Shown: positions 1 through 64,000 of the stretch, piece after piece
Layout: every line of letters begins with the position of its first letter
Position numbering within the stretch: position 1 is the stretch's first letter
Assembly: GCA_031261525.1 (NCBI GenBank)
Contig: JAISJM010000100.1
Span: 1,376 to 65,375, forward strand
Direction: 5' to 3'
Source of the DNA: Eubacteriales Family XIII. Incertae Sedis bacterium
GTDB taxonomy: Bacteria > Bacillota > Clostridia > Peptostreptococcales > Anaerovoracaceae
DNA: 64,000 nt
Translations under genes and position numbers: made by a program
Notes under the pieces: generated by a model
The model's input: the letters and a program-made list of their open reading frames with translations, nothing else
Told to the model about the DNA's origin: nothing
Databases searched by the model: none

Positions 1-1547
1 TGGATATCACCTTGCAGCAGGGTGACAAACGCTTGACTGATGCGTATTTTGAGGATGCATATCGTGGTGTCAATGACCTGATTGAGCTAAAAGGACTTGA
101 GCCAGGTGCAATTGTGACATTTGCATTCCAAAATGTTCCAGATGGATTCTTCAATGTTGTATCAGAGATTAAGCCAATCAAGCGCGACGAAGATGACTCC
201 AGCGCAAAACATGATAATTACGTCATCACGCGAGGTTTAGAGGTACATGACACAGTTCCAAGCGAATCTGTTGATATCGAGCTTGGGCGCAAACAGAGTG
301 TTGTTGAAATCGCAGAGGGCGCACCAATGATCTCCGTCGATGGATTGCCTGATCTGTTCGATACCGCGCTCTATACGGTTGCAGATCAAGTTTTGATAGA
401 AGAGGGTGGTGTTGTCGAATTTAAACTGGTTGCAGATGAGTCCGCAGATGACGATAAAATACAAATTGCAACGAGGTCACGTGAAAATAGTGAACGCACC
501 CTCCATTATCTTGAGTTGTCATTGAAAAAGACGACCTTTGCAGAGGATGGAAAGATTCTAAGTGAGGAATGGATTCCTGAGCTCCCATCCAATTACCTGA
601 CGATTGCAATACCTGAGCCAGATTCACTTTATGGTAGGACAACATCACATGTCTACCGTGTGCATGCACCTGCCGGTATGGGCAAAGAGTTGCATCAATT
701 AGAATTTGAAGATGGATTAGGTTTCGCACATGGAGACAGCATCGCGCAAGAAGGATTCCACGACTCTGACGATGCAGACTGGATGGTTATGAATACTAAA
801 AAATTCTCAGCCTATGGTTTCAGCGTTCCAGCCTATTTGCTTACCGTTACAACGGAAGGTGAGGGTGTTGTGAATGGCATTCCTGAAGATACACTTCTGA
901 TTGAGAAAGAAGTAGCTGCGTTATCTGCAGAAGCTGCGGCTGGCTGGCAGTTCGATGGCTGGATTGTTGAGGGCGCGCAGTCTCCAGCACCAGCGACCAG
1001 TCCTGCACTTGCGCTTGCGATGCCGAAAGGCGCTGTGAACGTGAAAGCGGTGTTTACGGAAGCGCCGGATGATGGTTTTGGAACTGGAAATGGCGGCAGC
1101 AACGGCGGTTCTGGTGGCAATGGCAACAACGGTGGCAATGGCAACAACGGTGGAAATGATAACAATGGCGGAAATGATAACAACGGTGGAAATGGCAACA
1201 ATGGCGGAAATGGCAACAACGGTGGAAATGGTGGCAACTCAGGTGGCGGTTCTGGAACTGGCAATGGCACAGGTTCTGGAGTTGGTGGTGACGGTGGCAA
1301 TGCTGGTGCGGGTACTGACAATGGTACAAGTGGCAACAGTGGTACTGGACAAGCTGATTGTCTTCCCGCTCGCAAAGACGGCATTCATGACATCACGCGA
1401 GATACGATCTTGCCAGAGACAGGTGACAACATGGATCTTGCTCGTTATGTATACATCAGTATTGTTGCCATTCTTGCACTATTGATTATCGTAGTGGCGC
1501 GGCATAGACGCGCACGTGTGCGTACGAATACGCGTAAGCACAAATAA
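1..1547 (+). CDS. LPXTG-anchored cell-surface protein; the frame is open to the window edge, so the gene is probably 5'-truncated
   Basis: The C-terminus reads LPETG, then a hydrophobic stretch (YVYISIVAILALLIIVV), then a basic tail (RHRRARVRTNTRKHK), which is a classic sortase sorting signal. A G/N-rich low-complexity linker lies upstream. The track ORF starts at TTG 12, but no stop codon lies upstream in frame. Confidence 0.8.
   Translation, partial: DITLQQGDKRLTDAYFEDAYRGVNDLIELKGLEPGAIVTFAFQNVPDGFFNVVSEIKPIKRDEDDSSAKHDNYVITRGLEVHDTVPSESVDIELGRKQSVVEIAEGAPMISVDGLPDLFDTALYTVADQVLIEEGGVVEFKLVADESADDDKIQIATRSRENSERTLHYLELSLKKTTFAEDGKILSEEWIPELPSNYLTIAIPEPDSLYGRTTSHVYRVHAPAGMGKELHQLEFEDGLGFAHGDSIAQEGFHDSDDADWMVMNTKKFSAYGFSVPAYLLTVTTEGEGVVNGIPEDTLLIEKEVAALSAEAAAGWQFDGWIVEGAQSPAPATSPALALAMPKGAVNVKAVFTEAPDDGFGTGNGGSNGGSGGNGNNGGNGNNGGNDNNGGNDNNGGNGNNGGNGNNGGNGGNSGGGSGTGNGTGSGVGGDGGNAGAGTDNGTSGNSGTGQADCLPARKDGIHDITRDTILPETGDNMDLARYVYISIVAILALLIIVVARHRRARVRTNTRKHK
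1113..1238 (+). repeat. Seven in-frame tandem copies of an 18-bp unit (ggtggcaatggcaacaac and variants) encoding a (GGNGNN)n linker
   Basis: Read directly from the sequence. These repeats generate the spurious overlapping ORFs 833-1384(-), 1054-1329(-) and 1069-1485(+). Confidence 0.9.
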
Positions 1548-1585
1548 GTAATTTAGTTCTATAAAATTTTTAACATACATTTGAG

Positions 1586-1650
1586 GCGTCGTCGTTCTGA
1601 TTCACAGGAAATTGATTCAATAATGTGAATCGGAACGGTGACGCTCTTTC
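1586..1650 (+). terminator. Long RNA hairpin downstream of the surface-protein gene, probable terminator
   Basis: Arm 1586-1606 (gcgtcgtcgttctgattcaca) pairs with arm 1624-1644 (tgtgaatcggaacggtgacgc) over 21 bp. Three of the pairs are G-U pairs that work only in the + strand RNA. The tail (tctttc) is only weakly U-rich. Confidence 0.5.
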
Positions 1651-1925
1651 AAAATAAGTCAGCAATCATCAAATTCAATCATCTGTTGTTTCTATTATAG
1701 CAATTACTCTAAATGTTGAAATAATAGGGTTTATTATCTTGCTATTTCTTTATAAAATCCTTGCACCCACGGGGGTATTTGTAGTAGACTTTATGCATAT
1801 CGCGAAGAAACATGAATTCAGATTGATATAGATGCGTATCCGTTTCGTGATTTTTTTTATGGGATTTATTATAGAATATTAGGATACGATATCATGGTAT
1901 CATTGGAATAAGTTAGGGGTTAGCG

Positions 1926-2219
1926 TTGGAAGAACAAGCAATACCAACAATTGAAGAGCTTCAAGAGACCGTCGTGACACGTGTGAACCCGCTCCTTGCA
2001 GCACATCTCGGGGGTGCAGAGGTCTCAGGATTTGAAGACAATATTGTCTATATCAGACTCACAGGAGAGTGTGCAGGCTGCCAATCAGCGGCATTTACAC
2101 TTGAAGATGTTGTTAAAAAAGAGATTTTTGATGCATGGCCGATTGTCAAAGATGTGGAGCTTGATACGACCGTTCCACAGGATATGATTGATATGGCATT
2201 GAAGATTTTAAAGAAGTAA
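1926..2219 (+). CDS. NifU-like (Nfu-type) Fe-S cluster carrier domain protein
   Basis: The 97-aa product has the pattern HLGGAEVSGFEDNIVYIRLTGECAGCQSA, which resembles the CxxC motif of the NifU C-terminal domain. TTG start. Confidence 0.7.
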   Translation: MEEQAIPTIEELQETVVTRVNPLLAAHLGGAEVSGFEDNIVYIRLTGECAGCQSAAFTLEDVVKKEIFDAWPIVKDVELDTTVPQDMIDMALKILKK

Positions 2220-2370
2220 AACAAGAAAAAGCAAGTTATTAGATTGATTCAGGATGAGGATATGTTAAAAAGAGCATATCAATCGCAATACATTATTTAT
2301 GTGCAGTAATTTTATGCGCAGAGTCGCGTATAAAATAAGTTATAATTTATCAAGAAGGGTAGGTATTAAA

Positions 2371-3852
2371 ATGGCACTTATGACAGGGGAACAGTACATC
2401 GAAAGTCTAAGATCACTGAAGACACAGGTTTACATGTTTGGTGAGAAAGTTGAGAATTGGGTAGATCATCCAATCATCAGACCATCCATCAACTGCGTCG
2501 CAGCAACTTATGATTTCGCTGACAATCCAGAGTATTCAGATCTTGCTGTTGTTACATCAAATCTCACAGGCAACAAGATCAACCGATTCACAAATCTCCA
2601 CCAGAGCACAGAAGATTTAAAGAATAAAGTAAAGATGCAGAGAGCGCTTGGCCAGATTACAGCTTCTTGCTTCCAGAGATGTGTTGGTATGGATGCGTTC
2701 AATGCGACATTTTCAACGACCTATGAAATTGATAAGAAATATGGTACAGACTATCATGAAAGATTCAAGAAATTCTTGATTGATGTACAGGACAACGATC
2801 TTACAGTTGATGGCGCAATGACAGATCCGAAGGGCAACAGAGGCGCATCACCAAGCGGTCAAGAAGATCCAGATCTCTTCGTACGTATCGTTGAAGAGAG
2901 AGAAGATGGAATCATCGTCAGTGGTGCTAAAGTACACCAGACTGGTTCAATCAACTCCCATTCTCATCTCGTGATGCCAACACAGGCGATGGCAGAAGCT
3001 GACAGCAAATATGCAGTTGCATTTTCTTGCCCATCTGACGCAGAAGGTCTATTCATGATTTACGGACGTCAGTCATGCGACACAAGAAAGCTTGAGAAGG
3101 ACGCTGATGTAGATCTTGGCAACAAGAAATACGGCGGACAGGAAGCACTCGTTGTATTTGACAACGTATTCATCCCAAATGAAAATGTATATCTAAAGGG
3201 CGAGTCTGAATTTGCTGGCATGCTCGTAGAGCGTTTTGCTGGATATCACAGACAGTCTTATGGTGGATGTAAAGTTGGCGTTGGCGATGTTGTAATCGGT
3301 GCTGCTGCACTTGCTGCTGAGTACAATGGCGCTCAGAAAGCAAGCCACATCAAAGACAAGCTCATCGAGATGACACACCTTAACGAGACATTGTACTGCT
3401 GCGGTATCGCATGTTCTGCTGAAGGTTATGCGACAGAAGCTGGCAACTATCAGATTGATTTACTTCTTGCCAATGTCTGCAAGCAGAATGTCACAAGATT
3501 CCCTTACGAGATCGTAAGACTCGCAGAGGACATCGCAGGTGGTCTCATGGTTACAATGCCATCACAGGCTGATTTCAGAAGTGACCTAAAGATTCCAACG
3601 GAGTCAGGCAAGACAATCGGCGAATGGTGCAACAAGTTCTTCGTTGGTGCTCCTGGCGTAAGCGTAGAGAACAGAATGCGCGTCATGAGATTCCTCGAGA
3701 ACATCTGCCTCGGTGCAGCTGCTGTTGGATACAGAACAGAGTCCATGCATGGTGCTGGTTCACCACAGGCTCAGAGAATCATGATTCAACGTCAAGGCAA
3801 TATCGAAGGCAAGAAAGCATTTGCTAAAAAAGTTGCAGGCATTGTAGAATAA
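2371..3852 (+). CDS. abfD: 4-hydroxybutyryl-CoA dehydratase / vinylacetyl-CoA delta-isomerase family protein
   Basis: The N-terminus MALMTGEQYIESLR is typical of the family. The ligand spacings known for AbfD are present: SCFQRC (CxxxC) and YHRQSYGGC (H-x6-C). The start was moved to ATG 2371, which lies behind aagggtagg. Confidence 0.8.
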   Translation: MALMTGEQYIESLRSLKTQVYMFGEKVENWVDHPIIRPSINCVAATYDFADNPEYSDLAVVTSNLTGNKINRFTNLHQSTEDLKNKVKMQRALGQITASCFQRCVGMDAFNATFSTTYEIDKKYGTDYHERFKKFLIDVQDNDLTVDGAMTDPKGNRGASPSGQEDPDLFVRIVEEREDGIIVSGAKVHQTGSINSHSHLVMPTQAMAEADSKYAVAFSCPSDAEGLFMIYGRQSCDTRKLEKDADVDLGNKKYGGQEALVVFDNVFIPNENVYLKGESEFAGMLVERFAGYHRQSYGGCKVGVGDVVIGAAALAAEYNGAQKASHIKDKLIEMTHLNETLYCCGIACSAEGYATEAGNYQIDLLLANVCKQNVTRFPYEIVRLAEDIAGGLMVTMPSQADFRSDLKIPTESGKTIGEWCNKFFVGAPGVSVENRMRVMRFLENICLGAAAVGYRTESMHGAGSPQAQRIMIQRQGNIEGKKAFAKKVAGIVE

Positions 3853-3956
3853 TTCATAATCAATAAAAGGCGACGGGATCCAGTGGCAAATTGTCGCAAG
3901 GGTCCCGTTTCCTATTTTACACAAATGGTACACAAAGGAGCGAGGTTCATTTAGAT

Positions 3957-4229
3957 TTGAAAAATATCGGTATCAAATTTTGTGGCGGGTGCAGAGCCGC
4001 TTATGACCGAAGAGGTGCATCCGAACGCATATCGAAAGCGATGCAAGACCGTAGCGAGGATGACCTGCATTTCGAATGGGCACAGGAGGGCAAGACTTAC
4101 GATGACATGATTGTCATGTGCGGTTGCACCAATCGGTGCGCAAATGTCAAACCTTACGATGTCCATGGTGAACTGTTTTATGCGTGGGGTGAAGATAGCG
4201 CAAAAGATCTAGAGCAAAATATAAAATAA
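3957..4229 (+). CDS. Small Cys-rich hypothetical protein (FCGGC ... MCGCTNRC)
   Basis: The ORF runs 3891-4229. No ATG is in frame near the 5' end. TTG 3957 lies downstream of aaggag/gagg. The position between abfD and the CoA-transferase gene suggests co-transcription. The start is uncertain. Confidence 0.45.
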   Translation: MKNIGIKFCGGCRAAYDRRGASERISKAMQDRSEDDLHFEWAQEGKTYDDMIVMCGCTNRCANVKPYDVHGELFYAWGEDSAKDLEQNIK

Positions 4230-4256
4230 TACAATAATGAGTATTGGATATTGTTA

Positions 4257-4285
4257 TTGGCAATTCAAATTACATATGATATAAT
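4257..4285 (+). promoter_or_regulatory. Sigma-70-type promoter with -35 TTGGCA, a 17-nt spacer and an extended -10 TGaTATAAT
   Basis: Read directly from the sequence: ttggca at 4257-4262 and tgatataat at 4277-4285. Confidence 0.5.
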
Positions 4286-4298
4286 TAATATAATAACT

Positions 4299-4316
4299 TT
4301 GTTAAACTTTTAACAA
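4299..4316. promoter_or_regulatory. Rex (redox-sensing repressor) operator, TTGTTAA-ACTT-TTAACAA
   Basis: A perfect 18-bp palindrome that matches the clostridial Rex-box consensus TTGTTAAnnnnTTAACAA. It sits just downstream of the predicted -10 and about 50 bp upstream of ATG 4367. Confidence 0.65.
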
Positions 4317-4366
4317 AGTTAGGTTGGATTGTATATTGTGGTAGGAATATTAAGGAGAGAACGAAC

Positions 4367-5680
4367 ATGCAAGATTGGAGAGAGTACTATAACGAGCGGC
4401 TGACGACAGCTGAAGAAGCCGTAAAGCACATTCCAAACAACAGCGATCTATGGCTCGCACACGCAGTTGGCGAACCACCAACCCTTACAAAAGCGATGAT
4501 TGACAACTATGAGCAATACGAAAATGTAAGAGTACATCACATGGTAAGACTTGGTCCTGTCGACTATACACTTGAGGGTATGGAAGGACATTTCATCGAG
4601 AATCCAATGTTCTCAGGTGCCAATAATCGTGCTGCGCTTGCAGATGGTAGAGCCGATTATTCACCTGTATATCTTCATGAAGCGCCAAAGATGCTTCGAG
4701 AAGGCGACCTCAATTGTGATGTCTTAATCGTGCAGGTATCTCCTCCAGATGAGGCTGGTTATGTGAGCTTTGGTGTATCTTGTGACTATACGGTACAGGC
4801 AAACATTTCCGCAAAAATTACCATTGCACAGGTCAATCCGAATATGCCAAGAACTTGGGGCGAGACGCAGGTTCCTGTAACAAATTTTGAGTATTTCGTA
4901 GAAGCAGAAGACGATCTTTATGAGATTCAGCCACCTAAAATCGATGAGACGGCGAAGCTCATCGGTGAGCATTGTGCAAGCCTCGTTGAAGATGGATCTA
5001 CACTCCAGCTTGGTATCGGCGCAATTCCAGATGCTGTATGCTTGTTCCTAAAGGACAAAAAACACCTCGGTATCCACTCAGAGATGATTGCAGATGGTAC
5101 ACTTGAGCTTGTGAAAGCCGGCGTCATCGACAATTCTATGAAATCTGTAGATAAGGATCGTTTGAGCGTGACATTCCTCATGGGTACAAGAGCATTGTAT
5201 GATTGGGCTGACGACAATCCAGCGTTGATTATGCGTCCATCAAACTACATCAACCACCCAGCAGTCGTCATGCAACAGTACAAGATGGTCTGCATCAACT
5301 CTGCAATCGAAGTAGATATGATGGGTCAGGTTGCATCAGAAGCGATGGGTCTCAAGCAGTTCTCAGGTCCAGGAGGACAGGTTGACTTTGTAAGAGGCGC
5401 ATCCATGGCAGAAGGGGGCAAGTCCATCATTGCAATGCCATCCGTAACGATAAAAAGAGATGGTACGATTATCTCTAAGATTGTGCCATTCTTACAGCCA
5501 GGCGCTGCTGTTACAACAACGCGTAATGATGTACATTATGTTGTCACAGAGTATGGTATCGCACCACTCAAAGGTAAGAGCCTACGTCAGAGAGCAAAGA
5601 ATTTGATTAATATTGCACACCCTGATTGTAAGCAGCCACTGATTGACGAGTACGAGAAGAGATTTGGCGAAAAGTACTAA
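4367..5680 (+). CDS. Acetyl-CoA hydrolase/transferase family protein, likely 4-hydroxybutyrate CoA-transferase
   Basis: The 437-aa product has family-typical regions (LQLGIGAIPDAV, GIHSEMI, GGQVDFVRGA) and an aaggagaga RBS. It is adjacent to the abfD-like gene. Confidence 0.8.
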   Translation: MQDWREYYNERLTTAEEAVKHIPNNSDLWLAHAVGEPPTLTKAMIDNYEQYENVRVHHMVRLGPVDYTLEGMEGHFIENPMFSGANNRAALADGRADYSPVYLHEAPKMLREGDLNCDVLIVQVSPPDEAGYVSFGVSCDYTVQANISAKITIAQVNPNMPRTWGETQVPVTNFEYFVEAEDDLYEIQPPKIDETAKLIGEHCASLVEDGSTLQLGIGAIPDAVCLFLKDKKHLGIHSEMIADGTLELVKAGVIDNSMKSVDKDRLSVTFLMGTRALYDWADDNPALIMRPSNYINHPAVVMQQYKMVCINSAIEVDMMGQVASEAMGLKQFSGPGGQVDFVRGASMAEGGKSIIAMPSVTIKRDGTIISKIVPFLQPGAAVTTTRNDVHYVVTEYGIAPLKGKSLRQRAKNLINIAHPDCKQPLIDEYEKRFGEKY

Positions 5681-5813
5681 ATCGATTCTTCGTATTGTGA
5701 AATATGACGAGTAATGATGAAAAATGATGAAAATAAAGCATGGGGTTGTTCTCATGCTTTATTTTTGTGTAAAAGTGGTTTGCAGATGTACTGAATTAGG
5801 ATATGATAATAGA

Positions 5814-6563
5814 ATGAATAGCACAGAATCAACCAAAATTATAAAAATCAACCGCCTGACCTTTTCCTACGATGAATCCACGCGGCCGTCGCTCACAGAT
5901 ATTAATCTTGAAATTGATGTAGGCTCGATTACGGTATTGATTGGGCCATCGGGTTGTGGCAAGACGACGCTGTGTCGATGTATGATGGGTGTGATTCCGA
6001 AACTGATGAAAGGCACGCTTGCTGGTGACGTCTACCTTGCCGATACAGAGATTGCCCAAAATGATGATCTCAAAATCAGTACGCTGTCCCAGATTATCGG
6101 GTTCGTCATGCAAGAGACCGATGCGCAGATTGTGATGAGCACGGTGGAAGACGATCTCGCATTTGGTCCAGAAAATCTAATGGTGGAACCAGAAGAAATT
6201 AGAGTGCGTGTCAATGAAATTCTTATGCAAATGTCGCTAGATGATCATGCAACGAGAAATCCAGCACATCTATCAGGAGGAGAAAAGCAGCGACTTGCAA
6301 TTGGCGGAGTGCTTGCAATGCAGCCTGATATCTTAGTATTTGATGAACCAGTCAGCAATTTGGATGCTGCTGGCAAGTCCGCATTTGTGGAACAGGTGAA
6401 GATACTGAAAGCACTCGGCAAGACAATCGTCATCGTTGAGCATGATTTTGATCGGTTGGACTTTGCAGATCGGTGGGTGCTTATGAAAGACGGAGCGATT
6501 GTCTGCGATGCGAGCCCCGCGGATATTCCAAAGCAGCTATTGGAATATGAGCTATGGATATAA
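5814..6563 (+). CDS. ECF-type ABC transporter ATP-binding protein (EcfA1-like)
   Basis: Walker A GPSGCGKTT, signature LSGGEKQRLAI and Walker B LVFDEP are present. The start was set at the internal ATG (MNSTESTK...). Confidence 0.8.
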   Translation: MNSTESTKIIKINRLTFSYDESTRPSLTDINLEIDVGSITVLIGPSGCGKTTLCRCMMGVIPKLMKGTLAGDVYLADTEIAQNDDLKISTLSQIIGFVMQETDAQIVMSTVEDDLAFGPENLMVEPEEIRVRVNEILMQMSLDDHATRNPAHLSGGEKQRLAIGGVLAMQPDILVFDEPVSNLDAAGKSAFVEQVKILKALGKTIVIVEHDFDRLDFADRWVLMKDGAIVCDASPADIPKQLLEYELWI

Positions 6564-6627
6564 TGGATGCAAATGATGTATTCCGAAGCTTGCGGATTGA
6601 TCATTACATAAAACTGGAGTATAACTT

Positions 6628-7329
6628 ATGGCATTAATTGCACAAAACCTGAGCTTTTCATATCGTAACGGGATGCGTCAAAATAAGACTCATCATAATA
6701 TCATGAATCATAGTGCCAAGAATCGCCAGCCACCTGCTGTGACGCCAATCATTAGCAATTTCTCTGAAAGCTTTGAACCTGCCCGAATCACAGCAATCAC
6801 GGGGGCAAATGGCTGCGGTAAGACGACGCTTTCAAAATTACTTGTCGGCATCTTACAGCCGCAATTTGGCAAGGTGACAATGGATGGTACGGACATATCG
6901 AGTATGAGCCTGTCGCAAATAGGAAGGCAAATTGGGCTTGTCATGCAAAATCCGAGCCGTCAGCTTTTTTGTACTTCTGTGGCAGACGAGATGGAATTTG
7001 GGCTAAAGAATATCGGAATTGACGATGCTGAAATCAATCGAAGAAAACAATATTACTTGGCGTATTTTGGACTTCGCGATTATGAAGATCAATTCCCGTT
7101 TGAGCTGAGTACGGGAGAGAAACAGCGTCTGATTATTGCGGCAATTGTCGCAATGAAGCCCAAATATCTTATATTAGACGAGCCGACATCCTCGCTCGAT
7201 ATCAGCCGGCGCGCGGAACTTGGCAAGCTGTTACGAAGACTTAAAGATGACGAAGGCATGGGCATCCTCCTGATTAGTCATGATGCGCGTTTTGTATCCA
7301 CCTATGCGGATGAGGAAGTGTGCTTATGA
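6628..7329 (+). CDS. ECF-type ABC transporter ATP-binding protein (EcfA2-like)
   Basis: Walker A GANGCGKTT, signature LSTGEKQRLIIA and Walker B LILDEP are present. Confidence 0.8.
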   Translation: MALIAQNLSFSYRNGMRQNKTHHNIMNHSAKNRQPPAVTPIISNFSESFEPARITAITGANGCGKTTLSKLLVGILQPQFGKVTMDGTDISSMSLSQIGRQIGLVMQNPSRQLFCTSVADEMEFGLKNIGIDDAEINRRKQYYLAYFGLRDYEDQFPFELSTGEKQRLIIAAIVAMKPKYLILDEPTSSLDISRRAELGKLLRRLKDDEGMGILLISHDARFVSTYADEEVCL

Positions 7330-8120
7330 GTGCGCCAAATGAAATGCTTGCAGTGACACGGCTGGCGAGACTCGATCCGCGCCCAAAACTCATGCTCATG
7401 GCATCGGCATCCACCGCCGCCATGCTTACAAATAACCTCGTAGCGATTGTAAGCATTCTCTGCGTGTTGATGATATCAATGACAATTGGCGGTATGAGCG
7501 TGTCCAATGTGATAAGGCGCGCAAAGTCGCTCTTTGCGCTCATTGTCTTTTTGTTCATCATTCAGATATTTTTCTCTGGAATTGGTGATGTGATGCGTCC
7601 TGAAATCGGTATCGATGTAGTAAAACCGCTTCTTAAAATCGGCAAATTCAACTTATATGTACAGCCGCTTCAATTAGCCGCAGTTCTCTCACTTAGACTA
7701 CTTATCATCGTACTTTCTGCGCTTATCTTGCTTGAGGGTGATGCGCGTGACTATCTCCTTGCGCTCGTGCAGATGAAGGTTCCGTACGAGATTGCATTTA
7801 TGGTCATTGTCGGACTGCATTTCTTGCCGATTCTCAGGGAAGAAACAATCAATATCTATTGTTGTATGCAGCTGCGTGGCAAAGATTTTAAGAAAATTAG
7901 CCTGATCGAAAAATTGAAAGCATATATAAGCATCTGTTTGCCGATTCTTGTCAGTGCACTCAGGCGAGCGGACGAGATGTCCATCTCGATGGAGACGAGG
8001 GGATTTCGCGCCAAGCCAAGTCGCACCAATATGAGGCGACTGACGATGCACAGGTATGACGTCATTTTGACGATACTGTATCCAGTGGTATTTATCGGTC
8101 TGCATTTTATGATACATTAA
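7326..8120 (+). CDS. ECF transporter transmembrane T component (CbiQ/EcfT family)
   Basis: A polytopic membrane protein that contains ALRRADEMSISMETRGF, which resembles the EcfT coupling-helix Ala-Arg-Gly region. It has an ATGA overlap with the upstream ATPase stop and a gaggaag RBS. Confidence 0.75.
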   Translation: MSAPNEMLAVTRLARLDPRPKLMLMASASTAAMLTNNLVAIVSILCVLMISMTIGGMSVSNVIRRAKSLFALIVFLFIIQIFFSGIGDVMRPEIGIDVVKPLLKIGKFNLYVQPLQLAAVLSLRLLIIVLSALILLEGDARDYLLALVQMKVPYEIAFMVIVGLHFLPILREETINIYCCMQLRGKDFKKISLIEKLKAYISICLPILVSALRRADEMSISMETRGFRAKPSRTNMRRLTMHRYDVILTILYPVVFIGLHFMIH

Positions 8121-8208
8121 AACATGGCACATCTGCATGTTATGCTGCGAAGAGGCGTATGATGGAGTACGAATCAGTTTTATACAAATTTAAAGATGGA
8201 GTGACTCG

Positions 8209-8934
8209 ATGAGGTTTGAATGGACAGACGAAAAAATAGAGCAATACATACGGGCGTCTAAATACACGGAATTTCATAAAAACTTGGCGGCGCGGATTCA
8301 CCCCTTTCTGAATGAATCGGATCGTATCCTTGACATCGGCTGTGGTACTGGATGTATCGACATTGCGTTGTCGCCATGGGTCAAATCCATTACAGCATTT
8401 GACATCGACGACAGGGCGATTGACTATTTTAAGGAAGAAATAAAGAAGTCTGACATGCACAATATTACAGCATACACAAGAGATTTCTCGCAAATGTCTA
8501 CAATTGACTGTGACGTGGCATTGCTGTGCTATTTTGGGGCAACGCATGACGAATTGTTAGAGATTATTCATGCCGCACGAAGACAGACGATTGTCGTCAT
8601 GCATAGTGCTGGTGCGACAACAAAACCGAGCAAAATTAGCCGTAAAGTAAAGCATACTTCTGCAACGCAGATGCATCAGTTTTTGTCAGCAATGGATTTG
8701 GATTATGACTTTGTTGATACAAGACTGGAGTTTGGTCAGCCGCTTCGGTCAAAAGAGGAAGCAATTCATTTTTTTGAAGGCTATCTTCAACATTTTACGC
8801 ATGAGGAACGAGCACAAAAGATTCAGGTACAACTTGAAGAACTTGAAAAGATAGACGACAAACAATATCCTTATTTTTATTCACGTATGAAAGATATCTC
8901 GATTTTCATCATTCGCGGGTCGGCGTCAGAATGA
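8209..8934 (+). CDS. Class I SAM-dependent methyltransferase
   Basis: Motif I ILDIGCGTGCID is followed by an acidic post-I residue (FDID). Confidence 0.7.
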   Translation: MRFEWTDEKIEQYIRASKYTEFHKNLAARIHPFLNESDRILDIGCGTGCIDIALSPWVKSITAFDIDDRAIDYFKEEIKKSDMHNITAYTRDFSQMSTIDCDVALLCYFGATHDELLEIIHAARRQTIVVMHSAGATTKPSKISRKVKHTSATQMHQFLSAMDLDYDFVDTRLEFGQPLRSKEEAIHFFEGYLQHFTHEERAQKIQVQLEELEKIDDKQYPYFYSRMKDISIFIIRGSASE

Positions 8935-8958
8935 ACTTTGCAAGGAGATTAGGAACCT

Positions 8959-9579
8959 ATGAAAAAGAATGGCAATGGCAACATAAAATCTCAAAAAATC
9001 TTTCTGACAGGCGAACGCGGTGTTGGAAAGTCAACGATTATCAATCAAATCGTTCATGATATGTGCACACAATTGGATTTAACGCTAGTTGGTTTTCAGA
9101 CGCTGCCTGGAGCGGTATCTGCCGATAATAGTGAAGATAAAATATTCATCATCCCTTATGGCAAGTATCAGCGTGCGGATTTGATGGATGCATCGAGCCT
9201 CCAATGCAAATCGACCCTCCCCAATCCCGCACCACCACACCTAAAGCCAGTAGCGATACGCGACAAGAAAAATCAATCCTTCACAGCCTATCCAGAGATT
9301 TTCGATACGCTAGGCGTGGAAATTCTAAAGATGTCACAGGCTCAAGAGAACACCATAATCGTGATGGACGAACTTGGTTTTATGGAATCTGAAGCCTATG
9401 CTTTTCAATCAGAGGTTCTAAAAATTTTGGATCATAGTGCCACCGTTATCGGTGTAATCAAGCCCAAACACACGAATTTTTTAGATCGAATTAGAAATCA
9501 CAAAGACGTAACGGTTGTTACCGTGACAGAGGAGAATCGGGATTCGATTATATCTGTTATTTATGATATCATATCGTGA
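8959..9579 (+). CDS. P-loop NTPase, THEP1-like
   Basis: Walker A TGERGVGKST and Walker B IIVMDELGFME are present. The size is about 200 aa. Confidence 0.6.
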   Translation: MKKNGNGNIKSQKIFLTGERGVGKSTIINQIVHDMCTQLDLTLVGFQTLPGAVSADNSEDKIFIIPYGKYQRADLMDASSLQCKSTLPNPAPPHLKPVAIRDKKNQSFTAYPEIFDTLGVEILKMSQAQENTIIVMDELGFMESEAYAFQSEVLKILDHSATVIGVIKPKHTNFLDRIRNHKDVTVVTVTEENRDSIISVIYDIIS

Positions 9580-9612
9580 CATCGTGATTCCATTCATAGA
9601 GAGGATACGCAA

Positions 9613-10296
9613 ATGCCAAAACTAGAAGAAACAACAATCGATATCAAAAAACTCCTGCATTCGGAACTCTTCGAAAACCTCACAGAACGCAACGTGCGTA
9701 TCATCTTGGAGCGTTTGCCCTATTGTATTGAGCGCTACGAACGTGAGAAAATGATTGCTGCGCAAGGTAGTAAACTGTATAAAATCGGCATCGTTCTTGA
9801 GGGATCGATTGTAGCATCGAAATTATATGTTGATGGAAGGATTATTCAAAATAGTCACTATGGTCCAAATGATGTTTTCGGCATCATCATCGCTTCTTCA
9901 CGCACGCAGATTTTGCCATATATGTATACTGCCGAGCAGGATAGTGTCATTTTATGGTTTGATTGGAAGACACTGAAAGAGGTTGATTTCTCAAAAATTC
10001 CGATGACAATCCACAACACACTTCTAGATAATATCTTTGCATCTATTGCAAATGACGCCATTCGCACCGATGTCAAAGCGGAAGTGCGTGGTCAACGCAC
10101 CGTAAGGGAGAAAATCCTAAGATTTCTCAACGAGATGGCTGAAAAGAAAGGCTCCAACACCTTTACACTTGATATGACTCAACCCAAATTTGCCGAATAT
10201 CTCTGTGTAACACGCCCAACATTGAATATCGAGCTTGTAAAACTGCGGGAAGACGGCATCATCGATTATCATAAAAAAGTCTATACGATTAAATAA
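9613..10296 (+). CDS. Crp/Fnr family transcriptional regulator
   Basis: An N-terminal cNMP-binding-like beta-roll is followed by a C-terminal HTH (FAEYLCVTRPTLNIELVKLREDGII). Confidence 0.75.
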   Translation: MPKLEETTIDIKKLLHSELFENLTERNVRIILERLPYCIERYEREKMIAAQGSKLYKIGIVLEGSIVASKLYVDGRIIQNSHYGPNDVFGIIIASSRTQILPYMYTAEQDSVILWFDWKTLKEVDFSKIPMTIHNTLLDNIFASIANDAIRTDVKAEVRGQRTVREKILRFLNEMAEKKGSNTFTLDMTQPKFAEYLCVTRPTLNIELVKLREDGIIDYHKKVYTIK

Positions 10297-10399
10297 GCAA
10301 GAAATAAATAAGCAAGAAATATCAGCAATGTACAAATATGTGCAACTTTTTTTACAACAGTCAGGATTCTGACTGTTGTATTTTTGAATTTGTGATATA
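10291..10399 (+). repeat. Intergenic cassette, copy 1: aaataagcaagaaat (x2), a terminator hairpin and TGTGATATA
   Basis: It shares aaataagcaagaaata, aacttt.ttt.caa.acagtcag-N4-ctgactgtt and tgtgatata with 18061-18155. Confidence 0.8.
10354..10386 (+). terminator. Rho-independent terminator after the crp-family gene
   Basis: acaacagtcag-gatt-ctgactgttgt forms an 11-bp stem followed by atttttg. Confidence 0.75.
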
Positions 10400-10439
10400 G
10401 TAACCATATCTACATCCATTCATTTTAAATGAAATTCAG

Positions 10440-13400
10440 ATGAAATTTAGAAGCATGAGGTCGCTGGTTGCTATGAGCAAACTATATAAGAAAATATCAA
10501 TACTATTCATTTTTGTGATGATTGCCAGTTTTATTCCCCGTCCTTTTGGCGGTTCAGATGTCTATGCCAAGGGAAGTCTTGCGGAGGGCGATACTGTCAA
10601 AAATGTACTCATCTATGCGAAAGATAGCGAAGACAATGATGTACTCCTCTCGCAATTGAATGTTGAGGAGATGCTTGGCTATCTGAATCAGCACATCTCG
10701 GAAATCGGAAAAGTTCATAATTATTCCATTTTAGATACCTATCCCACGACGGTACATCAAGAAGCACAGGGCTTCACGTTGCCCCAGCTACTTGATTATG
10801 CTGTATCAAAATCAAGTCTAACTGACATTGCCACAAACAATTTGACTTTTGATGGAGAAAATAATGGGGAAAAGTCCGTCTCGTTTTGGGAGCTTGATGG
10901 CACAGGCTTTGATGCAACGGATGCGTATACGTATGACAAGTTATACGGTGTGCCAAGATACAATTATCCGAAGATGTATGAGGAATGGAATCCAAATGCA
11001 CAATCGGCAAGCCCTGGTTCTAGCTATGTCAATAAAAACATAGTGGAAGATAGTGCTGTTCCAGAAGAAGTCATTCTGTCGATTACGGCATTTTCCCAAA
11101 GATATAGTAATAGTCAACAAGAAGGCAAGTCTGATTACAACATGGAAGGATATTTTGATAGCATGGGCTTGCTCGATACCTCTAAAGCGATGCGTCTCAT
11201 GCTTCCACTAACGGGACAGGAGTTTGCGGCGGAGACGAAGACTGCGATGAACAGCCGATATGGGATATCGTATATCCGGTTTGATTTAGGTGACGATACT
11301 GGATTGACCTCACTTGGCGAAGTGGCAAAACCGACATGGACGGTGATCGATGGCGATGAAGATAGCACAGACGCATATGAAAGCGGCTATAGTTATTTTA
11401 CATTTGCATGTAATACGCCAGGTGCAACGATATTGTACAACGATAGTTCAACAAGCAGTTACATCCCGACTGCGACATATAACGGACAGGCAATTAAGGT
11501 AAAGAAGATCGGTACAAATGCACGTGCGGCAATCAAAGTCCGTGCTGTGAAAGAGGGCTACACAGATAAAGGCGTCATCAATGCGACAAATATACTGGAT
11601 GAGGGGTTCTATGAAGATGTATCTGAAGATGCGGATGTGTGGGATGGCAAGACGATCGATATGGATTGGTATGTTGGACATGAGGACGACGATGTTTATA
11701 CCATCCATACCGCGGCAGAGCTTGCAGGTCTTGCTGCGATTGTCAATAGCACCACGGACGGGGACACGGATTTGAGTAAGAGAGTGACTTTTGCAGGCAA
11801 GACAGTCACACTTGTCTCGGATATTCATCTCAATCGACAGGTTTGGCGTGGTATCGGATCTGACATGGGCAGGCAGGCTGGAAATGTCGCAACCAATGTC
11901 GACTTGGATTTTTATGATACATTCAGTGGACTCTTTGATGGCAGTGGACATACGATTAGCGGTATGAATCTTGGGGATTCTCCTTGGAATATGGGATTAT
12001 ATGGACTCTTTGGTAATCTTGAAGATGCTACCGTGAAGAATCTGACGGTAAGTGGCATCGGTTATCATGAGATGCCAACTGCGATGGGCGGCATCGCTGG
12101 ACGTGCGATAGACAGCACCATTGAAAACTGCAAGGCAAACATGATGTTAGAGGGTGATGGCAATGTGGAAATGGGCGGTATTGTTGGACGCAGTACGGAT
12201 ACGACGATTCGCAATTGTGAAAATGTCGGCTTACTAAAAGGTTATTATGTTGGCGGTATTGTTGGTCGTGGCTACGAAGATAGTTCCATAAGCGATTGTA
12301 TCAATCATGGATTTATGGATGCCAATGAGGATGCAATCATAAATAGGGGTTTTGGTGGCGGAATCATAGGCTATGCCAGCGATCGTACGCTTATCGCGAA
12401 TTGTAAAAATGATTCTATAAATAAAAATGCAAACAAGTCCGTATCTATGGATGTTGGCGGTATCGGCGGCTATGGCGGTATGTATGTCAATTGTGTAAAT
12501 GATGCAGATATTCGATCCTCAAAATCCGTTGCAGGTATTTTAAACAACGCAGTAAGTGGTAAAAAGATACATAGCGTATCGGATTGTGTGAATTATGGCA
12601 ATCTGAACGGCTCTACTGCATATGGCATTGCTGGGTTTGCAACAATCACGCGCACAATTAATGTGGGCAATCTGACAGGTACGTCCGCATATGGTCTCAC
12701 AGGGAATTACAAGTCTGGTGGCGATGACCCCAATGTATCACTGTCGGCAAACTTTGGTGATGTCTATGGACATGCGATTGCCGCAGGTCTGATTGGAACG
12801 CAGAGCGGCATCTTGAGCAATTCCTTCAATCAAGGCGCTGTTCATAGTGATAAGGCAGGATCTGCTGCGGGGCTTGTCTGGACTGGAAGAAATCGTATCT
12901 CGAATTGCTATGACATATCAGAGAATCCCGTGATCCATGCGGTATCTGGTAGTCCTGTATTTGACAATGTATTCTACCTCGATTCAGGCAATGCAGCAGA
13001 TACAGCGGCGGGTGCATATCCAAATGTTACAGCATGTACAGAAAGCGCCATGAAGAATATTTCATTCGTCAATACGGATTTGGGTGCATACAATGCGGAA
13101 CTAGGCGAACTATCTCCTGGCAAGTTCATCACGACAGGTGGTGGCTATCCTGCCCTGTATTGGCTGCAAAAGAGTCTTACGATTTCTGCAAAACCAAGCA
13201 ACACACAGATTCTATTGAAAGATGCCAGCGGCGTTACTAAAACTGCCGTAACAGTCATCTCAAATAGCGGTATCCTTCATACCTATCCGCTCATCTGGGG
13301 TGCGTCATATACGTATCAAGCAACCGCACCTGGATATCATGCTGAGAATAAGTCTTTCCATCTGAAAGATGAGACAAGCCTTGAAATAAGCCTCTTGACG

Positions 13401-14768
13401 AGCATGGTCAACGAAACGATTCCATCTGAAGTCACGTTAAATTGGGCGGACAATCCGCAGACGACGCAGTCCGTAAGTTGGGCTGACAGCAGTGGTGGTT
13501 CTCAAGTTGTTCAATATATCGTAAGTAGTGCTTACAGCAATGCGGATTCACTGAGTAAGGGTACGTCTGTGATTGGAACTGCAAAGAAACTAGGCAGTAC
13601 CGATAAGACCTATTACAATGCGCAAATGACAGGACTAGAGCCAAATACCACCTATTACTATCGCGTAGGCACGCCAAACAATTGGAGTGAAATCTCTCAT
13701 TTTACAACCGCACAGAGTGATAAAAAGGACTTCAAATTTCTCTTCATGGGCGATATCCAGCGAAGTACAGGCACTGCAGAAGTAGAATATCCACAATGGG
13801 GCAAGCTACTCGGCGATGCCTATACTGCCAACCCAGATATCAAATTCGGATTGACGATTGGTGACATGGTTCAGAGTGGATCCGACCTTACGGACTGGAA
13901 GTATTTCCTATCCTATGCGCAGACGGCATTTTCAAAGATTCCATTAATGCCCAATATTGGTAATCACGAAAGCAATTTTGCAAATGGCAAAGCAGACTAT
14001 TATCTGGATATTTTCAACCTGCCTAAAAATGGTCCCGAAGGCTTCGAAGAAGAATTCTATTCTTTCGATTATGGCAATGTACATATCACAGCGTTGAACA
14101 GTTGGGCGTTGTCAGATGAGCAGGGCATCTACGACACAAAAGGTAACGTGAAAGACGAAACAACCCTGAACCGAATCAATCAATGGATTGAAGATGATCT
14201 TGCATCGACCAAAGCAAAGTTTAAGATTATTACGATGCATCACCCCATATATGCGATGGAAAATGATGCCGTATCGGATCGAGCAAAGATGCAATGGGAG
14301 CCGATTTTTATCGCACAGGGCGTAGATCTTGGTCTTGTCGGACATCAGCATGTCTATTCACGGACGTATTCTATTGCAGATGGCAATCAAGATGATGAAA
14401 AGGGGATCACTTATGTCATGGGCAACGCAGGGTTAAAATACTATAATACCGCTGACGATACGTATGTCGCGAAGATTATCTATAATCAGAGTACATACCA
14501 GATTTTAGATGTCTCTGGGGATACACTTTCGCTGAAGACCTATGATAGAGATGGAAAACAGCTAGATACATGGTCCAAAACCAACGAAACGATTGTCGTT
14601 CCAGGCGATGTCGATGACGATGGTGTGACGACGATGGAGGATGTGAATCGAATCAAGATTGCCGTGCTCGCAGGTGGCAGCTATGACAAGTCACTAGATG
14701 CAAATGGCGACAATGTCGTTGATATTCGAGATGCACAGTATGTACTTCGGATTGTAAATGGACGATAA
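10440..14768 (+). CDS. Giant secreted multidomain protein A (1442 aa): SUOX-fold-like N-module, GLUG beta-helix repeats, purple-acid-phosphatase-like metallophosphoesterase, C-terminal dockerin
   Basis: There is a signal/anchor segment (ISILFIFVMIASFI). Repeated GGIVGR/GGIAGR..NC motifs are GLUG-like. All five metallophosphatase motifs are present: FMGDIQ, IGDMVQSG, IGNHES, MHHPIY, GHQHVY. The C-terminus GDVDDDGVTTMEDVNRI...DANGDNVVDIRDAQYVLRI is a two-F-hand dockerin pattern. Confidence 0.85.
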   Translation: MKFRSMRSLVAMSKLYKKISILFIFVMIASFIPRPFGGSDVYAKGSLAEGDTVKNVLIYAKDSEDNDVLLSQLNVEEMLGYLNQHISEIGKVHNYSILDTYPTTVHQEAQGFTLPQLLDYAVSKSSLTDIATNNLTFDGENNGEKSVSFWELDGTGFDATDAYTYDKLYGVPRYNYPKMYEEWNPNAQSASPGSSYVNKNIVEDSAVPEEVILSITAFSQRYSNSQQEGKSDYNMEGYFDSMGLLDTSKAMRLMLPLTGQEFAAETKTAMNSRYGISYIRFDLGDDTGLTSLGEVAKPTWTVIDGDEDSTDAYESGYSYFTFACNTPGATILYNDSSTSSYIPTATYNGQAIKVKKIGTNARAAIKVRAVKEGYTDKGVINATNILDEGFYEDVSEDADVWDGKTIDMDWYVGHEDDDVYTIHTAAELAGLAAIVNSTTDGDTDLSKRVTFAGKTVTLVSDIHLNRQVWRGIGSDMGRQAGNVATNVDLDFYDTFSGLFDGSGHTISGMNLGDSPWNMGLYGLFGNLEDATVKNLTVSGIGYHEMPTAMGGIAGRAIDSTIENCKANMMLEGDGNVEMGGIVGRSTDTTIRNCENVGLLKGYYVGGIVGRGYEDSSISDCINHGFMDANEDAIINRGFGGGIIGYASDRTLIANCKNDSINKNANKSVSMDVGGIGGYGGMYVNCVNDADIRSSKSVAGILNNAVSGKKIHSVSDCVNYGNLNGSTAYGIAGFATITRTINVGNLTGTSAYGLTGNYKSGGDDPNVSLSANFGDVYGHAIAAGLIGTQSGILSNSFNQGAVHSDKAGSAAGLVWTGRNRISNCYDISENPVIHAVSGSPVFDNVFYLDSGNAADTAAGAYPNVTACTESAMKNISFVNTDLGAYNAELGELSPGKFITTGGGYPALYWLQKSLTISAKPSNTQILLKDASGVTKTAVTVISNSGILHTYPLIWGASYTYQATAPGYHAENKSFHLKDETSLEISLLTSMVNETIPSEVTLNWADNPQTTQSVSWADSSGGSQVVQYIVSSAYSNADSLSKGTSVIGTAKKLGSTDKTYYNAQMTGLEPNTTYYYRVGTPNNWSEISHFTTAQSDKKDFKFLFMGDIQRSTGTAEVEYPQWGKLLGDAYTANPDIKFGLTIGDMVQSGSDLTDWKYFLSYAQTAFSKIPLMPNIGNHESNFANGKADYYLDIFNLPKNGPEGFEEEFYSFDYGNVHITALNSWALSDEQGIYDTKGNVKDETTLNRINQWIEDDLASTKAKFKIITMHHPIYAMENDAVSDRAKMQWEPIFIAQGVDLGLVGHQHVYSRTYSIADGNQDDEKGITYVMGNAGLKYYNTADDTYVAKIIYNQSTYQILDVSGDTLSLKTYDRDGKQLDTWSKTNETIVVPGDVDDDGVTTMEDVNRIKIAVLAGGSYDKSLDANGDNVVDIRDAQYVLRIVNGR

Positions 14769-14783
14769 AGGGGAACGCACAAA

Positions 14784-17700
14784 ATGACGAAATACAATAT
14801 CAATGAAAACCATAAATTCCGAATTACAATCGCTATCTTGCTGATTCTCTCTTTGGTTCTGGTTCCTATTACACCATGGCGGCAGCTTGATACATGGGCG
14901 AAGACAGCTGAATCACCACAAGCGAAGAATCTCTTTGTCTATGTGAAAAATGATGAGGATAAAGATATTCTATTAAAGACACTTCCATTAGATGCGCTGA
15001 AGACGATGCAGCATGGCAATGATGCAACACCTGATCCAGATGACAATTACTATTTCTCTGCAATAGACAATCTACCAGCCATCGCATACACGGAGGCAAA
15101 AGGTTTCACAGCACAAGAATTGCTCGAAACTGTAAAAAACACCACGAGCGTAATCAGCCCTGCAGCGATTACGTTTGGTGGCAATGACGCGATTGAACTG
15201 ATGGCAACAGATTCGAATGGAACCTATAATAAATCGTGGACGTACGATGAACTCTACGGTCAGCAGGGCTATTATTATCCTGACATTTTTGATGCTACTA
15301 CAGGCTGGACTTCTGCTTGGACTGTCACTGGAGACGGGTATTCACCAGAGAGTACGCCTGCGATGCCTTTGCCACTCTATATGAGCAGCTACAAAGATGC
15401 GGATCCCACCTATGATAAGAAAGCCGCTGTATCCGAAAGCGCGATAGAAATGGATGCGATTTTTGCTGTCGATTCTGTTACAGACAGAATCGACAATCTA
15501 GCGGAAGAATACGGTAAGACGCGAGCGGAAATCATTGCCAGCGGACTGCCGGGGGAACTTAGCGATGCATATAGACTTACTTTATGCGTGCCTCAGACAC
15601 CGGACGTCCTTTTCTCTGCAAATCACACGATGCATCACTATTTTAAGTGGATTTACAATATCCGCTTGAACATGGCGGACGCGCCTACCATTCCATCCCT
15701 TGGTGAAGTGGAATCGCCGACTGCTGACATTCGTGTAGACCCAGAAAATGAAAATAGACTAATTGTAGACTTTGACGTCGCAACGTCAGGCGCATCCATC
15801 TACTATTCGATTGGAAAAAACAATGCGATTTCTAGTTCTGCAACGGGTGGTGCGATTGAATTTGGTACGGCACCTGTGCATGCGTATACAGGGGAATCCA
15901 TCGCGATTGATTTGAAGTCTGGTGCCGATCTGAAGACGACGCCAATCAAGATTTACATGACAGCGGTCAAAGAAGGCTATACGGATAATGGCATACAGAC
16001 AATAAGCTATCCCAAACAGTCTCCAGATTTGAAGAGAAAGACGAATGAGGCGTATCATGCCATTGGCGAAGATGTTGTGTATGAACTGACTTCACCACCC
16101 GCTGTTACAAATGAAGCATGGATAGACTGGACTTCCAATATCACGGCTGCCTCGATTAAGGTTGGAAGTGACGCTGCTACACCACTTGTAAGTGGCGCTG
16201 GTTTTCGTGTGGACAATACTGCGAGGACATTTGCCATTGACACTTCTTCGTTTACAAAAGTGGGTTCCTATGTTGTAAAGATTGATGCGGATGGATATTC
16301 TCAAAAGACACTGAACTTTACAATGCGCAAAGCTGCGCCGACGATCTCTAGCACGAGCGCATATTATGGTAACCGCATTGACATCAGTGTGCCCGACAAA
16401 GATTATTTAATGACTGGGATACGGTCAATCGATATCAGAAAAGACGGTACTGATACGACATCCAAAGTCACAATCCCTACAAATCGCTATTTAATGACAG
16501 CGGGAGCCGATGGAAAGCCTGGAACGCTTACGATTTCACCTGATTATTATGGCGATATAAATACGGTCATCGATGGTTCTGGTACATATATCATCGGTTT
16601 CAATACGAATGATTATCTTCCAGCAAGACAGGAAATGACTGTCGAAATCAAGGCTGCTGGCGACAATCCAAATGGTTTCTTCGAGTACAGCCTTGCTCCG
16701 AGCAAGGCTTCGGGAACGGTCGGCGATACAATCAAGGTGACCGCCTCGCTGAAATCACAGGGTGGAGATTTTACGTTTTATGGCGGTGAGTACCGAATTG
16801 CGATAGATGCTGGCATGACAGTAAAGAACATTCAGACAGCAAATGGATGGGAAAGTGGCACGACTACATCTGACAAAAAGACAATTTTGACATTTGCAAA
16901 GCTTGAACCTACGAGTGATGGGGAGCTTACGACATCGGTATCTGCCCTTGGAACATTTGATGTGACGCTTGACGCAGTAGGCACAGGAAACCTCACAGCG
17001 ACAAATGCGCTGCTCACCGATGATATCGCACTGAATCGCAACAATGTGTCAGGAAAGAGTCTATCGATTCAGATTGCACCAAAGGCAAATCTGAATCAGA
17101 AGACACCTGCAGCACCGAAATTGACCTATAAATTAAACGCGGACAAAAAGACCTATACCGTCACAATTCCAAAGGTTGCAGGCGCAGAATATAGCTTCGA
17201 TGGAAAGACATTTAGTGCGGCAAGTACTGCCAATGTGAAGAAAAATGTTGCACAAGGGAAAGTGATTACAGGATATATCCGTCTTGCGGCAAAGGCGGGA
17301 TACAACGCAAGTGGCATCGCATCTTCTAAAGTCACGTTGCCCGTTCGCGTGACAAAGATAACCGTGACCTCAAAGAATAATACGGCGGTCATTAAGACAA
17401 AAGGCGGTAAGCTTCAGCTCACAGCAACCGCTAGTCCTGCAAAGGCAACGAACAAATCTGTCACATGGAAAGTGGTTTCCGGCACAGCAGGTACTGTGAA
17501 TTCAAAGGGTGTACTTACAGCCAAATTCAACGGTAAAGTGACCGTCAGAGCCACTGCCAAAGACGGTACAGGTGTCTATGGCCAGAAGATGATTACATTG
17601 TCGAATCAGGCGTATAAAGTGACGTTTAACTCAAATGGGGGCACTGCAATAACGGCGAAAGCTGTCAACAAGAATGCGAAAGTATCAAAGCCGACCAATC

Positions 17701-18056
17701 CGAAGAAGACGGGCTATACTTTTAAGGGCTGGTATACGGATACAAAGCTAAAGAAAGCTTATTCGTTTAGCTCGAAAGTTACGAGCAATAAAACGCTTTA
17801 TGCAAAGTGGGCTGCCAATAAATATGCCGTCACATACGACGCGCATGGTGGCAAGATTGGCAAAGCAAAGACGGTTAAGAAGACGATTGCCTATGCAGCG
17901 AGGTACACATTGCCAGCAACGCCTAAGCGATCTGGATATACATTCAGCGGATGGTATACGACGAATAAAGCAACGGGCGGCACAAAGGTTACAAACAACG
18001 TACAGATGAAGACGGCAAAAGCACACACACTTTACGCTCGCTGGAAGAAGAAATGA
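14784..18056 (+). CDS. Giant secreted multidomain protein B (1090 aa): SUOX-fold-like N-module, Ig-like domains, cohesin-like domain, Big_2 domain, two Listeria-Bacteroides (Flg_new) repeats
   Basis: There is a signal/anchor segment (ITIAILLILSLVLV). The N-module is paralogous to A and D (AYRLTLCVPQT...YFKWIYNIRL). The Big_2 pattern is KLQLTATASPAKATNKSVTWKVVSG. The Flg_new repeats are YKVTFNSNGG...GYTFKGWYTD and YAVTYDAHGG...GYTFSGWYT. The gap from gene A is 15 nt. Confidence 0.85.
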   Translation: MTKYNINENHKFRITIAILLILSLVLVPITPWRQLDTWAKTAESPQAKNLFVYVKNDEDKDILLKTLPLDALKTMQHGNDATPDPDDNYYFSAIDNLPAIAYTEAKGFTAQELLETVKNTTSVISPAAITFGGNDAIELMATDSNGTYNKSWTYDELYGQQGYYYPDIFDATTGWTSAWTVTGDGYSPESTPAMPLPLYMSSYKDADPTYDKKAAVSESAIEMDAIFAVDSVTDRIDNLAEEYGKTRAEIIASGLPGELSDAYRLTLCVPQTPDVLFSANHTMHHYFKWIYNIRLNMADAPTIPSLGEVESPTADIRVDPENENRLIVDFDVATSGASIYYSIGKNNAISSSATGGAIEFGTAPVHAYTGESIAIDLKSGADLKTTPIKIYMTAVKEGYTDNGIQTISYPKQSPDLKRKTNEAYHAIGEDVVYELTSPPAVTNEAWIDWTSNITAASIKVGSDAATPLVSGAGFRVDNTARTFAIDTSSFTKVGSYVVKIDADGYSQKTLNFTMRKAAPTISSTSAYYGNRIDISVPDKDYLMTGIRSIDIRKDGTDTTSKVTIPTNRYLMTAGADGKPGTLTISPDYYGDINTVIDGSGTYIIGFNTNDYLPARQEMTVEIKAAGDNPNGFFEYSLAPSKASGTVGDTIKVTASLKSQGGDFTFYGGEYRIAIDAGMTVKNIQTANGWESGTTTSDKKTILTFAKLEPTSDGELTTSVSALGTFDVTLDAVGTGNLTATNALLTDDIALNRNNVSGKSLSIQIAPKANLNQKTPAAPKLTYKLNADKKTYTVTIPKVAGAEYSFDGKTFSAASTANVKKNVAQGKVITGYIRLAAKAGYNASGIASSKVTLPVRVTKITVTSKNNTAVIKTKGGKLQLTATASPAKATNKSVTWKVVSGTAGTVNSKGVLTAKFNGKVTVRATAKDGTGVYGQKMITLSNQAYKVTFNSNGGTAITAKAVNKNAKVSKPTNPKKTGYTFKGWYTDTKLKKAYSFSSKVTSNKTLYAKWAANKYAVTYDAHGGKIGKAKTVKKTIAYAARYTLPATPKRSGYTFSGWYTTNKATGGTKVTNNVQMKTAKAHTLYARWKKK

Positions 18057-18060
18057 TGTG

Positions 18061-18155
18061 AAATAAGCAAGAAATAGAACCAATATATAGATAACTAAAA
18101 CTTTCTTTCAAAACAGTCAGAAATCTGACTGTTTTGCTTTTCATTCTGTGATATA
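18061..18155 (+). repeat. Intergenic cassette, copy 2 (paralog of 10291-10399)
   Basis: The same blocks occur in the same order upstream of the second GLUG-protein gene. Confidence 0.8.
18110..18142 (+). terminator. Rho-independent terminator after gene B
   Basis: aaaacagtcag-aaat-ctgactgtttt forms an 11-bp stem followed by gcttttc. Confidence 0.75.
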
Positions 18156-18219
18156 CTCATGTTAATTCGCTGAAAGATATTGAGAAGTTAAATAATTTAG
18201 TTGGAGAACGGGGGAAATT

Positions 18220-20808
18220 ATGTTGAAGACGCACACAAGCGCAAAGCACAAAATTCTATCCATTTTATTGGCGTTGTTGATTGTGGTATCATTTATGCCA
18301 CAAGTTCCGCAGGTTTATGCGGATGATATTGTGGGTGGCAATGAAGCACCAATCGTCAGTACGTGGGATGGTCAAAGCTATGATATTTCTTGGTACAACA
18401 CGGAAGATACAGAGTTTACACTCAATTCCGCAGCACAATTTGCAGGGTTTGCAGCGATTGTAAATGGTGAGACCCAAATTTGGGATGATGATACAAATCA
18501 ACCAACCCCATGGTACAATGGTGGAACAGCGATTCCTGGTGAGCCGCTCAAGATCGGTGAGCAAACGATTGCTGCGGATGATTTTACGGATAAGATTGTC
18601 AATCTAAATGCGGATGTTGATTTGGGCGGCATCTATGATGCTGAAGAGGGCACATGGGGTGGTGCCGTATGGCCTGTAATCGGACATTATACGAGTTCAA
18701 GTGCGGCTGGAAGTAATGATGGCCTAAAAGGCATTCCGTTCAAAGGTACTTTCAATGGTAATTTCCATAGCATCTCAAATATGTATGTAAGAGGTGATTA
18801 TTCAGCCGCTGATGATGTTGCGTCATGTAACTCAAAAGGATTATTTGGCGATTTAGGACATGTTGCACTTGTCAAAAATGTAATTCTTACATCAGGCTAT
18901 GTTACGGTAGCACGCTTTGGTGGTGGTATTGTCGGTAGAAACTGGGGCAATGTAGAGAATTGCGCAAATGGCGCGACAGTTGTTGGTAGAGGTCGTGGTG
19001 GTGCAGGCGGTATTGTCGGTGCAAATTATTACAACAATTTACCATTACCTGAGATTACAAATAGTTATAATTTTGGTACAGTTAAAAATCTTGGTGGTTC
19101 AAAATATTATCACGCAGGTGGAATTGCTTCCTTAAATGAGGGCGTTATTACAAACTGCTATAATGTTGGAACGATTATCAGCCGAGATCAAGCGGGTGGT
19201 ATGGCGGCTGAATCCAAGACGCTGATGAATAGTTTTACACTTGCTGGAACAAATGTAAAAGCGACAGCAAATGGCGAAGAAGTAAGTCGTACTGATGCAC
19301 TCGTGGGTAAAAACAATGGTACCATTGATGCAACTTCTGCAATTCTTACAAGCGATGACATGACGGATCCTGCATTTGTCACTTTACTAAATGGCGAGGA
19401 CAATGCCTTTGTTCCAGATTTATCTGGTATCAATCAAGGTTATCCAATCCTCAGTGGTTATGCACTTTTAGCCGTTTCAAAAGAACTATACTCAATTGAA
19501 GTAAAGACACAGCCAAATCAACGAGCTTACACGAGCGGTGATTCTTTCAATAAAGATGGACTCGAAATTGAAGCAACCTACTTAAATGGTGAAAAGAGTA
19601 TCCTTGCAGATGAAGACTATAGCGTCACTCCAGAAGTATTAAGCTCTGCGGATACAAGCGTTACCGTGAGCTATACCGATGGTGATATTACAAAGAATGT
19701 AACAATCGACGGCATCACCGTTGAAAAAAGAACCATCTCTGCAATCACAGAACCTGCAATTACAGGCGATGCAACGGTAAATAACACGCTTTCAGTAAGT
19801 ACTGGCGAATGGAGCGAGACACCAGATGCGGTAACCTATCAATGGTATGCAGATGCTGCACCAATTACAGGTGCAACGGACAGCACCTATAAGCTGACAG
19901 TAGCGGATCATAGTAAAGCAATCACGGCTCAAGTAACGGCATCCAAAGAAGAATGTCATGATGCTTCGATTGTCTCTAGTCCAACTGCCAAAGTCGGTGC
20001 ATGTACAATAGAAGTACAATCCCCGAGCATTACAGGTACTGCTAAAGTTGGTCAGACGCTGAAAGTGGATGCTGGTGTATGGAATCCAGAGGCAGAAATT
20101 CTAGGATATCAGTGGCTTGTCAATGGTACAGAAATTGCAAATGCAACAGGCACATCCTATCAGATCAAATCAGGTGACCTTGGAAAAGCAATCTCCGTGA
20201 AAGTCACCGCAAAGATATTGGATTATTACACTGTTGTACATACATCTACAAAGACTGCAAAGGTGACCGCAGACTTCGTCAAAGGAGATGTGAAAATCAC
20301 AGGAACTGTAAAAGTTGGTAAGCAGCTCAAGGCAGTACCTGATAGCAAATGGAGTCCAAAGCCAACTTATACCTATCAATGGTATGCAAATGGTCAGGCA
20401 ATTAAAAATGCAACAAAAGTGAACTATACAATCGCAAGTGGTGATTTTGGCAAGCAGATTACAGTTAAGGTAACTGCCAAGAAAGCAAATTATGTCACTG
20501 CAACAAAGACTTCTGCAAAGACTGCAAAGGTAAAAGCTGGAGACTTCACAAAAGGTAGCATTACAATCTCTGGCAAAGCGAAAGTTGGACAAAAGCTTAC
20601 TGCCAAGACAGCAAAGTGGAGTCCAACACCAACATTCACGTATCAATGGTATGCAAATGGCAAGGCAATCAAGAATGCAACGAAGTCTACTTATACATTA
20701 AAGGCGGCTGAGAAAGGAAAGAAAATCACAGTCAAGGTTACTGCGAAGAAGACAAACTATGTAACTGTCTCAAAGACTTCTGCAAAGACCACAAATGTAG
20801 TAAAATAA
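18220..20808 (+). CDS. Secreted GLUG-repeat protein C (862 aa) with one Big_3-like domain and four C-terminal ~89-aa YQWY repeats
   Basis: The signal peptide ends ...QVYA/DD. The N-terminus (TWDGQSYDISWY...AAQFAGFAAIVNG) is paralogous to the A segment VWDGKTIDMDWY...AAELAGLAAIVNS. GLUG-like GGIVGRN/GGIVGAN motifs are present. Confidence 0.85.
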   Translation: MLKTHTSAKHKILSILLALLIVVSFMPQVPQVYADDIVGGNEAPIVSTWDGQSYDISWYNTEDTEFTLNSAAQFAGFAAIVNGETQIWDDDTNQPTPWYNGGTAIPGEPLKIGEQTIAADDFTDKIVNLNADVDLGGIYDAEEGTWGGAVWPVIGHYTSSSAAGSNDGLKGIPFKGTFNGNFHSISNMYVRGDYSAADDVASCNSKGLFGDLGHVALVKNVILTSGYVTVARFGGGIVGRNWGNVENCANGATVVGRGRGGAGGIVGANYYNNLPLPEITNSYNFGTVKNLGGSKYYHAGGIASLNEGVITNCYNVGTIISRDQAGGMAAESKTLMNSFTLAGTNVKATANGEEVSRTDALVGKNNGTIDATSAILTSDDMTDPAFVTLLNGEDNAFVPDLSGINQGYPILSGYALLAVSKELYSIEVKTQPNQRAYTSGDSFNKDGLEIEATYLNGEKSILADEDYSVTPEVLSSADTSVTVSYTDGDITKNVTIDGITVEKRTISAITEPAITGDATVNNTLSVSTGEWSETPDAVTYQWYADAAPITGATDSTYKLTVADHSKAITAQVTASKEECHDASIVSSPTAKVGACTIEVQSPSITGTAKVGQTLKVDAGVWNPEAEILGYQWLVNGTEIANATGTSYQIKSGDLGKAISVKVTAKILDYYTVVHTSTKTAKVTADFVKGDVKITGTVKVGKQLKAVPDSKWSPKPTYTYQWYANGQAIKNATKVNYTIASGDFGKQITVKVTAKKANYVTATKTSAKTAKVKAGDFTKGSITISGKAKVGQKLTAKTAKWSPTPTFTYQWYANGKAIKNATKSTYTLKAAEKGKKITVKVTAKKTNYVTVSKTSAKTTNVVK
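19735..20805 (+). repeat. Four tandem coding repeats of about 267 bp (ITG.AKVG..L.A....WSP.PT..YQWY.NG..I.NAT...Y.......GK.ITVKVTAKK.NY)
   Basis: Read from the translation. A fifth copy lies in gene D at about 21705-21940. Confidence 0.85.
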
Positions 20809-20812
20809 TTAT

Positions 20813-22423
20813 ATGATTAAAAAAGCTGTTATAATTTTAATTCTATCCATACTCGTAGCCACTTCGGCTACGAGTATGTTTGGTGAATGGGACTTTTATT
20901 CTTATGCGGAGTCAGGTGGAACGAAAGAAGAAACTACGACAAACGAAGAATTGACGATACGTGTTGGATATTTTGGTTCGTCGCCAGATTATGTGGAAGT
21001 GAAGAAATACTCCCTTGCTGATTTACATGCGCTTGGTGTTCATGATCAGTCCTATAGCTGGATTGATTCGCTACCAGCACCCGTCATGCAAGCGACAAGA
21101 GGCGTCTATCTTCGAGATTTGATTGCAGATGCAGGAATTGATATCTATTCGGTCTCTCGATATGATTTCAGATCACGCGATGCGCATGAGCCATGGAGTG
21201 AGATGACATCACAGGCACTCTTTGATACGCCAAGGTATTTTTATCCAAATTTGGTGAGTACATGGGATCCGATCACGAATTGGATTGGTGTGGGCGTAGA
21301 AGAGGGAAGGGCTCCAGTCGAGGCAATGCTTGCGGTGGAAGACTATTGGGAACGCAGTATCTCAGAGCCTGACTATAGTAAGCTGCATGCAGCAGATTGC
21401 TATCGACTTGTCTTTGGTATGCCAACTTCGGATACAAAACTTGCGCATGATTCAATCAAATGGATTAAATCAATTGACTTGATGCTTGTCGGTTCACCAC
21501 CAGATGATTTTGGTAAAAATGATGAGGACGATTTAGCGGGTAGCGATCAGGATAACAACAACCCGGGTACTGGTAATGAACACGACCAAGATAAAGATAA
21601 AGAAAAAGACGATGACAATTCTTCGGATACTGGCAATCCAGATAAAGGTAAAGATACCAATGATGGCACGCCTGGTGCGACATTTGCAGAGGCATCGGAA
21701 CCAACCATTCGAGGCGTCGCACAGGTTCGTGAGACGCTTACTGCGTATCCTGGCACATGGTCGCCAACACCAACTTATGAATACCAATGGTATGCGGAGG
21801 ATGTGGCAATTGCGCGGGCTACAAATCAGACTTATCAGGTGAAGACAATGGATGTAGGCAAGCGGATTACGGTTAAGGTTACAGGCAGAAAAAGCGGCTA
21901 TACGGCAATGACCAAGACTTCGGCACCCACCGAACCTGTCGCACCAAAAGACCGCGATAGCAAAGTCTTTGGCGAAAAGGAGCAAAATGACAATGGTATA
22001 GATAGCAACGGAGGTGGTGATGACAAGCAAAACCACGGTGGCAGTGATGGCGATGCAGATGCAAGTGACCGCAGTGCTGCCAATGACAAGTCTGGTAGTG
22101 ACTCGGGTACAGGTGGCGGAAAGTATGTTCAAATTGGGCTTGCAGGTGGTGATACCATCTCGGGTAAAGAGCTCTCTGCCGCAGACACGCTGAAAATGCT
22201 CGCCCTTGCTGGTGATGCGGGCGGCACGGGTACGGACAGCCCGTGGACAGCCTATGAAATTTCACCAGATACTGTGCCATTTAAGTTACCGCCGCCAGAT
22301 ATGAAGATGGTCGCGGTTGTGTTGGGGCTGCTTGTCCTCGCATTTATTGGCGGTGGTGTTCAGGGCTATATGACGTTCAATCCTGAACTCATGAGGCATA
22401 TAATGAAGAAAAGAAGGAGCTAA
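20813..22423 (+). CDS. Membrane-tethered surface protein D (536 aa): signal peptide, SUOX-fold-like module, acidic D/K/N linker, one YQWY repeat, G/D/S-rich linker, Pro-rich segment, C-terminal TM anchor
   Basis: GVYLRDLIADAGIDIY ... CYRLVFGMP ... SIKWIKSIDL matches the Oxidored_molyb-type signature. The C-terminus is PFKLPPPDMKMVAVVLGLLVLAFIGGGV followed by the basic tail KKRRS. The gap after gene C is 4 nt. Confidence 0.8.
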   Translation: MIKKAVIILILSILVATSATSMFGEWDFYSYAESGGTKEETTTNEELTIRVGYFGSSPDYVEVKKYSLADLHALGVHDQSYSWIDSLPAPVMQATRGVYLRDLIADAGIDIYSVSRYDFRSRDAHEPWSEMTSQALFDTPRYFYPNLVSTWDPITNWIGVGVEEGRAPVEAMLAVEDYWERSISEPDYSKLHAADCYRLVFGMPTSDTKLAHDSIKWIKSIDLMLVGSPPDDFGKNDEDDLAGSDQDNNNPGTGNEHDQDKDKEKDDDNSSDTGNPDKGKDTNDGTPGATFAEASEPTIRGVAQVRETLTAYPGTWSPTPTYEYQWYAEDVAIARATNQTYQVKTMDVGKRITVKVTGRKSGYTAMTKTSAPTEPVAPKDRDSKVFGEKEQNDNGIDSNGGGDDKQNHGGSDGDADASDRSAANDKSGSDSGTGGGKYVQIGLAGGDTISGKELSAADTLKMLALAGDAGGTGTDSPWTAYEISPDTVPFKLPPPDMKMVAVVLGLLVLAFIGGGVQGYMTFNPELMRHIMKKRRS

Positions 22424-22426
22424 CGA

Positions 22427-23041
22427 TTGGATACGAGTTCAGTTAAATCAGCAATACATATCATCTCTTCGTCACTTGAGATACCCGCAATTATCGTATT
22501 AATTTTGGCGGTTGTCATTGTTGTATCCCAGATTGGGAGTGTTATGATAGAGTTTTTTACAGAGCGCATGGGGAAGAATCCCAACGTCACGAAAGTATTG
22601 GAAAACATTTCTGGCAAAGAGCGTACACAGATTCTTGAAATCATCAATGCCAATCCATTTCAGAAATCTCAAAAAAGGGCATTTGCGCGCTTCCTTCAAA
22701 GCGATATCATCTCAGTCGATGAACAGAAGCTTTTCGCAGTGCAGCTTCTATCCGAGACAGAATCAAGGCTCGACCGCCGCATCGCAGTTACGGACATCAT
22801 TGCGCGCATCGGTCCCATGTTTGGCTTGATGGCAACATTGATTCCGCTAGGACCGGGGCTTATCGCACTCGGTCAAGGTGACACGCGGACATTGTCCGAT
22901 TCGCTACTTACGGCATTTGATGCTACGGTAGCGGGACTTGCTGCTGCAGGTGTAGCGTATATTATTTCCAAAATTAGGAAAAGATGGTATCAAAGTGATA
23001 TGATGGCAATGGAGACAATACTGGAAGGAGTGATTCGCTGA
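22427..23041 (+). CDS. MotA/TolQ/ExbB-family proton-channel protein (204 aa)
   Basis: Three predicted TM segments are present. The C-terminal half, IGPMFGLMATLIPLGPGLIALGQGD...LLTAFDATVAGLAAAGVAYI, follows the MotA_ExbB pattern (P..GL.GT......L.......L...I..AL.TT..GL). TTG start 7 nt after aaggag. Confidence 0.75.
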   Translation: MDTSSVKSAIHIISSSLEIPAIIVLILAVVIVVSQIGSVMIEFFTERMGKNPNVTKVLENISGKERTQILEIINANPFQKSQKRAFARFLQSDIISVDEQKLFAVQLLSETESRLDRRIAVTDIIARIGPMFGLMATLIPLGPGLIALGQGDTRTLSDSLLTAFDATVAGLAAAGVAYIISKIRKRWYQSDMMAMETILEGVIR

Positions 23042-23382
23042 TGCTCAGAAGCAATTATAGAAGTAGAAAACGCTATTTTGATGAAGAGGATGTCAATCCA
23101 ATGGAGGGCGCTGTCAATATCGTTGACGCGATGCTCGTCTTCGCTTGTGGACTCATGCTCAGCCTTGTCATCTACTGGAATGTTGATATTCAAAATAAGG
23201 AACTTGTACCCGTATCGCGAGGTCAAGAAGTCTCTGGCATTGAAAGCACACAGGAAGATTTGCAAGGTAGCATCGATGGGGAAGGTCAATATGAGAAGAT
23301 GGGGACTGTATATGTGGATCCGAAAACGGGCAAGATGTATATGGTAAATGAGGATACCGATGGTACAGAAAATGAAGAGTAA
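23041..23382 (+). CDS. ExbD/TolR-like single-pass membrane protein (DUF2149-like, 113 aa)
   Basis: A basic N-tail is followed by the TM segment NPMEGAVNIVDAMLVFACGLMLSLVIYW. Its Asp (codon 23125-23127) lies where ExbD/TolR carry the proton-relay Asp (compare P.IDVMLVLLIFF). The start overlaps the upstream stop (TGATG). Confidence 0.65.
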   Translation: MLRSNYRSRKRYFDEEDVNPMEGAVNIVDAMLVFACGLMLSLVIYWNVDIQNKELVPVSRGQEVSGIESTQEDLQGSIDGEGQYEKMGTVYVDPKTGKMYMVNEDTDGTENEE

Positions 23383-24469
23383 TCGCATTGCAATCTTTTT
23401 TATCCTGCTATTTACAATCGCGGCATTTGCGACATTTTCAGGCTGTAGCAAGGCTGATTCATCTTCGCTCCATTATTTGGATCAGAAAATCACAATTGTC
23501 GGCGTGTCGGACGAGGACTTTACAGTCACCGTTTCCAATCTGACAAAGCTGGATCGTGTGGAAAAAAAAGCAGAAGCAACGAGATCCAATGGCGATATTG
23601 TAAAGATGAAAGCGGTTGGTCCAACGCTTGAGACATTTCTTGCGCAGTATGATAAACTTCCCACGGATTACTCGTCTGTACGGTTTACCGCGACAGACGG
23701 TTATTCGATTGCGATTCCACGAGAGATTCTTGAACGGCGCGAAATCGTCTTAGCCTATATGGATGGCAAACATGCCTTTGGCAAAGATATGGCGCCGTTG
23801 CGCGTTGTTGTCCTTGGTGAACGCGCGATGTACTGGGCGCGCATGGTCAACAAAATTGAATTTGAGACAGGCACGGAATCTTTGACGACAGATAAAGTCG
23901 TCTTTCTTGATACCATTTTGCCAGATATGAACAGTACCTATAGCGAAGAAGAGGGTGGCGATATCGTCAGTACGATTGATTTGCTTACAAAATATGGCGG
24001 TCTGGATAGTGATGGCAAAGTCTATATGTCAGCTTATGACGGTCTAAAGAAAAATGAAACCATTGATAATTTTCTAAAAGGTTACATCAAATATACGGGT
24101 GAGATGACACCTCAATTTTGCTCACCAGATTTACCACCGGGTATGAATCTCGACGGCATTGTGTCCGCAAGGGTTGGCGGCGTCATCTATTATTCGCTGA
24201 ATCGCGCTTTAGAAGTTCTGCCAGAAAAGGAAGCTGCTGGCGTGAAAGGTATCGGTTTCACTGACATCATAAAGGATGGGGGCTTTAAGCGTGCCAATTT
24301 GTATCAAATTACAGATAAAGATGGCAATTACTCCGTATTTAATGAACATGAAATTGTAAAAGGCGTCTTTACAAAAGACAATGACACGTGGACTTTTGTA
24401 TCCGCGGAGAAAGATCCAGTCATTGGTGTCGTCATGGTAGAGGGCATCGACATGGAACAAGGCGAATAA
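23360..24469 (+). CDS. Lipoprotein G with SUOX-fold-like (Oxidored_molyb-like) module(s)
   Basis: The lipobox is AFATFSG/C. The segment VRFTATDGYSIAIP..IVLAYMDGKHAFGKDMAPLRVVVLGERAMYWARMVNKIEFE closely follows the MsrP/YedY-type pattern. ATG 23360 lies 5 nt after gagga. The track start is 23348. Confidence 0.75.
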   Translation: MVQKMKSNRIAIFFILLFTIAAFATFSGCSKADSSSLHYLDQKITIVGVSDEDFTVTVSNLTKLDRVEKKAEATRSNGDIVKMKAVGPTLETFLAQYDKLPTDYSSVRFTATDGYSIAIPREILERREIVLAYMDGKHAFGKDMAPLRVVVLGERAMYWARMVNKIEFETGTESLTTDKVVFLDTILPDMNSTYSEEEGGDIVSTIDLLTKYGGLDSDGKVYMSAYDGLKKNETIDNFLKGYIKYTGEMTPQFCSPDLPPGMNLDGIVSARVGGVIYYSLNRALEVLPEKEAAGVKGIGFTDIIKDGGFKRANLYQITDKDGNYSVFNEHEIVKGVFTKDNDTWTFVSAEKDPVIGVVMVEGIDMEQGE

Positions 24470-24495
24470 AGATTCAAGGGCGATGGGAGAATGGG

Positions 24496-25332
24496 ATGCT
24501 CGTAAACAATAACCGCTATGACAACTACGACAGCAGCAACAGCAACAGCAACGACAATAACAGCAACAGGCGCTTTGTTGCGACATTTGCAATGATTTTA
24601 ATTGCGATATTGGTCACGCTCGGACTGTTTTTGTCAGGTTGTGCGTCACGCAGTGCGCCTCGCAGTACGTCAAGTAGTACAGAGGAACGTTTCCTCTCCA
24701 TTGAGGGGGACGTCATAGATTATCGATCGATGAAGACTGGCGATCAAGATTTTTCTGGCATATCATTGCCAGAATTTTTATCTGAAAGCAAGATTTCTGG
24801 TACCCCCAAATACATCTATCTCATCTCATCTGGCGATGGATTTGTCGCGAAGATTGACTATGAAAATTCAGAAAAAGTTTCTATTATTTTTAGTGAGACG
24901 ACAGGCTGGAGCATCGTCGCACCTGACCATCCCATCAGCACCAATGCCGTAGACTTAGATAAAATCATTGTCGTATCTGACGATAGTGAAGTTGGTCTTC
25001 ACATCATCAAGCAAGATGGCAGTACGGATATCGTATCGATGGGCAAAATCCTCACCTCTCCGATGCTGTATGAACTGCATTATGAAGGCGCTTCCGATAT
25101 TGGTAGTGGAAAAGACAAACGCACAACAGAAATATATACAAGGCAGATGTCGGTAAAATTGGCTGATATCTATGATGCGTACAACGATGAACCATTTGCT
25201 GTCACAACAAAATCAGGCGACAAATATCTGACAGACGGTAGCGGACGTTTTTCTATGAATCGGCAAAAAATAAACTACATCGAAGAAACGGGTGACATTT
25301 ACGAAGATGTTCAAGAGATACAGCTACGGTAA
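24496..25332 (+). CDS. Lipoprotein H, paralogous extracytoplasmic module, with an N/S-rich N-terminal extension
   Basis: The lipobox is GLFLSG/C, preceded by NNNRYDNYDSSNSNSNDNNSNRR. The start was set at ATG 24496 behind gggagaatggg. The module ISLPEFLSESKISG..YIYLISSGDGFVAKIDYE resembles the G/D modules. Confidence 0.65.
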   Translation: MLVNNNRYDNYDSSNSNSNDNNSNRRFVATFAMILIAILVTLGLFLSGCASRSAPRSTSSSTEERFLSIEGDVIDYRSMKTGDQDFSGISLPEFLSESKISGTPKYIYLISSGDGFVAKIDYENSEKVSIIFSETTGWSIVAPDHPISTNAVDLDKIIVVSDDSEVGLHIIKQDGSTDIVSMGKILTSPMLYELHYEGASDIGSGKDKRTTEIYTRQMSVKLADIYDAYNDEPFAVTTKSGDKYLTDGSGRFSMNRQKINYIEETGDIYEDVQEIQLR

Positions 25333-25418
25333 ATGGGTCTATGAATGGGTACAATTTGGAACAATAAAACATATGTGTAAAGCATATAATATTTGACGAT
25401 ACGAAAGGATTCAAAATA

Positions 25419-25610
25419 ATGTATGAAGTAGGAACCGAATGCAATAGTGGCAACAGAAAGACAACAGGTGAAATCATCCTGAAAATAGATGGCGAAGAGC
25501 TCGTCTTAGTTCCATTTGTACAAAATATTCTTAAAGATACGATTCTTGCAATCACAAAGGAACTAAACGGCTATAAAGAAGATTGTAAAATCGAGATAAC
25601 AATCTGTTAA
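25419..25610 (+). CDS. Small hypothetical protein (63 aa)
   Basis: It has an aaagga RBS and the same strand as the operon, starting 86 nt after gene H. I recognise no family. Confidence 0.4.
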   Translation: MYEVGTECNSGNRKTTGEIILKIDGEELVLVPFVQNILKDTILAITKELNGYKEDCKIEITIC

Positions 25611-25665
25611 TTTAGCGACTTTTCTAACTCTTTTCGAACTCCCACCTTTTTTTTCATCAAATCGC

Positions 25666-25694
25666 TTGACAATTTAAAATAAATATCATATTAT
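25666..25694 (+). promoter_or_regulatory. Promoter with -35 TTGACA, a 17-nt spacer and -10 TATTAT, for the GntR/ABC operon
   Basis: Read directly from the sequence. Confidence 0.55.
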
Positions 25695-25714
25695 TGTATT
25701 AGATGATTAATACA
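25695..25714. promoter_or_regulatory. Probable autoregulatory operator TGTATTA-gatgat-TAATACA
   Basis: A perfect 7-bp inverted repeat that abuts the -10 and lies upstream of a YtrA-type GntR gene. Confidence 0.5.
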
Positions 25715-25758
25715 GTAATTATCGATGAGATAGATAATGTATATGAAAGGAGCGACAG

Positions 25759-26154
25759 ATGGAATGGGAATTTGATAATAAGTCGCCGATATACTTGCAG
25801 ATTGTTGAGCGTATGGAATACCTCATCGTTGCAGGTGTATATGCGCCAGGAAGCAGCTTGCCTAGTGTAAGAGACTTGTCTGTTGAAGTTGGCGTCAATC
25901 CCAATACGATGCAAAGGGCACTTGCAACATTAGAGACGCTCGGTCTTGCAATGAGCAATCGTACAAGTGGACGTGTGCTTACAGACAATATGGAGACAAT
26001 TTCTGCACTACGAAAAAAGCTCGCAAGTGACAATATTGCGGTATTCTTGAGTAAGATGCATGAATTAGGCTTGAGTGAACAGGAAGTGCGCGCACTGGTA
26101 CAAGAAGAAGTCAATAGACAAAAGCTTGAGCATACGGGAGGAGGAATCAGATGA
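25759..26154 (+). CDS. GntR family (YtrA subfamily) transcriptional regulator
   Basis: The 131-aa product has the winged HTH LPSVRDLSVEVGVNPNTMQRALATLE and a short C-terminal domain. Confidence 0.8.
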   Translation: MEWEFDNKSPIYLQIVERMEYLIVAGVYAPGSSLPSVRDLSVEVGVNPNTMQRALATLETLGLAMSNRTSGRVLTDNMETISALRKKLASDNIAVFLSKMHELGLSEQEVRALVQEEVNRQKLEHTGGGIR

Positions 26155-26858
26155 ACAATGAGCAAATCATCCTCAAGACGAGAGGGTTAACGAAAAGATT
26201 TGGTGGTCTAGATGCCTTAAACGATATCAACCTTGATATCTATAGAGGTCGTATTATTGGGTTACTTGGTCCAAATGGAAGTGGCAAGTCGACCTTAATC
26301 AAACTTGCAAATGGTCTCTTGCAGCCGACATCCGGAAGCATTGAGATTGCAGGACAAAGACCTGGTCCCTATACAAAATCAATCGTAAGCTATCTGCCAG
26401 ACAGATCTTATTTCGATGATTGGATGAAGGTTAGCGATTGCCTGAAATTATTTGCAGATTTTTATGCAGATTTTAATGTGGCAAAAGCCTATGAGATGTT
26501 GAAATTGCTGGATATCGATGAGAAGAAGATGTTCCGTACGCTATCCAAAGGTACGAAAGAAAAAGTACAATTGGTTCTCGTGATGAGCAGACAAGCTTCA
26601 CTCTATCTACTTGATGAGCCAATCGGCGGTGTCGATCCAGCGACAAGAGATTATATCCTTTCAACGATTATCAACAACTACAACGAAGAGGGAACCGTCA
26701 TCATCAGCACGCACTTGATTGCAGATATTGAAAAAGTCTTAGATGAAGTCATCTTCCTCAATCGAGGTAAAGTGGAGCGATATATGTCGGTTGATGATAT
26801 GAGAGAAACTACGGGTCAAAGTGTAGATGAAGTATTTAGGGAGGTATACAGATGTTAG
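26151..26858 (+). CDS. ABC transporter ATP-binding protein
   Basis: Walker A GPNGSGKST, signature LSKGTKEKV and Walker B YLLDEP are present. It overlaps the GntR stop. Confidence 0.85.
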   Translation: MNNEQIILKTRGLTKRFGGLDALNDINLDIYRGRIIGLLGPNGSGKSTLIKLANGLLQPTSGSIEIAGQRPGPYTKSIVSYLPDRSYFDDWMKVSDCLKLFADFYADFNVAKAYEMLKLLDIDEKKMFRTLSKGTKEKVQLVLVMSRQASLYLLDEPIGGVDPATRDYILSTIINNYNEEGTVIISTHLIADIEKVLDEVIFLNRGKVERYMSVDDMRETTGQSVDEVFREVYRC

Positions 26859-27700
26859 GTAGACTTATAAAACACGAACTGAAGTCAACAAGTAGACTCT
26901 TTCTAATTCTATATCCAGCATTGCTTGTGATTGCGCTGTTTATGACTTTTGTGAATCCGTTTTTTGAAAATTTGAGTGACAGCTATGCTGCGGGTACTGC
27001 CATTTATAGTTTTGTAACTGGCATGATGGGCTTTCTTTATGGGCTTTTGATTGTTGCCATTGTTGTCATTACAATGATTACAATCATCATGCGGTTCTAT
27101 AAAAATGTACTTGGCGATGAAGGGTATCTCATGATGACGTTACCCGTGACAGAGGATGCGCATATCGTTGCAAAGCTCATTGCTGCTCTTATATGGAGCA
27201 TTGCGAGTAGTATTGTAATCTTGATTAGTATATTGTTTCTTATTTCATCCTCGTTTGATCTAAGTATCTTTAGGCAAATGAGAGAGGCACTTGTTGAAGC
27301 TTCGCAGGCAGGAGTCAATGTACCATTTGAGCTCTTCCTCGTATTCGCCTTTATCCTGTTTGGATTTATCAGTAATGTCTTGATTTTTTATACAGCGATG
27401 GCAATTGGACCAAATCTGACAAAGAATCGTTTATTAGGCAGTTTCTTAGCCTATATCATCATCTACATTGTAACTCAGATTTTAAGTACGATAGGAGTGG
27501 TAATTTGGTATCTCGCCGGTAGCGTTGAAGGAGTCATGGTGGCGATTAATAACAGTTACGATGCCTATTCATCCGTAACGTCTGGGCTCACAATGATGAA
27601 TGGTGTTCTCATTACATCCCTTGTGACGATGCTGATCTGTTGTGCGGCTGCCTATCTAATCACAAGGTACTTCCTAAAACATAAACTAAATCTTTCGTAG
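26852..27700 (+). CDS. ABC-2-like membrane permease
   Basis: A polytopic hydrophobic protein translationally coupled to the ATPase. Confidence 0.6.
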   Translation: MLGRLIKHELKSTSRLFLILYPALLVIALFMTFVNPFFENLSDSYAAGTAIYSFVTGMMGFLYGLLIVAIVVITMITIIMRFYKNVLGDEGYLMMTLPVTEDAHIVAKLIAALIWSIASSIVILISILFLISSSFDLSIFRQMREALVEASQAGVNVPFELFLVFAFILFGFISNVLIFYTAMAIGPNLTKNRLLGSFLAYIIIYIVTQILSTIGVVIWYLAGSVEGVMVAINNSYDAYSSVTSGLTMMNGVLITSLVTMLICCAAAYLITRYFLKHKLNLS

Positions 27701-27735
27701 TGAAATCTATCCTATCATAGAACCGATCCGAAAGA

Positions 27736-27780
27736 AAAAATGCGCCAGCGATGAGTGAATACATCCTGGCGCATTTTTCT
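27736..27780. terminator. Bidirectional terminator between convergent genes
   Basis: The stem aaaaatgcgccag / ctggcgcattttt is flanked by A and T runs. Confidence 0.65.
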
Positions 27781-27781
27781 T

Positions 27782-28420
27782 TTAACTTTTATTTGTGCCC
27801 CCAATCGTGCACACCTTACGCCAACACCATTTAATCCCTTTATGGATGAGATGAATCGGTTGTGAATAAATCTGTTCATCAGGTGAGATCCAAAACAAGA
27901 GAGAGCCAACACAAGTGATAAGCACTGCAGGTGGGAACCAGATTCCGATGATAATTCCAGCGGCGATAATTGCAATTGTAATCTCAGAACGATGGGTGCC
28001 GTCTAATCTTTCCATCTTGCCTTCATTTTGGTGAATCTTCTTCAGATGACGCACGAGTGCAAAGTATATTAAATCTGTAACGATGAGAATTGCACCATAG
28101 AGTTGATTCGGTGCCATTTTTGTGATGTTGATATTGAGCCAAGCAGTTGTGAATGGAAATAACGACATCGGCAGAATTAAGAGCGTATTGAGCCACAGAA
28201 CCGTATTGTCAATCTTGCTGACCTTTTGGAACAAATTATGATGGTTCATCCAGTAGATGGCGAGTGTAACAAAACTTACCGCATAGACGATGAACTCATA
28301 GCGAAGATCATAGATGTCAATTGCTGTAAAGCCATCGGGTGGTCTGAGTTCCAATACCAAAATAGTCATAATAATTGCAATAATCGCATCTGTAAATGCT
28401 TCTAATCTTGTTTTACTCAT
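27782..28420 (-). CDS. TMEM175-family (DUF1211) potassium channel-like membrane protein
   Basis: The N-terminus RLEAFTDAIIAIIMTILVLEL matches the family signature (R.E.FSD.V.AI..TLL). Confidence 0.75.
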   Translation of the reverse strand: MSKTRLEAFTDAIIAIIMTILVLELRPPDGFTAIDIYDLRYEFIVYAVSFVTLAIYWMNHHNLFQKVSKIDNTVLWLNTLLILPMSLFPFTTAWLNINITKMAPNQLYGAILIVTDLIYFALVRHLKKIHQNEGKMERLDGTHRSEITIAIIAAGIIIGIWFPPAVLITCVGSLLFWISPDEQIYSQPIHLIHKGIKWCWRKVCTIGGTNKS

Positions 28421-28544
28421 ATGGTTTTCCTCTATTATTTACTTATCATTTTTTTGTTTAGATTCAACAAAATTTTACTTTACTTCTACGTTCAAATCAA
28501 GTACAATAATATATGTTGCGTTTGCAGCACATATAAAAAGGTTC

Positions 28545-28621
28545 GCGCCATTAGCTCAGCTGGATAGAGTAGCGCACTACGAATGCGAAGGTCGGGAGTT
28601 CAAATCTCTCATGGCGCGCCA
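28545..28621 (+). tRNA. tRNA-Arg (anticodon ACG) with encoded CCA
   Basis: Hand-folded cloverleaf. The acceptor stem is GCGCCAT/ATGGCGC, the D stem GCTC/GAGT, the anticodon loop CTACGAA, and the T arm GGGAG-TTCAAAT-CTCTC. The discriminator is G, followed by CCA. Confidence 0.9.
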
Positions 28622-28684
28622 TTTTCATTTTATGATTTTATTCCGCTCACATAGAATAAGGATTCATTACATTATACAATATCT

Positions 28685-29344
28685 GTGATAAAACAAATTA
28701 CAAAAATATTAATATTTCTAATACTTTTGATAGCTGTACTTGTGACAGCTATCAATTTGTATGTGTGCATTTATTCAAGTCAGTATATATTGACGCAAGA
28801 GGAAGCTGCAAAGCTGGAAGATGTGGACTGTATCACTGTGCTTGGCGCCTCCGTTACAAATGGGAAGCCAAGCCCCGTGCTTGCTGGTAGAATCGATACT
28901 GCCGATGATTTATTTGATAAAGGCGTCAGCAATTTATTTTTATTATCTGGCGACAATGGTTCCAATTATTACAATGAAGTTGGTGCAATGAAGCAGTATC
29001 TCCTCGATGAAAGTGGTGGCAGCGTTACTTCTGACAATATCTACTTGGATTATGCAGGATTCTCTACTTATGATAGCATGTACCGGCTTCAGGCAATCTT
29101 TGGCGCCAAGAAGACGGTTGTCGTCACCCAGAAATATCATCTATATCGAAGTATCTTTATTGCTAGAAAGCTTGGCATTGAGGCATATGGCGTCCCTGCG
29201 AAGGGTGGTAATTACCTTGGACCGCGAGATGAAATACGGGAGACGTTAGCAAGAATTAAGTGCATTGGGACTGTCTATGGCAAGGCTGAGCCGCGATTTT
29301 TAGGAGACAAGATTGAATTGACTTATCCATCTACATCGGAGTAA
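28685..29344 (+). CDS. sanA: SanA/YdcF (DUF218) family protein
   Basis: An N-terminal TM segment is followed by VLGASV.NGKPSPVLAGRIDTA, LLSGDNG and VVTQKYHLYRS. GTG start. Confidence 0.7.
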   Translation: MIKQITKILIFLILLIAVLVTAINLYVCIYSSQYILTQEEAAKLEDVDCITVLGASVTNGKPSPVLAGRIDTADDLFDKGVSNLFLLSGDNGSNYYNEVGAMKQYLLDESGGSVTSDNIYLDYAGFSTYDSMYRLQAIFGAKKTVVVTQKYHLYRSIFIARKLGIEAYGVPAKGGNYLGPRDEIRETLARIKCIGTVYGKAEPRFLGDKIELTYPSTSE

Positions 29345-29355
29345 AGGAGCACAGA

Positions 29356-29778
29356 ATGAGAAGACATACAATGGAAGTGCGCGTAATCTACGCGGATACA
29401 GATGCAATGCGCATTACGTATCATGCCAATTACCTAAAATGGTTTGAGATGGGACGTACCGAATATTTAAGAGAGCTGGGTTTTGCTTATAAAGACATGG
29501 AGGATGAGGCGATGCTGATGCTGCCACTCACGTCTTCGGGTATGACCTATAAGAAACCTGCCGTTTATGATGATGTTCTTGAAATCGTGACATTTATAGA
29601 AAAACTTGGTGGTGCATCCATTCGGTTTGGTTACGAAGTCTACAGAAAAGAGACGGGTGAACTGCTTGTAACAGGTCATACCGCGCATGGCGTGACCAAT
29701 ACGAAGCTGAAGCCAGTGAGGTTAAAACGTGAATTACCAGAACTCTATCAAGTGCTTGTAGAAAGTGCGGCAGAATAG
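29356..29778 (+). CDS. YbgC/FadM-type acyl-CoA thioesterase (hotdog fold)
   Basis: VRVIYADTDAMRITYHANYLKWFEMGRTEYLRELG is typical of the 4HBT class. Confidence 0.8.
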   Translation: MRRHTMEVRVIYADTDAMRITYHANYLKWFEMGRTEYLRELGFAYKDMEDEAMLMLPLTSSGMTYKKPAVYDDVLEIVTFIEKLGGASIRFGYEVYRKETGELLVTGHTAHGVTNTKLKPVRLKRELPELYQVLVESAAE

Positions 29779-29851
29779 AAAAACTATTTTGACTTCCAAT
29801 AAATTACAGTAAAATATTGACATTGATGTCCAATGATGGTATTCTTCTATC

Positions 29852-30703
29852 ATGGACAATATTTTAGGTACTTTATCAGAAACTGAATATCGCTCGATTA
29901 CACGATTTGAACGAGATGTGGGTAGCGATACCATTGCACCAAGTTTAAGACGTAAGATTGCTGTCGTTGGGATGGCAGATGGCGTCGGTACTACGACAGT
30001 TGCGGCAGCATTGGCTCAAGCAACTTGCGCAAATTATACGGACATGACATTGCTTAGCCTTACTTTACCACCGAAGCTATCAGAGCCTTTAGACTATGAT
30101 GCGCTTGGGATGGATCGATGGTTTGAATTAAGGGGATACCAATCTTGCTACCAGCTCTTGCGTGAAGAGGCATCCTTACGTAAGTGTGACTGCATGCATA
30201 AGGCTGTCAATTGGCATGTACGTACGAGGATTGATGATTATAAGCTGAATATGGCGGATACGTATCGGCTGATTGCCAGTTTAAGATATGATTGCTTAAT
30301 CTGTGATATGAGTGCAGATTTTCTTATGGATTTGTTTCTTACACATCCCGACGATCCTACGGCTGTGGGGCGTCTTCTATTGGATTTTGATGAAGTGATT
30401 TTAGTATATAATCCGCTGCCATCGAAGCTTCTTGCAAGCGTTGAATTGATGGAGCTGACATCTTATTTGGATACAAAATCTCACCGTGTGACACGTGTCA
30501 TGAATCAATTTAATAAAGGAATTAACATAAAGGAACTCGTCAGATTTCTTCGTACAAGCAACTATCTTGTGTTGCCTGCAATTGATGCAGATATCATTTG
30601 TGATGCCCAATATAATTGTAAAACTTTAATTGAAAATTTTGAAAGCTCGAAATTGGCAAAGAAGTCATGGGGTAAACTGAAAGCAATTGTTACATCTTTG
30701 TGA
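29852..30703 (+). CDS. Hypothetical protein with a degenerate ParA/MinD-like P-loop
   Basis: IAVVGMADGVGTTTVAAALA resembles the deviant Walker A (KGGVGKTT) but lacks both lysines. Confidence 0.45.
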   Translation: MDNILGTLSETEYRSITRFERDVGSDTIAPSLRRKIAVVGMADGVGTTTVAAALAQATCANYTDMTLLSLTLPPKLSEPLDYDALGMDRWFELRGYQSCYQLLREEASLRKCDCMHKAVNWHVRTRIDDYKLNMADTYRLIASLRYDCLICDMSADFLMDLFLTHPDDPTAVGRLLLDFDEVILVYNPLPSKLLASVELMELTSYLDTKSHRVTRVMNQFNKGINIKELVRFLRTSNYLVLPAIDADIICDAQYNCKTLIENFESSKLAKKSWGKLKAIVTSL

Positions 30704-30797
30704 AACCTTGGTTAACGCCCGAATTAACGAGTTATCTTTGTTAAAATATAGATAGGTATGTTTACATAATACATTTAACGAAAGCGTGAATAATAGC

Positions 30798-31523
30798 ATG
30801 ATCGAATATAAAAATGTCACGAAACTATATGGTGACAAAGTTGGTATAAAAGACGTAAGTATTCAGATTGATGATGGGGAGTTTGTCTTTCTTGTAGGTC
30901 CAAGTGGTGCAGGAAAATCAACTTTTGTAAAACTTTTACTTCGAATTATCAATGCGGATGCGGGTACAATTCTATATAATGGTTATGATGTAACGGATTT
31001 GGACAATGTCCATATTCCAAAGCATCGACGAAGTATGGGAATTATTTTTCAAGATTTTAGCTTACTACCAAAGAAGACTGTTTATGAGAACATTGCATTT
31101 GCAATGGAGATTATACAAAAGCCACATCGTATGATGAAAGAACAAATTACAAGGGTGCTTGAACTTGTTGGGCTGACTGGTGAGGAAAAGAAATATCCAC
31201 ATGAGCTGTCCATTGGTGAGCAGCAACGTGTCGCAATTGCACGCGCCATTGTCAACAATCCATCCATTCTCATTGCTGACGAGCCGACAGGTAATTTAGA
31301 TCCTGTCACAGGCTGGGAAATTATGAAGATATTGGATAAAATCAACAAGCGCGGTACGACGGTCATCATGGTTACGCATTCACAAGAGATTGTCAATGCG
31401 ATGGACAATCGCGTTGTAGCAATCGAAGACGGTCTCATTGTAAGAGATGAAGAACGTGGAAATTATCGTCCGGAAGATGACTCCAATGACAATAATGCAG
31501 AGGGAGGAATCTTTAGTCTATGA
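30798..31523 (+). CDS. ftsE: Cell division ATP-binding protein FtsE
   Basis: MIEYKNVTKLYG, GPSGAGKST, LSIGEQQRVAIARA and ADEPTGNLD are present. The track start is GTG 30786. Confidence 0.9.
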   Translation: MIEYKNVTKLYGDKVGIKDVSIQIDDGEFVFLVGPSGAGKSTFVKLLLRIINADAGTILYNGYDVTDLDNVHIPKHRRSMGIIFQDFSLLPKKTVYENIAFAMEIIQKPHRMMKEQITRVLELVGLTGEEKKYPHELSIGEQQRVAIARAIVNNPSILIADEPTGNLDPVTGWEIMKILDKINKRGTTVIMVTHSQEIVNAMDNRVVAIEDGLIVRDEERGNYRPEDDSNDNNAEGGIFSL

Positions 31524-32413
31524 ATACACGATTGATTTTAGCTTTCAGGCAAGCCTTTTCTCAGATTAGAAGAAACCTGGCGATGTCATTTGCATCTCTA
31601 TTTTCCATTACAGCGATTATGATTGTCCTCGGCGTCTTCTTTATTCTGATTGTCAATGTCAACAATATCGCGGAATCTGTCAAGCAGGATTTCGATACGA
31701 TTCAGCTTTATCTGGACGCAGATGTTACAGAGGAGCAGGCTGAAGACCTTATGGATGACATCAAGGGAATGGACAATGTCGAGACCGTGACTTATTTAGA
31801 CAAGAATGATGCGATGGAGCGATGGAAGAAAAAGTGGGGTGACAATGCGAATCTCCTCGACCGTTTGAAGACAAACCCATTGCCCAATTCCATCATCATA
31901 CAAGTCCTAAGACTTGAAGATGCCAATAGTGTCTACAATGCGACAAAAGATATGACAGGGGTTGAAGACGTCAGTTATTATCAAGATACCGTCGAGAAAT
32001 TGGTGACAATTACCGATGCAATTCAAGTTGGTGCAATTGTAATTATCGTTTTTATGATTATAATCTCTATTGTGGTGGTATCTAATACTATAAAGCTTAC
32101 CGTCATTGCGCGTGGCAAAGAAATTATGATCATGAAATACATTGGTGCGACAAACTGGTTTGTAAGGGCGCCGTTCTTACTCGAAGGTGTGTTGATTGGC
32201 ATTGTGTCTGCATTGATATCTGGTGGGTTGATTACATATCTTTATGATTTTATCGTAAAGAATTATGGAGTGGATATTGCACTATTGGTATCGACGGGCT
32301 TGGTTCCAGAGATGTTTTTGGTTAAGAATTTATTCATCATCTTTATTGCACTCGGCACAAGCATTGGTGCTTGCGGCAGTGTCATATCGATGAGAAGATT
32401 CTTGGACAATTAA
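31520..32413 (+). CDS. ftsX: Cell division permease FtsX
   Basis: It has an ATGA overlap with ftsE, an N-terminal TM segment, an extracellular loop and three C-terminal TM segments. Confidence 0.85.
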   Translation: MNTRLILAFRQAFSQIRRNLAMSFASLFSITAIMIVLGVFFILIVNVNNIAESVKQDFDTIQLYLDADVTEEQAEDLMDDIKGMDNVETVTYLDKNDAMERWKKKWGDNANLLDRLKTNPLPNSIIIQVLRLEDANSVYNATKDMTGVEDVSYYQDTVEKLVTITDAIQVGAIVIIVFMIIISIVVVSNTIKLTVIARGKEIMIMKYIGATNWFVRAPFLLEGVLIGIVSALISGGLITYLYDFIVKNYGVDIALLVSTGLVPEMFLVKNLFIIFIALGTSIGACGSVISMRRFLDN

Positions 32414-32448
32414 AAGAATTCCGTCGGCATTTGCAGTTGGAGGTCAAA

Positions 32449-33675
32449 ATGAACAATAAATTATTGAAGATTAGTGCGAGAATCGTTGCAATTGTGCTCG
32501 CAGTGATTATGGTTGTATCATGTTTTGTATATATCATGCCTGCTTTCGCTGAGACAAGCGATGAAAAGCTTGAAAATGTCAAAAATGAAATCAACAATAA
32601 GAAAAATGAGCTTGCGGAAGGTCAGAAAAAGGAACAAGAGCTCGCCGCGCAAGTTTCGTCACTCGAGACAAGCATTGCCGAGACAGAAGGCGAGATTAAA
32701 GAGATTCAGGCTCAGATTGATGCGATCAATGCCAAGGTTGAAGAATTACAAGGCCAAATTCAGATTGCACAAAGAGAAGTCGATGACCAAGATAGCGATC
32801 TCAATAGCAGACTAAAAGTCATGTATATGAGTGGGGACCAGAGCATGCTAGAAGTACTGCTCGGTTCTGAAAGTCTTTCAGATTTGATGAGCAATCTTGA
32901 GATGGTGAAAGCGATTCATAAAGCGGACGTACAATTGCTCGATGAGTTACAGGCAAAATTAGACGAGATTGAAGCAAAGAAACAGGAACAAGAAATCCTA
33001 AAGGCAAGAGTTGAATCAAGCAAGGCGTCCCTCGAAGAGAAGAAGGATAAGCTTGCAGCTGATAAGGCATCGCTCGCGGAGGCGAAAGAGAAGCAACATG
33101 CTGCCAATGAAATTATTATGGAGGATGTTGAAGCCCTTGAAGCGGAGTCCAATAGAATCCAAGCAGAGATTCAAGCTGCGCTCGCCGCAGCAAAGGCTGA
33201 AGCCGAAAGAGCCGCCGCGGCAGCCGCTGCTGCTGCCGCAGCAAATGGCACGCCTGTAGCTGCTCCAGCTGGTAATTTAAGCTATGGCGGTGGTCAACTT
33301 GGCAGACCTGCAAATGGTCCTGTTACATCGGAATTTGGACCACGGCAAAGTCCCGGTGGTATCGGTAGTAGAAATCATAAAGGGATGGACTTCGGTGTTC
33401 CATCAGGTTCTCCGATTGTAGCCGCTGCGGATGGAACGGTGCTGATTGCAGGATGGAGTACAGGCGGTTATGGAAACTATGTCATCATCAATCATGGTAG
33501 TGGACTTACAACATTGTATGCACATAATTCCTCGATTGCGGTATCGGTTGGACAGCAAGTGTCCCGAGGTCAAGTGATTGCTTATTCTGGTTCTACTGGC
33601 AACTCAACGGGTCCGCATTGTCATTTTGAAGTAGCCGTGAATGGCATCCAACAAAATCCTCGAAATTATTTATAA
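32449..33675 (+). CDS. Coiled-coil M23 peptidoglycan hydrolase (PcsB/EnvC-like partner of FtsEX)
   Basis: A signal anchor and a long coiled coil are followed by the M23 motifs HKGMDFGV, AAADGTV and HCHFEV. The start was set at ATG 32449 behind ttggagg. Confidence 0.85.
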   Translation: MNNKLLKISARIVAIVLAVIMVVSCFVYIMPAFAETSDEKLENVKNEINNKKNELAEGQKKEQELAAQVSSLETSIAETEGEIKEIQAQIDAINAKVEELQGQIQIAQREVDDQDSDLNSRLKVMYMSGDQSMLEVLLGSESLSDLMSNLEMVKAIHKADVQLLDELQAKLDEIEAKKQEQEILKARVESSKASLEEKKDKLAADKASLAEAKEKQHAANEIIMEDVEALEAESNRIQAEIQAALAAAKAEAERAAAAAAAAAAANGTPVAAPAGNLSYGGGQLGRPANGPVTSEFGPRQSPGGIGSRNHKGMDFGVPSGSPIVAAADGTVLIAGWSTGGYGNYVIINHGSGLTTLYAHNSSIAVSVGQQVSRGQVIAYSGSTGNSTGPHCHFEVAVNGIQQNPRNYL

Positions 33676-33698
33676 GGATAACCTAAGATATTTTTTCT

Positions 33699-33730
33699 AA
33701 ATGGTGGCGATTGCTCGTCACCATTTTTAA
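33699..33730 (+). terminator. Rho-independent terminator
   Basis: aaatggtggcga-ttgc-tcgtcaccattt followed by tt. Confidence 0.6.
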
Positions 33731-33736
33731 TGATTT

Positions 33737-35458
33737 ATGGGAGGCACACTAAAATTGCCAAAGTTAAGTATTGATGAGATCTTAGAGCAGATATATTCCA
33801 ATCGTGGGCTCGCAGATTTAGAAAAACTGGAGGAATTCACCTCGACAAAGCCCGTCTTAAATTACGATCCATTCTTGATTCCATGTATGGAAGATGGTGT
33901 AGATTTACTGCATGATGCACTGGAGGCGGGTGCAAATGTCTGTGTATATGGTGATTATGATTGCGATGGCGTGACATCAACGGCATTGATTTATAGTTTT
34001 TTGAAGCTCGCAATATCGCAGTTGATATCAGAACCTGATTCCTCAAAACAGGAGGATTCTCTACAACCACAATCAAAAATTACATGCTATATTCCGAATC
34101 GCATCGAAGAGGGCTACGGTCTTAATATGTCGGCAATAGAAAAGATATCGGCGTCTGGTTGTGATTTAATTATCACAGTGGATTGTGGCAGCGTATCAGC
34201 AGCGGAGGTTGCTTATGCACATGAGCTCGGCATGGAGATTATCATTACGGATCACCACGAAGTCGATCCCAATCATATTCCAGATTGTCCTGTCATTAAT
34301 CCGAAACTACCAGATGGAATCTATCCTTATCAATCCATTAGTGGCTGTACCGTCGCCTATAAATTTGCACAGGCATATCAGAGACGTTATGGCGATGAGC
34401 GGATGCGGAAAGCAATCAACAATATGCTCGATTTGGTTGCAATATCCATCATATCGGATGTCATGCCCGTTGTAGATGAAAATCGGACTTTATTGAAGTA
34501 TGGACTGAATATGCTCCGAAAAGGCACGAGGCCGTCTCTGAGAGCGCTCTGCAATGCAATTAGTATCGATAGCAGCACCATCAACGAGACTTCGATTGGC
34601 TTTGGCATTGCACCGCATATCAATGCGGCAGGCAGGGTTGGCGATGCAGCGGCTCCTTTAAAATTTCTTTTGACATCGGATGAGACAAAACTGAATGGAT
34701 TGGTAAGTAAACTCATTGAGTACAACAATACGCGCAAGACGCTACAATCGACATGTTTTGATTATTGTAAGACGATTATGGATATTGAGCAGAAAAATTA
34801 TCCTATTTTGGTAATTGATGCGGGTGTGTCTCATGAGGGAATCATCGGTATTGTCGCAGGGAAGCTCAAGGAACTATCATCAAAGCCTGCGATTGTGCTC
34901 ACTGCAACAGATGAGGATGGGGTTTTAAAAGCATCTTGCCGAAGCATTGGACGGTTAAATATCATTGAATTATTAAGATCTCACAATGACTTATTCCTAA
35001 AACTCGGCGGGCATGCAATGGCTGCAGGATTTAGTATCAAAGAAGAAAAACTTGATGATTTGGTTACGCGGTTGATTGAGGATGTCGAAACGCAATTGGC
35101 AGCAGATCCTACTTTATTTTCTGAGGGGCTAGAGGTTGATATTGATACCGATGCAGACAGTATTCCCCTTGAGCTCGAATTGGTAGAAAGACTCGATGTG
35201 CTTGCGCCATATGGTGGTGGCAATCCACAGCCGACATTTGCATTGAATGGTCTTATATCGGATATCTTTTACATGGGCAAAGAAAAGCAGCATGTGAAGT
35301 TTAAGACGGGTGGTCTTACGTGTGTATATTTTTCTCATGCGGCTGATTATAAGGATGTGTTGAAGCCAGGCAGTGAGATTCGGATTACGGGCAATTTGAA
35401 TCTCAACGAATATAAAGGCAGTAAATCGTTACAGATGATTGTACGTAAAATTGGCTAG
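33737..35458 (+). CDS. recJ: Single-stranded-DNA-specific exonuclease RecJ
   Basis: The DHH motifs VYGDYDCDGVTS, ITVDCGS and IITDHH are present, plus a DHHA1 region (GGHAMAAG). Confidence 0.9.
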   Translation: MGGTLKLPKLSIDEILEQIYSNRGLADLEKLEEFTSTKPVLNYDPFLIPCMEDGVDLLHDALEAGANVCVYGDYDCDGVTSTALIYSFLKLAISQLISEPDSSKQEDSLQPQSKITCYIPNRIEEGYGLNMSAIEKISASGCDLIITVDCGSVSAAEVAYAHELGMEIIITDHHEVDPNHIPDCPVINPKLPDGIYPYQSISGCTVAYKFAQAYQRRYGDERMRKAINNMLDLVAISIISDVMPVVDENRTLLKYGLNMLRKGTRPSLRALCNAISIDSSTINETSIGFGIAPHINAAGRVGDAAAPLKFLLTSDETKLNGLVSKLIEYNNTRKTLQSTCFDYCKTIMDIEQKNYPILVIDAGVSHEGIIGIVAGKLKELSSKPAIVLTATDEDGVLKASCRSIGRLNIIELLRSHNDLFLKLGGHAMAAGFSIKEEKLDDLVTRLIEDVETQLAADPTLFSEGLEVDIDTDADSIPLELELVERLDVLAPYGGGNPQPTFALNGLISDIFYMGKEKQHVKFKTGGLTCVYFSHAADYKDVLKPGSEIRITGNLNLNEYKGSKSLQMIVRKIG

Positions 35459-35477
35459 TTCATCCAATATACAAGCA

Positions 35478-35528
35478 TAAAAAAACCTCGGAACATCTAC
35501 CATTGTAGATGTTCCGAGGTTTTTTTAT
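35478..35528. terminator. Bidirectional terminator
   Basis: cctcggaacatctac-catt-gtagatgttccgagg forms a 15-bp stem flanked by A7 and T9 runs, between convergent genes. Confidence 0.85.
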
Positions 35529-35542
35529 TTCTTAGATATTCT

Positions 35543-36169
35543 TTATCGTACAGGTAGCGGTTGCTGGTTTAGATTTTGGAACAAATCATATTCTCTGTCA
35601 GCTTTTTTTACAATTGCCGATGCTGTAAAATATCCGCCGAGAACTGCCAACAATACAATGGCAAGTGCGAGCATGAGTATGGCGCCATTTCCACGTTGTT
35701 TCTTCGTTGCCTCTATAATTCTTCCAAACGCTGATGGCATTGCTCTTGTTGCGTTCATTACGTTGCGTGCGGTAGCAATCGTATTCCATGCTGCAATGCC
35801 ACCACCAACGAGACTTTTCCGTCTCCAGAAACTGATGATGCTATTGATGGTAATGATGATTCCTGATGGAATAATTGCTGTTGCGATGAGGATATAGGAC
35901 ATATCACCGATGAGTGAAGTCAGATAGGATGCTTGCGACGCACTCATATAGCCAGTAGCAGGTCCTGCATAGGACACGATAATCATAAGAATCATCACAT
36001 AGACCAATGTGAATCCAGCAATCGCCATTGTATATCCTGCGATTGCCGTCACTCGCATTGCCCCTCCAATATGCTTTGATTCTGTCCATATTTTGCCTGT
36101 ATTCTTGGCATTGAACCAAGAAATCACAAAATTGATAATCAGCAGAAAAAATGACATAAAGATAACCAT
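35543..36169 (-). CDS. Hypothetical polytopic membrane protein
   Basis: The 208-aa product has four to five hydrophobic segments. I recognise no family. Confidence 0.5.
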   Translation of the reverse strand: MVIFMSFFLLIINFVISWFNAKNTGKIWTESKHIGGAMRVTAIAGYTMAIAGFTLVYVMILMIIVSYAGPATGYMSASQASYLTSLIGDMSYILIATAIIPSGIIITINSIISFWRRKSLVGGGIAAWNTIATARNVMNATRAMPSAFGRIIEATKKQRGNGAILMLALAIVLLAVLGGYFTASAIVKKADREYDLFQNLNQQPLPVR

Positions 36170-36275
36170 AAAAAATTCCTTTCATATTATTTAAACTCTT
36201 ATTATTATAACATTTTCTTTTATTACAACATATTCTCACTATATAACAAGTTTATTAAATTAATTTAAAATATCA

Positions 36276-36304
36276 CTTGACATATTCTGGTATAAGTATT
36301 AATA
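36276..36304 (+). promoter_or_regulatory. Candidate promoter of the Tad locus: TTGACA, 17-nt spacer, TAATAT
   Basis: Read directly from the sequence, within an AT-rich spacer. Confidence 0.4.
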
Positions 36305-36361
36305 TATGGTTATAGGTAATTTATGTAAATTCATTTATATTTATCCATAGATAGGTAAATT

Positions 36362-37546
36362 ATGAAAGTGTTGCTCGTAGGAAAAGATAAAGCGTATCTA
36401 GAGGCGCTCGGATGTGCAATGATAAAGCAAGAGCCGAATATGTCTTGTGATTTATTCGACCAAATGAATTTAGATGTGATTTTAGATTATGACATCGCTG
36501 TTGTCGATTTGGATGATTTTCATGGTTCTGATGGAATCCATGATTCTAGTGAAATTCAAGAGATCAGGCATAAATTGATTCTATTGGGTGGTAGCAATGA
36601 CAAACGCATGGATACGAGAAAATTTTCTCTGACAAGCGAACTCATCCAGCAGATTAAGCAGAAGTATGCTGCATCGTTACTTCATAGCACAATTGCATCA
36701 GAGATTGATTCCACGATTGATTCCGAGATCGATTCCGATATTGAGCATGTGATGCAGCCTATTAATTCGTCCATCACCAATTCGCTCCTGACTATTGATG
36801 TGATGTCAATCGCTGGAGGTGTTGGTGTCACGAGTATCGCGCTCGGTCTTGCACGAGAATTATCAAGATATTGTAGTCGAAACGTTTTGTATGCGAGCTG
36901 TGAGGTTTTTGAATCATTAAAACTTTATGAAGAACCCGCTTGTCTCGCTTGTGGTAGTATCCAAGTGAAAAAACTCATTTATCACCATCTTCGCGGGAGC
37001 AAACTCTTTGATGAACTGGTAAGCGCGAGTATCGATACCGATGATTACGGTGTCATGCGGCTTCCTCTGCAAGATGGCATAAACCCAATTTCTGAATTGG
37101 ATGATGCACAGCGTGATTCCTTTTTTAGACATATTGTAAGTTGTATCGGCGCCGATACTTTCGTTATTGACAAAGGGAATATTGCAAAGGAACGGTTCTT
37201 TGTAGAAAAAATCTCAGAAGAAAAAAAATTAGAGGAGGAGAATCAAAACAAACCGATACAAATCGTGGTGACATCACCGAACAGCTACAAATTGCTGACA
37301 AAGGGAATCATAGATTGTTTGGAAAAGTACAGTATGATTGCCGAGGGATATATACAGGTAAGCAATAGGATTCCAATCGATGATTGTATTGAACAAACCG
37401 ATCCAGTTACGGACTGTGTCTTCATATACGAAGACGAACTTGCCTTTAATCGACAAGAGGACACCGCCACGATGAGCTTGTCAGGATCATGGTCACATGG
37501 CATCAAAGAATTATCAGATAGAATAACTGAAGCACTTCATAATTGA
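36362..37546 (+). CDS. CpaE/TadZ-like protein: receiver-like N-domain plus degenerate ParA/MinD domain
   Basis: MKVLLVGKD...DIAVVDLDD is receiver-like. SIAGGVGVTSIALGLA is a lysine-less deviant Walker A. It lies immediately upstream of the CpaF-type ATPase. Confidence 0.5.
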   Translation: MKVLLVGKDKAYLEALGCAMIKQEPNMSCDLFDQMNLDVILDYDIAVVDLDDFHGSDGIHDSSEIQEIRHKLILLGGSNDKRMDTRKFSLTSELIQQIKQKYAASLLHSTIASEIDSTIDSEIDSDIEHVMQPINSSITNSLLTIDVMSIAGGVGVTSIALGLARELSRYCSRNVLYASCEVFESLKLYEEPACLACGSIQVKKLIYHHLRGSKLFDELVSASIDTDDYGVMRLPLQDGINPISELDDAQRDSFFRHIVSCIGADTFVIDKGNIAKERFFVEKISEEKKLEEENQNKPIQIVVTSPNSYKLLTKGIIDCLEKYSMIAEGYIQVSNRIPIDDCIEQTDPVTDCVFIYEDELAFNRQEDTATMSLSGSWSHGIKELSDRITEALHN

Positions 37547-37570
37547 AGTACTTCATGAAAAGGAGAAGAT

Positions 37571-38779
37571 ATGAATGAGCAAATGGCACAGATGATACAG
37601 AATGTTACAGAGACAATTCGGCAACAGATACGCACGATTGATGATGACTTGAGCGATGAAGCGGTGATGCTCATGATTGAAGATATTGTTATGACTATGA
37701 CGGAGACGGATCACATGCCGATGGATGAGGTGATAACGATTGTCGATTCCGTATTTTTCAGAACGAGAAAAGAACTTGGTCTCTTGCAACCACTCATCGA
37801 CGATGAGACGATTTCAGAGGTTATGGTCAACGGCATCGATGATGTATTTATCGAGCGCGCAGGCAGTATTGAGCGTGCCGAGATTCATTTTGAGGATACC
37901 GAGGAACTCGAGGAAATTATCAGGCGCATCGGCGCAAAGATTCATCGTGAAATCAATGAACTCAATCCAATCCTCGATGCGCGGCTGCTTGACGGTAGCA
38001 GGGTCAATGCCGTATATAAAAATGTCGCACTCAACGGTCCCATTCTTACAATCAGAAAATTCCCGAGAGCGCGGATCAGCATGGATGCCTTGTTTGGTTT
38101 TGGAACCATTACGAAAGAGGCTGCAGAATTTCTCATTGAGCTGGTGCGCGCTGGTTACAATATCTTCATCAGTGGTGGTACGAGCAGTGGAAAGACGACA
38201 TTTCTCAATGTACTTTCAAATTATATTCCAGCCGAAGAACGCATCATTACGATTGAAGATTCTGCAGAATTATGTATCACGGAAGTAGAAAATATTGTCA
38301 GCTTAGAATGTCGCAATTCTAATTCACAAGGTCAAGGTCAGGTTAATATGTGTGATTTAATTAAATCTTCTCTACGTATGAGACCGAATCGCATTATCGT
38401 CGGTGAGGTGAGAGGGGCGGAAGTTCTCGATATGATACAAGCGATGAATACGGGGCATGATGGTTCTTTAAGCACGGGGCATGGCAATAGCCCTGATGGC
38501 ATGATTAGCAGGCTTGAAGCGATGTTTCTTCAAGCGGCTGACTTCCCGATTGATGCAATCAGAAGTCAAATTGCGGAAGGAATTGATATCATTGTACATC
38601 TGTCAAGGCTTGCGGACAGAAGGCGTGTCGTGTTTGAAATCAGTGAGGTGGCGAGATTATCTCCCAGTGGCATTGAATTATCTAAATTATTCATCTTTGA
38701 CAACGAGAAGGGGCTAGTGAGGACAGATTATGAACTTATTCACACGGATAAACTCGAACTTGCACGGCATTATCAGTAA
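37571..38779 (+). CDS. tadA: CpaF/TadA-family pilus assembly ATPase
   Basis: Walker [10 protein letters not shown], Asp box ITIEDSAEL, Walker [11 protein letters not shown] and His box [11 protein letters not shown] are present. Confidence 0.9.
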
Positions 38780-39545
38780 AACGAAGAAGCCGGAACGAAT
38801 CATTCAAAATTATGACATTTGCAATTTGAACCGAAAACAGTGGATTCAATTTGTAGCCATCTGCGCACCCATTTTATATGTCGTTGGCCTATTGTTCTAT
38901 GATAATTTTGCGCTTGCAGGTGGTTTGGTCATTGCAATCATTCCGCTATCACATATCTATTCTCGGAGTTTAGCGAAAAAAAGACGAGACACGTTGATGA
39001 CGCAATTCTGTGAATTGCTGCAAGCGCTGGTTGTATCCTTTCAGATTGGACGACAGATGAGCGATGCCTTGGAAGAATCTTATGCGACTTTAGATACACT
39101 CTACAATGGGGATGAGCCGATTATGGTCGAACTTCAGATGATTTTGGATCAGAAAAAGCGCGCTGGCGTGAGCGAGAAAGAATCGCTTTATGATCTCGCG
39201 AGACGTAGTAAATTGGCGGATATCAGTGATTTTGTTGATGTTTATTATACCTCTCTTGAAGTTGGCGGTGACGTGTGTAAGCTTGCCGCGAGAAGTGCGA
39301 GTGTGATATCAGATAAGATTAGCATCAAACGCGACATTGCGTTGATGAATTCACAGCGTAAGTACGAGTCGATGATTTTGCTCGTCATTCCAGCGATTAT
39401 TCTCATCTTTCTAAAACTGAGTTCCCCAGATTATTTAGATAAATTATATAACAATCCACTTGGCATTTTGATTATGACAATCTCTTTGATTATCATTTAT
39501 ATCTCGTATCGGCTGAGTGAGAAGATCCTAGATATAGAGGTGTAG
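38730..39545 (+). CDS. tadB: TadB-like type II secretion system F-domain membrane protein
   Basis: The position and topology (one N-terminal and two C-terminal TM segments around a cytoplasmic helical domain) fit TadB. It overlaps tadA; the start is uncertain. Confidence 0.65.
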   Translation: MNLFTRINSNLHGIISKTKKPERIIQNYDICNLNRKQWIQFVAICAPILYVVGLLFYDNFALAGGLVIAIIPLSHIYSRSLAKKRRDTLMTQFCELLQALVVSFQIGRQMSDALEESYATLDTLYNGDEPIMVELQMILDQKKRAGVSEKESLYDLARRSKLADISDFVDVYYTSLEVGGDVCKLAARSASVISDKISIKRDIALMNSQRKYESMILLVIPAIILIFLKLSSPDYLDKLYNNPLGILIMTISLIIIYISYRLSEKILDIEV

Positions 39546-39547
39546 CA

Positions 39548-40963
39548 ATGTTTGGGCATAAGAAACAAAATCATAAATCCAAAATGGCTACTAGAATGGA
39601 CGAAATACTGTTGAAACTCATGAAGCATCTTCCGGATTTTCTGACAGGTGACAGTGCGCTGTTAAAAGACACTTATCAAAGCCTTCACTACAGTGCGTCA
39701 CCGTCACAGATTGATGAATATGTCACATCTGCGAAACTTTCTAATCTAAAAGCGAGCATGTTGATTCTCTCGATTATCTTGATTATCATAATTCATTACA
39801 TCATCACACTTGCGTTGAGTGGCGATGGCTCCCTAGATATGTCAAAGACATATCAGGCTGGCGATGTGCTTGATACCGTGATTGAAGCCGATTATGAAGA
39901 CAAACGCATGGAGCTACAGAAATCACTGATCGTCGGTGAACAGATTCCAGATACTTCCGAAGAGCATGCCTTGATTGCGGAGACGAAGAAAAGATTAGTG
40001 AAGATGATTCTTGGCAACAATCAATCATTAAGCCAAATTAAAGACAATCTGATGCTTCCTAATCGGGATCCTCAGACGGGTGTCGAACTGAATTGGATGA
40101 CCTCTGATGCGGACGCAATATCTGCAGACGGAAACGTCAACTTTATCAATGGTCAAGAAGATACCGATGTCAATCTTGATGTGATGTTAAGCATTGGCAG
40201 TAGCACGGATACCGTATCGTATAAAGCGACATTGAGAAAACCGTCTGCAAGTTACGATATCACATCTGCCATCGAAAAGAGTGTCGATTCCGTTGTCGAT
40301 TGTATTGCTTCAGGAGCACTGAGTAAAGGTAAAAACGGAACAACAACCTTACCAACGGAGACGGCGGATGGACTTTCTTTAAAATGGAAACAAGTCAAAC
40401 CCACCGCGCCCATCCTTGAAGTCAGTGTGATGTGTTTTATATTGGTTGCCATTTTCTTCTCAAGACATAAGAAGATTTGCAATGAAGCGGCTCGTTCAAG
40501 GGACGCGATGCTTTCAGATTTTCCTGATTTTTTATCAAAATTAGTGCTACTCGTCGGTGCAGGTATGGTTGTTACATCTGCTTTTCATCGTGTTGTAGAT
40601 AGTTATATTCGTTATCGAGATGTAATGGGAAGGAGGTATCTTTATGAACAATTTGTAGGGATGCAGGATCGTATGAACAGTTCCAATACATCACTTATAG
40701 GTGAATTTGATGAACTCGCAAAACGCAGCTGCTTGCGTGAAATCATGAGATTTTCATCCGTCCTAAGTGACAATCTAGGCAAAGGAACCGCTCTTGTGGA
40801 CAAGCTTGAAAGAGAGAGCAATTTGCTTTTTGAAGTAAAGAAGACGCTTATAGAGGAGAAAGGGAAGATTGCCGAGACAAAACTTACAGGACCTATGGCA
40901 CTGGAGCTCATCGTGATTATGGCAATCACTGTCGCACCAGCATTGCTTGATATGAGTATGTAA
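39548..40963 (+). CDS. tadC: TadC-like T2SSF-domain membrane protein with a large extra extracytoplasmic insert
   Basis: The C-terminal ~170 aa (FPDFLSKLVLLVGAGM...TGPMALELIVIMAITVAP) is T2SSF-like. About 190 aa lie between the first two TM segments. Confidence 0.6.
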   Translation: MFGHKKQNHKSKMATRMDEILLKLMKHLPDFLTGDSALLKDTYQSLHYSASPSQIDEYVTSAKLSNLKASMLILSIILIIIIHYIITLALSGDGSLDMSKTYQAGDVLDTVIEADYEDKRMELQKSLIVGEQIPDTSEEHALIAETKKRLVKMILGNNQSLSQIKDNLMLPNRDPQTGVELNWMTSDADAISADGNVNFINGQEDTDVNLDVMLSIGSSTDTVSYKATLRKPSASYDITSAIEKSVDSVVDCIASGALSKGKNGTTTLPTETADGLSLKWKQVKPTAPILEVSVMCFILVAIFFSRHKKICNEAARSRDAMLSDFPDFLSKLVLLVGAGMVVTSAFHRVVDSYIRYRDVMGRRYLYEQFVGMQDRMNSSNTSLIGEFDELAKRSCLREIMRFSSVLSDNLGKGTALVDKLERESNLLFEVKKTLIEEKGKIAETKLTGPMALELIVIMAITVAPALLDMSM

Positions 40964-41033
40964 ATTCCACGATTCGTTGAAGAAGAAAGTTGAAAATAGA
41001 AGATAGAAATGAGGGCGGAGAAAGGGGAACGAG

Positions 41034-41240
41034 ATGTTACAAAATGCAAATACATTACTGAATAAACTACATATAAGGTTTACCAATACTTTGAATAATA
41101 GTAAAGGTATGGAAATGGTGCAAGTCGCTATTATCATTGGTATTGCTGTAATTGCGGGTGTTATCTTTAAAAAGCAAATTACAGGTTTTGTTAACAATGT
41201 ATTTGGTGAATTAACAAAAAGCAAATTCTATTCCAAGTAA
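41034..41240 (+). CDS. flp: Flp-family (Firmicute Flp1-like) pilin precursor
   Basis: The leader ends ...NNSKG and is followed by MEMVQVAIIIGIAVIAGVIF. The predicted mature peptide is short (about 43 aa). Confidence 0.7.
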   Translation: MLQNANTLLNKLHIRFTNTLNNSKGMEMVQVAIIIGIAVIAGVIFKKQITGFVNNVFGELTKSKFYSK

Positions 41241-41252
41241 TTCGGTGACGCA

Positions 41253-41696
41253 ATGAGAGAAAATAGGAATAGGTTTCTTGACATACTATCCTGTAGACGA
41301 GGTAGTGCGATGATTGAAAGTGCCATCATGTATCCCATTGTCATCTTGACGATGATGGCGTTGATTTATTTTTCAATCAACGAATATGCGTGTATGTCGC
41401 AGAAAAATGATATGCATGTCAAGCTTCGGGCGCAGTCTTATGAGGATGTAGGTACGGTTACTTCATCCATGAATGCTTCGTATATACCGGACAAGTATCG
41501 ACAAGCCAGTGAATCAAAGACACTGGATATCACAAAGTCCTCAAAACTTGGTGCTGATGTATATCAGGCAAGCATGACGCGGCAATTTATGTCCGGTCAG
41601 TTGCTGGGTGATATCACAAAATATACTGCGAACGAAAAAGTATATGGCGTAGATGAGTCCAAAAGGCTGAATCTCTATGGTGCGGTTACAGATTAA
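41253..41696 (+). CDS. TadE-like pseudopilin
   Basis: The N-terminus RRGSAMIESAIMYPIVILTMMALIYF is a TadE-type class III signal. Confidence 0.65.
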   Translation: MRENRNRFLDILSCRRGSAMIESAIMYPIVILTMMALIYFSINEYACMSQKNDMHVKLRAQSYEDVGTVTSSMNASYIPDKYRQASESKTLDITKSSKLGADVYQASMTRQFMSGQLLGDITKYTANEKVYGVDESKRLNLYGAVTD

Positions 41697-41737
41697 ATCC
41701 GCATTAACAATTTGTACGTTTGAGGTAGGAGAACACA

Positions 41738-43114
41738 ATGAATATCATTTTGCAAGTAAGACGTAGGATACGAGCGCTCGCGGCAAGGATTGATAGGCAA
41801 CATAATATCAAAGGTTCTGCGGCGGTATGGATATGCATTGTACTTTCAGGTGTTGTGACAATCTCAAGCGTACTTTACTATGCATCTAAAGAATCCGCGC
41901 GGCGGAGCACGACAGATGCTTATCTTAGTCTAGCAACAAGATCCGTTTTATCTACTTATGATACGGAACTTCTTGCGCGATATGGCTTAAAAGCATTTAA
42001 GGCGGACGATAAAAGTATTGAAGATAAATTGCGCTATTATGCGGGCGCATCGATTGAGAACCCCAGCATAAAATATATCACGACATCGCATCAAAGAACT
42101 GCCGACATCAATTCGAATCGAGTCCAGATTCACGCTCTTACTGCTGATACGAAAGGGTATGCGATTACAGATATTGCGACATTTTCCAGCCAGATACAAG
42201 AAGCAATGCTAGGGTCTTTTTTAGCGAGCCGTGTGGGCAGCAATAAAAAGATTGTCGGTCAGGTTTCCTCCGCTGTAAGCAAGTCTGAACCCAATCGAGT
42301 TTTGCGAAATCCATCGGTGTTGAGCAGTCTGCCAGGAAAGGATTTGACCGATACATGTTTTCCAAATTTGGGTTCGGTTCCTATTCATGAATTTGAGCTT
42401 TCTGATTTTGGTAAGGCAAAAGATATGCTCTTGTTGGATGAATACATCTTGAATATGTTCAAGTATGCAGTCGGCGGGCAGACGGAACAAGAAAGTTTCT
42501 TTGAAAATGAAGTGGAGTATATTATCAGGGGATCAAAAGATGACAAGGCAAACTACACAGCGATTAGCCGCGATATCTATGCCTATCGGCTTTTGATGAA
42601 CAATACGCATATCGTTTTAGATAAAGAGAAAATGAAAATGATAAAGACATGGTGTAGTGTCCATCCATATGTAGCGATTGCAACCGTTATTATCGTTGAA
42701 ATCTGGGCGATTGCTGAGACGAGAAACGACATATTGTTACTCGAAAAAGGGGAGAAAGTTCCTTTTCTAAAATCTTCGAAGAACTGGGCGCTTGACGATC
42801 TTGAGGCGATTTTAGATGTATTTACGGCAGATGATGTTGATGAAGCGGGCAATATTAAGGATGGCTACGAAAAGGCGTATGACAATCATGCTGTCATGCC
42901 CGATGTTGTATCTGGTCTCAATTATAAGGATCATCTGAGAGTGATACTTGGTGTGATGGATGCAAATGAAAAGTTTCTCAGGATGATGGATCTCATTCAA
43001 ATCAATATGAAAGGTACCTATAATAAAGATTTTATGCTTCGCGAGTATAAAACAGGGCTCAACATGAAAGCGACAGTAGGTAGTATGGATTATGAATATA
43101 CGAGCACATATTAG
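41738..43114 (+). CDS. Hypothetical Tad-locus protein (458 aa, N-terminal TM segment)
   Basis: It has an N-terminal anchor (AAVWICIVLSGVVTISSVLYY) and is embedded in the Tad operon. It may belong to the DUF5702-type family of clostridial Tad loci; this is from memory and unverified. Confidence 0.5.
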   Translation: MNIILQVRRRIRALAARIDRQHNIKGSAAVWICIVLSGVVTISSVLYYASKESARRSTTDAYLSLATRSVLSTYDTELLARYGLKAFKADDKSIEDKLRYYAGASIENPSIKYITTSHQRTADINSNRVQIHALTADTKGYAITDIATFSSQIQEAMLGSFLASRVGSNKKIVGQVSSAVSKSEPNRVLRNPSVLSSLPGKDLTDTCFPNLGSVPIHEFELSDFGKAKDMLLLDEYILNMFKYAVGGQTEQESFFENEVEYIIRGSKDDKANYTAISRDIYAYRLLMNNTHIVLDKEKMKMIKTWCSVHPYVAIATVIIVEIWAIAETRNDILLLEKGEKVPFLKSSKNWALDDLEAILDVFTADDVDEAGNIKDGYEKAYDNHAVMPDVVSGLNYKDHLRVILGVMDANEKFLRMMDLIQINMKGTYNKDFMLREYKTGLNMKATVGSMDYEYTSTY

Positions 43115-43856
43115 AAAACAGAACGCGGGATCGATGGCTGTAGAGATGGCAATCTGTCTGCCGATTGCGGTCTTGGCAGTATTGACATTGATGTATTTTA
43201 TCCGCGTATCCTCGATTCAAGAAAGTGTGAATCACATCTTAAGCGATGAGATGCGGCGTGTAATTGCGGAGCCAGAGCAGTCGGCATTTCTGTATACGTC
43301 AGCTAAAAATAGAGTAGATACTGAGCTAAAAGGCGATATTGATGAAGATGAATATGACATATATATCACGCCAGATTTCATCGGTGGTGGGGAATATGGC
43401 AATATTGCTGCAAGTATATCTTGGTCAAAACAGACGCCATGGGGCAGATATTTCGGCAAAGCATATCAATCTACTGAAAATGTGATTGCTCGGCTGTGGA
43501 TTGGAAAGTCGAATCAATCCTCCGCAATGCCATGGGCTGACATGGAGAACGATGGGAATGATCATACGGTCTGGGTTTTCCCCGAAAGCGGCGCAAAGTA
43601 TCATAATGTATCGTGTACCCATGTAAAAAATAGCGCGCGCGAGGCCATTTTAACGAAAACTGTAAAATCAAAATATAGTAATTGCAAGACATGCAAGTCT
43701 TCCTCCCTGCCAGAGGGTAGCATCATCTATATCCATGATTACGGCGATAGATATCACGCTAGTACCTGCAGTACCGTAACAAAGTATGTTGTGAGTATGA
43801 GTGAATCGGATGCAAAGTCGAGACATTATACGGCATGTGCAAAATGTGGTGGGTAA
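43092..43856 (+). CDS. TadE-like pseudopilin fused to two H-C-C-C zinc-ribbon-like repeats
   Basis: The N-terminus is NAGSMAVEMAICLPIAVLAVLTLMYF. The C-terminus carries GAKYHNVSCTHV...YSNCKTC and GDRYHASTCSTV...HYTACAKC. Confidence 0.65.
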   Translation: MNIRAHIRKQNAGSMAVEMAICLPIAVLAVLTLMYFIRVSSIQESVNHILSDEMRRVIAEPEQSAFLYTSAKNRVDTELKGDIDEDEYDIYITPDFIGGGEYGNIAASISWSKQTPWGRYFGKAYQSTENVIARLWIGKSNQSSAMPWADMENDGNDHTVWVFPESGAKYHNVSCTHVKNSAREAILTKTVKSKYSNCKTCKSSSLPEGSIIYIHDYGDRYHASTCSTVTKYVVSMSESDAKSRHYTACAKCGG

Positions 43857-43877
43857 AGATTGTTGGTAGGGATTTAT

Positions 43878-43933
43878 GGCTACGGATTGTGGCACGGGAT
43901 TGCGGCTACGGGATTGTGCCTACGGGATTGTGG
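43878..43933. repeat. Tandem 13-14-bp repeat array (ggctacgggattgt x4, imperfect)
   Basis: Read directly from the sequence. Degenerate copies extend back to about 43858. Confidence 0.85.
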
Positions 43934-43940
43934 ATAAATG

Positions 43941-44005
43941 TTGCAGTTAGGTGTTGCAGCTAGGTGTTGCAGCTAGGTGTTGCAGCTAAGTGTTGTGGGT
44001 AAGTG
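43941..44005. repeat. Tandem 13-bp repeat array (ttgcagctaggtg x5, plus a partial sixth copy)
   Basis: Read directly from the sequence. The unit length is not a multiple of 3. The array ends about 24 nt before ATG 44029. Confidence 0.9.
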
Positions 44006-44028
44006 TTGTATGCAGAAAGAGGTTCAAT

Positions 44029-44565
44029 ATGAGTGAGGATATAAAATGTAAAACAGTACGATATAAAATAGACATCGATCTATACAAGCATGAAGCGCTC
44101 ATGCTTCAAGAAAATAAATGTGAGTATCTAGCCGATTATCAACTATCGATGGATGTATCGGATGAGACCTCTGTGAGCATTGTGTATGATACAAGCCGAT
44201 TTGAAGAATTGTATCTGCATTCCTTTAAGAGTGTCGATGAAGTCTTCCATATGCTCGAAAAGCTCATCCGTACGTTATGTAAGCTTGATAATTATCTCAT
44301 ACGGGATACGATTATTGACTACAATCCGCATCATATCTATATTGAAAAAGCTTCGGGCCGTATTTATCTGATCCTTGCGTCGTCATCAGATCGCACGGAT
44401 AATCTCATTTCGCTCATCAATCGGTTTGGACTCATTCGTTCGATTCCTGGCATTCAGATTGCAATCGCAAACATTCTCGACACGATTGAAAGCCAGCAAT
44501 TATCGTTGCAAAGTTTGCTGCTTACACTTGAGAAGATGAATCATCGCCGAATGATTGTGTCGTGA
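44029..44565 (+). CDS. Hypothetical protein (178 aa)
   Basis: ATG 44029 lies behind agaaagagg. The track start, GTG 43990, lies inside the repeat array and is less plausible. The product may be DUF6382-like; unverified. Confidence 0.55.
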   Translation: MSEDIKCKTVRYKIDIDLYKHEALMLQENKCEYLADYQLSMDVSDETSVSIVYDTSRFEELYLHSFKSVDEVFHMLEKLIRTLCKLDNYLIRDTIIDYNPHHIYIEKASGRIYLILASSSDRTDNLISLINRFGLIRSIPGIQIAIANILDTIESQQLSLQSLLLTLEKMNHRRMIVS

Positions 44566-44618
44566 TGTCCGCTTTTGTGGTAAACTTTAAGAATGGATAT
44601 GATTAGAGGAAATAAAAG

Positions 44619-45617
44619 ATGCTTGGATATGTGACGACTTATAAGCCTGAATTGAAGATGAAACACTGGGATATTTATCGCGCATATTATTGTGCGATTT
44701 GTCGTTCGATTAAGACGCGGTATGGCGAGATTCCGCGACTTGTGCTGAGTTATGACTCCGTCTTGCTTGCGATTGTTTTGGACTCGGTTAAGGATAAAAT
44801 GTTAGAATTATCTGATGAAAATGACCCAGTTACGAGGCTGACGACATTTCGATGTGGCTATCATCCAACCATAAAAAGACCCTTGTTATCAGATGGCGGA
44901 ATTCTTGTAGACTATGCTGCAGATATGTTGATATTGCTGGCATTGCTGAAGCTTGAAGATGATAAAAATGACGAGAAGCGTTTTTCCTCAAAAGCCCGCA
45001 ACATTGCGACATTGGGATTGCAATACAACATACGAAAAAAAGTTCGGACACATCTGGCAGATTATGATTTAGATGGCATGTATGAGATGGGCGCACTTAT
45101 GATTCGTGAGACCATATCTGCGGAGCATTTATTTATGAAGAATGCGCAGGAGCAGAATCAAGGAAGCAACCAAATTTTTGAGACCATTGCAAAACCATTT
45201 GCAGATTTTCTGGCAGAGATTTTTGACTTCCCGTATTCATCATCATCTTTATGCAAATTATCCTCCTCCTCATCCTCGTGTGAACAAAATGGGAATCTTC
45301 AAGATTACAGTGTTCAATTGAGAACCCTCGGCAAGAGTTTAGGCATGTGGATTTACTTGATGGACGCGGTTGATGATCGTACGGACGATTTAAAAAAAGG
45401 CACCTTTAATCCATTTGCGCTCAACGGTTTTTCGCCTGGATTGCAGGATGAGCGGATCGCAGCGCGATTATATCTGAGTAGTGCCTCGAATGCGATTTCT
45501 AAATTGCAACTTTGCAAGAACCGTGAGATAATAGACAATATCGTAAACGTTGGCCTCTATGCCAAGACTGAAGAAATAATGAATAAAGCGGAGAATCTAA
45601 GTGAACAACCCTTATGA
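44619..45617 (+). CDS. DUF5685-like hypothetical protein
   Basis: The N-terminus [32 protein letters not shown] is characteristic of a conserved Firmicute family of unknown function. The assignment is from memory. Confidence 0.55.
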
Positions 45618-46215
45618 AGTGCTTGGCCTCAAGGAAGGCGCAACGAAAGAAGAGATTAAGAAGAGTTATCGTGAGCTAGTAAAACGATATCATCCTGACA
45701 AGCATCAAGATAATCCTCTAGGTGATTTAGCTGAGGAAAAAATGCGTGAGATCAATGCCGCATATGATGAACTCATGAATGGCAATGCCAGTTCAGGGAG
45801 TTATGGATCGGCATCTAGTGGTGGGTCAAGTTATGGACAGACAAACAGTTACAGTACGTCTGGTGGGTCTGCACAGAACAATGACATCCGTCGTGATATC
45901 AACAACGGTGACCTACGAACAGCGGAGACGAAATTACGCAATCAGACGGTGAAAGATGCCGAATGGTATTTTTTGTATGGTGCAATCAATCAACGAAAAG
46001 GCTTTTACAATGAGGCTTTTCAGGGATTTCAGATGGCAGCACAGATGAGCCCAGGCAATATGGAATATCGCAATGCTTATAGCCAACTGAGCAATCAAGC
46101 TGGTATGTATCAGCGAGGAGCCTATGGCGGTGGGTACGGTGGTGCACAAAATGATGCTTGCTGTCAATTATGTGCAGGTATGGCAATTTTGGATTGTCTT
46201 TGTGATTCGTGCTAG
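45601..46215 (+). CDS. J-domain protein with a TPR-like middle region and a Cys-rich C-terminal tail
   Basis: NPYEVLGL...[12 protein letters not shown] is a J domain with the HPD motif. The tail is [20 protein letters not shown]. The GTG start overlaps the upstream gene. Confidence 0.8.
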
Positions 46216-46245
46216 GACGCACTGAATAGGAATACAATAACGAAT

Positions 46246-46968
46246 ATGCAAAATAAGACGGTATCAATTGCAATAAACGGATTATTTCTTGCGCTATCAA
46301 TGATAGCGCTTTTTTTAGCGTCTGTGGTTCCATTGCTAGAGACGACTTTCATGACCGTTGCTGCGGTTCCGATTCTATTGATCTATCATCGCATGGGTAA
46401 ATTCTCAGGGCTTCTCTATTATATCGCAACGTTGTTATTGGGTTTGTTAATCATTCCCAATAAGACAGCAATCCTGATGTATTTCTGTGTAATGGGACCT
46501 TATGTTGTCATCAAACCTTTTGTCGAGAAGATTGCACGTCGCTCAAAGAAAGCCGCAAGTAAGGCAACACATACAAAAGAATCGCATGTGTCGTCAGATA
46601 GTCCCGTTGCTTCAAACTTTGATTTTCCAGATAAGGATATTTCTTACAAATCAGCAGGTAGGACTGAACAGAATCAGAAAGCGCACAAAAGAATTGGCAT
46701 CGACGATATTGTGAGTCCACGCAGTATCAAAGGTATCATCGTATATATTCTAAAGTTTGCAGTTGCAGCAATCCTGTTCCTTATCTTTGCCAAAATGTTT
46801 GAAGCGTCATTTGCATCCTTTGACTTCTCGGATATTCATATCAAAGGGGTGCCCATACTCGCAACGACGATTGCGGGATATAGTTTGTATATGATTCTTG
46901 CAGATATCTTTATCACCTTACTTTCTGGTATCATTGAACATAATCTATCAAAGGGGGTGAGACGATGA
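46246..46968 (+). CDS. Hypothetical membrane protein
   Basis: Several TM segments are split by a basic/hydrophilic loop. It overlaps the rarA start. Confidence 0.5.
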   Translation: MQNKTVSIAINGLFLALSMIALFLASVVPLLETTFMTVAAVPILLIYHRMGKFSGLLYYIATLLLGLLIIPNKTAILMYFCVMGPYVVIKPFVEKIARRSKKAASKATHTKESHVSSDSPVASNFDFPDKDISYKSAGRTEQNQKAHKRIGIDDIVSPRSIKGIIVYILKFAVAAILFLIFAKMFEASFASFDFSDIHIKGVPILATTIAGYSLYMILADIFITLLSGIIEHNLSKGVRR

Positions 46969-48242
46969 TTCCTTTATCGACGCGCATGAGGCCGAGAAGC
47001 CTCGATGAGTTCTATGGACAAGGACATTTTCTGCGGAAGAATTCCTTATTATACAATGCGATCAAGAACCATAGCTTTGAATCGGCGGTCTTCTTTGGTC
47101 CACCTGGGACTGGAAAGACAACGCTTGCGCGGATTATCGCGGCAGAGATGGATGCGGATTTTACAGAGATCAACGCATCAACAACAGGCATCAAGGAATT
47201 GAAAGAATTAATCGCGCATTCGAAAGATAAATTCTATTCGCTCGAGAAAAAACAGACTTACGTATATATCGATGAGTTTCATCGCTGGAATAAACTACAA
47301 CAGGATAGCTTGCTCAATGCACTCGAAGAGGGCGTCTTGCGATTCATCGGTTCGACGACGGAGAATCCTTACTTTGCAGTCAACAATGCGGTATTGAGCC
47401 GTGTCGGCAATATCTTTGAATTCAAGCACCTATCCGAGGGTGACATCTATTCATTGCTCAAGCGGACACTCCATGACGAACGCGGATTGAAAGCCTATGA
47501 TATTCAGTACGATGATGATGCGCTTCATCTGCTCGCGTCGATGACGAGTGGTGATGCGCGCGTTGCCCTCGACAGACTAGGTTTCATGGCTGACAATATG
47601 GAAAAGGATGCAGTCATCGACAAAGCGCTTGTTCAAGAAGCCATGCAGCGACAGACACAGTATTATGATAAGAGTGAAGATCGATATAATTTGCTCTCCG
47701 CATTACAGAAATCAGTCAGAGGCAGTGATCCAGATGCGGCAATTCATTATCTCGCGCGACTCATAGAGGGTGGTGCTGATGAGCTTATGGTTGGCCGTAG
47801 GCTCATGGTCATGGCGTCCGAGGACATTGGTATGGCATATCCGCAGGCGATTTCTATTGTCGAGTCCTGTGTGGAAGCGTCAAGAAAGATTGGATTTCCA
47901 GAAGCGCGCATCCCATTGGCACAGGCAACAATCCTTTTAGCTTCCTGTCCAAAGTCCAATGCTGCAAATGAAGCATATAATCGCGCAGCATCAGATATTG
48001 CAACGAAACGAATCAATGATGTTCCAGACCATCTGAAAGATACGCATTATAAAGGTGCGGCAGATCGAGGTCTCGGCGAAGGATATCTATATCCACATGC
48101 TTACGGAGGTTGGGTCGATCAACAATATCTGCCTGATAGTCTGCACAAAGCAGGTGTAAAATATTACAATCCGACAGAAAATGGCAGTGAGATTGGCTTC
48201 AAACGGTATCTTGAAGAGATTGACGCGTTGAGAAAGAAGTAA
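46965..48242 (+). CDS. rarA: Replication-associated recombination protein A (AAA+ ATPase)
   Basis: GPPGTGKTTLARIIA and YIDEFHRWNK are present, with a MgsA C-terminal region (LSALQKSVRGSDPDAA). Confidence 0.9.
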   Translation: MIPLSTRMRPRSLDEFYGQGHFLRKNSLLYNAIKNHSFESAVFFGPPGTGKTTLARIIAAEMDADFTEINASTTGIKELKELIAHSKDKFYSLEKKQTYVYIDEFHRWNKLQQDSLLNALEEGVLRFIGSTTENPYFAVNNAVLSRVGNIFEFKHLSEGDIYSLLKRTLHDERGLKAYDIQYDDDALHLLASMTSGDARVALDRLGFMADNMEKDAVIDKALVQEAMQRQTQYYDKSEDRYNLLSALQKSVRGSDPDAAIHYLARLIEGGADELMVGRRLMVMASEDIGMAYPQAISIVESCVEASRKIGFPEARIPLAQATILLASCPKSNAANEAYNRAASDIATKRINDVPDHLKDTHYKGAADRGLGEGYLYPHAYGGWVDQQYLPDSLHKAGVKYYNPTENGSEIGFKRYLEEIDALRKK

Positions 48243-48274
48243 CGATTTTCGGGGGGATGCCTAAAGATGTCATT

Positions 48275-48314
48275 TGTTGTTTGTTCCCGCTAAATGTTGT
48301 TTGTTCCCGCTAAA
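48275..48314. repeat. Perfect 20-bp tandem duplication (tgttgtttgttcccgctaaa x2) abutting the ispH-rpsA RBS
   Basis: Read directly from the sequence. Confidence 0.9.
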
Positions 48315-48325
48315 TAAGGAGAAAC

Positions 48326-50701
48326 ATGGCTGAGATTATAAATGCTGAACATATGGGATTCTGTTACGGCGTAAAACTTGCTGTGAGTATGGCAGAAACT
48401 GTATTGGCGAAACCGCAAGATAAAAGAGTTTATGCAATCGGCTCGCTCATTCATAACAAAAATGTCAATGATATGCTGAAAAGTAAAGGACTTACCGTTG
48501 TAAAGAGTCTTGATGACGTAGAAGCTGCATCCATCGCGATTGTCCGTTCTCATGGTGAAGGCAAAGCTTTTTATGACCGCGCAGAGGCAGATCAGATTGA
48601 CTTGGTCGATGCAACGTGTCCCAATGTCGCACGAATTCACAGATTGGTCTTTGAAGCATCTCAAGATGGCAAGTCCATTATCATCATTGGCGATAAAAAT
48701 CACCCAGAAGTGGAAGGTACTGCTGGATGGTGTGAGGACTCAAATGGTATTAATGGAAAAAATAATGAAATTTTTGTCATTGGTAGTATTCAAGAGGCGG
48801 AAGAATTTGTAGCATGTCATAAAGATTGGCAACCCATTTCGATCGCCAGCAGCGATGACATTTGCACACAAAGATATTTTGTCGTGAGTCAGACAACAGC
48901 GAGCGAACAGAAATTTTTTGATATCGTGGCGGTCTTGAAAGCAAATTTATCGCAAATCGAAGTGGTTAATACGGTGTGTAATGCGACACATTTGAGGCAA
49001 GTTTCATCGATGGAACTCGCAAAAAAAGTGGATGTAATATTAATTGTTGGTGACAAAGAAAGCTCAAATACGCAAAAATTAGCCGAAATTGCCAAAAAAT
49101 ATTGTAAAAAAGCATATTTTGTTGAAAATAGTTGCGATTTACCATTGAAAGAATTGCAAAAATATAATAAAATAGGTATCACTGCGGGTGCATCAACACC
49201 CACATGGATTATTAAGGAGGTTATTGCTAAAATGAGCGAAATTTTGAACGACACACAAAACCCAATGTACGAGTTGATGGATGAGATCGATAAGCAACTC
49301 AGAAGACCGAGGAACGGAGAAATCATAACTGGAGATGTTATCCAAGTTACTGATAAGGATGTTGTACTCAACATTGGAGGAAAAAAGGACGGAGTCATTC
49401 CAAGGAGTGAAGTCACACTCGAGCCAGGACAGACCCTTCAAGATCTATTCAAGGAAGGAGATGAGGTTCAAGCTAAGATTATCAAGAATGATGACGGCGA
49501 CGGCAATATACTCCTATCCAAGAAGAAGGTTATCGTCAGCGAGCACTGGGAAGATATCAATAAAGCCCTCGAAGAGGACACAACGATTGATGTCAACGTC
49601 ATTAGAGAAGTTAATGGCGGCGTAATCGCTGCATTCAACGAGATCAATGGTTTCATTCCGATGAGCCAGCTTTCAGATCGCTATGTTGAGAAAGCCAATG
49701 AGTTTGTTGGTCAGACACTTACTGTTAAGGTAATGCGTGTTGATCAGAAGCGCAACAAGGTTGTCTTCTCACATAAGGCTGTTCTTGCAGAAGAAAGACG
49801 CAAGAGAATGGCTGAGATTTGGGATCAGATTAGCGTTGGTGATGTCATTACAGGTAAGGTTATGAGATTCACAGACTATGGCGCATTTGTCGACATAGGT
49901 GGTATCGATGGCTTACTTCACATTTCTGAGATTTCATGGGGCAAGTTACGTCACCCATCAGAAGTACTCGAGCTCGATCAAGAGATCAGCGTAAAAGTAC
50001 TTTCAATGAACAAGGAAAAGGAAAAGATTTCACTTGGTTACAAGCAGAATCTGCCTGAGCCTTGGTCTGTAATCAATGAGAAGTATCAGATTGGTCAGGT
50101 TATCACAGGTAAGGCTGTACAGCTTAAGGACTACGGCGTATTTGTTGAGCTTGAGCCAGGTCTTGACGGACTTGTACATATTTCTGAAGTTGCTTTCAAG
50201 AGAGTCAACAATATCTCTGAAGAAGTTAAGGTTGGACAGGATGTACAGGCGAAGATTCTTGATATCGACAAAGATAAGAAGAGAATCAGCCTTTCAATCA
50301 AGGAGACACTCGACCGCGACGCTTATGAAGCGGAGTTAAGAGCGGAAGAAGCAAAAGCAGGCGATCCATCGAAAGAAGCATTTGATGCTGATAAGGATCA
50401 AGAGCTTGAGATTCCAGATCCAGATGGCGTTGATGCTGGCGAGAAGTCAGAACCAGGTCTTCCTTCACAGGAAGCTTTTGACGCTGACAAAGATCAAGAA
50501 TTTGAATTACCAGATGCTGATGGTGTAGATGTTGTCACACCAAATAAGTCTGGTGACCCATCTAAAGAAGGTAGAGATTCTGAGCTTGAGATGCCTGATC
50601 CAGATGGTATCGATGCAGGAAATCCTTCAAAGGAAGCTGTCGATGCTGATAAGGATCAAGAGCTTGAAATTCCAGATCCTGATGCTGTAGACGCGAAGTA
50701 A
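48326..50701 (+). CDS. ispH: Bifunctional 4-hydroxy-3-methylbut-2-enyl diphosphate reductase (IspH) / ribosomal protein S1 fusion with a C-terminal acidic repeat tail
   Basis: The N-terminal half is IspH-like (GFCYGV, ATCPNV, conserved Cys residues). Four S1 domains follow (G.VI.G.V...GA/VFV). This fusion is common in Clostridia. Confidence 0.9.
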   Translation: MAEIINAEHMGFCYGVKLAVSMAETVLAKPQDKRVYAIGSLIHNKNVNDMLKSKGLTVVKSLDDVEAASIAIVRSHGEGKAFYDRAEADQIDLVDATCPNVARIHRLVFEASQDGKSIIIIGDKNHPEVEGTAGWCEDSNGINGKNNEIFVIGSIQEAEEFVACHKDWQPISIASSDDICTQRYFVVSQTTASEQKFFDIVAVLKANLSQIEVVNTVCNATHLRQVSSMELAKKVDVILIVGDKESSNTQKLAEIAKKYCKKAYFVENSCDLPLKELQKYNKIGITAGASTPTWIIKEVIAKMSEILNDTQNPMYELMDEIDKQLRRPRNGEIITGDVIQVTDKDVVLNIGGKKDGVIPRSEVTLEPGQTLQDLFKEGDEVQAKIIKNDDGDGNILLSKKKVIVSEHWEDINKALEEDTTIDVNVIREVNGGVIAAFNEINGFIPMSQLSDRYVEKANEFVGQTLTVKVMRVDQKRNKVVFSHKAVLAEERRKRMAEIWDQISVGDVITGKVMRFTDYGAFVDIGGIDGLLHISEISWGKLRHPSEVLELDQEISVKVLSMNKEKEKISLGYKQNLPEPWSVINEKYQIGQVITGKAVQLKDYGVFVELEPGLDGLVHISEVAFKRVNNISEEVKVGQDVQAKILDIDKDKKRISLSIKETLDRDAYEAELRAEEAKAGDPSKEAFDADKDQELEIPDPDGVDAGEKSEPGLPSQEAFDADKDQEFELPDADGVDVVTPNKSGDPSKEGRDSELEMPDPDGIDAGNPSKEAVDADKDQELEIPDPDAVDAK

Positions 50702-50742
50702 GATTCACTAAATAGGCATGTATCAATGATAAGTTGATTATG

Positions 50743-50782
50743 AAAACGCGCAATTTTTCGGAGTTGCGCGTTTTGTTATTTT
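50743..50782 (+). terminator. Rho-independent terminator
   Basis: The stem aaaacgcgcaa ... ttgcgcgtttt is followed by gttatttt. Confidence 0.7.
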
Positions 50783-50875
50783 ATCAATAAACGCACGTTT
50801 TTCTTATTGTAATTATTTGGAAATTATCATATAATATGCGTAGATAGCGTATAATATTAGCGAGGTGGAAAATAA

Positions 50876-51325
50876 ATGAGATATTCCAGACAAAATAAGA
50901 TATTAGAGCTGATCGCAAGTCATGAGATTGACACACAAGAAAGGCTTGCAGATATGCTGAAAGAAAGCGGCTTTGACGTCACCCAAGCGACGGTTTCGAG
51001 AGACATCAAAGATATGGGGCTCGTCAAGACGATGACGGAAAGTGGCGGGCACAAATATACCCCTGCTTCTGGAATCGCAGAGAAAACGGGCGATCGTCTG
51101 ATTAAGATATTTCGGGAAACCGTCGTCTCCGTGGCGCCGTCACTCAACATTATCGTCATCAAGACTCTCCAAGGCTGTGCAAATGCCGCAGCAGAGACGA
51201 TTGACAACCTTGGCTTGCCCTCTATCCTTGGCTCGATTGCAGGGGACAATACGATTATGATTATTGTAGATGAACTCGAAAATGTCGGACCATTGATTGA
51301 TCGTTTTAAAGAATTGATGAAATAG
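50876..51325 (+). CDS. argR: Arginine repressor
   Basis: RQNKILELI....TQERLADMLKESGFDVTQATVSRDIKDMGL is present, with a C-terminal GTIAGDNTI-type motif. Confidence 0.9.
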   Translation: MRYSRQNKILELIASHEIDTQERLADMLKESGFDVTQATVSRDIKDMGLVKTMTESGGHKYTPASGIAEKTGDRLIKIFRETVVSVAPSLNIIVIKTLQGCANAAAETIDNLGLPSILGSIAGDNTIMIIVDELENVGPLIDRFKELMK

Positions 51326-51349
51326 ACCGCAATAATCTGGAGGCAATGG

Positions 51350-53035
51350 ATGATAGAACACATATCAGTAAAAAATTATGCGACAATCAAGCATATCAAT
51401 ATGGAATTAGATAATGGTCTTACGGTAATCACTGGTGAAACAGGTGCAGGTAAATCCATCATCATCGGTGCCATTAGTCTTGCTTTTTTTGGTCGTGCAG
51501 ATAAAAGTATCGTGCGCTCAGGCGAGGACAAAGCTCAGATACAGGTTGTCTTGGATACACAGAGCCTTGCCGATAGCAATAGCAATAGCGAGGATTCTCA
51601 GCTTATCATCACGCGCGATATCAGTGCTACAGGTAAAAGTCTATGCCGCATCGATGATGAAATCATACCGCTTACCACGCTTACGGCGAAGACGGAAGGG
51701 CTGATTGATATCCACGGACAATATGACAATCAAAAATTACTCAATCCAGTCAATCATCTAAAAGTACTGGATAGTTTTGGTGCAGCGGCACTTGAAACCT
51801 GTATCGAAGAAGTCCATCGTGCATATGATGCGTATCGCAAGCACAAAAAATCCTATGATGAGCTTGCCGCATCTTTGAATGACTCTGCAAATCGCATGGA
51901 GTCGCTTACCTATGAAATCCGTGAAATCGAATCGGCAGGTCTCATCAGCGGTGAAGATGAAGATTTAAAGGCAACCATCGAAGTCATGCAGCATAGTGAA
52001 GATATCCATGAAGCTCTAGAGATTGCAATGGGTGCACTTGACGGCGACAATTCATCTACTGGCGCCTTATCTGCATCTGCTTTAAATGCCCTAGGAGCAG
52101 CAATGACGGCGCTACAAAAACTGGAGAATATTGACGATACTTTTAAACAGATGTCAACAAATCTAAGTGATGCCTACTACAATGTGGAAGAAATAGCAAA
52201 TATTTGTAGAACAAAACTGGAGTCCATCGATTTTACATCAGGCAGTTTAGATAAAGCAATTGCAAAATATGAACTCGTAGAAGAATTAAAACGAAAATAC
52301 GGTGGCAATCTTCTCGCAACGGTAGATGATGTCATAGAATACAAAAATCATGCAGAAGATTTGTTGAAAAATCTAGAACATGCCGAAAGCAATATCCTTG
52401 AACTCAAGTCAGCTTTGGCGCTTGCACTTCAGAATCTGAAGGCTGCGAGCCAAAAGTTGAGTGCAGAACGAAAGGCGATTGCAAAGAAACTTGAAGCCTC
52501 TATCGAATCGGAGCTAGGTGAACTGAATTTCAATAATGCTGAGTTTAAAATCATCTTCGAGGAATCAAAATACACGAGAAATGGTTGCGACAATGTGAGC
52601 TTCCATATCAAGACAGGCATCGGTCAGCCGCTTGCGCCAATCAATAAGATTGCCTCTGGTGGTGAGATTAGCCGAATTATGCTCGCAATTAAATCAATCA
52701 CGCATGCTTATTCGGGCATCGATACAATGATCTTTGACGAGATTGATAGCGGCATTAGTGGTGTGACGGCAAGCGTTGTCGGCAAAAAGCTCCATGAGAT
52801 GGCGAGTGGCAATCGCTCACAAATTATTGTCATCACACATCTACCTCAGATTGCCGCCTATGCCGATCATCATTATATGATTGATAAGAATGAATCGAAA
52901 TTAGAGACGATTACGAGCATTGGTAAAGTTGAGGGCGAAGATCGCGTTGTTGAAATTGCACGTCTGCTTTCAGGTGATAAGGTAAGTGAGACAACACTTG
53001 ATGCTGCGCGTGAGTTGATTGCGGCATCAAATTAG
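51350..53035 (+). CDS. recN: DNA repair protein RecN
   Basis: Walker A TGETGAGKSI, a long coiled coil, ASGGEISR and MIFDEIDSG are present. Confidence 0.9.
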   Translation: MIEHISVKNYATIKHINMELDNGLTVITGETGAGKSIIIGAISLAFFGRADKSIVRSGEDKAQIQVVLDTQSLADSNSNSEDSQLIITRDISATGKSLCRIDDEIIPLTTLTAKTEGLIDIHGQYDNQKLLNPVNHLKVLDSFGAAALETCIEEVHRAYDAYRKHKKSYDELAASLNDSANRMESLTYEIREIESAGLISGEDEDLKATIEVMQHSEDIHEALEIAMGALDGDNSSTGALSASALNALGAAMTALQKLENIDDTFKQMSTNLSDAYYNVEEIANICRTKLESIDFTSGSLDKAIAKYELVEELKRKYGGNLLATVDDVIEYKNHAEDLLKNLEHAESNILELKSALALALQNLKAASQKLSAERKAIAKKLEASIESELGELNFNNAEFKIIFEESKYTRNGCDNVSFHIKTGIGQPLAPINKIASGGEISRIMLAIKSITHAYSGIDTMIFDEIDSGISGVTASVVGKKLHEMASGNRSQIIVITHLPQIAAYADHHYMIDKNESKLETITSIGKVEGEDRVVEIARLLSGDKVSETTLDAARELIAASN

Positions 53036-53323
53036 GTAGGTGATGATGATCGGAATGGCTACGAGTTTGAACGGGCGATTCATTTTCTATTCACTTTATT
53101 GGCAATGAAAAGTAAACAAACGTTTTAAAATGTCGCAATCGTATGTTCTCTAACCTATTGACGAATTGCTGTTTTTATGGTATAGTTAAATTCGTCGGCG
53201 TATGTCGACGTTTTTTATTATATCATTCCATTGTTAATGTCAAAATTGTTAGAAATTCAACATAGTTACGACATTTGCGCTGATAAATTTTTCGCGTAAA
53301 TTGCATAGGGAGGCCATTATAAT

Positions 53324-53821
53324 ATGAGAATACTTGGCATCGATCCAGGCTATGCAATTGTTGGATTTGGCGTGATTGATAAAGTTGGCAATGGTTATAA
53401 AGTAGTCGATTTTGGTGTCATCACGACGCCGCAAGAGATGGATATGCCCGAGCGGCTCAAAACTATATACACAGAACTCTGCGAGATTATCAACCGATAT
53501 CATCCAGAAGTCTGTGGGATTGAGGATTTGTATTTTACAAACAATGCGAAGACTGCAATTAAAGTTGGACAAGCGAGAGGTGTGTGTGTGCTTGCTTGTG
53601 CGATGAAGGATATCGATACCTATTCGTATACGCCGCTTCAAGTAAAACAAGCGCTTGTCGGTTACGGGCGTGCAGAAAAAGCGCAGGTTCAAGCAATGGT
53701 GACAAGCATGCTCAGGCTGAAGGAAATCCCAAAACCTGATGATGCTGCAGACGCGCTTGCAATCGCGATTACACATGGAAATTCTGCGGAGTATCTCGAT
53801 AAGTTAAAACACGCGAAGTGA
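53324..53821 (+). CDS. ruvC: Holliday junction resolvase RuvC
   Basis: MRILGIDPGYAIVGFGVI and the catalytic acidic residues (IEDLYF, DAADALAIA) are present. Confidence 0.9.
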   Translation: MRILGIDPGYAIVGFGVIDKVGNGYKVVDFGVITTPQEMDMPERLKTIYTELCEIINRYHPEVCGIEDLYFTNNAKTAIKVGQARGVCVLACAMKDIDTYSYTPLQVKQALVGYGRAEKAQVQAMVTSMLRLKEIPKPDDAADALAIAITHGNSAEYLDKLKHAK

Positions 53822-53853
53822 CAGCGTGTGCCAAACAGAGGACACCTGATAGC

Positions 53854-53943
53854 GAGCATATCAAGTATATCGAACATAGCGAACACATTGAGCATATCGA
53901 GCATATCGAGCACATCGAGCATATCGAACATAGCGAGCACATA
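53854..53943. repeat. Ten tandem copies of a 9-bp unit (gagcatatc and variants) in the ruvC-ruvA spacer
   Basis: Read directly from the sequence. The array generates the spurious ORFs 53828-54010(+), 53689-53940(-) and 53769-54056(-). Confidence 0.9.
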
Positions 53944-53969
53944 TAGAATAAACTGGAGAAATAAAAATT

Positions 53970-54584
53970 ATGATTGGCTTTATAAAAGGCAATTTTGCAT
54001 ATACCTATGACAATACAATCGTTGTGGACGTGAATGGCATTGGATATGAGATTCATGTTCCCGCTTCGTCTGAGCTGCTTTTCAAGGAGGCTGGCGATGA
54101 GCTCATGGTCTACACCGTCATGACCGTGCGTGAGGACGATATGAGCCTCTATGGCTTCATGGAACGCGCTGAGGTTGCGATGTGGCGTATGCTTTTAACC
54201 GTCAATGGTGTCGGTGCGAAAGCAGCACTTGCGATTCTTTCGATTATGACACCAGCAGAGATTGCAAGTGCCGTTGCAAATGAAGACAAATCTGCATTCA
54301 CAAAAGCGAGCGGCATCGGCAAGAGGGGCGCAGAGCGTATCATTGTCGATTTGAAAGACAAAGATATGGGCTTCGCTGGCGAAGTTGTTCATGCGGATGG
54401 CACGAAATCTAGTATCTCACGCAGAAGCGGCGCACAAAAAGATAATGCGTTTAAAGTGGAGGCGGCAGAAGTGCTGACAAGTCTCGGATACTCGAAGGCG
54501 GAAGCGAGTGCAGCACTGGATCGCATCGAAGATAGTCTTCCGAGCGTGGAAGAGTATGTGCGAATTGCGCTTCGCTCCATGTAA
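53970..54584 (+). CDS. ruvA: Holliday junction DNA helicase subunit RuvA
   Basis: MIGFIKG......IVVDVNGIGYEI and the HhH region LLTVNGVGAKAALAIL are present. Confidence 0.9.
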   Translation: MIGFIKGNFAYTYDNTIVVDVNGIGYEIHVPASSELLFKEAGDELMVYTVMTVREDDMSLYGFMERAEVAMWRMLLTVNGVGAKAALAILSIMTPAEIASAVANEDKSAFTKASGIGKRGAERIIVDLKDKDMGFAGEVVHADGTKSSISRRSGAQKDNAFKVEAAEVLTSLGYSKAEASAALDRIEDSLPSVEEYVRIALRSM

Positions 54585-54624
54585 TATTCGTTCTCGAGAA
54601 TTTCACTGAAGAAAGAATGATTGA

Positions 54625-55899
54625 ATGATTGAAAGTTACGCAGATAAAAATAAACAAAAGAATGACGATTTCAGTGTCGATGATTTGGACGATTTTGGAA
54701 ACCCAATCACGGATGAGGTTGGTGGTCTAGATGATTTCGATGGCTTTGGTGACAGCTTTGGCACCCATGTTCGTATGCTCAGTCCCGATAAGGAATCACT
54801 GGATTTTGAGGATACTTCACATGATTACGCGCTGAGACCAAAACGTCTTGTCGATTATATTGGTCAGGAAAGTGTGACGGACAATCTTCAAGTATTTATC
54901 GAGGCGGCAAAATTAAGAGGCGAACCGCTCGATCATGTCTTGTTCTATGGACCACCAGGACTTGGAAAGACAACGCTTGCGGGCATTATTGCTCAAGAGC
55001 TCGGTGTTGAGATTCGTATTACATCAGGTCCCGCAATCGAACGAGCGGGTGATCTTGCTTCGATTCTTACGAATCTAAGTGAGGGTGATGTCCTCTTTAT
55101 TGATGAGATTCATCGCTTGAATCGTTCGGCAGAGGAAATTTTATATTCTGCGATGGAAGATTTTGAGCTTGATATGATTATTGGCAAAGGTCCATCCGCA
55201 AAATCATATCGCATTCCTTTACCGAAATTTACGATGATTGGTGCGACGACGCGAGCAGGAAGTTTATCTGCACCGCTGAGAGATCGTTTCGGTGTCATGT
55301 GCAAGTTTGAATTATATTCCGAAGATGCGCTAAAATCAATCATTGCAAGAACTGCTAGTTTGCTAGATGCCCCAATTGATGACGCGTCACTTCTGGAACT
55401 AGCAAGTCGTTCCAGAGGTACACCACGAATTGCCAATCGCCTGTTAAAGCGCGTGCGCGATTTTGCACAAGTAAAGAGCGATGGTTCTATTGGTCTTGAT
55501 ATTGCAAAAAGCACGCTTGATTCTCTTGGAATTGATGGCATCGGTTTGGAAAAAGTGGATCGTGATATTCTGAAATTGATTATTGAAAAATTTCTCGGAG
55601 GACCTGTCGGAATTGATACCATCAGTGCTGCCATCGGTGAAGAACGTATCACCATCGAAGATGTATATGAGCCGTATTTGCTACAAAAAGGGCTGATTCA
55701 CAGGACTCCAAAAGGAAGAATCGCCTCTCAGGATGCTTACATACATCTCGGATTGGAAGATTTATTGCGTACCTCTAGAGCGTACGGCGGTGCGTCCAGT
55801 TCAGATCTTGCAAATGTGAAAGGTTCAGGATTTGAAATCAATGATGGTGAATTAATCATCGACCGTGGCACACAGATTTCAATTTATGACGAAGAATAA
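54625..55899 (+). CDS. ruvB: Holliday junction DNA helicase RuvB, with possible acidic N- and C-terminal extensions
   Basis: [23 protein letters not shown] and FIDEIHRL are present. A canonical-length start would be ATG 54775 (MLSPDK...), but it has no clear RBS. Confidence 0.85.
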
Positions 55900-55928
55900 T
55901 GAAGAATAGATAAAACAGAAAGTAGTAT

Positions 55929-57005
55929 ATGCAGACAGAGATATTTGATTATAATTTACCAGAAGAGCTGATTGCGCAGCACCCGACTGCCAAACGCGAC
56001 GAATCCATGCTTCTTGTGATTGATCGTGAGACTGGCGCGCTGAGTCATGAGCATTTTTATAATATTATTGACCATTTGAGGCCGACAGACTTGCTCGTTG
56101 TCAACAATTCAAAGGTTATCCATGCGCGATTGATTGGTAGTAAAGTTTCGACAGGCGCCAAGATTGAGCTTTTTCTCATCAAAGACATTGGTGAGAATCA
56201 GTGGGAAGTGCTTGCAAAGCCGCTTAAGCGCCTACATATTGGCGATGAGATTGCTTTCGGAGCAAGAGCGACTGATGTTGATAAAATAGACAGAGACAAT
56301 GCTTGGTTAATTGCAACACTCGTCCGAAAAACGGACGAAGGAAGTTGTATTGTTCGTTTCGATTATGATGGCATTTTCATGGAAGTCCTTGAACGATTAG
56401 GCGATTTACCATTACCGCCATATATTCACCGAGATGCGGATGATTTCGATGAGAACAGGTATCAGACGGTATATTCAAAGAGACCTGGATCCGTAGCTGC
56501 ACCGACTGCAGGGTTACATTTTACAGAAGAATTACTGGATAAAATCACAAAAAATGGCATACAAATTGCACAAGTTACTTTGCATGTTGGACTAGGTACA
56601 TTCAGACCTGTAAAAGTAGACAATATTCTTGAACACAAGATGCATTCGGAGCAGTATTATATAAGTGAAGAGACCGCGAGGCTTATCAATGAGACAAAGG
56701 CCGATGGCGGCAGAATTGTCTGTGTTGGTACGACATCTGTGCGCACGCTTGAAAGTGCCGCAGTGCAGACTCCTGATGGATTTAGAGTCAAATCAGGGGC
56801 AAGGGATACAGACATTTTCATCTATCCAGGCTACGAGTGGAAGATGGTGGATGCATTGATTACCAATTTCCATCTACCGAAGTCTACACTTCTTATGCTT
56901 GTGAGTTCGTTTTATGACCGAGAGAAGATGCTTGCCGCATATCAAGAGGCAATTGACCACAAATATCGCTTTTTCAGCTATGGCGATGCGATGTTCATAC
57001 AATAG
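55929..57005 (+). CDS. queA: S-adenosylmethionine:tRNA ribosyltransferase-isomerase
   Basis: FDYNLPEELIAQHP, PPYI and AAPTAGLHFT are present. Confidence 0.9.
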   Translation: MQTEIFDYNLPEELIAQHPTAKRDESMLLVIDRETGALSHEHFYNIIDHLRPTDLLVVNNSKVIHARLIGSKVSTGAKIELFLIKDIGENQWEVLAKPLKRLHIGDEIAFGARATDVDKIDRDNAWLIATLVRKTDEGSCIVRFDYDGIFMEVLERLGDLPLPPYIHRDADDFDENRYQTVYSKRPGSVAAPTAGLHFTEELLDKITKNGIQIAQVTLHVGLGTFRPVKVDNILEHKMHSEQYYISEETARLINETKADGGRIVCVGTTSVRTLESAAVQTPDGFRVKSGARDTDIFIYPGYEWKMVDALITNFHLPKSTLLMLVSSFYDREKMLAAYQEAIDHKYRFFSYGDAMFIQ

Positions 57006-58196
<1,191 letters not shown>

Positions 58197-58288
58197 AATT
58201 GTTTGCTAATTTTACAAATACTCTATATAATATATAAAACATATATGTAAACTATGATATAAATGATGCGAAAGAAAAGAGGTATTAT

Positions 58289-59215
58289 ATGCCAATTCTA
58301 GTACAAAAGGGGCTTCCAGCCTATGACATATTAAAAGATGAAAATGTCTTCGTTATGAACGAAGAGCGTGCAGAAGCACAGGATATCAGACCGCTGAAGA
58401 TTGCAATTGTCAATCTCATGCCGACAAAAGAGGTCACCGAGACACAGCTTGTCCGAATGCTTGCCAACACACCACTTCAGGTAAATTTGCGCTTGCTGAC
58501 AATGGAGAGTCATGATTCTAAAAATGCCGACGCGCTTCATATGGAAAAATTCTATGAGACTTTCGATGATATCGTTCATGAAAAATGGGATGGTCTTATC
58601 ATTACAGGAGCACCTGTGGAGACATTGCCATTTGAATCTGTTGATTACTGGGAAGAACTTGTTGCACTCATGGAGTATTCCAAGACGAATGTATTTTCAA
58701 CGTTGCATTTGTGTTGGGGTAGTCAGGCAGCACTCTATCACCATTATGGGATTGGCAAGGTGCCACTTGAACAGAAAATGTTTGGTATTTTTGAGCATAA
58801 GGTTGTCGACAAGAAATCACCATTTATCAGAGGGTTTGATGACATTTTCTATGTACCTCATTCAAGGCATACAGACTTGCCAAAGGATAAAATCCTCGCT
58901 TGCCCTGATTTGAATCTATTGGCAGAGTCCGATGTGTCGGGTGTGCATATGATTGAGAGCAAAAACAGGCGTCAAGTATTTTTACAAGGTCATGCCGAGT
59001 ATGATTGGAATACACTCAAGCTCGAATATCTACGTGATTTAAAGAGCGGAGTTGATATCGAAAAGCCTGTGAATTATTTCACAGATGATGATCCTGACAA
59101 GGATATCGTCGTGCGCTGGAGTGGACATGGCAATGTATTTTTCTCAAATTGGTTGAATTACATCTATCAGGAGACGCCATATGATTTGGATGACTTGTCA
59201 AAATTAGAATGGTAA
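58289..59215 (+). CDS. metA: Homoserine O-acyltransferase (MetA family)
   Basis: MPI....LPA...L..ENVFVM and IRPLKIAIVNLMPTK are present, with the catalytic Cys context HLCWG. Confidence 0.9.
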   Translation: MPILVQKGLPAYDILKDENVFVMNEERAEAQDIRPLKIAIVNLMPTKEVTETQLVRMLANTPLQVNLRLLTMESHDSKNADALHMEKFYETFDDIVHEKWDGLIITGAPVETLPFESVDYWEELVALMEYSKTNVFSTLHLCWGSQAALYHHYGIGKVPLEQKMFGIFEHKVVDKKSPFIRGFDDIFYVPHSRHTDLPKDKILACPDLNLLAESDVSGVHMIESKNRRQVFLQGHAEYDWNTLKLEYLRDLKSGVDIEKPVNYFTDDDPDKDIVVRWSGHGNVFFSNWLNYIYQETPYDLDDLSKLEW

Positions 59216-59290
59216 TATGATGATTGACGAGCAGTGCTGCAAGTTTGTAATATCATTAAAAATGCGTTATAATGAATAAGTAAATACGGA

Positions 59291-59335
59291 CACAAAAATC
59301 GCCCGGAGATTTGGGCGATTTTTGTGTTTGTTGTG
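59291..59335 (+). terminator. Rho-independent terminator after metA
   Basis: cacaaaaatcgccc / gggcgatttttgtg forms a 14-bp stem followed by tttgttgtg. Confidence 0.7.
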
Positions 59336-59367
59336 ATGTTAAATTAATTTAAAAAAGAGGTAAGAAT

Positions 59368-61182
59368 TTGTCAAGAGAACAAAAGATAATCAATATCGCG
59401 GTAATCGCGCACGTTGATGCAGGAAAGTCCACATTGGTTGATGCACTGCTCGCACAGAGCCATGTATTTCGCGACAATGAGGTTGTCGTAGACTGTGTCA
59501 TGGATAGTGATAATATTGAGCGAGAGCGTGGCATTACAATTTATTCAAAGAATTGTGCTGTTATGCATGGCGACTACAAGATCAATATCGTTGACACACC
59601 AGGACATGCGGATTTCTCGTCAGAAGTAGAACGTATCATGCGTACGGTTGATACGGTCATCCTGCTCGTCGATTCGAGTGAGGGCCCAATGCCGCAGACT
59701 CGTTTTGTATTACAGAAATCGCTAGAACAAGGCTTGAATCCAATTCTCGTAATCAATAAAATTGACAAGAAAGATCGCAGAATTGCAGAAGTCGTAGATG
59801 AAGTCTATGAGTTATTCATGGACTTAAATGCAAATGACAAACAACTCGATTTTCCAATTCTCTATGGTATTGCAAAGCAGGGTATTGTAAGGTATCAGCC
59901 TGCAGATGAAGGTGACACAGTCGCACCATTATTTGACACAATCATCGATATGATTGGTTCTTATCCTGACAAAAATGACAGACATTTGCAGCTTCAGATT
60001 TCATCCCTCGGATACGATGACTATATTGGAAGACTTGGCATCGGTAGGGTGACATCTGGAACCGTGTCTGCTGGGCAGACTGTTTCTGTTGTCAACAATG
60101 ACGGCGTCATTACGAGAAAGAAAATCAACCAAGTTTTTACCTATATGGGGCTCAAGCGCGTTGCGAAAAATGTTGCTGAAAGTGGCGATATCGTTGTATT
60201 GTCGGGCATTTCCGACATTTCCATAGGCGATACGATTTGCGATGTTGATCACCCTGTCAAGTTGGACGAGATTACGATCGAAGCACCAACGATGTCCATG
60301 AACTTCATGGTCAATTCATCTCCATTTGCAGGGAAAGCTGGTAAATTTGTCACATCTAGACATATCAAAGAACGATTATTAAAAGAAACAGAGGTCAATG
60401 TTGGTCTCATCGTTGAAGATACCGATGCGACAGACAGCTTCAAAGTATCAGGACGAGGAGAGCTCCATCTATCTGTCTTGATTGAAAATATGCGTCGTGA
60501 GGGTTTTGAACTCGCCGTCTCAAAGCCTCAAGTCATCATGCACAAAGATGACAACGGCAAGCGCCTTGAGCCAATCGAGCAAGTCATCGTATCGGTACCT
60601 GACACCTATTCAGGCACGGTGATCTCAAAGCTCAATGTGAGAAAAGGTGTCATGACAGGCATGAGTTCTGACGGCAGTTATACAAGACTTGAATTTCTCG
60701 TACCTACGAGAGGGCTGCTTGGATATCGTACAGAATTTATCAACGACACAAGAGGAGAGGGCACACTCGTAAGGCGTTTCGATAGTTTCGAGCCATACAA
60801 AGGCGATATTCCGCAGCGTACAAATGGTGTTCTCATCGCATTGGAAGCAGGTACAACGACACCATATGCACTCAATTCAATTGTTGCAAGAGGCACCTTA
60901 TTTGTTGAGCCTGGCACGGATGTCTACGAAGGCATGATTATCGGCATGAATAACCGCATGGATGACATGGTCGTCAATCCATCCAAAGCTAAGAAGCAGA
61001 CCAATACAAGAGCCGCGGGCAACGATGACAGCGTAAAATTACCGCCAGCGTCCATCATGTCTTTGGAAGAAGCGCTTGAGTTCATCAATGATGATGAACT
61101 TGTTGAAGTCGTTCCAGGTGATGTACGCCTACGTAAACGCTATTTGAAAGAGCTGGATCGTAGACGTAGCGGAAGAAATTAA
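59368..61182 (+). CDS. typA: Translational GTPase TypA/BipA
   Basis: [17 protein letters not shown] and NKIDK are present. The product is 604 aa. TTG start behind agagg. Confidence 0.9.
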
Positions 61183-61211
61183 AATTGTACTGCTAAGAGA
61201 AAGGGAATATC

Positions 61212-61868
61212 ATGCAGACTTGGGAAAATGTTATCGGTGAGGAGTTTAACAAGCCGTATTGCAAGGAATTGCAACGATTCATTGGCGAAGAGTATCGCAC
61301 ACATACAATCTATCCACCCAAAGATTGCATTTTTAACGCTTTCAATTATACAGCATATGATGATATCAAAGTCGTAATCCTCGGTCAAGATCCCTATCAT
61401 GGTGAGAATCAAGCGATGGGATTGAGTTTTTCGGTACCAGAGACACAACGTACATGCCCGCCATCACTTCTTAATATTTTCAAGGAACTCGAATCCGATT
61501 TAGGGATTGCAATGCCAACAAATGGTGACCTTAGACCATGGGCACAGCAAGGAGTATTGCTCTTGAACACGGTGCTTACGGTAAAGGCGCACGAAGCGAA
61601 TTCCCACCGAGATGTTGGCTGGGAGACGTTCACGGATGCGGCGATTTCTGCAATCAATGAAATCAACCGACCAATTGTATTTTTATTGTGGGGGAAGCCT
61701 GCGCAATCGAAGACACGATTATTGAATAATCCAAATCATTTGATTCTCGAAGCGCCACATCCGAGCCCATTATCCGCTCATCGCGGATTTTTTGGGTGTA
61801 AGCATTTCTCTAAGGTCAATGATTATCTCCAATTGCATGGCGTGGAGCCGATAAACTGGGCCTTGTAA
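61212..61868 (+). CDS. ung: Uracil-DNA glycosylase
   Basis: GQDPYH, LLLNTVLTV and HPSPLSA are present. Confidence 0.9.
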   Translation: MQTWENVIGEEFNKPYCKELQRFIGEEYRTHTIYPPKDCIFNAFNYTAYDDIKVVILGQDPYHGENQAMGLSFSVPETQRTCPPSLLNIFKELESDLGIAMPTNGDLRPWAQQGVLLLNTVLTVKAHEANSHRDVGWETFTDAAISAINEINRPIVFLLWGKPAQSKTRLLNNPNHLILEAPHPSPLSAHRGFFGCKHFSKVNDYLQLHGVEPINWAL

Positions 61869-61902
61869 GAACGAATCAATCGAAGAAGAAAGGGAACAAC
61901 AT

Positions 61903-63138
61903 ATGAATCTATGTCCAAATGCTGAAGTATGCGGCGGTTGCACATACCAAGGCGTTCCGTATGCAGAGCAGCTCGAGATAAAAAATGCACAAGTCCTCGA
62001 GTCTCTACAAAAATACGACATTCGCATCGGTCAATATGTTCCGATGTTGCCATCGCCACATATCTATGGGTATCGTAACAAGATGGAATATACCTTTGGC
62101 GACGAGGTCAAAGATGGTCCGATGACACTAGGCATGCATCGCAAACGCAGTTACATGTCTGTCATCAACGTCGATGATTGCCAGATTGTCACAGATGATT
62201 TTAACTTAATCAGAAAATCAACCTTAGACTACATGACAGAAAAAGGCTATACCTTTCTCCACAAACGCAGCCACGAAGGTCTGTTAAGAAACTTAGTAAT
62301 CAGACGCGGCGAGCATACAAAGGAATTATTTATCAATATTGTTACATCTTCCCAAGGTGGATTTGATGCAAATGAATACAAAGACTTCCTTCTAAGCTTA
62401 GACACCGACGAAAATATCGTAGGCATCGTGCACTCCATCTTTGATGGCAAAGCGGATAAGGTTGATGCCGATGAGATGCATATCTTATATGGTCAGGATT
62501 ATTATTCAGACGAGCTACTTGGCTTAAAATTCAAAGTCAATGCGCTCGCATTTTTCCAAACCAATACATCTGCAGTTGAGTTGATGTTTCAAGATGCAAT
62601 TCAAATTCTGCGTGAAGAGACACTTGGTAATCTCTCATATAATCCAAACGATGTGACAACAGATGCTGCGACATTTGCAGGCGGTTCTGCGGATAACAAG
62701 AAACTCATCTTCGATGTATACTGCGGCACAGGCACCATTGGATTATCCCTCGCAGGCGCGGCGCGCGAAGTCGTCGGTATTGAGATTGTAGAAGATTCCG
62801 TAAAGGCAGCAACCAGCAATGCCGAAATCAACGGCATCACCAATGCGCGTTTCATCTGTGGTGACGCCCTAGAAGTCTTACAGTCGTTAGATGAAAAGCC
62901 AGAAGTCCTAATCGTAGACCCGCCACGCATGGGCATGCATCCAAAAGCGTTGAAGAAAATTATCAGCTATGACTTAGACGAGATTCTATATATCAGTTGC
63001 AATCCCAAGACATGGGCAGAGAACATGGCAACGCTGCAGGAATACGGTTACAAAGCGGATATTGTCCGTGCTTACGATAACTTTCCATTTACGAAGCATA
63101 TTGAGCTGGTGACTTTGATAACAAAGATTGGGAAATAA
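61903..63138 (+). CDS. 23S rRNA (uracil-C5)-methyltransferase, RlmD/RumA family, without a recognisable TRAM domain
   Basis: An N-terminal Cys cluster (CPNAEVCGGC), the SAM motif DVYCGTGTIGL and DPPRMG are present, with the catalytic ISCNP. Confidence 0.8.
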   Translation: MNLCPNAEVCGGCTYQGVPYAEQLEIKNAQVLESLQKYDIRIGQYVPMLPSPHIYGYRNKMEYTFGDEVKDGPMTLGMHRKRSYMSVINVDDCQIVTDDFNLIRKSTLDYMTEKGYTFLHKRSHEGLLRNLVIRRGEHTKELFINIVTSSQGGFDANEYKDFLLSLDTDENIVGIVHSIFDGKADKVDADEMHILYGQDYYSDELLGLKFKVNALAFFQTNTSAVELMFQDAIQILREETLGNLSYNPNDVTTDAATFAGGSADNKKLIFDVYCGTGTIGLSLAGAAREVVGIEIVEDSVKAATSNAEINGITNARFICGDALEVLQSLDEKPEVLIVDPPRMGMHPKALKKIISYDLDEILYISCNPKTWAENMATLQEYGYKADIVRAYDNFPFTKHIELVTLITKIGK

Positions 63139-63232
63139 AGACAGCAAAGATTGTTGATATATAAGGCTTTCATGATTTTGAGGGATTTGGGAGAATCGCT
63201 GTAATCGTGGGAGCCTTGTTTTTATTAGGTTT

Positions 63233-63469
63233 GTGGGAAACTATCATGGTGAAAAATTGGCACATAGTGGGTATACAGTTTTAAGGTGGAACATGGATAA
63301 CATCTTCATTCAGACTGACCCCGCAGGAAATATCAAAGCAGATAAAGAAAAATCCACGGAGAAGATTGACGGTGCGATTGCGACTATTATGGCACTTGAT
63401 GGAGCAATCAGTTGTGGCAATGATAACGGTGCAAGTGTCTATGATGATAGAGGATTGTTTGTGATTTAA
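63233..63469 (+). pseudogene. C-terminal fragment of a phage terminase large subunit
   Basis: LRWNMDNIFIQTDPAGNIKADKEKSTEKIDGAIATIMAL is the conserved TerL C-terminal end. Only about 75 codons remain and no upstream part is present. Confidence 0.6.
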
Positions 63470-63570
63470 AAAAGCTTACTATTGTTCCGTTAATTCGTTC
63501 TGTGTTATTCCAATAAGTTGCTATTGTTCCGATAAAAGGTTATAATTAGTGAAAGATTGGAGATGCGAAC

Positions 63571-64000
63571 ATGTATATTACCGTGAAACAAGCCGCCGAG
63601 AAGTGGGGGATTTCTGATAGAAGAGTTAGAATTCTTTGTGCTGAAGGAAAAATAGTTGGCGCAATTCAAACTGGACGCGCTTGGAAGATTCCTCATGATG
63701 CTGTAAAACCTTCTGATGGTAGGTACAAGTCAGAAGAGAATCAATTGAAAAAGATTGATGAAAAAAAACGTGAACTTGATTCAAAACGTCCATTAACTTC
63801 AGGGGAATTAGAGAGATTAACGGAAGAATTTATTGTAGAATATACTTATAATTCTAATGCGATTGAAGGGAATACTCTAACGCTTCGTGAAACAGATATG
63901 GTTTTACGTGGTCTTACCATTGATAAGAAACCGTTAAAAGACCATATGGAGGCGATTGGTCATAAAGAAGCATTTGAATTTGTTAGCAGTTTAGTGAAGG
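63571..64000 (+). CDS. Fic-family protein with an N-terminal excisionase/MerR-like HTH; 3' end cut by the window edge
   Basis: I translated this by hand; it is absent from the track because it has no stop in the window. The product reads MYITVKQAAEKWGISDRRVRILCAEGKIVGA...EYTYNSNAIEGNTLTLRETDMVL, which is Fic N-terminal region style. The promoter is TTGCTA, 17-nt spacer, TATAAT at 63518-63546. Confidence 0.7.
   Translation, partial: MYITVKQAAEKWGISDRRVRILCAEGKIVGAIQTGRAWKIPHDAVKPSDGRYKSEENQLKKIDEKKRELDSKRPLTSGELERLTEEFIVEYTYNSNAIEGNTLTLRETDMVLRGLTIDKKPLKDHMEAIGHKEAFEFVSSLVK

Follow-up and report, generated by a model that had tools for sequence, protein, structure and literature searches.

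A Clostridial ECF transporter locus with SUOX/PruR-fold surface modules and an ExbB/ExbD-like pair: a candidate system for Mo/W cofactor acquisition

Described systems with related parts

ECF importers normally function without the need for extracytoplasmic binding proteins. The riboswitch-controlled vitamin importers of the ThiT, RibU, CbrT and QrtT types have the EcfA, EcfA' and EcfT module in common with the locus described here; their small S component and the cofactor riboswitch directly upstream recur in the cassettes of related genomes, and neither is found in the window, the 64 kb stretch of DNA analysed here. In contrast to the vitamin importers, the operon also codes for MobB, a kinase, secreted phosphoesterases and a number of SUOX-fold modules, and in many cases for an ExbB/ExbD-like motor. 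The literature consulted (PMC3766115) names no substrate of the Moco type for ECF or other coenzyme importers.

Adjacent genes for a MotA_ExbB and a DUF2149 protein are known from the hmuYRSTUV haem operons of Bacteroidota, whose HmuU and HmuV are predicted energisers only. ExbD and TolR possess a single transmembrane (TM) segment with an invariant Asp, as does protein F of our locus. The setting in a nutrient-cofactor acquisition operon would also be shared with TonB-ExbB-ExbD and hmu; however, the host is a monoderm, in which a proton-driven motor is unexpected, and an outer membrane, a TonB-dependent receptor, TonB, the CobN-like HmuS and HmuY are missing. Unlike TonB, the candidate force-receiving protein D is C-terminally anchored and bears a putative ligand-binding module.

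The proteobacterial PruR (PDB 7kom, 7kp2, 7kos, 7rkb) is a small secreted SUOX-fold domain without the Mo-ligating Cys, like the modules of our locus. In PruR, a Pro-Trp motif replaces the Cys, the partner is the c-di-GMP enzyme DcpA, and pterin is stacked between a Tyr and a Trp (PMC11194511), which by motif coincide with the DGY and W blocks of the modules. The latter differ from PruR in being multiplied and fused to anchors and enzymes, and in their association with a transporter and a Moco riboswitch. MsrP/YedY-MsrQ and the sulfite oxidases share their fold and Pfam family with protein G, but neither the Mo-ligating Cys nor MsrQ or a haem partner is present here, and G is not regarded as a member of this group of enzymes.

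Two further systems only work in a similar way. In the Isd/Shr haem relay of Gram-positive bacteria, paralogous binding modules are anchored at different depths upstream of a membrane importer; in our cassettes, these depths would correspond to dockerin or SLH domains, wall repeats, a TM anchor and lipoproteins, and an HID-like domain as in Shr is also found in B. However, the fold is SUOX-like and not NEAT, the ligand class and importer type differ, a proton motor is added, and a relay is suggested here by analogy. NAD salvage in Haemophilus combines a pyrophosphatase and an acid phosphatase outside the cell with import and a kinase/nucleotidyl-transfer step inside (NadN, e(P4), PnuC and NadR). 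The same logic may apply to our locus, in which the enzymatic steps are deduced from domain families, although proteins and cofactor are unrelated. No description of the cassette as a system was found in the literature, and the preliminary description was right that no characterised system with the same architecture can be found there, but the MotA_ExbB and DUF2149 pair itself is known from HmuU/HmuV.

Gene content of the locus

The nine genes A to I of the preliminary description and their spacing could be reproduced, with gaps of 15 nt (A/B), 163 nt (B/C), 4 nt (C/D) and 3 nt (D/E) and overlaps of 1 nt (E/F) and 23 nt (F/G); the start codon of E is TTG, and G comprises 369 amino acids in NCBI's call. 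The start of the locus, previously set at 10440, has to be moved to about 5724, since an ECF module (5724-8120) that had been missed lies directly upstream; the whole locus thus spans about 5724-25610 (Table 1). This module is part of the A-I system: its three genes are orthologous to the ECF genes of the relatives' cassettes, the closest relatives of EcfA are the ATPases of S-component-linked cassettes in three comparison loci (L013, L009 and L010), and EcfT matches the cassette EcfT of L013 with 274 bits. An S component, a kinase and a small SUOX gene were not found in the 64 kb window, and the lack of an S component leaves the transporter incomplete as seen.

Table 1. Features of the locus (positions in the window)
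Feature	Position	Strand	Evidence
EcfA-type ABC ATPase 1	5724..6563	+	Pfam ABC_tran 4.8e-25
EcfA'-type ABC ATPase 2	6628..7329	+	Pfam ABC_tran 1.8e-29
EcfT (CbiQ family), transmembrane scaffold	7320..8120	+	Pfam CbiQ 9.6e-25
Class I SAM methyltransferase, membership uncertain	8209..8934	+	Pfam methyltransferase families
NTPase_1 (THEP1-like) P-loop protein	8959..9579	+	Pfam NTPase_1 2.4e-26
Crp/Fnr-family (FixK-like) regulator	9613..10296	+	Pfam HTH_Crp_2 and cNMP_binding; NCBIfam FixK-like 1.4e-9
Palindrome copy 1, 8-N4-8, 5' of A	10357..10376	.	perfect ACAGTCAG-N4-CTGACTGT
A: secreted; D-type module, Ig-like, GLUG beta-helix, purple acid phosphatase (PAP), dockerin	10440..14768	+	Pfam, hhalign
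B: secreted; D-type module, Shr-like HID, Big_2, Listeria-Bacteroides repeats	14784..18056	+	Pfam
Palindrome copy 2, 5' of C	18113..18132	.	identical to copy 1
C: secreted GLUG and Ig-repeat protein without SUOX-like module	18220..20808	+	Pfam, NCBIfam
D: signal peptide, SUOX-like module, Ig repeat, linker, C-terminal TM anchor	20813..22423	+	hhalign, motif
E: MotA/ExbB-family proton channel subunit	22427..23041	+	Pfam MotA_ExbB 1.2e-10
F: DUF2149, ExbD/TolR-like single-pass protein	23041..23382	+	Pfam DUF2149 1.2e-8
G: lipoprotein, tandem SUOX/PruR-fold modules without Mo-ligating Cys	23360..24469	+	Pfam, AF2, Foldseek, hhalign
H: lipoprotein; module fused to phosphodiesterase or PAP in relatives	24496..25332	+	phmmer, hhalign
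I: small stand-alone homolog of MobB/FeS C-terminal domain	25419..25610	+	NCBIfam, MobB-family HMM

Five products had been proposed to carry SUOX-fold modules, which is supported for G by structure and for H and D by profile, but the fold of the A and B modules is structurally unconfirmed. G matches Oxidored_molyb with 24.3 bits (2.6e-5; Pfam cut-off 24 bits), and its AF2 model (pLDDT 87.7) matches SoxC (1e-7), YedY and PruR (TM-score 0.72, target-normalised) in Foldseek; on this model, the SUOX/PruR fold of G can be predicted firmly. By motif mapping only, the conserved DGY and YW blocks of G lie where PruR stacks pterin. Modules of the H and D types align with the profiles of G and the small SUOX proteins at hhalign probabilities of 96.6-97.6% (D against G and small SUOX, 96.6-97.3%; H against small SUOX, about 97.5%). 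H also resembles the N-domain of a Phosphodiest protein in L004 (phmmer 4.7e-9), and an H~PAP fusion is present in L007. The module of A, which is its N-module, and that of B match the D family with 99.8%; no direct match to G was found with hhalign, and they appear to be tied to the G-type modules via D only. For the A module, Foldseek returned no SUOX match with the AF2 model (pLDDT 84.9). Neither in G nor in the module families is a Cys conserved at the Mo-ligand position. This loss makes a non-redox role likely, as previously considered plausible, and here the role is likely to be binding. Profile searches of the locus and the upstream genes revealed neither MsrQ nor a haem partner, in agreement with the preliminary description.

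The adhesin-type parts reported for the secreted proteins could largely be recovered; the exception is a "cohesin-like" domain of B. Pfam detects Glug, Pur_ac_phosph_N and Metallophos in A, whose phosphatase motifs GNHE and GHQH are visible in the sequence, and the dockerin is below the Pfam cut-off with two Ca-loop motifs seen by eye. B, which is similar to A (BLASTP 4e-20), contains Shr-like_HID, Big_2 and Flg_new, and C contains Glug and Ig repeats. C-like genes are located 5' of D in five comparison loci, and a B-like HID+SLH protein adjoins PAP and Crp in L166. The statement that the locus lacks any Moco gene is not quite right, as ORF I is similar to the C-terminal domain shared by MobB/FeS proteins (NCBIfam PRK14494, 3e-6; MobB-family HMM, 4e-16); stand-alone orthologs of 65-74 amino acids occur in two further loci.

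The pair of a MotA/ExbB-like E and an ExbD-like F is real according to Pfam (MotA_ExbB, DUF2149). E matches MotA structures weakly, and Asp29 in the TM segment of F is invariant, within NIVDAMLVFACG (alignment A3). The long acidic/Gly-rich linker of D is followed by a conserved WxxYE(I/M)SxDxxP motif and the C-terminal TM anchor. This combination occurs in 47 proteins, of which 42 terminate no more than 100 nt from E, and the anchor motif is exclusive to the gene directly 5' of E, a position occupied by a D-like gene in 30/35 loci. In all 40 metagenome loci seeded with F (at least 8 kb), the E-F pair is accompanied by PAP or by modules of the D, G or small-SUOX type. The synteny of E-F with SUOX-like module proteins is therefore tight and specific in relatives, and the force-receiving role once envisaged for the modules would fit D, a candidate TonB-like partner of E-F.

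Related cassettes and their regulation

The same parts recur across 80 G-seeded genome loci and the 40 metagenome loci. The core consists of G, a small SUOX-like protein, the S component (PF09819), an H-module~Phosphodiest protein, which is a secreted phosphodiesterase, another small SUOX-like protein, EcfA, EcfA', EcfT, MobB/FeS and a Bud32/RIO-like kinase, in this order. The S component, encoded beside EcfA/EcfA'/EcfT, belongs to a family which includes YkoE. D-E-F, the PAP and the large wall proteins are add-ons. The locus in the window, which stems from a gut Clostridium, is a lineage-specific, expanded form of this widespread, uncharacterised Clostridial cassette.

The Moco/Wco riboswitch RF01055 is located directly 5' of the cassette in more than six loci, with 55-83 bits (gathering score 36 bits), and directly 5' of D-E-F in three loci. 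A riboswitch model (R1) yielded 68 matches in 56 loci. The gene 3' of the riboswitch codes for G or a small SUOX protein in 25 of the 36 genome matches, with G as the first gene in 19; a D-type gene comes next in three genome and 12 metagenome matches, and PAP genes, which recur across the system, also sit 3' of riboswitches. No riboswitch was found in the window or the closest Family XIII relatives; its place is occupied by the Fnr/FixK-like regulator and two identical palindromes. Two exact copies of the palindrome are present (0.14 expected), which share flanking sequence as well. The palindrome scores as a terminator-like hairpin, and the copy at 10357 is a candidate operator or terminator. 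Crp homologs are encoded in seven comparison loci, and the Fnr-like protein may regulate both operons via the two palindromes.

Proposed function and alternative explanations

Since the cassette of the relatives is on when the Mo/W cofactor runs low, it most likely captures and imports this cofactor from outside, and the genes for MobB, the kinase and the secreted phosphoesterases that accompany a riboswitch-linked ECF cassette point to cofactor acquisition. We propose, with a probability of about one half, that the locus encodes a system by which the pterin cofactor of Mo/W enzymes is salvaged and taken up, the presumed substrate being Moco/Wco, a precursor or a breakdown form. The wall- or membrane-anchored modules of A, B, D, G and H, which lost the metal-ligating Cys, would bind the pterin moiety and hand it inward, comparable to the haem relay by the NEAT-domain proteins of the Isd system. 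Secreted phosphoesterases would trim the dinucleotide or phosphate, here the purple acid phosphatase of A and elsewhere a phosphodiesterase of the AlkP type that is joined to an H-like module. The trimmed product would be imported by the ECF transporter, of which EcfA, EcfA' and EcfT are encoded here and the PF09819 S component is seen in relatives, and re-activated by the cytoplasmic MobB-like and kinase-like proteins of the core cassette; for this step, the window offers just the MobB C-terminal domain (ORF I) and the NTPase_1 protein. D-E-F might form a TonB-like arm, in which E and F, with the conserved TM Asp, act by analogy as a proton motor on the C-terminal anchor of D; in this way, the proton-motive force would power the capture or release that D performs across the thick wall. 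Several points count against the proposal. The riboswitch is missing from the window and the closest Family XIII relatives, and the S component, the kinase and a small SUOX gene are missing from the window; the fold of the A and B modules is structurally unconfirmed, the role of E-F is deduced by analogy, and free Moco is very labile. Moco synthesis is, moreover, within the capacity of several carriers (Syntrophomonas, Acetobacterium, C. ragsdalei), so that the system would serve salvage and not the rescue of auxotrophy.

A Moco riboswitch is equally consistent with a molybdate/tungstate importer or a Moco-dependent enzyme. In the first case, the ECF transporter would import the oxyanion, which surface modules and phosphatase-type domains with affinity for phosphate-like oxyanions would concentrate at the cell surface; tungstate and molybdate are ligands of purple acid and alkaline phosphatase folds, and the carriers are syntrophs and acetogens rich in W enzymes. 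Moco riboswitches classically control the mod and tup transporters (PMC2408646), and the majority of the riboswitches in our loci are short, their length indicating that they lack the P3 stem, which is associated with Moco, the P3-less form being associated with tungsten (Regulski et al.). Nevertheless, we consider oxyanion uptake rather unlikely, given the pterin-binding SUOX/PruR fold of the modules and an S component of the vitamin type PF09819 instead of CbiM/NikM, and given that MobB, the kinase and the nucleotide pyrophosphatase-type enzyme are hard to account for.

The GLUG, Ig-like, dockerin, SLH, cohesin and HID domains across A, B, C and their relatives and the conserved D-E-F triad would also suit the PMF-powered adhesin or envelope apparatus of the preliminary description, with structural or force-bearing modules in a cellulosome-like complex and a regulatory or incidental link to Moco. 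This is improbable, since neither the constant association with the ECF transporter, MobB, the kinase and phosphoesterases nor the riboswitches directly 5' of D-E-F are explained; instead of being free-standing, the adhesin-type genes are an add-on to an ECF cassette, which is under a Moco/Wco riboswitch in relatives. Even less probable is an extracytoplasmic redox system of the MsrP/YedY type, in which the SUOX-like proteins would be genuine molybdoenzymes that are made only on demand and matured by the other genes: the Oxidored_molyb matches, an RnfG-like FMN_bind protein as first cassette gene in L049 and the Moco riboswitches preceding genes of Moco-using enzymes fit this view, but the Mo-ligand Cys and an MsrQ, haem or cytochrome partner are absent, and a riboswitch that shuts genes off at plentiful Moco suits acquisition better than use. 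Least probable of all is a receptor that senses excreted pterins and signals to the cell like PruR-DcpA, as PruR is the best small-domain structural match but a DcpA-like GGDEF/EAL or kinase partner is absent and the context is one of transport and processing enzymes.

Two further genes lie between the ECF module and the regulator. The SAM methyltransferase gene recurs in L009 only, beside the ECF module. Homologs of the NTPase_1 protein are encoded within nine comparison loci, making it a recurrent accessory, which possibly stands in for the P-loop of MobB.

The window locus and the cassette of related Clostridia

The genes A to I, which follow one another on the forward strand, are part of an expanded form of a cassette that recurs in related genomes. 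The contig belongs to a 'Clostridiales Family XIII bacterium' MAG, and the product of G is 100% identical to the NCBI protein LBN22_06750. An ORF check of the window confirmed the nine co-directional genes and the tight spacing that had been proposed for them (see the table), and Pfam assigned domains to six of the products, the match of G being barely over the cut-off. D and H matched no Pfam family, and NCBIfam holds no model for G, for the S component or for the small SUOX-like proteins of the related loci. The cohesin-like part proposed for B could not be substantiated: it was not recovered by Pfam, and a PDB sequence search of the putative region returned nothing. A ZirU-like Ig repeat (NCBIfam) of around 85 amino acids is found in four copies in C and one in D; the copies of the two proteins are 40-53% identical to one another, and the repeat has therefore been exchanged or duplicated between the neighbouring genes. 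A megablast search against plasmids gave no match for 20813-25610.

A scan with the G alignment, using one genome per species, yielded 80 loci, almost all from Clostridia/Bacillota, and the carriers include Family XIII/Anaerovoracaceae, Syntrophomonas, Pelotomaculum, Peptococcaceae, Thermacetogeniaceae, Clostridium ragsdalei, Acetobacterium, Ca. Formimonas and Oscillospiraceae. Mapping of these loci by phmmer, with the window proteins and those of the related locus L004 as queries, revealed two recurring arrangements. The core cassette has the order G, small SUOX-like protein, S component (PF09819), H-like module fused to an AlkP-type phosphodiesterase (PF01663), small SUOX-like protein, EcfA, EcfA', EcfT, MobB with an Fe-S-like and I-like tail, and a Bud32/RIO/APH-like kinase (Pfam, NCBIfam). 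The expanded form adds at least one D-type protein, E, F and a purple acid phosphatase as well as large proteins that combine A/B-type modules with dockerin, cohesin or SLH anchors.

The window shares the EcfA, EcfA' and EcfT module of ECF importers, and its ECF genes are orthologous to those of the cassettes, the closest being those of L013, L010 and L009. Genes for a methyltransferase, an NTPase_1 protein and a Crp/Fnr-type regulator also lie upstream of A. In 43 related loci the S component is encoded beside the ECF genes; in the 64-kb window, however, an HMM made from 44 S components of the cassettes had no match. HMMs likewise detected no kinase gene and no gene for a small SUOX-like protein there; the models of the latter matched G, D and H only. 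At the edge of the ECF module where relatives encode the S component along with a small SUOX-like protein, the window has an adjoining acetyl-CoA transferase gene, which points to a rearranged locus or to an S gene in another part of the genome. ORF I is a homolog of the C-terminal domain of 'MobB/FeS' proteins; the P-loop part of MobB is missing, and the NTPase_1 gene recurs in its stead. ORF I was considered as a pseudogene remnant of MobB, but this was rejected because stand-alone orthologs of 65-74 amino acids exist in relatives; it is conserved as a small protein of its own in the Family XIII loci L010 and L014.

Features of the window and of related loci (window positions unless a locus is named)
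Feature	Position	Spacing to next gene	Domains or remarks
EcfA, EcfA', EcfT	5724-8120		ABC_tran twice, CbiQ (Pfam); directly upstream
NTPase_1 gene	8959-9579		
Palindrome 5' of A	10357-10376		within flanks 10290-10410
A	10440-14768 (+)	15-nt gap	Glug, Pur_ac_phosph_N, Metallophos; dockerin sub-threshold
B	14784-18056 (+)	163-nt gap	Shr-like_HID, Big_2, Flg_new
Palindrome 5' of C	18113-18132		within flanks 18050-18160
C	18220-20808 (+)	4-nt gap	Glug, Ig repeats
Ig-like repeats in C	19700-20808		four copies
D	20813-22423 (+)	3-nt gap	
Ig-like repeat in D	21700-21950		one copy
E	22427-23041 (+)	1-nt overlap	MotA_ExbB (PF01618), 1.2e-10
F	23041-23382 (+)	23-nt overlap	DUF2149, 1.2e-8
G	23360-24469 (+)	26-nt gap	Oxidored_molyb (PF00174), 24.3 bits, cut-off 24; ATG 23360 is the NCBI start
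H	24496-25332 (+)	86-nt gap	
I	25419-25610 (+)		63 amino acids
tRNA gene	28545-28618		Rfam RF00005, 59.6 bits
Secretion ATPase region	37571-46215		T2SSE-type ATPase, DUF5702, DUF6382, DUF5685, DnaJ-domain protein
FMN_bind protein	L049 9333-9866		RnfG/NqrC-like
c-di-GMP-I riboswitch	L040 1536-1621		Thermacetogeniaceae MAG
Second Moco riboswitch	L066 19870-19994 (-)		Anaerovirgula multivorans; very high-scoring
Tandem aptamer pair	L092 1401-1695		
Tandem aptamer pair	L145 1400-1693		
Tandem aptamer pair	L116 2274-2593		
Tandem aptamer pair	L120 380-691		
Tandem aptamer pair	L124 1042-1587		

Moco/Wco riboswitch and candidate cofactor salvage

In the relatives, the riboswitch for the molybdenum/tungsten pterin cofactor (Moco/Wco) governs an ECF importer, secreted Cys-less modules with a pterin-binding type of fold, secreted phosphoesterases, MobB and a small kinase, and one branch of the cassette adds a proton-motor pair and a dedicated anchored partner that bears such a module. 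The Rfam family RF01055 was found directly 5' of the core cassette in several loci (among them L066, L049, L073, L080, L004 and L047) with 55-83 bits at a gathering score of 36, directly 5' of D-E-F in L028, L040 and L042, and, in L021 and L028, in front of a phosphatase gene. A covariance model derived from five of these matches detected 68 copies, some of them in tandem, in 56 related loci. In 25 of the 36 genome matches, the next labelled gene 3' of the riboswitch encodes G or a small SUOX-like protein, and a D-type gene takes this place in three genome and 12 metagenome matches; in L040, L042, L132, L158 and L120, E and F follow the riboswitch at about +1.5 kb and +2.2 kb, respectively. 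Most matches are short (61/68 are at most 125 nt), and the single Rfam-aligned riboswitch 5' of D-E-F is without the P3 hairpin; P3 was judged by match length and this one alignment, the model-fitted alignment being unreliable for P3. Moco RNAs lacking P3 have been associated with the tungsten cofactor (Regulski et al., PMC2408646), and the short riboswitches found here may thus respond to the latter. The same authors described many Moco RNAs in S. wolfei, beside 'genes of unknown function'. As in S. wolfei (Regulski et al.), tandem aptamer pairs occur, and they precede S-component, D-type or phosphatase genes. In L040, the Moco riboswitch in front of D-E-F is itself preceded, at a distance of 2 kb, by a c-di-GMP-I riboswitch. 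In L066, the second Moco riboswitch stands beside the cassette, and an ABC transporter gene, which may encode a molybdate or tungstate transporter, is located about 1.8 kb downstream of it.

Taken together, the cassette is best read as a salvage or uptake pathway for the pterin cofactor. The surface modules would capture the cofactor and relay it inward, a nucleotide pyrophosphatase and a phosphatase would trim it, the ECF transporter would import the trimmed form, and the kinase and MobB would restore it. This logic resembles that of NAD salvage by NadN, e(P4), PnuC and NadR and of the Isd haem relay. In its full form, to which we assign a probability of about 35%, the proposal is that many Clostridia have a pathway dedicated to scavenging the Mo/W pterin cofactor from their surroundings or from proteins of other organisms, and that one branch of the pathway is powered through the thick monoderm wall by an ExbB/ExbD-like proton motor, which pulls on D as a ligand-binding, C-terminally anchored TonB analogue. 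The main rival is that the cassette imports tungstate or molybdate. The preliminary description was right in presenting the locus as real and interesting; its identity, however, differs from the PMF-powered envelope system of the headline. It likely combines two known kinds of system, a cofactor importer of the ECF class and an energised capture arm of the ExbBD type, with a new candidate substrate.

If cofactor salvage is true, the cassette would be the first bacterial Moco/Wco uptake system; to our knowledge, Moco in bacteria is generally held to be made by the cell and never to be imported. With a riboswitch-linked importer, anaerobic cross-feeding in the termite gut, in digesters and in syntrophic consortia would gain a new 'vitamin'. 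In such communities, the main electron flow passes through tungsten- and molybdenum-containing formate dehydrogenases and aldehyde oxidoreductases. Full-text literature searches returned neither a bacterial Moco importer nor a Moco-linked ECF transporter; Moco uptake was described there for the nematode C. elegans only (PMC7849362), and a survey of riboswitch regulons has no Moco category under coenzyme uptake. With cultured carriers such as Acetobacterium carbinolicum, Clostridium ragsdalei, Syntrophomonas wolfei and Anaerovirgula multivorans, and with the riboswitch as read-out, the system is testable.

The aptamer itself is absent from the window: no riboswitch was detected there at the gathering score or, in bases 1-27000, at E<=1, and none was found in the closest Family XIII relatives. 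The locus has just two intergenic gaps of appreciable length, 5' of A and 5' of C, and each contains one of two identical copies of a perfect palindrome, ACAGTCAG-N4-CTGACTGT, of which 0.14 copies are expected in the window. Their flanks are alike (aaataagcaagaaat ... tgtgatata), and the whole regulatory region thus seems to have been duplicated. Both copies lie around 40 nt before a -10-like element (TGTGATATA), a distance compatible with a class II site of the neighbouring FixK/Fnr-like regulator, which is encoded at 9613-10296; as hairpins, they score as terminators too. The palindromes could be terminators or regulator sites. None of the other loci examined contains the palindrome, which is specific to this genome, and conservation hence lends no support to the operator reading.

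SUOX-like modules without a molybdenum ligand

Five modules with a SUOX-like fold had been proposed for the locus, of which that of G is solid, those of H and D are well supported, and those of A and B are connected only by transitive matches. The AF2 model of G (pLDDT 87.7) matched the Moco domains of the SUOX family in Foldseek (SoxC at 1e-7, sulfite oxidases, YedY), and most of its 43 relatives have a precomputed PF00174 match. Using hhalign, profiles of families built from the related loci were compared: the N-terminal module and the C-terminal half of G matched the small SUOX-like proteins at probabilities of 100% and 91-94%, respectively, G matched the D module at 96.6% (5e-10; confident over the first 75 residues or so), and the small SUOX-like proteins matched D at 97.3% and the H module at about 97.5%. 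D in turn matched the A/B module at 99.8% (3e-30), and D, A and B all carry a large insertion; A/B compared directly with G gave no significant match. The AF2 model of the A module (pLDDT 84.9) recovered no SUOX fold in Foldseek, its weak FN3/Ig matches coming from the second domain only; the fold is therefore not claimed for A and B. The D-type module forms a small family, with 377 clusters at 50% identity in an exhaustive representative search of 1.84 billion proteins.

A true extracytoplasmic molybdoenzyme system is a weaker alternative. G has the fold in common with SUOX-family enzymes, but their Mo-ligating Cys is not conserved in G or the module families: in an alignment of 18 G sequences, the lipobox Cys is conserved and no further one, the ligand position reads A/G-x-R-S-N-G, and the consensuses of the module families contain no conserved ligand Cys either. 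A redox partner (haem domain, cytochrome or MsrQ) is not among the window genes, and redox-type genes of the relatives are limited to an occasional FMN_bind. In L049, from a complete Clostridiaceae genome, the FMN_bind protein is encoded by the first gene after the riboswitch, which gives a hint of a redox step outside the cytoplasm in some versions, one that might keep the pterin reduced. Also weaker is the reading as a pure adhesin apparatus; in the relatives, the proteins with dockerin, cohesin or SLH anchors are additions to a cassette built around an importer.

A PruR-like pterin sensor is the last of the weaker rivals. PruR is a Cys-less SUOX-fold protein, in which the pterin is stacked between Tyr104 and Trp160, with N102 also being used (PMC11194511). 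G, which has a lipoprotein signal, shares this secreted, Cys-less and truncated fold: its model aligned with the PruR structures 7kom, 7kp2 and 7kos at target-normalised TM-scores of 0.64-0.72, the highest being that for the 134-residue 7kom, and the DGY and YW blocks conserved in the G and small SUOX families may correspond, by motif only, to the stacking residues. The Pro-Trp motif, which replaces the Cys in PruR, was not seen in these families. The window locus encodes no GGDEF, EAL or histidine kinase domain, whereas a PruR system would be expected to include a DcpA-type c-di-GMP enzyme or a sensor kinase. PruR has been characterised in Proteobacteria only, as a signalling protein (PMC11194511).

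The D-E-F triad and its putative motor

Cofactor salvage as proposed here assigns a motor to the expanded branch, in which, by analogy with TonB-ExbB-ExbD, the PMF would drive a conformational cycle in D. Among 35 non-redundant loci containing E, F adjoins E in 32. A D-type gene immediately precedes E in 30 loci and immediately follows F in four of the remaining five, whereas L016 has none adjacent. All of these D proteins share the C-terminal signature [W/G]-R-[V/I]-[Y/F]-E-[M/I]-S-A-D-x-V-P, after which come a short TM helix and a tail rich in basic residues. A pattern search found this signature in 47 proteins; for 42 of them, the gene stops no more than 100 nt from the E start, in most cases overlapping it by 4 nt. 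Reverse seeding from F gave 40 metagenome loci of at least 8 kb, all of which combine E-F with D-, G- or small-SUOX-type modules or a phosphatase. The proposed synteny of E-F with module proteins thus holds in relatives from both the G and the F seed.

E belongs to the MotA/ExbB/TolQ family of channel subunits, and a PDB sequence search with it gave weak MotA matches only. The F homologs have one TM segment with an invariant Asp29 (NIVDAMLVFACG), which may correspond to the protonatable Asp of ExbD, TolR and MotB; they belong, however, to DUF2149 and not to Pfam ExbD, and possess a conserved C-terminal hairpin, YEKMGTVYKDPxTGKLYM. With F, the PDB search returned spurious repeat-protein matches only and no solved relative. 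No TonB, TolA or TonB-dependent receptor family is present in the window, D being a candidate analogue only. Adjacent MotA_ExbB and DUF2149 genes are also known from the Hmu haem system of Bacteroidota (HmuU, HmuV), for which energising of HmuR has been predicted only, and DUF2149 of methanogens has been noted as linked to TolQ; the HmuY hemophore, the HmuR receptor and a CobN-like HmuS, however, are found neither in the window nor in the mapped related loci. A haem or cobalamin function, considered by analogy to Hmu and in view of the HID domain of B, is not preferred, since the Moco riboswitch, MobB and the pterin-binding fold speak against it as the main reading. If D-E-F indeed energises cofactor capture, it would be the first known case of TonB-like energised capture of a nutrient by a bacterium that lacks an outer membrane. 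It would also show that motors of the ExbBD type can serve this purpose there, and would give a function to the uncharacterised DUF2149/MotA_ExbB pair of Hmu operons and methanogens.

The remainder of the window, from 25.7 to 48 kb, contains unrelated housekeeping genes, and the tRNA gene and the secretion ATPase region, the latter unrelated to the locus, are listed in the table.

Follow-up and report, generated by a model that had tools for sequence, protein, structure and literature searches.

A tail-anchored SUOX-fold protein as a likely partner of an ExbB-like/DUF2149 motor in a single-membrane bacterium

We analyzed 64,000 nt of genomic DNA from an Eubacteriales Family XIII bacterium (contig JAISJM010000100.1, hereafter the window) and found that gene D (20813..22423, + strand) encodes a secreted protein of 536 aa with a C-terminal membrane anchor and is located directly in front of a motor gene pair, E and F. 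The tail module of this protein is its conserved part, whereas the head and the linker vary. A physical partnership of D with the motor is likely. Since the synteny with the motor is tight and the tail anchor is conserved, D is probably the part that the E/F motor works on; force transduction by D is what we infer from analogy with known motor systems. Judged by its sequence, D is unrelated to TonB and can be called TonB-like only in a loose sense.

The D reading frame is the only long frame at 20813-22423 (+). We consider the gene to be real since 403 clusters at 50% identity share its head, and the best homologue was found with an E-value of 1e-87. Its stop codon TAA (22421-22423) is followed by CGA and then by the TTG start codon of E at 22427; a GGAG lies within the 3′ end of D, ahead of the E start. 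The first-pass annotation had placed D immediately upstream of the stator pair with a gap of 3 nt, and this TAA-CGA-TTG junction confirms it. By chance, D and E share one reading frame. At the N-terminus a Sec-type signal peptide is predicted (residues 1–32; 20813..20908, +): MIKK is followed by a hydrophobic stretch (residues 5–22) and by YSYA and ES, with predicted cleavage after YSYA. The xYA site is kept in the alignment of D homologues, and residues 2–22 form a helix in the AlphaFold2 (AF2) model of the signal. As inspection of the signal sequence revealed no twin-arginine (RR) motif, it looks like a Sec-type and not a Tat signal. In the mature protein the sole transmembrane (TM) helix is C-terminal (N-out, C-in): it comprises residues 497–521 (22301-22375, +), was modelled by AF2 with pLDDT 77–89 and precedes a basic tail ending in KKRRS. 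The cleavable-looking signal and the single C-terminal helix with its basic tail, both proposed earlier, are in agreement with these data.

The head domain (residues 45–235; 20945..21517, +) was modelled by AF2 with pLDDT >90 and adopts a SUOX/Oxidored_molyb-like fold. Neither D nor its head matched Pfam or NCBIfam (E ≤ 0.01) or, by sequence, the PDB; a search of the PDB with the head profile yielded no match either, and the fold is seen by structure comparison alone. All significant Foldseek matches are SUOX-fold Moco domains: YedY/MsrP (1xdy/1xdq) was found with E 8.5e-4 and prob 1.0 over ∼200 columns, further matches being nitrate reductase 2bih and SorT 4pw3. TM-scores are modest (0.35 on the target), which corresponds to fold similarity and not to close similarity. 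An hhalign comparison of the head with the family of lipoprotein G (see below) gave 78.6%. The SUOX-fold-like extracytoplasmic head suggested from the letters alone is therefore borne out by the AF2 model and the Foldseek matches. With respect to membership in the SUOX family, D has a fold of the Moco-binding type but neither the Mo-ligand cysteine nor a twin-arginine signal for Tat export; the head alignment contains no conserved Cys column (at most 5/23).

Two linkers follow, both predicted to be disordered from sequence and pLDDT <50. Linker 1 (residues ∼236–295; 21518..21697, +) is rich in D, K, N and G and begins past a conserved LVGSPP boundary in the alignment; linker 2 (residues ∼379–470; 21947..22222, +) is rich in G, D, S and N. 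Between them lies one YQWY Ig-like repeat (residues 298–376; 21698..21946, +) that is common to gene C, with 40–53% identity to four gene C repeats in BLASTP. The two low-complexity spacers described earlier are thus both present and modelled as disordered, but the structured repeat between them had been omitted. In D-type proteins the linker measures between 23 and 319 aa with a median of 127 aa. As this length is not conserved, a reach that spans the wall cannot be essential everywhere, and a long spacer, previously counted as a TonB-like trait, is not a property of the whole family.

The C-terminal module (22223..22420, +; alignments A1 and A3) is composed of the juxtamembrane motif PWTAYEIS (22241-22264, +), a PL/PPP spacer, the TM helix and the basic tail. 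The proline-rich stretch VPFKLPPPD (residues 487–495) noted in the first-pass annotation is real, though short and part of this conserved juxtamembrane segment. The TM helix has the sequence MVAVVLGLLVLAFIGGGVQGYMTF, without His and without a SHLS pattern. Among 113 non-redundant D tails, column conservation is 80/80 for the W, 80/105 for the E, 76/113 for the F and 106/113 for the G. Conservation is specific to positions and helix faces: it concerns the W..YE(M/I)S motif, which precedes the helix by ∼20 residues on the outer side of the membrane, the F..G face of the helix and a cytoplasmic Y..Y..E pattern. One copy of the module is present in this genome and one in Anaerovorax odorimutans, and the E/F pair is likewise single in both. 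Being short and sharply defined, the module can be mutated, swapped and searched for.

The partner genes belong to an operon C–H. Gene C (18220..20808, +), the first of it, encodes a secreted GLUG/Ig-repeat protein without membrane anchor that matches IG_AIR9 and Ig_2 weakly in Pfam. A terminator-like hairpin lies ahead of C (18109-18136) and none was found from C to H. Gene E (22427..23041, +; 204 aa) encodes a MotA/TolQ/ExbB-like channel subunit: it matches PF01618 (Pfam, E 1.2e-10), and the Foldseek matches of its AF2 model include ExbB (5zfp, 5sv0, 6tyi), PomA (8brd) and TolQ. Gene F (23041..23382, +) encodes an ExbD/TolR-like subunit with a single TM helix; its Pfam family is DUF2149 (PF09919, 35.6 bits) and not ExbD. 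The TM aspartate D29 in NIVDAMLVFACG is invariant across 11 diverse sequences. By sequence and fold the pair shares features with 5:2 motors of the MotA/ExbB type, namely an ExbB-like A-subunit (E) and, in F, a single N-terminal TM helix with a protonatable Asp. Gene G (23348..24469, +), conserved directly after F, encodes a lipoprotein with an Oxidored_molyb-like domain (PF00174, 24.3 bits in Pfam); its family profile matches SorA 2c9x with E 4e-4 and, weakly, 7kom (E 0.075). Gene H (24496..25332, +) encodes a second lipoprotein (lipobox LSGC) that is conserved after G (loci L001, L005, L006, L007 and L010). No Omp85/BamA was found in this genome.

The order D-E-F-G-H was kept in 7/7 informative loci found via D, and it also occurs in Thermacetogeniaceae and other loci found via E; with the closer alignment A2 as query, 6 genome loci were obtained. 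A class-wide sample of 300 genomes contained DUF2149 in 2/300 and the tail module in the window's own genome only. As this sampling is too sparse, we used 151 genomes of the same family as the window. DUF2149 was present in 28 of them, the tail-module HMM matched in 20, and both were found in 18 (Fisher p = 2.4e-14), i.e. 18/20 HMM matches fall in DUF2149-positive genomes. In 16 of these 18 the distance from the end of the module to the DUF2149 match downstream of it is 677–1091 nt, enough for the ExbB-like gene E alone. Six further DUF2149-positive genomes carry a divergent tail-anchored protein directly upstream of E, in three cases with an unrelated head, and a D-type gene adjoins the pair in 22 of the 27 DUF2149-positive genomes of the family that were examined. 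No D-type gene is found beside the pair in three genomes with a distinct E/F clade; in two genomes it lies 8.6 and 16.6 kb away, the latter (∼17 kb) being Anaerovorax. Of 80 metagenome loci fetched via F, 55 were evaluable, and a D-type gene is located directly upstream of E in 47 of them, usually with a 4-nt overlap; the loci samples are biased toward close relatives of the genes in this window. Adjacency to E, with overlapping stop and start codons, persists through the head swaps. A lack of synteny between D orthologues and the stator pair had been set beforehand as a possible refutation, and the family genomes and metagenome loci show that this synteny exists. It is the anchor and not the head that is conserved beside E/F, as would be expected of a motor-docking element.

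We see an even chance that D is a membrane-tethered receptor subunit of a proton motor of the HmuU/HmuV class (MotA/ExbB-like plus DUF2149) in a single-membrane bacterium. According to its signal, D would be exported unfolded via Sec. Sequence and model predict that the SUOX-fold head without Mo-ligand cysteine is placed outside the cell on flexible linkers, and that a single C-terminal helix holds the protein in the membrane, its tail being cytoplasmic. Conservation and synteny suggest that the C-terminal module (∼55 residues) docks D onto the E/F complex. The D helix would most likely be positioned at the periphery of the E pentamer, like the TonB and TolA helices on ExbB and TolQ, and the juxtamembrane motif could touch the short external tail of F. 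By analogy, proton flow through E/F may move or strain D, and the head may then hand over what it carries to lipoproteins G and H, close to the membrane, and to a neighboring ECF/ABC importer; instead of releasing cargo, the head might also be drawn inward through the wall. We identified no anchored or wall-distal partner for D to pull on.

As to the cargo, the gene context points to scavenging of a molybdenum/tungsten-pterin cofactor, and this cofactor or a related pterin is the candidate ligand of the head. In Desulfosporosinus a Moco riboswitch is located directly upstream of a head-domain gene, and the neighbors in related loci include AFOR, MoeA, MoCF_biosynth, ThiF and Fec-type or ECF importers. 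In this window, a riboswitch search (Moco and others) gave no match even at E ≤ 1. A more far-reaching interpretation, which we regard as unlikely, takes the tail module as the docking element of an unrecognised class of motor-driven, tail-anchored receptors: motors of the HmuUV class would perform mechanical work on C-terminally anchored cofactor-binding proteins, and the system would be a monoderm functional counterpart of Ton that salvages ready-made Mo/W-pterin cofactor. If true, HmuS of Bacteroidota is perhaps driven likewise.

D could also be a passive, tethered capture receptor, equivalent in monoderms to a periplasmic binding protein, that is co-transcribed with the motor but not acted upon mechanically; we find this doubtful, yet it deserves serious consideration. 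The tail module would then just anchor D or help it to assemble close to the importer, while E/F would energise the importer, wall proteins or protein release. This would agree with the ligand-binding type of fold of the D head, with the occurrence of lipoproteins G and H and ECF/ABC importers in the same loci, with linkers of only 23–49 aa in some proteins and with the Anaerovorax D-type gene, which adjoins an ECF module rather than E/F. The structural data are also compatible with it. A read-through D(430–536)-E fusion, for which naturally occurring in-frame D-stop-E junctions supplied a paired alignment, was modelled with AlphaFold2 as a single chain and without contact output, and gave no docking signal: the juxtamembrane motif reached pLDDT ∼50 or below, and the D helix scored 70–76, no better than in D alone. 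Judged from pLDDT and not from coordinates or PAE, this outcome does not count as evidence against docking. On the other hand, a mere anchor needs no invariant W, no YE(M/I)S, no near-invariant Gly in the helix and no Y..Y..E tail. It would also not stay directly before E through head swaps, and other head-bearing proteins of the same loci make use of SLH or other anchors. Separately, a head-ExbB fusion (P0152) was considered as a Rosetta-stone link and rejected: ExbB helix 1 is missing from it, and it resembles a deletion or an assembly error.

A split arrangement similar to GldM or MotB, in which D extends or anchors the B-subunit by binding the external tail of F, appears quite unlikely to us. 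D would either tie the F dimer to the wall and thereby let E turn, or constitute a long external shaft turned by F. Long external shafts on 5:2 motors have precedents in GldM and PorM. What F exposes outside the membrane fits in with this proposal, as it comprises ∼65 aa with one conserved motif (GTVYxDPxTGKMY) at the C-terminus and contains no OmpA-like or peptidoglycan-binding domain; the conserved motif of D, likewise external, is about as far from the membrane as the F tail motif. However, the D helix cannot fit inside the pentamer together with two F helices, which restricts contact to the outside, and the D head has a ligand-binding fold instead of a wall-binding module. The observations made here do not separate this arrangement from the receptor-subunit reading. 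Finally, it is very improbable that the C-terminal segment is a cleaved sorting signal (of the LPXTG/sortase, PEP-CTERM, GlyGly-CTERM, exosortase, archaeosortase or rhombosortase type) after which D would either be set free or become linked to the wall: the order of a motif, a hydrophobic stretch and a basic tail is superficially alike, but there is no LPXTG or other known motif and no Pfam/NCBIfam match (including the CTERM models of NCBIfam), the conserved motif lies ∼20 residues ahead of the helix and not at the hydrophobic edge, the cytoplasmic tail shows sequence conservation beyond its basic character, the conserved neighborhood (E, F, G, H and a phosphoesterase) has no sortase-like or protease gene, E/F are the only co-occurring partners, and the joint conservation of motif, helix face and tail is unlike that of a signal that is cut off and discarded.

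Motors of the ExbB/ExbD type are understood as carrying energy of the inner membrane to the outer membrane via N-terminally anchored TonB or TolA. Here, a motor of that kind adjoins a protein of opposite topology in bacteria without an outer membrane. If the coupling is real, these motors have a wider role, the uncharacterised HmuUV/DUF2149 motor class (found in abundant gut Bacteroidota and in methanogens) gains a concrete, testable partner, and a route for uptake of molybdenum/tungsten cofactor is indicated.

In comparison with TonB-ExbBD and TolA-TolQR (9ddo, 9ddm), D is likewise a single-pass, extended, linker-rich protein encoded beside an ExbB/ExbD-type pair, and its linker carries a functional domain at the distal end. 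The resemblance to TonB put forward in the first-pass annotation holds for a spacer-rich, membrane-tethered protein beside an ExbBD-like pair, but does not extend to homology. TonB/TolA transducers feature a SHLS motif with an essential His in the N-terminal TM helix (PMC12204202); in D we found no such N-terminal helix and no TonB_C (PF03544) or TolA domain III (sequence, Pfam/NCBIfam E ≤ 0.01), nor an (EP)n/(KP)n spacer. Lacking the SHLS helix and the TonB_C domain, D falls outside the TonB family. Moreover, the anchor of TonB and TolA is N-terminal and that of D C-terminal, TonB carries a domain that binds the TonB box whereas D bears a SUOX-fold ligand-binding head, and the B-subunit F belongs to DUF2149 in contrast to the ExbD family of the TonB system. 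TonB and TolA systems are found in diderms, whereas the host of D lacks both an outer membrane and a TonB-dependent transporter. A survey of force transducers from 2025 comprises N-terminally anchored ones only and deemed Ton components of monoderms probably non-functional (PMC12204202).

With regard to the head, periplasmic pterin-binding proteins of the PruR type (A. tumefaciens; 7kom and its relatives in the PDB) share the extracytoplasmic SUOX/Oxidored_molyb fold with D, as does YedY/MsrP, which is the best match of the D head in the structure comparison. PruR is reported to bind pterins without catalysis (PMC11194511). PruR and YedY differ from D in being small, soluble proteins of the proteobacterial periplasm without linkers, TM anchor or link to a motor; YedY holds Moco on a cysteine and is exported via Tat, whereas D has neither that cysteine nor the twin arginine. 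A limited full-text literature search, not directed at cofactor import, yielded no description of a Mo/W cofactor uptake system of this kind.

The nearest published parallel of D-E-F is the uncharacterised HmuS-HmuTUV system of Bacteroidota. The heme operon hmuYRSTUV (P. gingivalis PG1553-56; B. thetaiotaomicron) encodes the same motor class as E/F, with HmuU from the MotA/TolQ/ExbB family and HmuV from DUF2149. HmuS of B. thetaiotaomicron, encoded upstream of HmuTUV, has predicted TM helices at the N- and C-termini (PMC12583661). By its description in the literature, HmuS resembles the D precursor in being a large extracytoplasmic, in the case of D putatively, cofactor-handling protein with a single TM segment at each end. 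We also weighed HmuT as a possible equivalent of D but discarded it: it is described as a multi-TM putative permease, and HmuS fits better. The two systems differ in that HmuS is a CobN-like dechelatase whereas D has a SUOX fold, and in that the multi-TM HmuT is encoded between HmuS and the motor genes whereas D directly precedes E. Furthermore, the Hmu system belongs to a diderm that possesses a TonB-dependent receptor, HmuR, while the host of D has a single membrane.

D (536 aa; forward-strand frame 20813–22423), proposed in the first-pass annotation as a TonB-like force transducer of inverted topology, lies directly 5′ of the putative proton motor genes E and F; the 3-nt gap reported there is the CGA between its TAA stop codon (22421–22423) and the TTG start codon of E at 22427. 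A GGAG within the final codons of D precedes this start, and D itself starts 4 nt after the stop codon of C, which encodes a secreted GLUG/Ig-repeat protein. A strong terminator-like hairpin (12 bp plus T-run, 18109–18136) after gene B and before C splits the A-B unit from the genes that follow. None was found between the genes from C to H, so C-D-E-F-G-H form one operon with D in second place; its last two genes, G and H, encode lipoproteins. D and E share a reading frame across TAA-CGA (22421–22429), so that read-through of the stop codon would give a D-E fusion. In-frame D-stop-E junctions also occur in several metagenome loci (L027, L039, L067, L075, L083 and L089); most other metagenome junctions are 4-nt overlaps instead. 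Further downstream, a tRNA gene (28545–28618, 59.6 bits) falls within the listed ORF 28314–28688, and this ORF is thus unlikely to be a real gene.

The architecture originally described for D was recovered: an N-terminal signal of Sec type without twin arginine (MIKK, a hydrophobic core, then YSYA↓E), a globular head, a D/K/N-rich and then a G/D/S-rich spacer, the proline stretch VPFKLPPPD, which is present but short, and a single C-terminal hydrophobic helix with the basic tail KKRRS. Missing from that description was a folded YQWY Ig-like repeat between both linkers (residues 298–376), which shares 40–53% identity with the four repeats of gene C. In an AlphaFold2 model based on a 17-row alignment, the head (residues 45–235) reached pLDDT > 90 and the helix (497–521) 77–89, and both linkers stayed below 50. 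The suggested SUOX-like fold of the head is borne out by Foldseek: all significant PDB matches of the model were SUOX-fold molybdenum-cofactor domains, with E. coli YedY/MsrP as best match (1xdy/1xdq; E 8.5e-4, probability 1.0, ~200 columns) next to a nitrate reductase Mo fragment (2bih) and SorT (4pw3). The fold was not detected by sequence methods (Pfam, NCBIfam, PDB sequence and head-profile searches). In profile-profile alignment, the head and the lipoprotein G family match with 78.6% probability; G matches Pfam Oxidored_molyb and also reaches the sulfite dehydrogenase SorA. Given a head alignment without a conserved cysteine column and a non-Tat signal, the head may be a non-catalytic, pterin-cofactor-type binding module that would be loaded outside the cell. 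We found the head in 403 clusters; about 60% of the best 150 carry the D tail and the others end in SLH or other domains. In one database protein (P0152, 415 aa), a D-type head is followed by the C-terminal two thirds of an ExbB-like sequence, the first ExbB helix being absent; this looks like a deletion or assembly chimera of adjacent D and E genes.

The conserved unit of D is its tail, kept beside the motor through head swaps. Across 113 non-redundant tails it comprises a juxtamembrane motif with W (80/80 where present) followed by R, V/I, Y/F, then E (80/105), M/I and S; a P-L pair and ~12 variable residues; a short helix with F (76/113) and, three residues on, G (106/113), an i, i+3 spacing that places both on one face; and a cytoplasmic R/K-Y..Y-R/K-E pattern. 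As the head-to-tail linker ranges from 23 to 319 residues (median 127), the long spacers of the D protein in the window are no family requirement.

The synteny on which the first-pass annotation made its proposal depend is present: a D-type gene is kept beside E/F in most of the loci and genomes sampled, all of these samples being biased to relatives of the genes in the window. Seven loci found via D keep the order D-E-F-G-H, usually with a phosphoesterase next, and among loci found via E a D-type gene overlaps or abuts E in a Thermacetogeniaceae contig and two more. Within 151 genomes of the host's family, DUF2149, the Pfam family of F, was present in 28 and a D-tail HMM matched in 20, with both in 18 (Fisher p = 2.4e-14); the two tail matches without DUF2149 were among the weakest (frames of 56 and 160 aa). 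For 16 of these 18 genomes, the distance from the end of the tail to the downstream DUF2149 match is 677–1091 nt, enough for E only; the remaining two have the genes on a shared contig and strand at distances of 8.6 and 16.6 kb. Of the ten DUF2149-positive genomes that the tail HMM did not match, nine were inspected. In six, the gene directly before E encodes a secreted, tail-anchored protein that combines a G/D/S-rich linker and an x-(Y/H)-E-(M/I) motif with a C-terminal helix and basic tail; three of these proteins have a SUOX-like head and three have unrelated heads. The latter (L012:10338–12983, L024:934–3450 and L022:845–5500, from genomes G001, G434 and G439) span 838 to >1551 aa, with a G/D/S linker and (Y/H)E(I/V) before the helix. 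The other three genomes hold a separate E/F clade with nothing D-like adjacent. In this clade (L019, L020 and L021, from G311, G399 and G414) E/F stand alone after cytoplasmic-looking genes, and F carries LVDVMLVFACGLMIA and GFVYxDPxTGKMY. Among the best 80 metagenome loci found via an F alignment, 55 were evaluable, and 47 of these have a gene with C-terminal helix and tail-module match directly upstream of E, in most cases overlapping it by 4 nt.

Anaerovorax odorimutans has no D-type gene beside E/F; the one D-type gene of this species is on the same strand 16.6 kb further downstream, adjoining genes for ECF importer, NTPase and methyltransferase, the trio found upstream in the window. There, positions 5724–9579 hold an ECF A1-A2-T module together with a class I methyltransferase and a THEP1-like NTPase; in Anaerovorax (L018:3197–8390) the same set plus an S-component-like gene directly flanks the D-type gene and not E/F.

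E is a MotA/TolQ/ExbB protein (PF01618), whose model matches chains of ExbB, PomA, TolQ and MotA, including the solved TonB-ExbBD and TolAQR complexes. The single N-terminal helix of F carries an aspartate (NIVDAMLVFACG) that is invariant in 11 diverse homologues. In F (23041–23382) and its homologues in L001–L026 the external part measures only ~65 aa, includes a short acidic stretch and lacks a peptidoglycan-binding domain. Its terminal GTVYxDPxTGKMY motif is nearly invariant, and the region would be a candidate site of contact with D or the lipoproteins. Omp85/BamA was not found in the genome by a search that was positive in 7 of 14 control genomes, the outer-membrane species, and we take the host cell to be monoderm.

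Cleavage of the D C-terminus as a sorting signal is unlikely, since ~20 residues separate the motif from the helix, the cytoplasmic tail shows sequence conservation and the conserved neighbourhood contains no sorting enzyme. The conservation pattern fits docking of the tail to the E/F complex, with which D is probably in physical association. Because D and E lie in one frame, a read-through D(430–536)-E chain was folded with AlphaFold2, its rows paired from other in-frame junctions. With one E protomer, E folded with high confidence, the D helix reached pLDDT 70–76 and the D motif stayed near or below 50. The helices of TonB and TolA sit on the pentamer rim (PDB 9ddo, 9ddm); by analogy with this position, and given the architecture of D, the motor might act mechanically on D in the way that ExbBD acts on TonB.

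Related loci contain genes for aldehyde:ferredoxin oxidoreductase, MoeA, MogA/MoaB-type proteins, ThiF/MoeB and molybdopterin oxidoreductases, Fec-type ABC or ECF importers, NTPase_1 and DUF364. A Desulfosporosinus contig carries two Moco/tungsten riboswitch aptamers (L009:1071–1203 and 3056–3188; 78 and 63 bits), the second ~150 nt 5′ of the gene for a secreted protein with a D-type head; no riboswitch was found in the window. From these neighbours and this riboswitch, a molybdenum- or tungsten-pterin is a reasonable but indirect guess for the cargo. Extracellular phosphoesterases recur in these loci, with a PAP-type metallophosphatase at 13430–14500 of the window and a Phosphodiest-type (nucleotide pyrophosphatase-like) enzyme in Thermacetogeniaceae (L014:12349–13833); it is pure conjecture that these enzymes might trim dinucleotide pterin cofactors.

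The proposed likeness to TonB holds in so far as D is an extended, motor-associated protein, but D lacks the defining features of the TonB family: N-terminal SHLS helix, TonB_C domain and Pro-rich rod. Compared with TonB and TolA, D belongs to a different family, has the opposite topology and resides in a different type of envelope. A 2025 survey of force transducers describes only the N-terminally anchored TolA, TonB and vWA proteins and regards Ton components in monoderms as probably vestigial (PMC12204202). The papers found to mention DUF2149 concern Bacteroidota haem operons or unrelated topics. The E/F pair is of the same type as HmuU/HmuV of the haem operon, in which HmuS of B. thetaiotaomicron, encoded upstream of HmuTUV, has predicted single TM helices at both ends (PMC12583661), the same topology as D. 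HmuS, which has not been interpreted in this way in the literature, is the nearest published parallel to D.

Follow-up and report, generated by a model that had tools for sequence, protein, structure and literature searches.

The window, that is, the whole 64-kb stretch of DNA that was analysed, comes from a metagenome-assembled genome of Clostridiales Family XIII (Anaerovoracaceae). On its forward strand, it encodes a small membrane protein (E) followed by an even smaller one (F), a set of surface proteins and lipoproteins on both sides of this pair, and, farther upstream, a regulator and part of an ECF transporter:

5724..8120, forward strand: ECF energising module, two ATPases and a CbiQ-type T component (Pfam)
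9613..10296, forward strand: Crp/FNR-type regulator, directly upstream of A
10440..14768, forward strand: A, surface protein with a SUOX/PruR-like domain, residues 90-284 (Pfam, jackhmmer)
14784..18056, forward strand: B, surface protein with an N-terminal SUOX/PruR-like domain, residues 42-302 (Pfam, jackhmmer)
18220..20808, forward strand: C, large surface protein (GLUG motifs, Big_3, five Ig-like repeats; Pfam)
20813..22423, forward strand: D, candidate third component, its stop codon 3 nt before E
22427..23041, forward strand: E, ExbB/TolQ-type A subunit, 204 aa, three TM segments
23041..23382, forward strand: F, DUF2149 (PF09919) B-subunit-like protein, 113 aa, its ATG overlapping the stop codon of E
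23125..23127, forward strand: GAC codon of F Asp29, putative proton-relay residue (conservation, hhalign register)
23348..24469, forward strand: G, lipoprotein with a cysteine-less SUOX/PruR-like domain (PF00174, 24.3 bits); likely true start at ATG 23372 (MKSNR...FSGC lipobox)
24388..25332, forward strand: H, second lipoprotein (ORF with an LSGC lipobox); likely start at ATG 24496

Pfam scans of 48 of the larger ORFs of the window detected no genes for flagella, TonB-dependent receptors, Tol-Pal or gliding, in agreement with the non-flagellar context given in the preliminary description; the same scans found neither TonB, nor a TonB-dependent outer-membrane transporter, nor any Mo/W gene. The context had also been described as apparently monoderm, and the taxonomy concurs: a cell of this lineage presumably lacks an outer membrane.

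The E-F pair

The start codon of E is a TTG (22427), with GAAGGAG 7 nt before it. Its initial assignment as a MotA/ExbB-like protein with three TM segments is borne out by several lines of evidence. The Pfam MotA_ExbB profile (PF01618) matches residues 101-196 with 41.6 bits, well above the cut-off of 22.9 bits (the MotA and TolQ matches in NCBIfam are all below threshold), and a profile of E searched against PDB sequences retrieves MotA (1.5e-5) and ExbB (2.5e-3). In the latter comparison, Thr167 of E aligns opposite Thr181 of ExbB (E. coli ExbB numbering); the corresponding residue of MotA we take to be a threonine as well. The AlphaFold2 monomer of E (pLDDT 88) consists of three long helices and, in a Foldseek search, matches ExbB and TolQ first and PomA/MotA after them, with TM-scores of 0.62-0.68; the first 23 matches are exclusively ExbB or TolQ chains, in the majority ExbB, with TolQ not exceeding 0.67. 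Among the residues that are invariant in E homologues are T137, P140, P143, D165 and T167, and the conserved threonines and prolines (T137, P140, P143, T167) line the predicted channel, in the last two TM helices. E is an ExbB/TolQ-type protein by both family and fold.

The ATG of F (23041) overlaps the TGA of E (TGATG) and is preceded by GGAAGGAG. F consists of a basic N-terminal tail, one TM helix (NIVDAMLVFACGLML) and an outer tail with the conserved C-terminal motif GTVYVDPKTGKMY. Of the two tails proposed initially, the basic one is retained, whereas acidity alone does not describe the outer one, which closes with a near-invariant 13-residue motif, G-x-V-Y-x-D-P-x-T-G-K-[LM]-[YF]. The sole Pfam match of F is DUF2149 (PF09919; 35.6 bits against a cut-off of 27.1). 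As anticipated, the aspartate in the TM helix is conserved across orthologues, being present in all 120 close homologues and in 149 of 150 distant representatives (clustered at 50% identity, with a median identity to F of 37%). The predicted correspondence of this Asp29 with the proton-relay residue of ExbD and TolR is seen, tentatively, in hhalign of F against these two, where IVDAMLVF lies opposite FIDVMLVL of ExbD and D29 is in register with ExbD D25 and TolR D23, in a statistically weak match of 16 columns (E 0.049). F has no Pfam match to ExbD (PF02472) or OmpA, its profile finds nothing among PDB sequences, and NCBIfam yields no match; the stretch after the TM helix, about 65 residues long, has no domain match. 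A folded periplasmic domain, whether of the ExbD/TolR or the OmpA-like type, is absent, as noted at the outset. Because the PDB search was negative and the hhalign match spans only 16 columns, homology of F to ExbD is something that we infer.

Comparison with characterized motors places the pair close to, but apart from, each of them. MotA-MotB, PomA-PomB and ZorAB belong to the same superfamily and share the conserved TM aspartate of the B subunit; E, however, has three rather than four TM segments and a small cytoplasmic domain, F lacks the OmpA-like domain and the plug, and the window contains no flagellar or Zorya genes. TolQ (8vlw, 9avi) is among the best structural matches of E, and TolQ-TolR-TolA is likewise a three-gene motor with an elongated bitopic partner, but there is no Pal, TolB or division link here, and F lacks the TolR periplasmic domain. 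With the Ton system, several features are shared: E has the ExbB fold (5sv0, 6tyi and 9ddp account for the TM-score range given above) with the aligned threonine, F is a single-TM protein with an aspartate in the ExbD register (if only by a weak alignment), there is a link to nutrient uptake, and D could serve as the third, bitopic partner, its long linker leading out to a distal binding domain. Unlike in Ton, F does not match PF02472 and is without the periplasmic domain of ExbD, the membrane anchor of D is C-terminal whereas that of TonB is N-terminal, the distal domain of D is SUOX-like rather than the TonB C-terminal domain, and both the outer membrane and a TonB-dependent transporter are missing.

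The pair is not of an unrecognized kind. Both genes of the window already carry MotA_ExbB and DUF2149 names at NCBI, and, as F belongs to DUF2149, the pair is a member of the HmuU/HmuV family; the new part is the genomic context. HmuT-HmuU-HmuV is encoded in the hmuYRSTUV haem operon (PG1554-56 of P. gingivalis, BT0491-93 of B. thetaiotaomicron) and combines, as in the window, MotA_ExbB and DUF2149 proteins in the same order with a membrane protein ahead of them, in an operon for metal-cofactor acquisition. Peculiar to the Hmu system are an outer membrane, the TonB-dependent HmuR, the HmuY haemophore, the CobN-like HmuS and regulation by iron/haem, whereas the system described here has no outer membrane, receptor or chelatase, employs SUOX/PruR-fold partners and, in relatives, is preceded by a Tuco-type riboswitch.

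D and the surface proteins

D begins with a signal peptide followed by a divergent SUOX/PruR-like domain (residues 36-240, detected by jackhmmer), an acidic linker, an Ig-like repeat and a low-complexity stretch, and ends with a PW..YEIS juxtamembrane motif that is conserved in D-like proteins, a TM helix and a basic tail. Its AlphaFold2 model (pLDDT 84) is matched in Foldseek by YedY, PruR and SorT only, with YedY the best. In about 70 of 77 loci, the gene immediately before E encodes a D-like protein, and the two frequently overlap by 4 nt; these upstream neighbours combine a SUOX-like domain with a C-terminal TM helix and the conserved tail. In a homologue search with full-length D, the Ig-like repeat drew in surface proteins of Actinomycetota, and about 8 true orthologues were found.

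The same domain is carried by other products of the operon. In addition to it, A contains GLUG motifs, a metallophosphoesterase of the purple-acid-phosphatase type and a dockerin, and B contains a Shr-like HID domain (30 bits), Big_2 and Listeria-Bacteroides repeats (Pfam); C falls into one ORF cluster with A, B and D, and its five Ig-like repeats of about 75 aa are common to D. Among the related loci, SUOX/PruR-like domains were found in 260 proteins from 79 of the 85 sources scanned (76 of 82 when non-redundant), with 1-8 per locus. The PF00174 score, 24.3 bits for G itself, reaches 44.6 in its relatives, and the G family profile matches SoxC (1.7e-9) as well as SorA in PDB; the full profile also matches pterin-binding proteins of the PruR type (7kom, 2.3e-5; 7kos, 0.037), whereas one short G-type protein, searched against PDB as a single sequence, retrieved noise only. 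At the position of the Mo-ligand cysteine, the G family has Arg, Thr or Ser, and there is no invariant cysteine. D and the G family have the SUOX/PruR fold without the Mo-ligand cysteine.

The closest precedent for such a domain is PruR (7kos, 7kou, 7kom), also a secreted SUOX fold without the ligand cysteine, to which both sequence and fold matches were obtained in PDB, with Asn/Asp-x-Tyr aligned. The D117-x-Y119 motif is invariant in the G family and, with a truncated G profile, aligns with N-D-Y of 7kom (weakly, E 0.14); we tentatively equate it with the pterin-contacting Asn and Tyr of PruR. The PW motif of PruR is missing from the G-family domain. PruR is, moreover, a small soluble sensor that acts with DcpA in Proteobacteria, whereas the domains considered here have a motor as their partner and occur in fusion with adhesin-like and anchor modules. 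Judged by eye from the sequences, the signal peptides belong to the Sec or lipoprotein type and not to Tat.

Related loci and the tungsten/molybdenum neighbourhood

We compared 82 non-redundant loci, 40 of these with full flanks; nearly all of the approximately 80 loci examined are from Bacillota. Many of these loci are close to one another in phylogeny, and the counts given here are therefore not those of independent events. E and F are adjacent, with F after E, in all 82, and the E/F subfamily is present in at least 592 species-level genomes. The E-F pair and D are surrounded by 1-8 paralogous surface proteins per locus, which across the loci contain SLH, dockerin, Big_2, GLUG and Listeria-Bacteroides repeats. 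The wiring of the pair to surface proteins, which had been proposed for D, G and H, holds genetically for these three and extends to the paralogues A and B.

An importer of the FecCD or ECF type is encoded in 34 of the 82 loci (25 of the 40 with full flanks): FecCD with Peripla_BP_2 in 21 and an ECF S component (PF09819) in 13. Consistent linkage to a metal-uptake ABC system had been named as evidence against a new kind of motor, and such linkage is indeed found in part, and many of the 82 loci contain Mo/W-cofactor genes and riboswitches. The motor assignment is not refuted by it; rather, a putative role in nutrient acquisition, analogous to that of Ton, replaces the earlier reading. Of the proposed new use of the motor, the connection to surface proteins stands, but novelty of kind does not, as the pair is DUF2149/HmuUV.

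The tie to tungsten and molybdenum comes from regulation and from neighbouring genes. Of 20 loci scanned with Rfam, 11 have a Moco riboswitch (RF01055) that reaches the gathering score; the only other match in the 20 was one sRNA, with no cobalamin riboswitch. Our own covariance model gave matches with E<1e-6 in 19 of the 82 sources, that is, in only a minority; 31 of the 33 matches are on the operon strand, many directly 5' of the first gene. Two riboswitches that were inspected lack P3 and hence are of the Tuco type (Regulski 2008). Genes found beside E/F loci include AFOR, ferredoxin, MobB-FdhD, ThiF/MoeB, MoeA, MoaA and a Tup/Mod-like ABC system. The closest long relative of the window locus (L006; E 71% identical) runs on into SBP_bac_11-permease-ATPase-MoaA. 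The association recurs in Anaerovoracaceae, Syntrophomonadaceae, Desulfotomaculaceae, Dethiobacteria, Thermacetogeniaceae and one methanogen. The closest archaeal E, from Methanobrevibacter, is 42% identical and occurs in a DUF2162-MotA_ExbB-DUF2149 cluster in the order Peripla_BP_2-FecCD-ATPase-FmdE-DUF2162-E-F, between fdhD, fdhCAB, moaA and mobB. Such methanogen clusters resemble the bacterial ones in that the pair adjoins a FecCD-type importer amid fdhD, fdhAB, moaA, mobB and FmdE, but differ in that the upstream partner is the polytopic DUF2162 instead of a D-like protein and large wall proteins are absent.

In the window itself, RF01055 was not found at the gathering score, and our model detected nothing with default filters and, with filters off, a best match of 10 bits. 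The operon includes no importer; the ECF module upstream, which has no recognizable S component anywhere in the window, is 56-58% identical to the trio that lies directly upstream of the E/F operon in L006. Because the window copy has neither riboswitch nor operon importer, its function rests on orthology.

Proposed function and alternatives

Motors of the Exb/Tol/Mot superfamily are seen as carrying the energy of the inner membrane to the outer membrane or to the flagellar rotor. A recent survey considered Ton components in monoderms to be probably non-functional, and the literature on DUF2149, DUF2162, Moco uptake or salvage and monoderm ExbB yielded no account of the system described here. 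We propose, with a probability of roughly one half, that E, F and D form a Ton-like, proton-powered system for capture and hand-over of tungsten or molybdenum in monoderm anaerobes. Under this proposal, E and F would be an ion-driven membrane motor of the ExbB/ExbD type, by homology probably an E5F2 complex, with Asp29 of F as the proton relay facing Thr137 and Thr167 of E. D would span the wall, with its C-terminal helix anchored beside the motor, and constitute the powered core together with E and F, while the cysteine-less SUOX/PruR-fold domains on A, B, D and G would serve as binding modules. The most likely cargo would be a tungsten or molybdenum species, whether as oxyanion, in chelated form or as the pterin cofactor, given the Tuco-type riboswitch and the FecCD, ECF and Tup/Mod-type importers in relatives. 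Proton flow might perform mechanical work on D, or on the wall proteins through the hairpin-like C-terminal motif of F, and this work might free tightly bound cargo for the lipoproteins G and H and then the importer, as modelled on TonB-ExbBD at outer-membrane receptors. As F has no folded periplasmic domain and no TonB or TolA homologue is present, force transmission is argued by analogy only. A canonical Tup/Mod-type transporter adjoins some E/F copies, so the system would not be needed for simple oxyanion import.

The SUOX-like proteins might instead be extracytoplasmic molybdo- or tungsto-enzymes in an MsrP/YedY-like chain, with E/F as an accessory ion channel or assembly factor and the riboswitch controlling these proteins as cofactor users. 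Moco riboswitches do govern genes of cofactor-using enzymes, YedY is the best fold match of D, and the FMN_bind and NapH-like Fer4 membrane proteins in operons of Syntrophomonas and Desulfotomaculaceae resemble an electron-transfer chain; this module, however, is present in only 5 of the 82 loci, Arg, Thr or Ser replaces the ligand cysteine, export by Sec or lipoprotein signals and not Tat means that a preloaded cofactor could not be exported, and as many as 8 paralogues per locus with adhesin-like repeats are unlike an enzyme, all of which makes this reading unlikely. Uptake of haem, another tetrapyrrole or a metal chelate, as in hmuYRSTUV, with the Mo/W neighbourhood secondary in some lineages, would account for the shared Pfam families of E/F and HmuU/HmuV, for the usual loads of FecCD/Peripla_BP_2 importers (haem, B12, siderophores) and for the Shr-like haemoglobin-interaction domain of B. 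The FecCD and ECF 'cobalt' annotations likewise raised a cobalamin or haem link, which was rejected: no CobN/HmuS-like chelatase, HmuY or HmuR was found among A-H of the window or the approximately 50 ORFs from 11 loci that were submitted to Pfam, nor was there a cobalamin riboswitch in the 20 loci scanned with Rfam, and the Mo/W association is repeated across five bacterial groups and a methanogen. We regard haem-type uptake, too, as unlikely for these loci. The E/F family as a whole may nevertheless serve several cargos, considering the Shr-like haem domain of B and the Bacteroidota homologues in a haem operon.

The large partners with SLH, dockerin and adhesin-like repeats, and the lack of an importer in the window operon, would also fit a Tol- or Agl/Gld-like machine that moves, tensions or anchors the wall or S-layer proteins A-D for integrity, adhesion or surface motility rather than uptake. 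This reading is rather improbable: it leaves the riboswitch, the importers, the Mo/W-cofactor genes and the small-ligand-binding fold unexplained, and no gliding or division genes linked to E/F were found among the scanned ORFs of the window. Signalling, in which the surface domains would sense excreted pterins and the D/E/F complex relay the signal, has a precedent in the secreted cysteine-less SUOX-fold pterin sensors matched in PDB, but the PW motif is absent, no DcpA-type or other output domain was seen in the loci, and the links to importers and riboswitches favour supply. To our knowledge, no motor of the Exb/Tol/Mot family acts as a signal transducer of this kind, and we consider such a role very unlikely. 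ZorAB, a MotAB/ExbBD-like 5:2 motor outside flagellar contexts, raises the case of an anti-phage membrane motor; the long tail of ZorA is missing from E, genes resembling ZorC/D are absent, the synteny is conserved and chromosomal instead of that of a defence island, and the absence of any PADLOC match for E, F, D and also G (H matched at chance level only, E 0.015) speaks against defence, leaving this interpretation a close to negligible probability.

Returning to tungsten/molybdenum capture, a broader version of the proposal is TonB-independent, pmf-driven mechanical uptake through the wall in monoderm anaerobes and some methanogens, with the motor coupled to a wall-spanning receptor of the pterin-binding fold, in its boldest form with preformed Tuco, Moco or molybdopterin as the cargo; we put this forward tentatively, as a possibility with the odds against it. 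If the cargo were a preformed pterin cofactor, Moco/Tuco salvage in a prokaryote would be described for the first time, and HmuTUV could be reinterpreted by the same logic. More generally, the MotA_ExbB-DUF2149 branch has its own candidate third component and a regulatory and genomic tie to the W/Mo cofactor economy. If the proposal is correct, energised uptake extends to bacteria without an outer membrane, the long-unexplained HmuTUV of Bacteroidota gains a testable role, and the many surface proteins that are 'molybdopterin oxidoreductase-like' but cysteine-less gain a function; the proposal would also bear on the way in which syntrophs, gut anaerobes and methanogens supply AFOR and formate dehydrogenase with tungsten in sulfidic habitats poor in this metal.

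Several other genes of the locus recur as well. The Crp/FNR-type regulator has the same placement in other Anaerovoracaceae loci (cluster 12; L001/L013, L012, L014 and L079), and the phosphatase of the type found in A reappears in the loci of A. odorimutans and Thermacetogeniaceae. The H family reappears downstream of G; its cluster (cluster 6) is represented in 12 loci, and relatives of H show a faint Phosphodiest match.

The E/F pair and its partner D

E and F, encoding an ExbB/TolQ-type protein and its one-helix partner, are genuine, tightly coupled ORFs, located where the preliminary description had placed them:

22427-23041, E, TTG start, 7 nt 3' of GAAGGAG
23041-23382, F, ATG overlapping the E stop TGA (TGATG)
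23125-23127, Asp29 codon of F, GAC

The E protein matches the Pfam family MotA_ExbB with 41.6 bits (cut-off 22.9), and a PDB search with a profile of E and 19 homologs retrieved MotA (1.5e-5) and ExbB (2.5e-3), with ExbB Thr181 facing Thr167 of E. The AlphaFold2 model of E (pLDDT 88) consists of three long helices, and its top PDB matches are ExbB (5zfp, 5sv0, 6tyi, 9ddp) and TolQ (8vlw, 9avi), with TM scores of 0.62-0.68, followed by PomA/MotA; the earlier assignment of E to the MotA_ExbB type is thus confirmed. F matches PF09919 (DUF2149; 35.6 bits, cut-off 27.1), and the Pfam scan produced no match of F to the ExbD, TolR, or OmpA models, in agreement with the claimed lack of an OmpA-like domain. 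Conservation of the transmembrane aspartate is borne out strongly: Asp29 is kept in 120 of 120 F homologs and, after clustering of the family at 50% identity into 524 representatives, in 149 of the 150 examined (median identity to F, 37%). The suggested correspondence with the ExbD/TolR aspartate is tentatively supported as far as the register is concerned, given that hhalign against E. coli ExbD and TolR sets IVDAMLVF of F opposite FIDVMLVL, with Asp29 on ExbD D25, although the match spans just 16 columns (E 0.049). The preliminary description missed the near-invariant motif that closes the outer tail of F, G-x-V-Y-x-D-P-x-T-G-K-[LM]-[YF]. Altogether, there is little doubt that E and F are a motor.

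The pair of MotA_ExbB and DUF2149 proteins is already catalogued, namely, as HmuU/HmuV of the Bacteroidota hmuYRSTUV heme operon, and the NCBI names of the E and F proteins of the window already follow these families. The roles of HmuU/HmuV in the literature, either energizing HmuR or inner-membrane transport, are hypothetical only. This branch is not treated in the reviews and surveys that deal with 5:2 motors or with how Ton/Tol evolved; one such survey judged the Ton parts of monoderms probably non-functional. The protein families of the system are not new and already carry annotations; in the literature searched, we found no description of the D-E-F three-gene core, the SUOX/PruR-fold partners, or the monoderm W/Mo link.

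When one genome was scanned for each GTDB species, close relatives of E turned up in at least 592 loci, of which the 80 best come almost exclusively from Bacillota (Anaerovoracaceae, Mogibacterium, Syntrophomonas, Pelotomaculum, Desulfotomaculaceae, and Dethiobacteria), plus one Methanobrevibacter. Once the ORFs of the relatives' loci were called and clustered, E and F were found to be adjacent in 82 of 82 loci, and the gene immediately 5' of E, which frequently overlaps it by 4 nt, encodes a D-like protein in about 70 of 77 cases. These proteins comprise, in this order, a signal peptide, a domain homologous to residues 36-240 of D, and, at the C-terminal end, a hydrophobic helix followed by a conserved cytoplasmic tail (for example, [KR][KR]Y-x-E-Y-x-K-E); a juxtamembrane PW..YEIS motif is common to the D orthologs. 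The core of the system is, then, an ExbB-fold E, a one-helix F with a universally conserved Asp, and their obligatory adjacency; the third gene, also conserved, encodes a wall-spanning protein that is anchored by its C-terminus and has a fold of the ligand-binding type.

The SUOX/PruR-like domain and the molybdenum/tungsten link

The domain of D is present in 260 proteins from 79 of the 85 sources (76 of 82 non-redundant), which encode 1-8 such proteins per locus; its carriers in the window are A, B, D, and G. Pfam Oxidored_molyb matches G (24.3 bits) and many relatives (up to 44.6 bits). Among the matches of the G-family profile are 7kom (2.3e-5) and 7kos (0.037), both 'pterin binding proteins', as well as two sulfite dehydrogenases, SoxC (1.7e-9) and SorA; PDB matches of the modelled D domain (pLDDT 84) are restricted to YedY, PruR (7kou), and SorT. 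Because the Mo-ligand cysteine position is occupied by Arg, Thr, or Ser in the G-type family, with no invariant Cys, and the signal peptides, judged by inspection, are of the Sec or lipoprotein type, these domains resemble PruR, a secreted, cysteine-less SUOX-fold protein with demonstrated pterin binding (PMC11194511). A family-invariant D-x-Y lies opposite N-D-Y of 7kom in a truncated profile that gives weak support; we tentatively equate this N-D-Y with the Asn/Tyr reported to contact pterin in A. tumefaciens PruR. B (14784-18056) additionally contains, beside its SUOX-like domain, a Shr-like hemoglobin-interaction domain (residues 442-514, 30 bits), which hints that some paralogs may bind other cargo.

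Rfam detected the Moco/Tuco riboswitch RF01055 above the gathering score in 11 of the 20 loci scanned and no cobalamin riboswitch in these 20 loci. Our own covariance model, built from five of these RF01055 matches, found it with E<1e-6 in 19 of 82 sources, with 31 of the 33 matches on the operon strand. Many of the sites immediately precede the 5'-most gene of [S-FecCD-ATPase-Peripla_BP_2-D-E-F-G], [S-S-D-E-F-S...], or an ECF module; in some loci, second copies precede genes for large surface proteins or for aldehyde:ferredoxin oxidoreductase (AFOR). Both inspected riboswitches (n=2) lack the P3 stem, a variant associated with the tungsten cofactor (Regulski et al. 2008). In L035 (2968-3774) and five more loci, the gene directly 3' of the riboswitch encodes a TrmO_N (UPF0066) protein; fusions of FmdE to TrmO_N, and also to a molybdopterin-binding domain, are described in the FmdE literature.

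The genes adjoining the relatives' loci include AFOR with ferredoxin, MobB-FdhD, ThiF/MoeB, MoeA/MogA-type, and formate dehydrogenase genes. The closest long relative, L006, has kept the D-E-F-G order (E 71% identical), and its operon continues into an SBP_bac_11/permease/ATPase (Tup/Mod-like) transporter and then moaA. The Methanobrevibacter pair belongs to Peripla_BP_2-FecCD-ATPase-FmdE-DUF2162-E-F, flanked by fdhD, fdhC/A/B, moaA, and mobB; FmdE-family genes have been reported as neighbors of metal transporters. Of the 82 loci, 34 encode an importer, either of the FecCD type or of the ECF type with a PF09819 S component; among the 40 loci with full flanks, 25 do. No CobN-like chelatase was seen among the ORFs of the window and its relatives given to Pfam. 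The operons of Syntrophomonas and Desulfotomaculaceae also contain genes for FMN_bind and NapH-like Fer4 membrane proteins (L029 15771-17904; L027 15334-16056), which may be an extracytoplasmic electron-transfer add-on. Thus, many relatives belong to a Mo/W-cofactor neighborhood and regulon, and we put the probability of a Mo/W-related role of the family at about 0.7.

Possible mechanism and alternatives

By homology, E and F would form an E5F2 complex with proton-driven rotation. The work of this motor could be transmitted to D via its helix, tail, and juxtamembrane motif or, alternatively, to wall proteins via the C-terminal motif of F. The SUOX/PruR-like domains of A, B, and D would capture a W/Mo species, which the lipoproteins G/H would receive and pass on to an importer. 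The cargo may be the oxyanion or the pterin cofactor itself, or else a W/Mo species in chelated or thio form; the FecCD-/ECF-type importers favor a larger organometallic ligand, and the adjoining Tup/Mod-like system favors the oxyanion. Such Ton-like force transduction is a tentative proposal, to which we assign somewhat less than even odds.

The same proteins could instead constitute a genuine extracytoplasmic Moco-enzyme complex, an Hmu-like system for heme or chelate uptake, an envelope or adhesin machine, or a device for pterin signalling or phage defence. Motor-assisted capture of Mo/W species accounts better than any of these alternatives for the whole set of features: the lack of a Cys ligand, export by the Sec route, the importers, the Tuco-type riboswitch, and Mo/W neighbors across phyla.

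The operon and surface proteins of the window

The operon of the window, A-B and C-D-E-F-G-H, spans 10440-25332; other features are as follows:

5724-8120, ECF energizing module, A-A-T (two ATPases and a CbiQ-type T component)
8959-9579, NTPase_1 (THEP1-like) gene
9613-10296, Crp/FNR-type regulator, upstream of A
10353-10380 and 18109-18136, two near-identical terminator-like hairpins, ..ACAGTCAG-loop-CTGACTGT.., T run after each
36362-43856, Tad/Flp-like pilus cluster (T2SSE ATPase 37571-38779, DUF5702 41738-43114)

The function of the window copy is assigned by orthology and shared architecture because neither Rfam nor our covariance model found a Moco/Tuco riboswitch in the window, the operon contains no importer genes, and no PF09819-type S component was found across the 64 kb. 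The ECF module is 56-58% identical to that directly 5' of the L006 E/F operon. The NTPase_1 and Crp/FNR genes (ORF clusters 10 and 12) recur beside E/F loci of other Anaerovoracaceae; in L036, the NTPase gene is directly 3' of the riboswitch. The hairpins flank A-B, one 3' of the Crp-type regulator and the other between B and C, which suggests either that A-B is transcribed separately from C-H or that a regulatory element was duplicated. In the mechanical ORF calls, G and H start within the genes before them (23348-23382; 24388-24469); ATG 23372 (MKSNR...FSGC) and ATG 24496 (MLVNNN...LSGC) appear more plausible because typical lipoprotein signal peptides result.

Pfam scans of 48 window ORFs identified housekeeping genes and a Tad-like ATPase and, as previously described, no flagellar, Ton, Tol-Pal, or gliding genes; the Tad/Flp-like cluster appears unrelated to E/F. 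Because the source is a Clostridiales Family XIII (Anaerovoracaceae) MAG, the host presumably has no outer membrane. The window further encodes an IspH(LytB)-S1 fusion protein and, suggestive of butyrate-type fermentation, a CoA transferase and an AbfD-like HpaB-family enzyme (2299-5680 and 48326-50701).

An Ig-like repeat of about 75 aa (TGxWSPxPTYxYQWY...), with five copies in C (18220-20808) and one in D (21700-21950), is common to Actinomycetota surface proteins and swamped the search for D homologs. Cohesin-domain proteins adjoin the operon in close relatives (L009 677-2713, L010 1237-3291) and the C-terminus of A is a dockerin, so the surface proteins may be attached via cohesin-dockerin pairs. 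A purple-acid-phosphatase-type metallophosphoesterase is found on surface proteins of the system in three distant lineages (A of the window, L001, and L002); phosphatases of this type classically bind, and are inhibited by, tungstate and molybdate.
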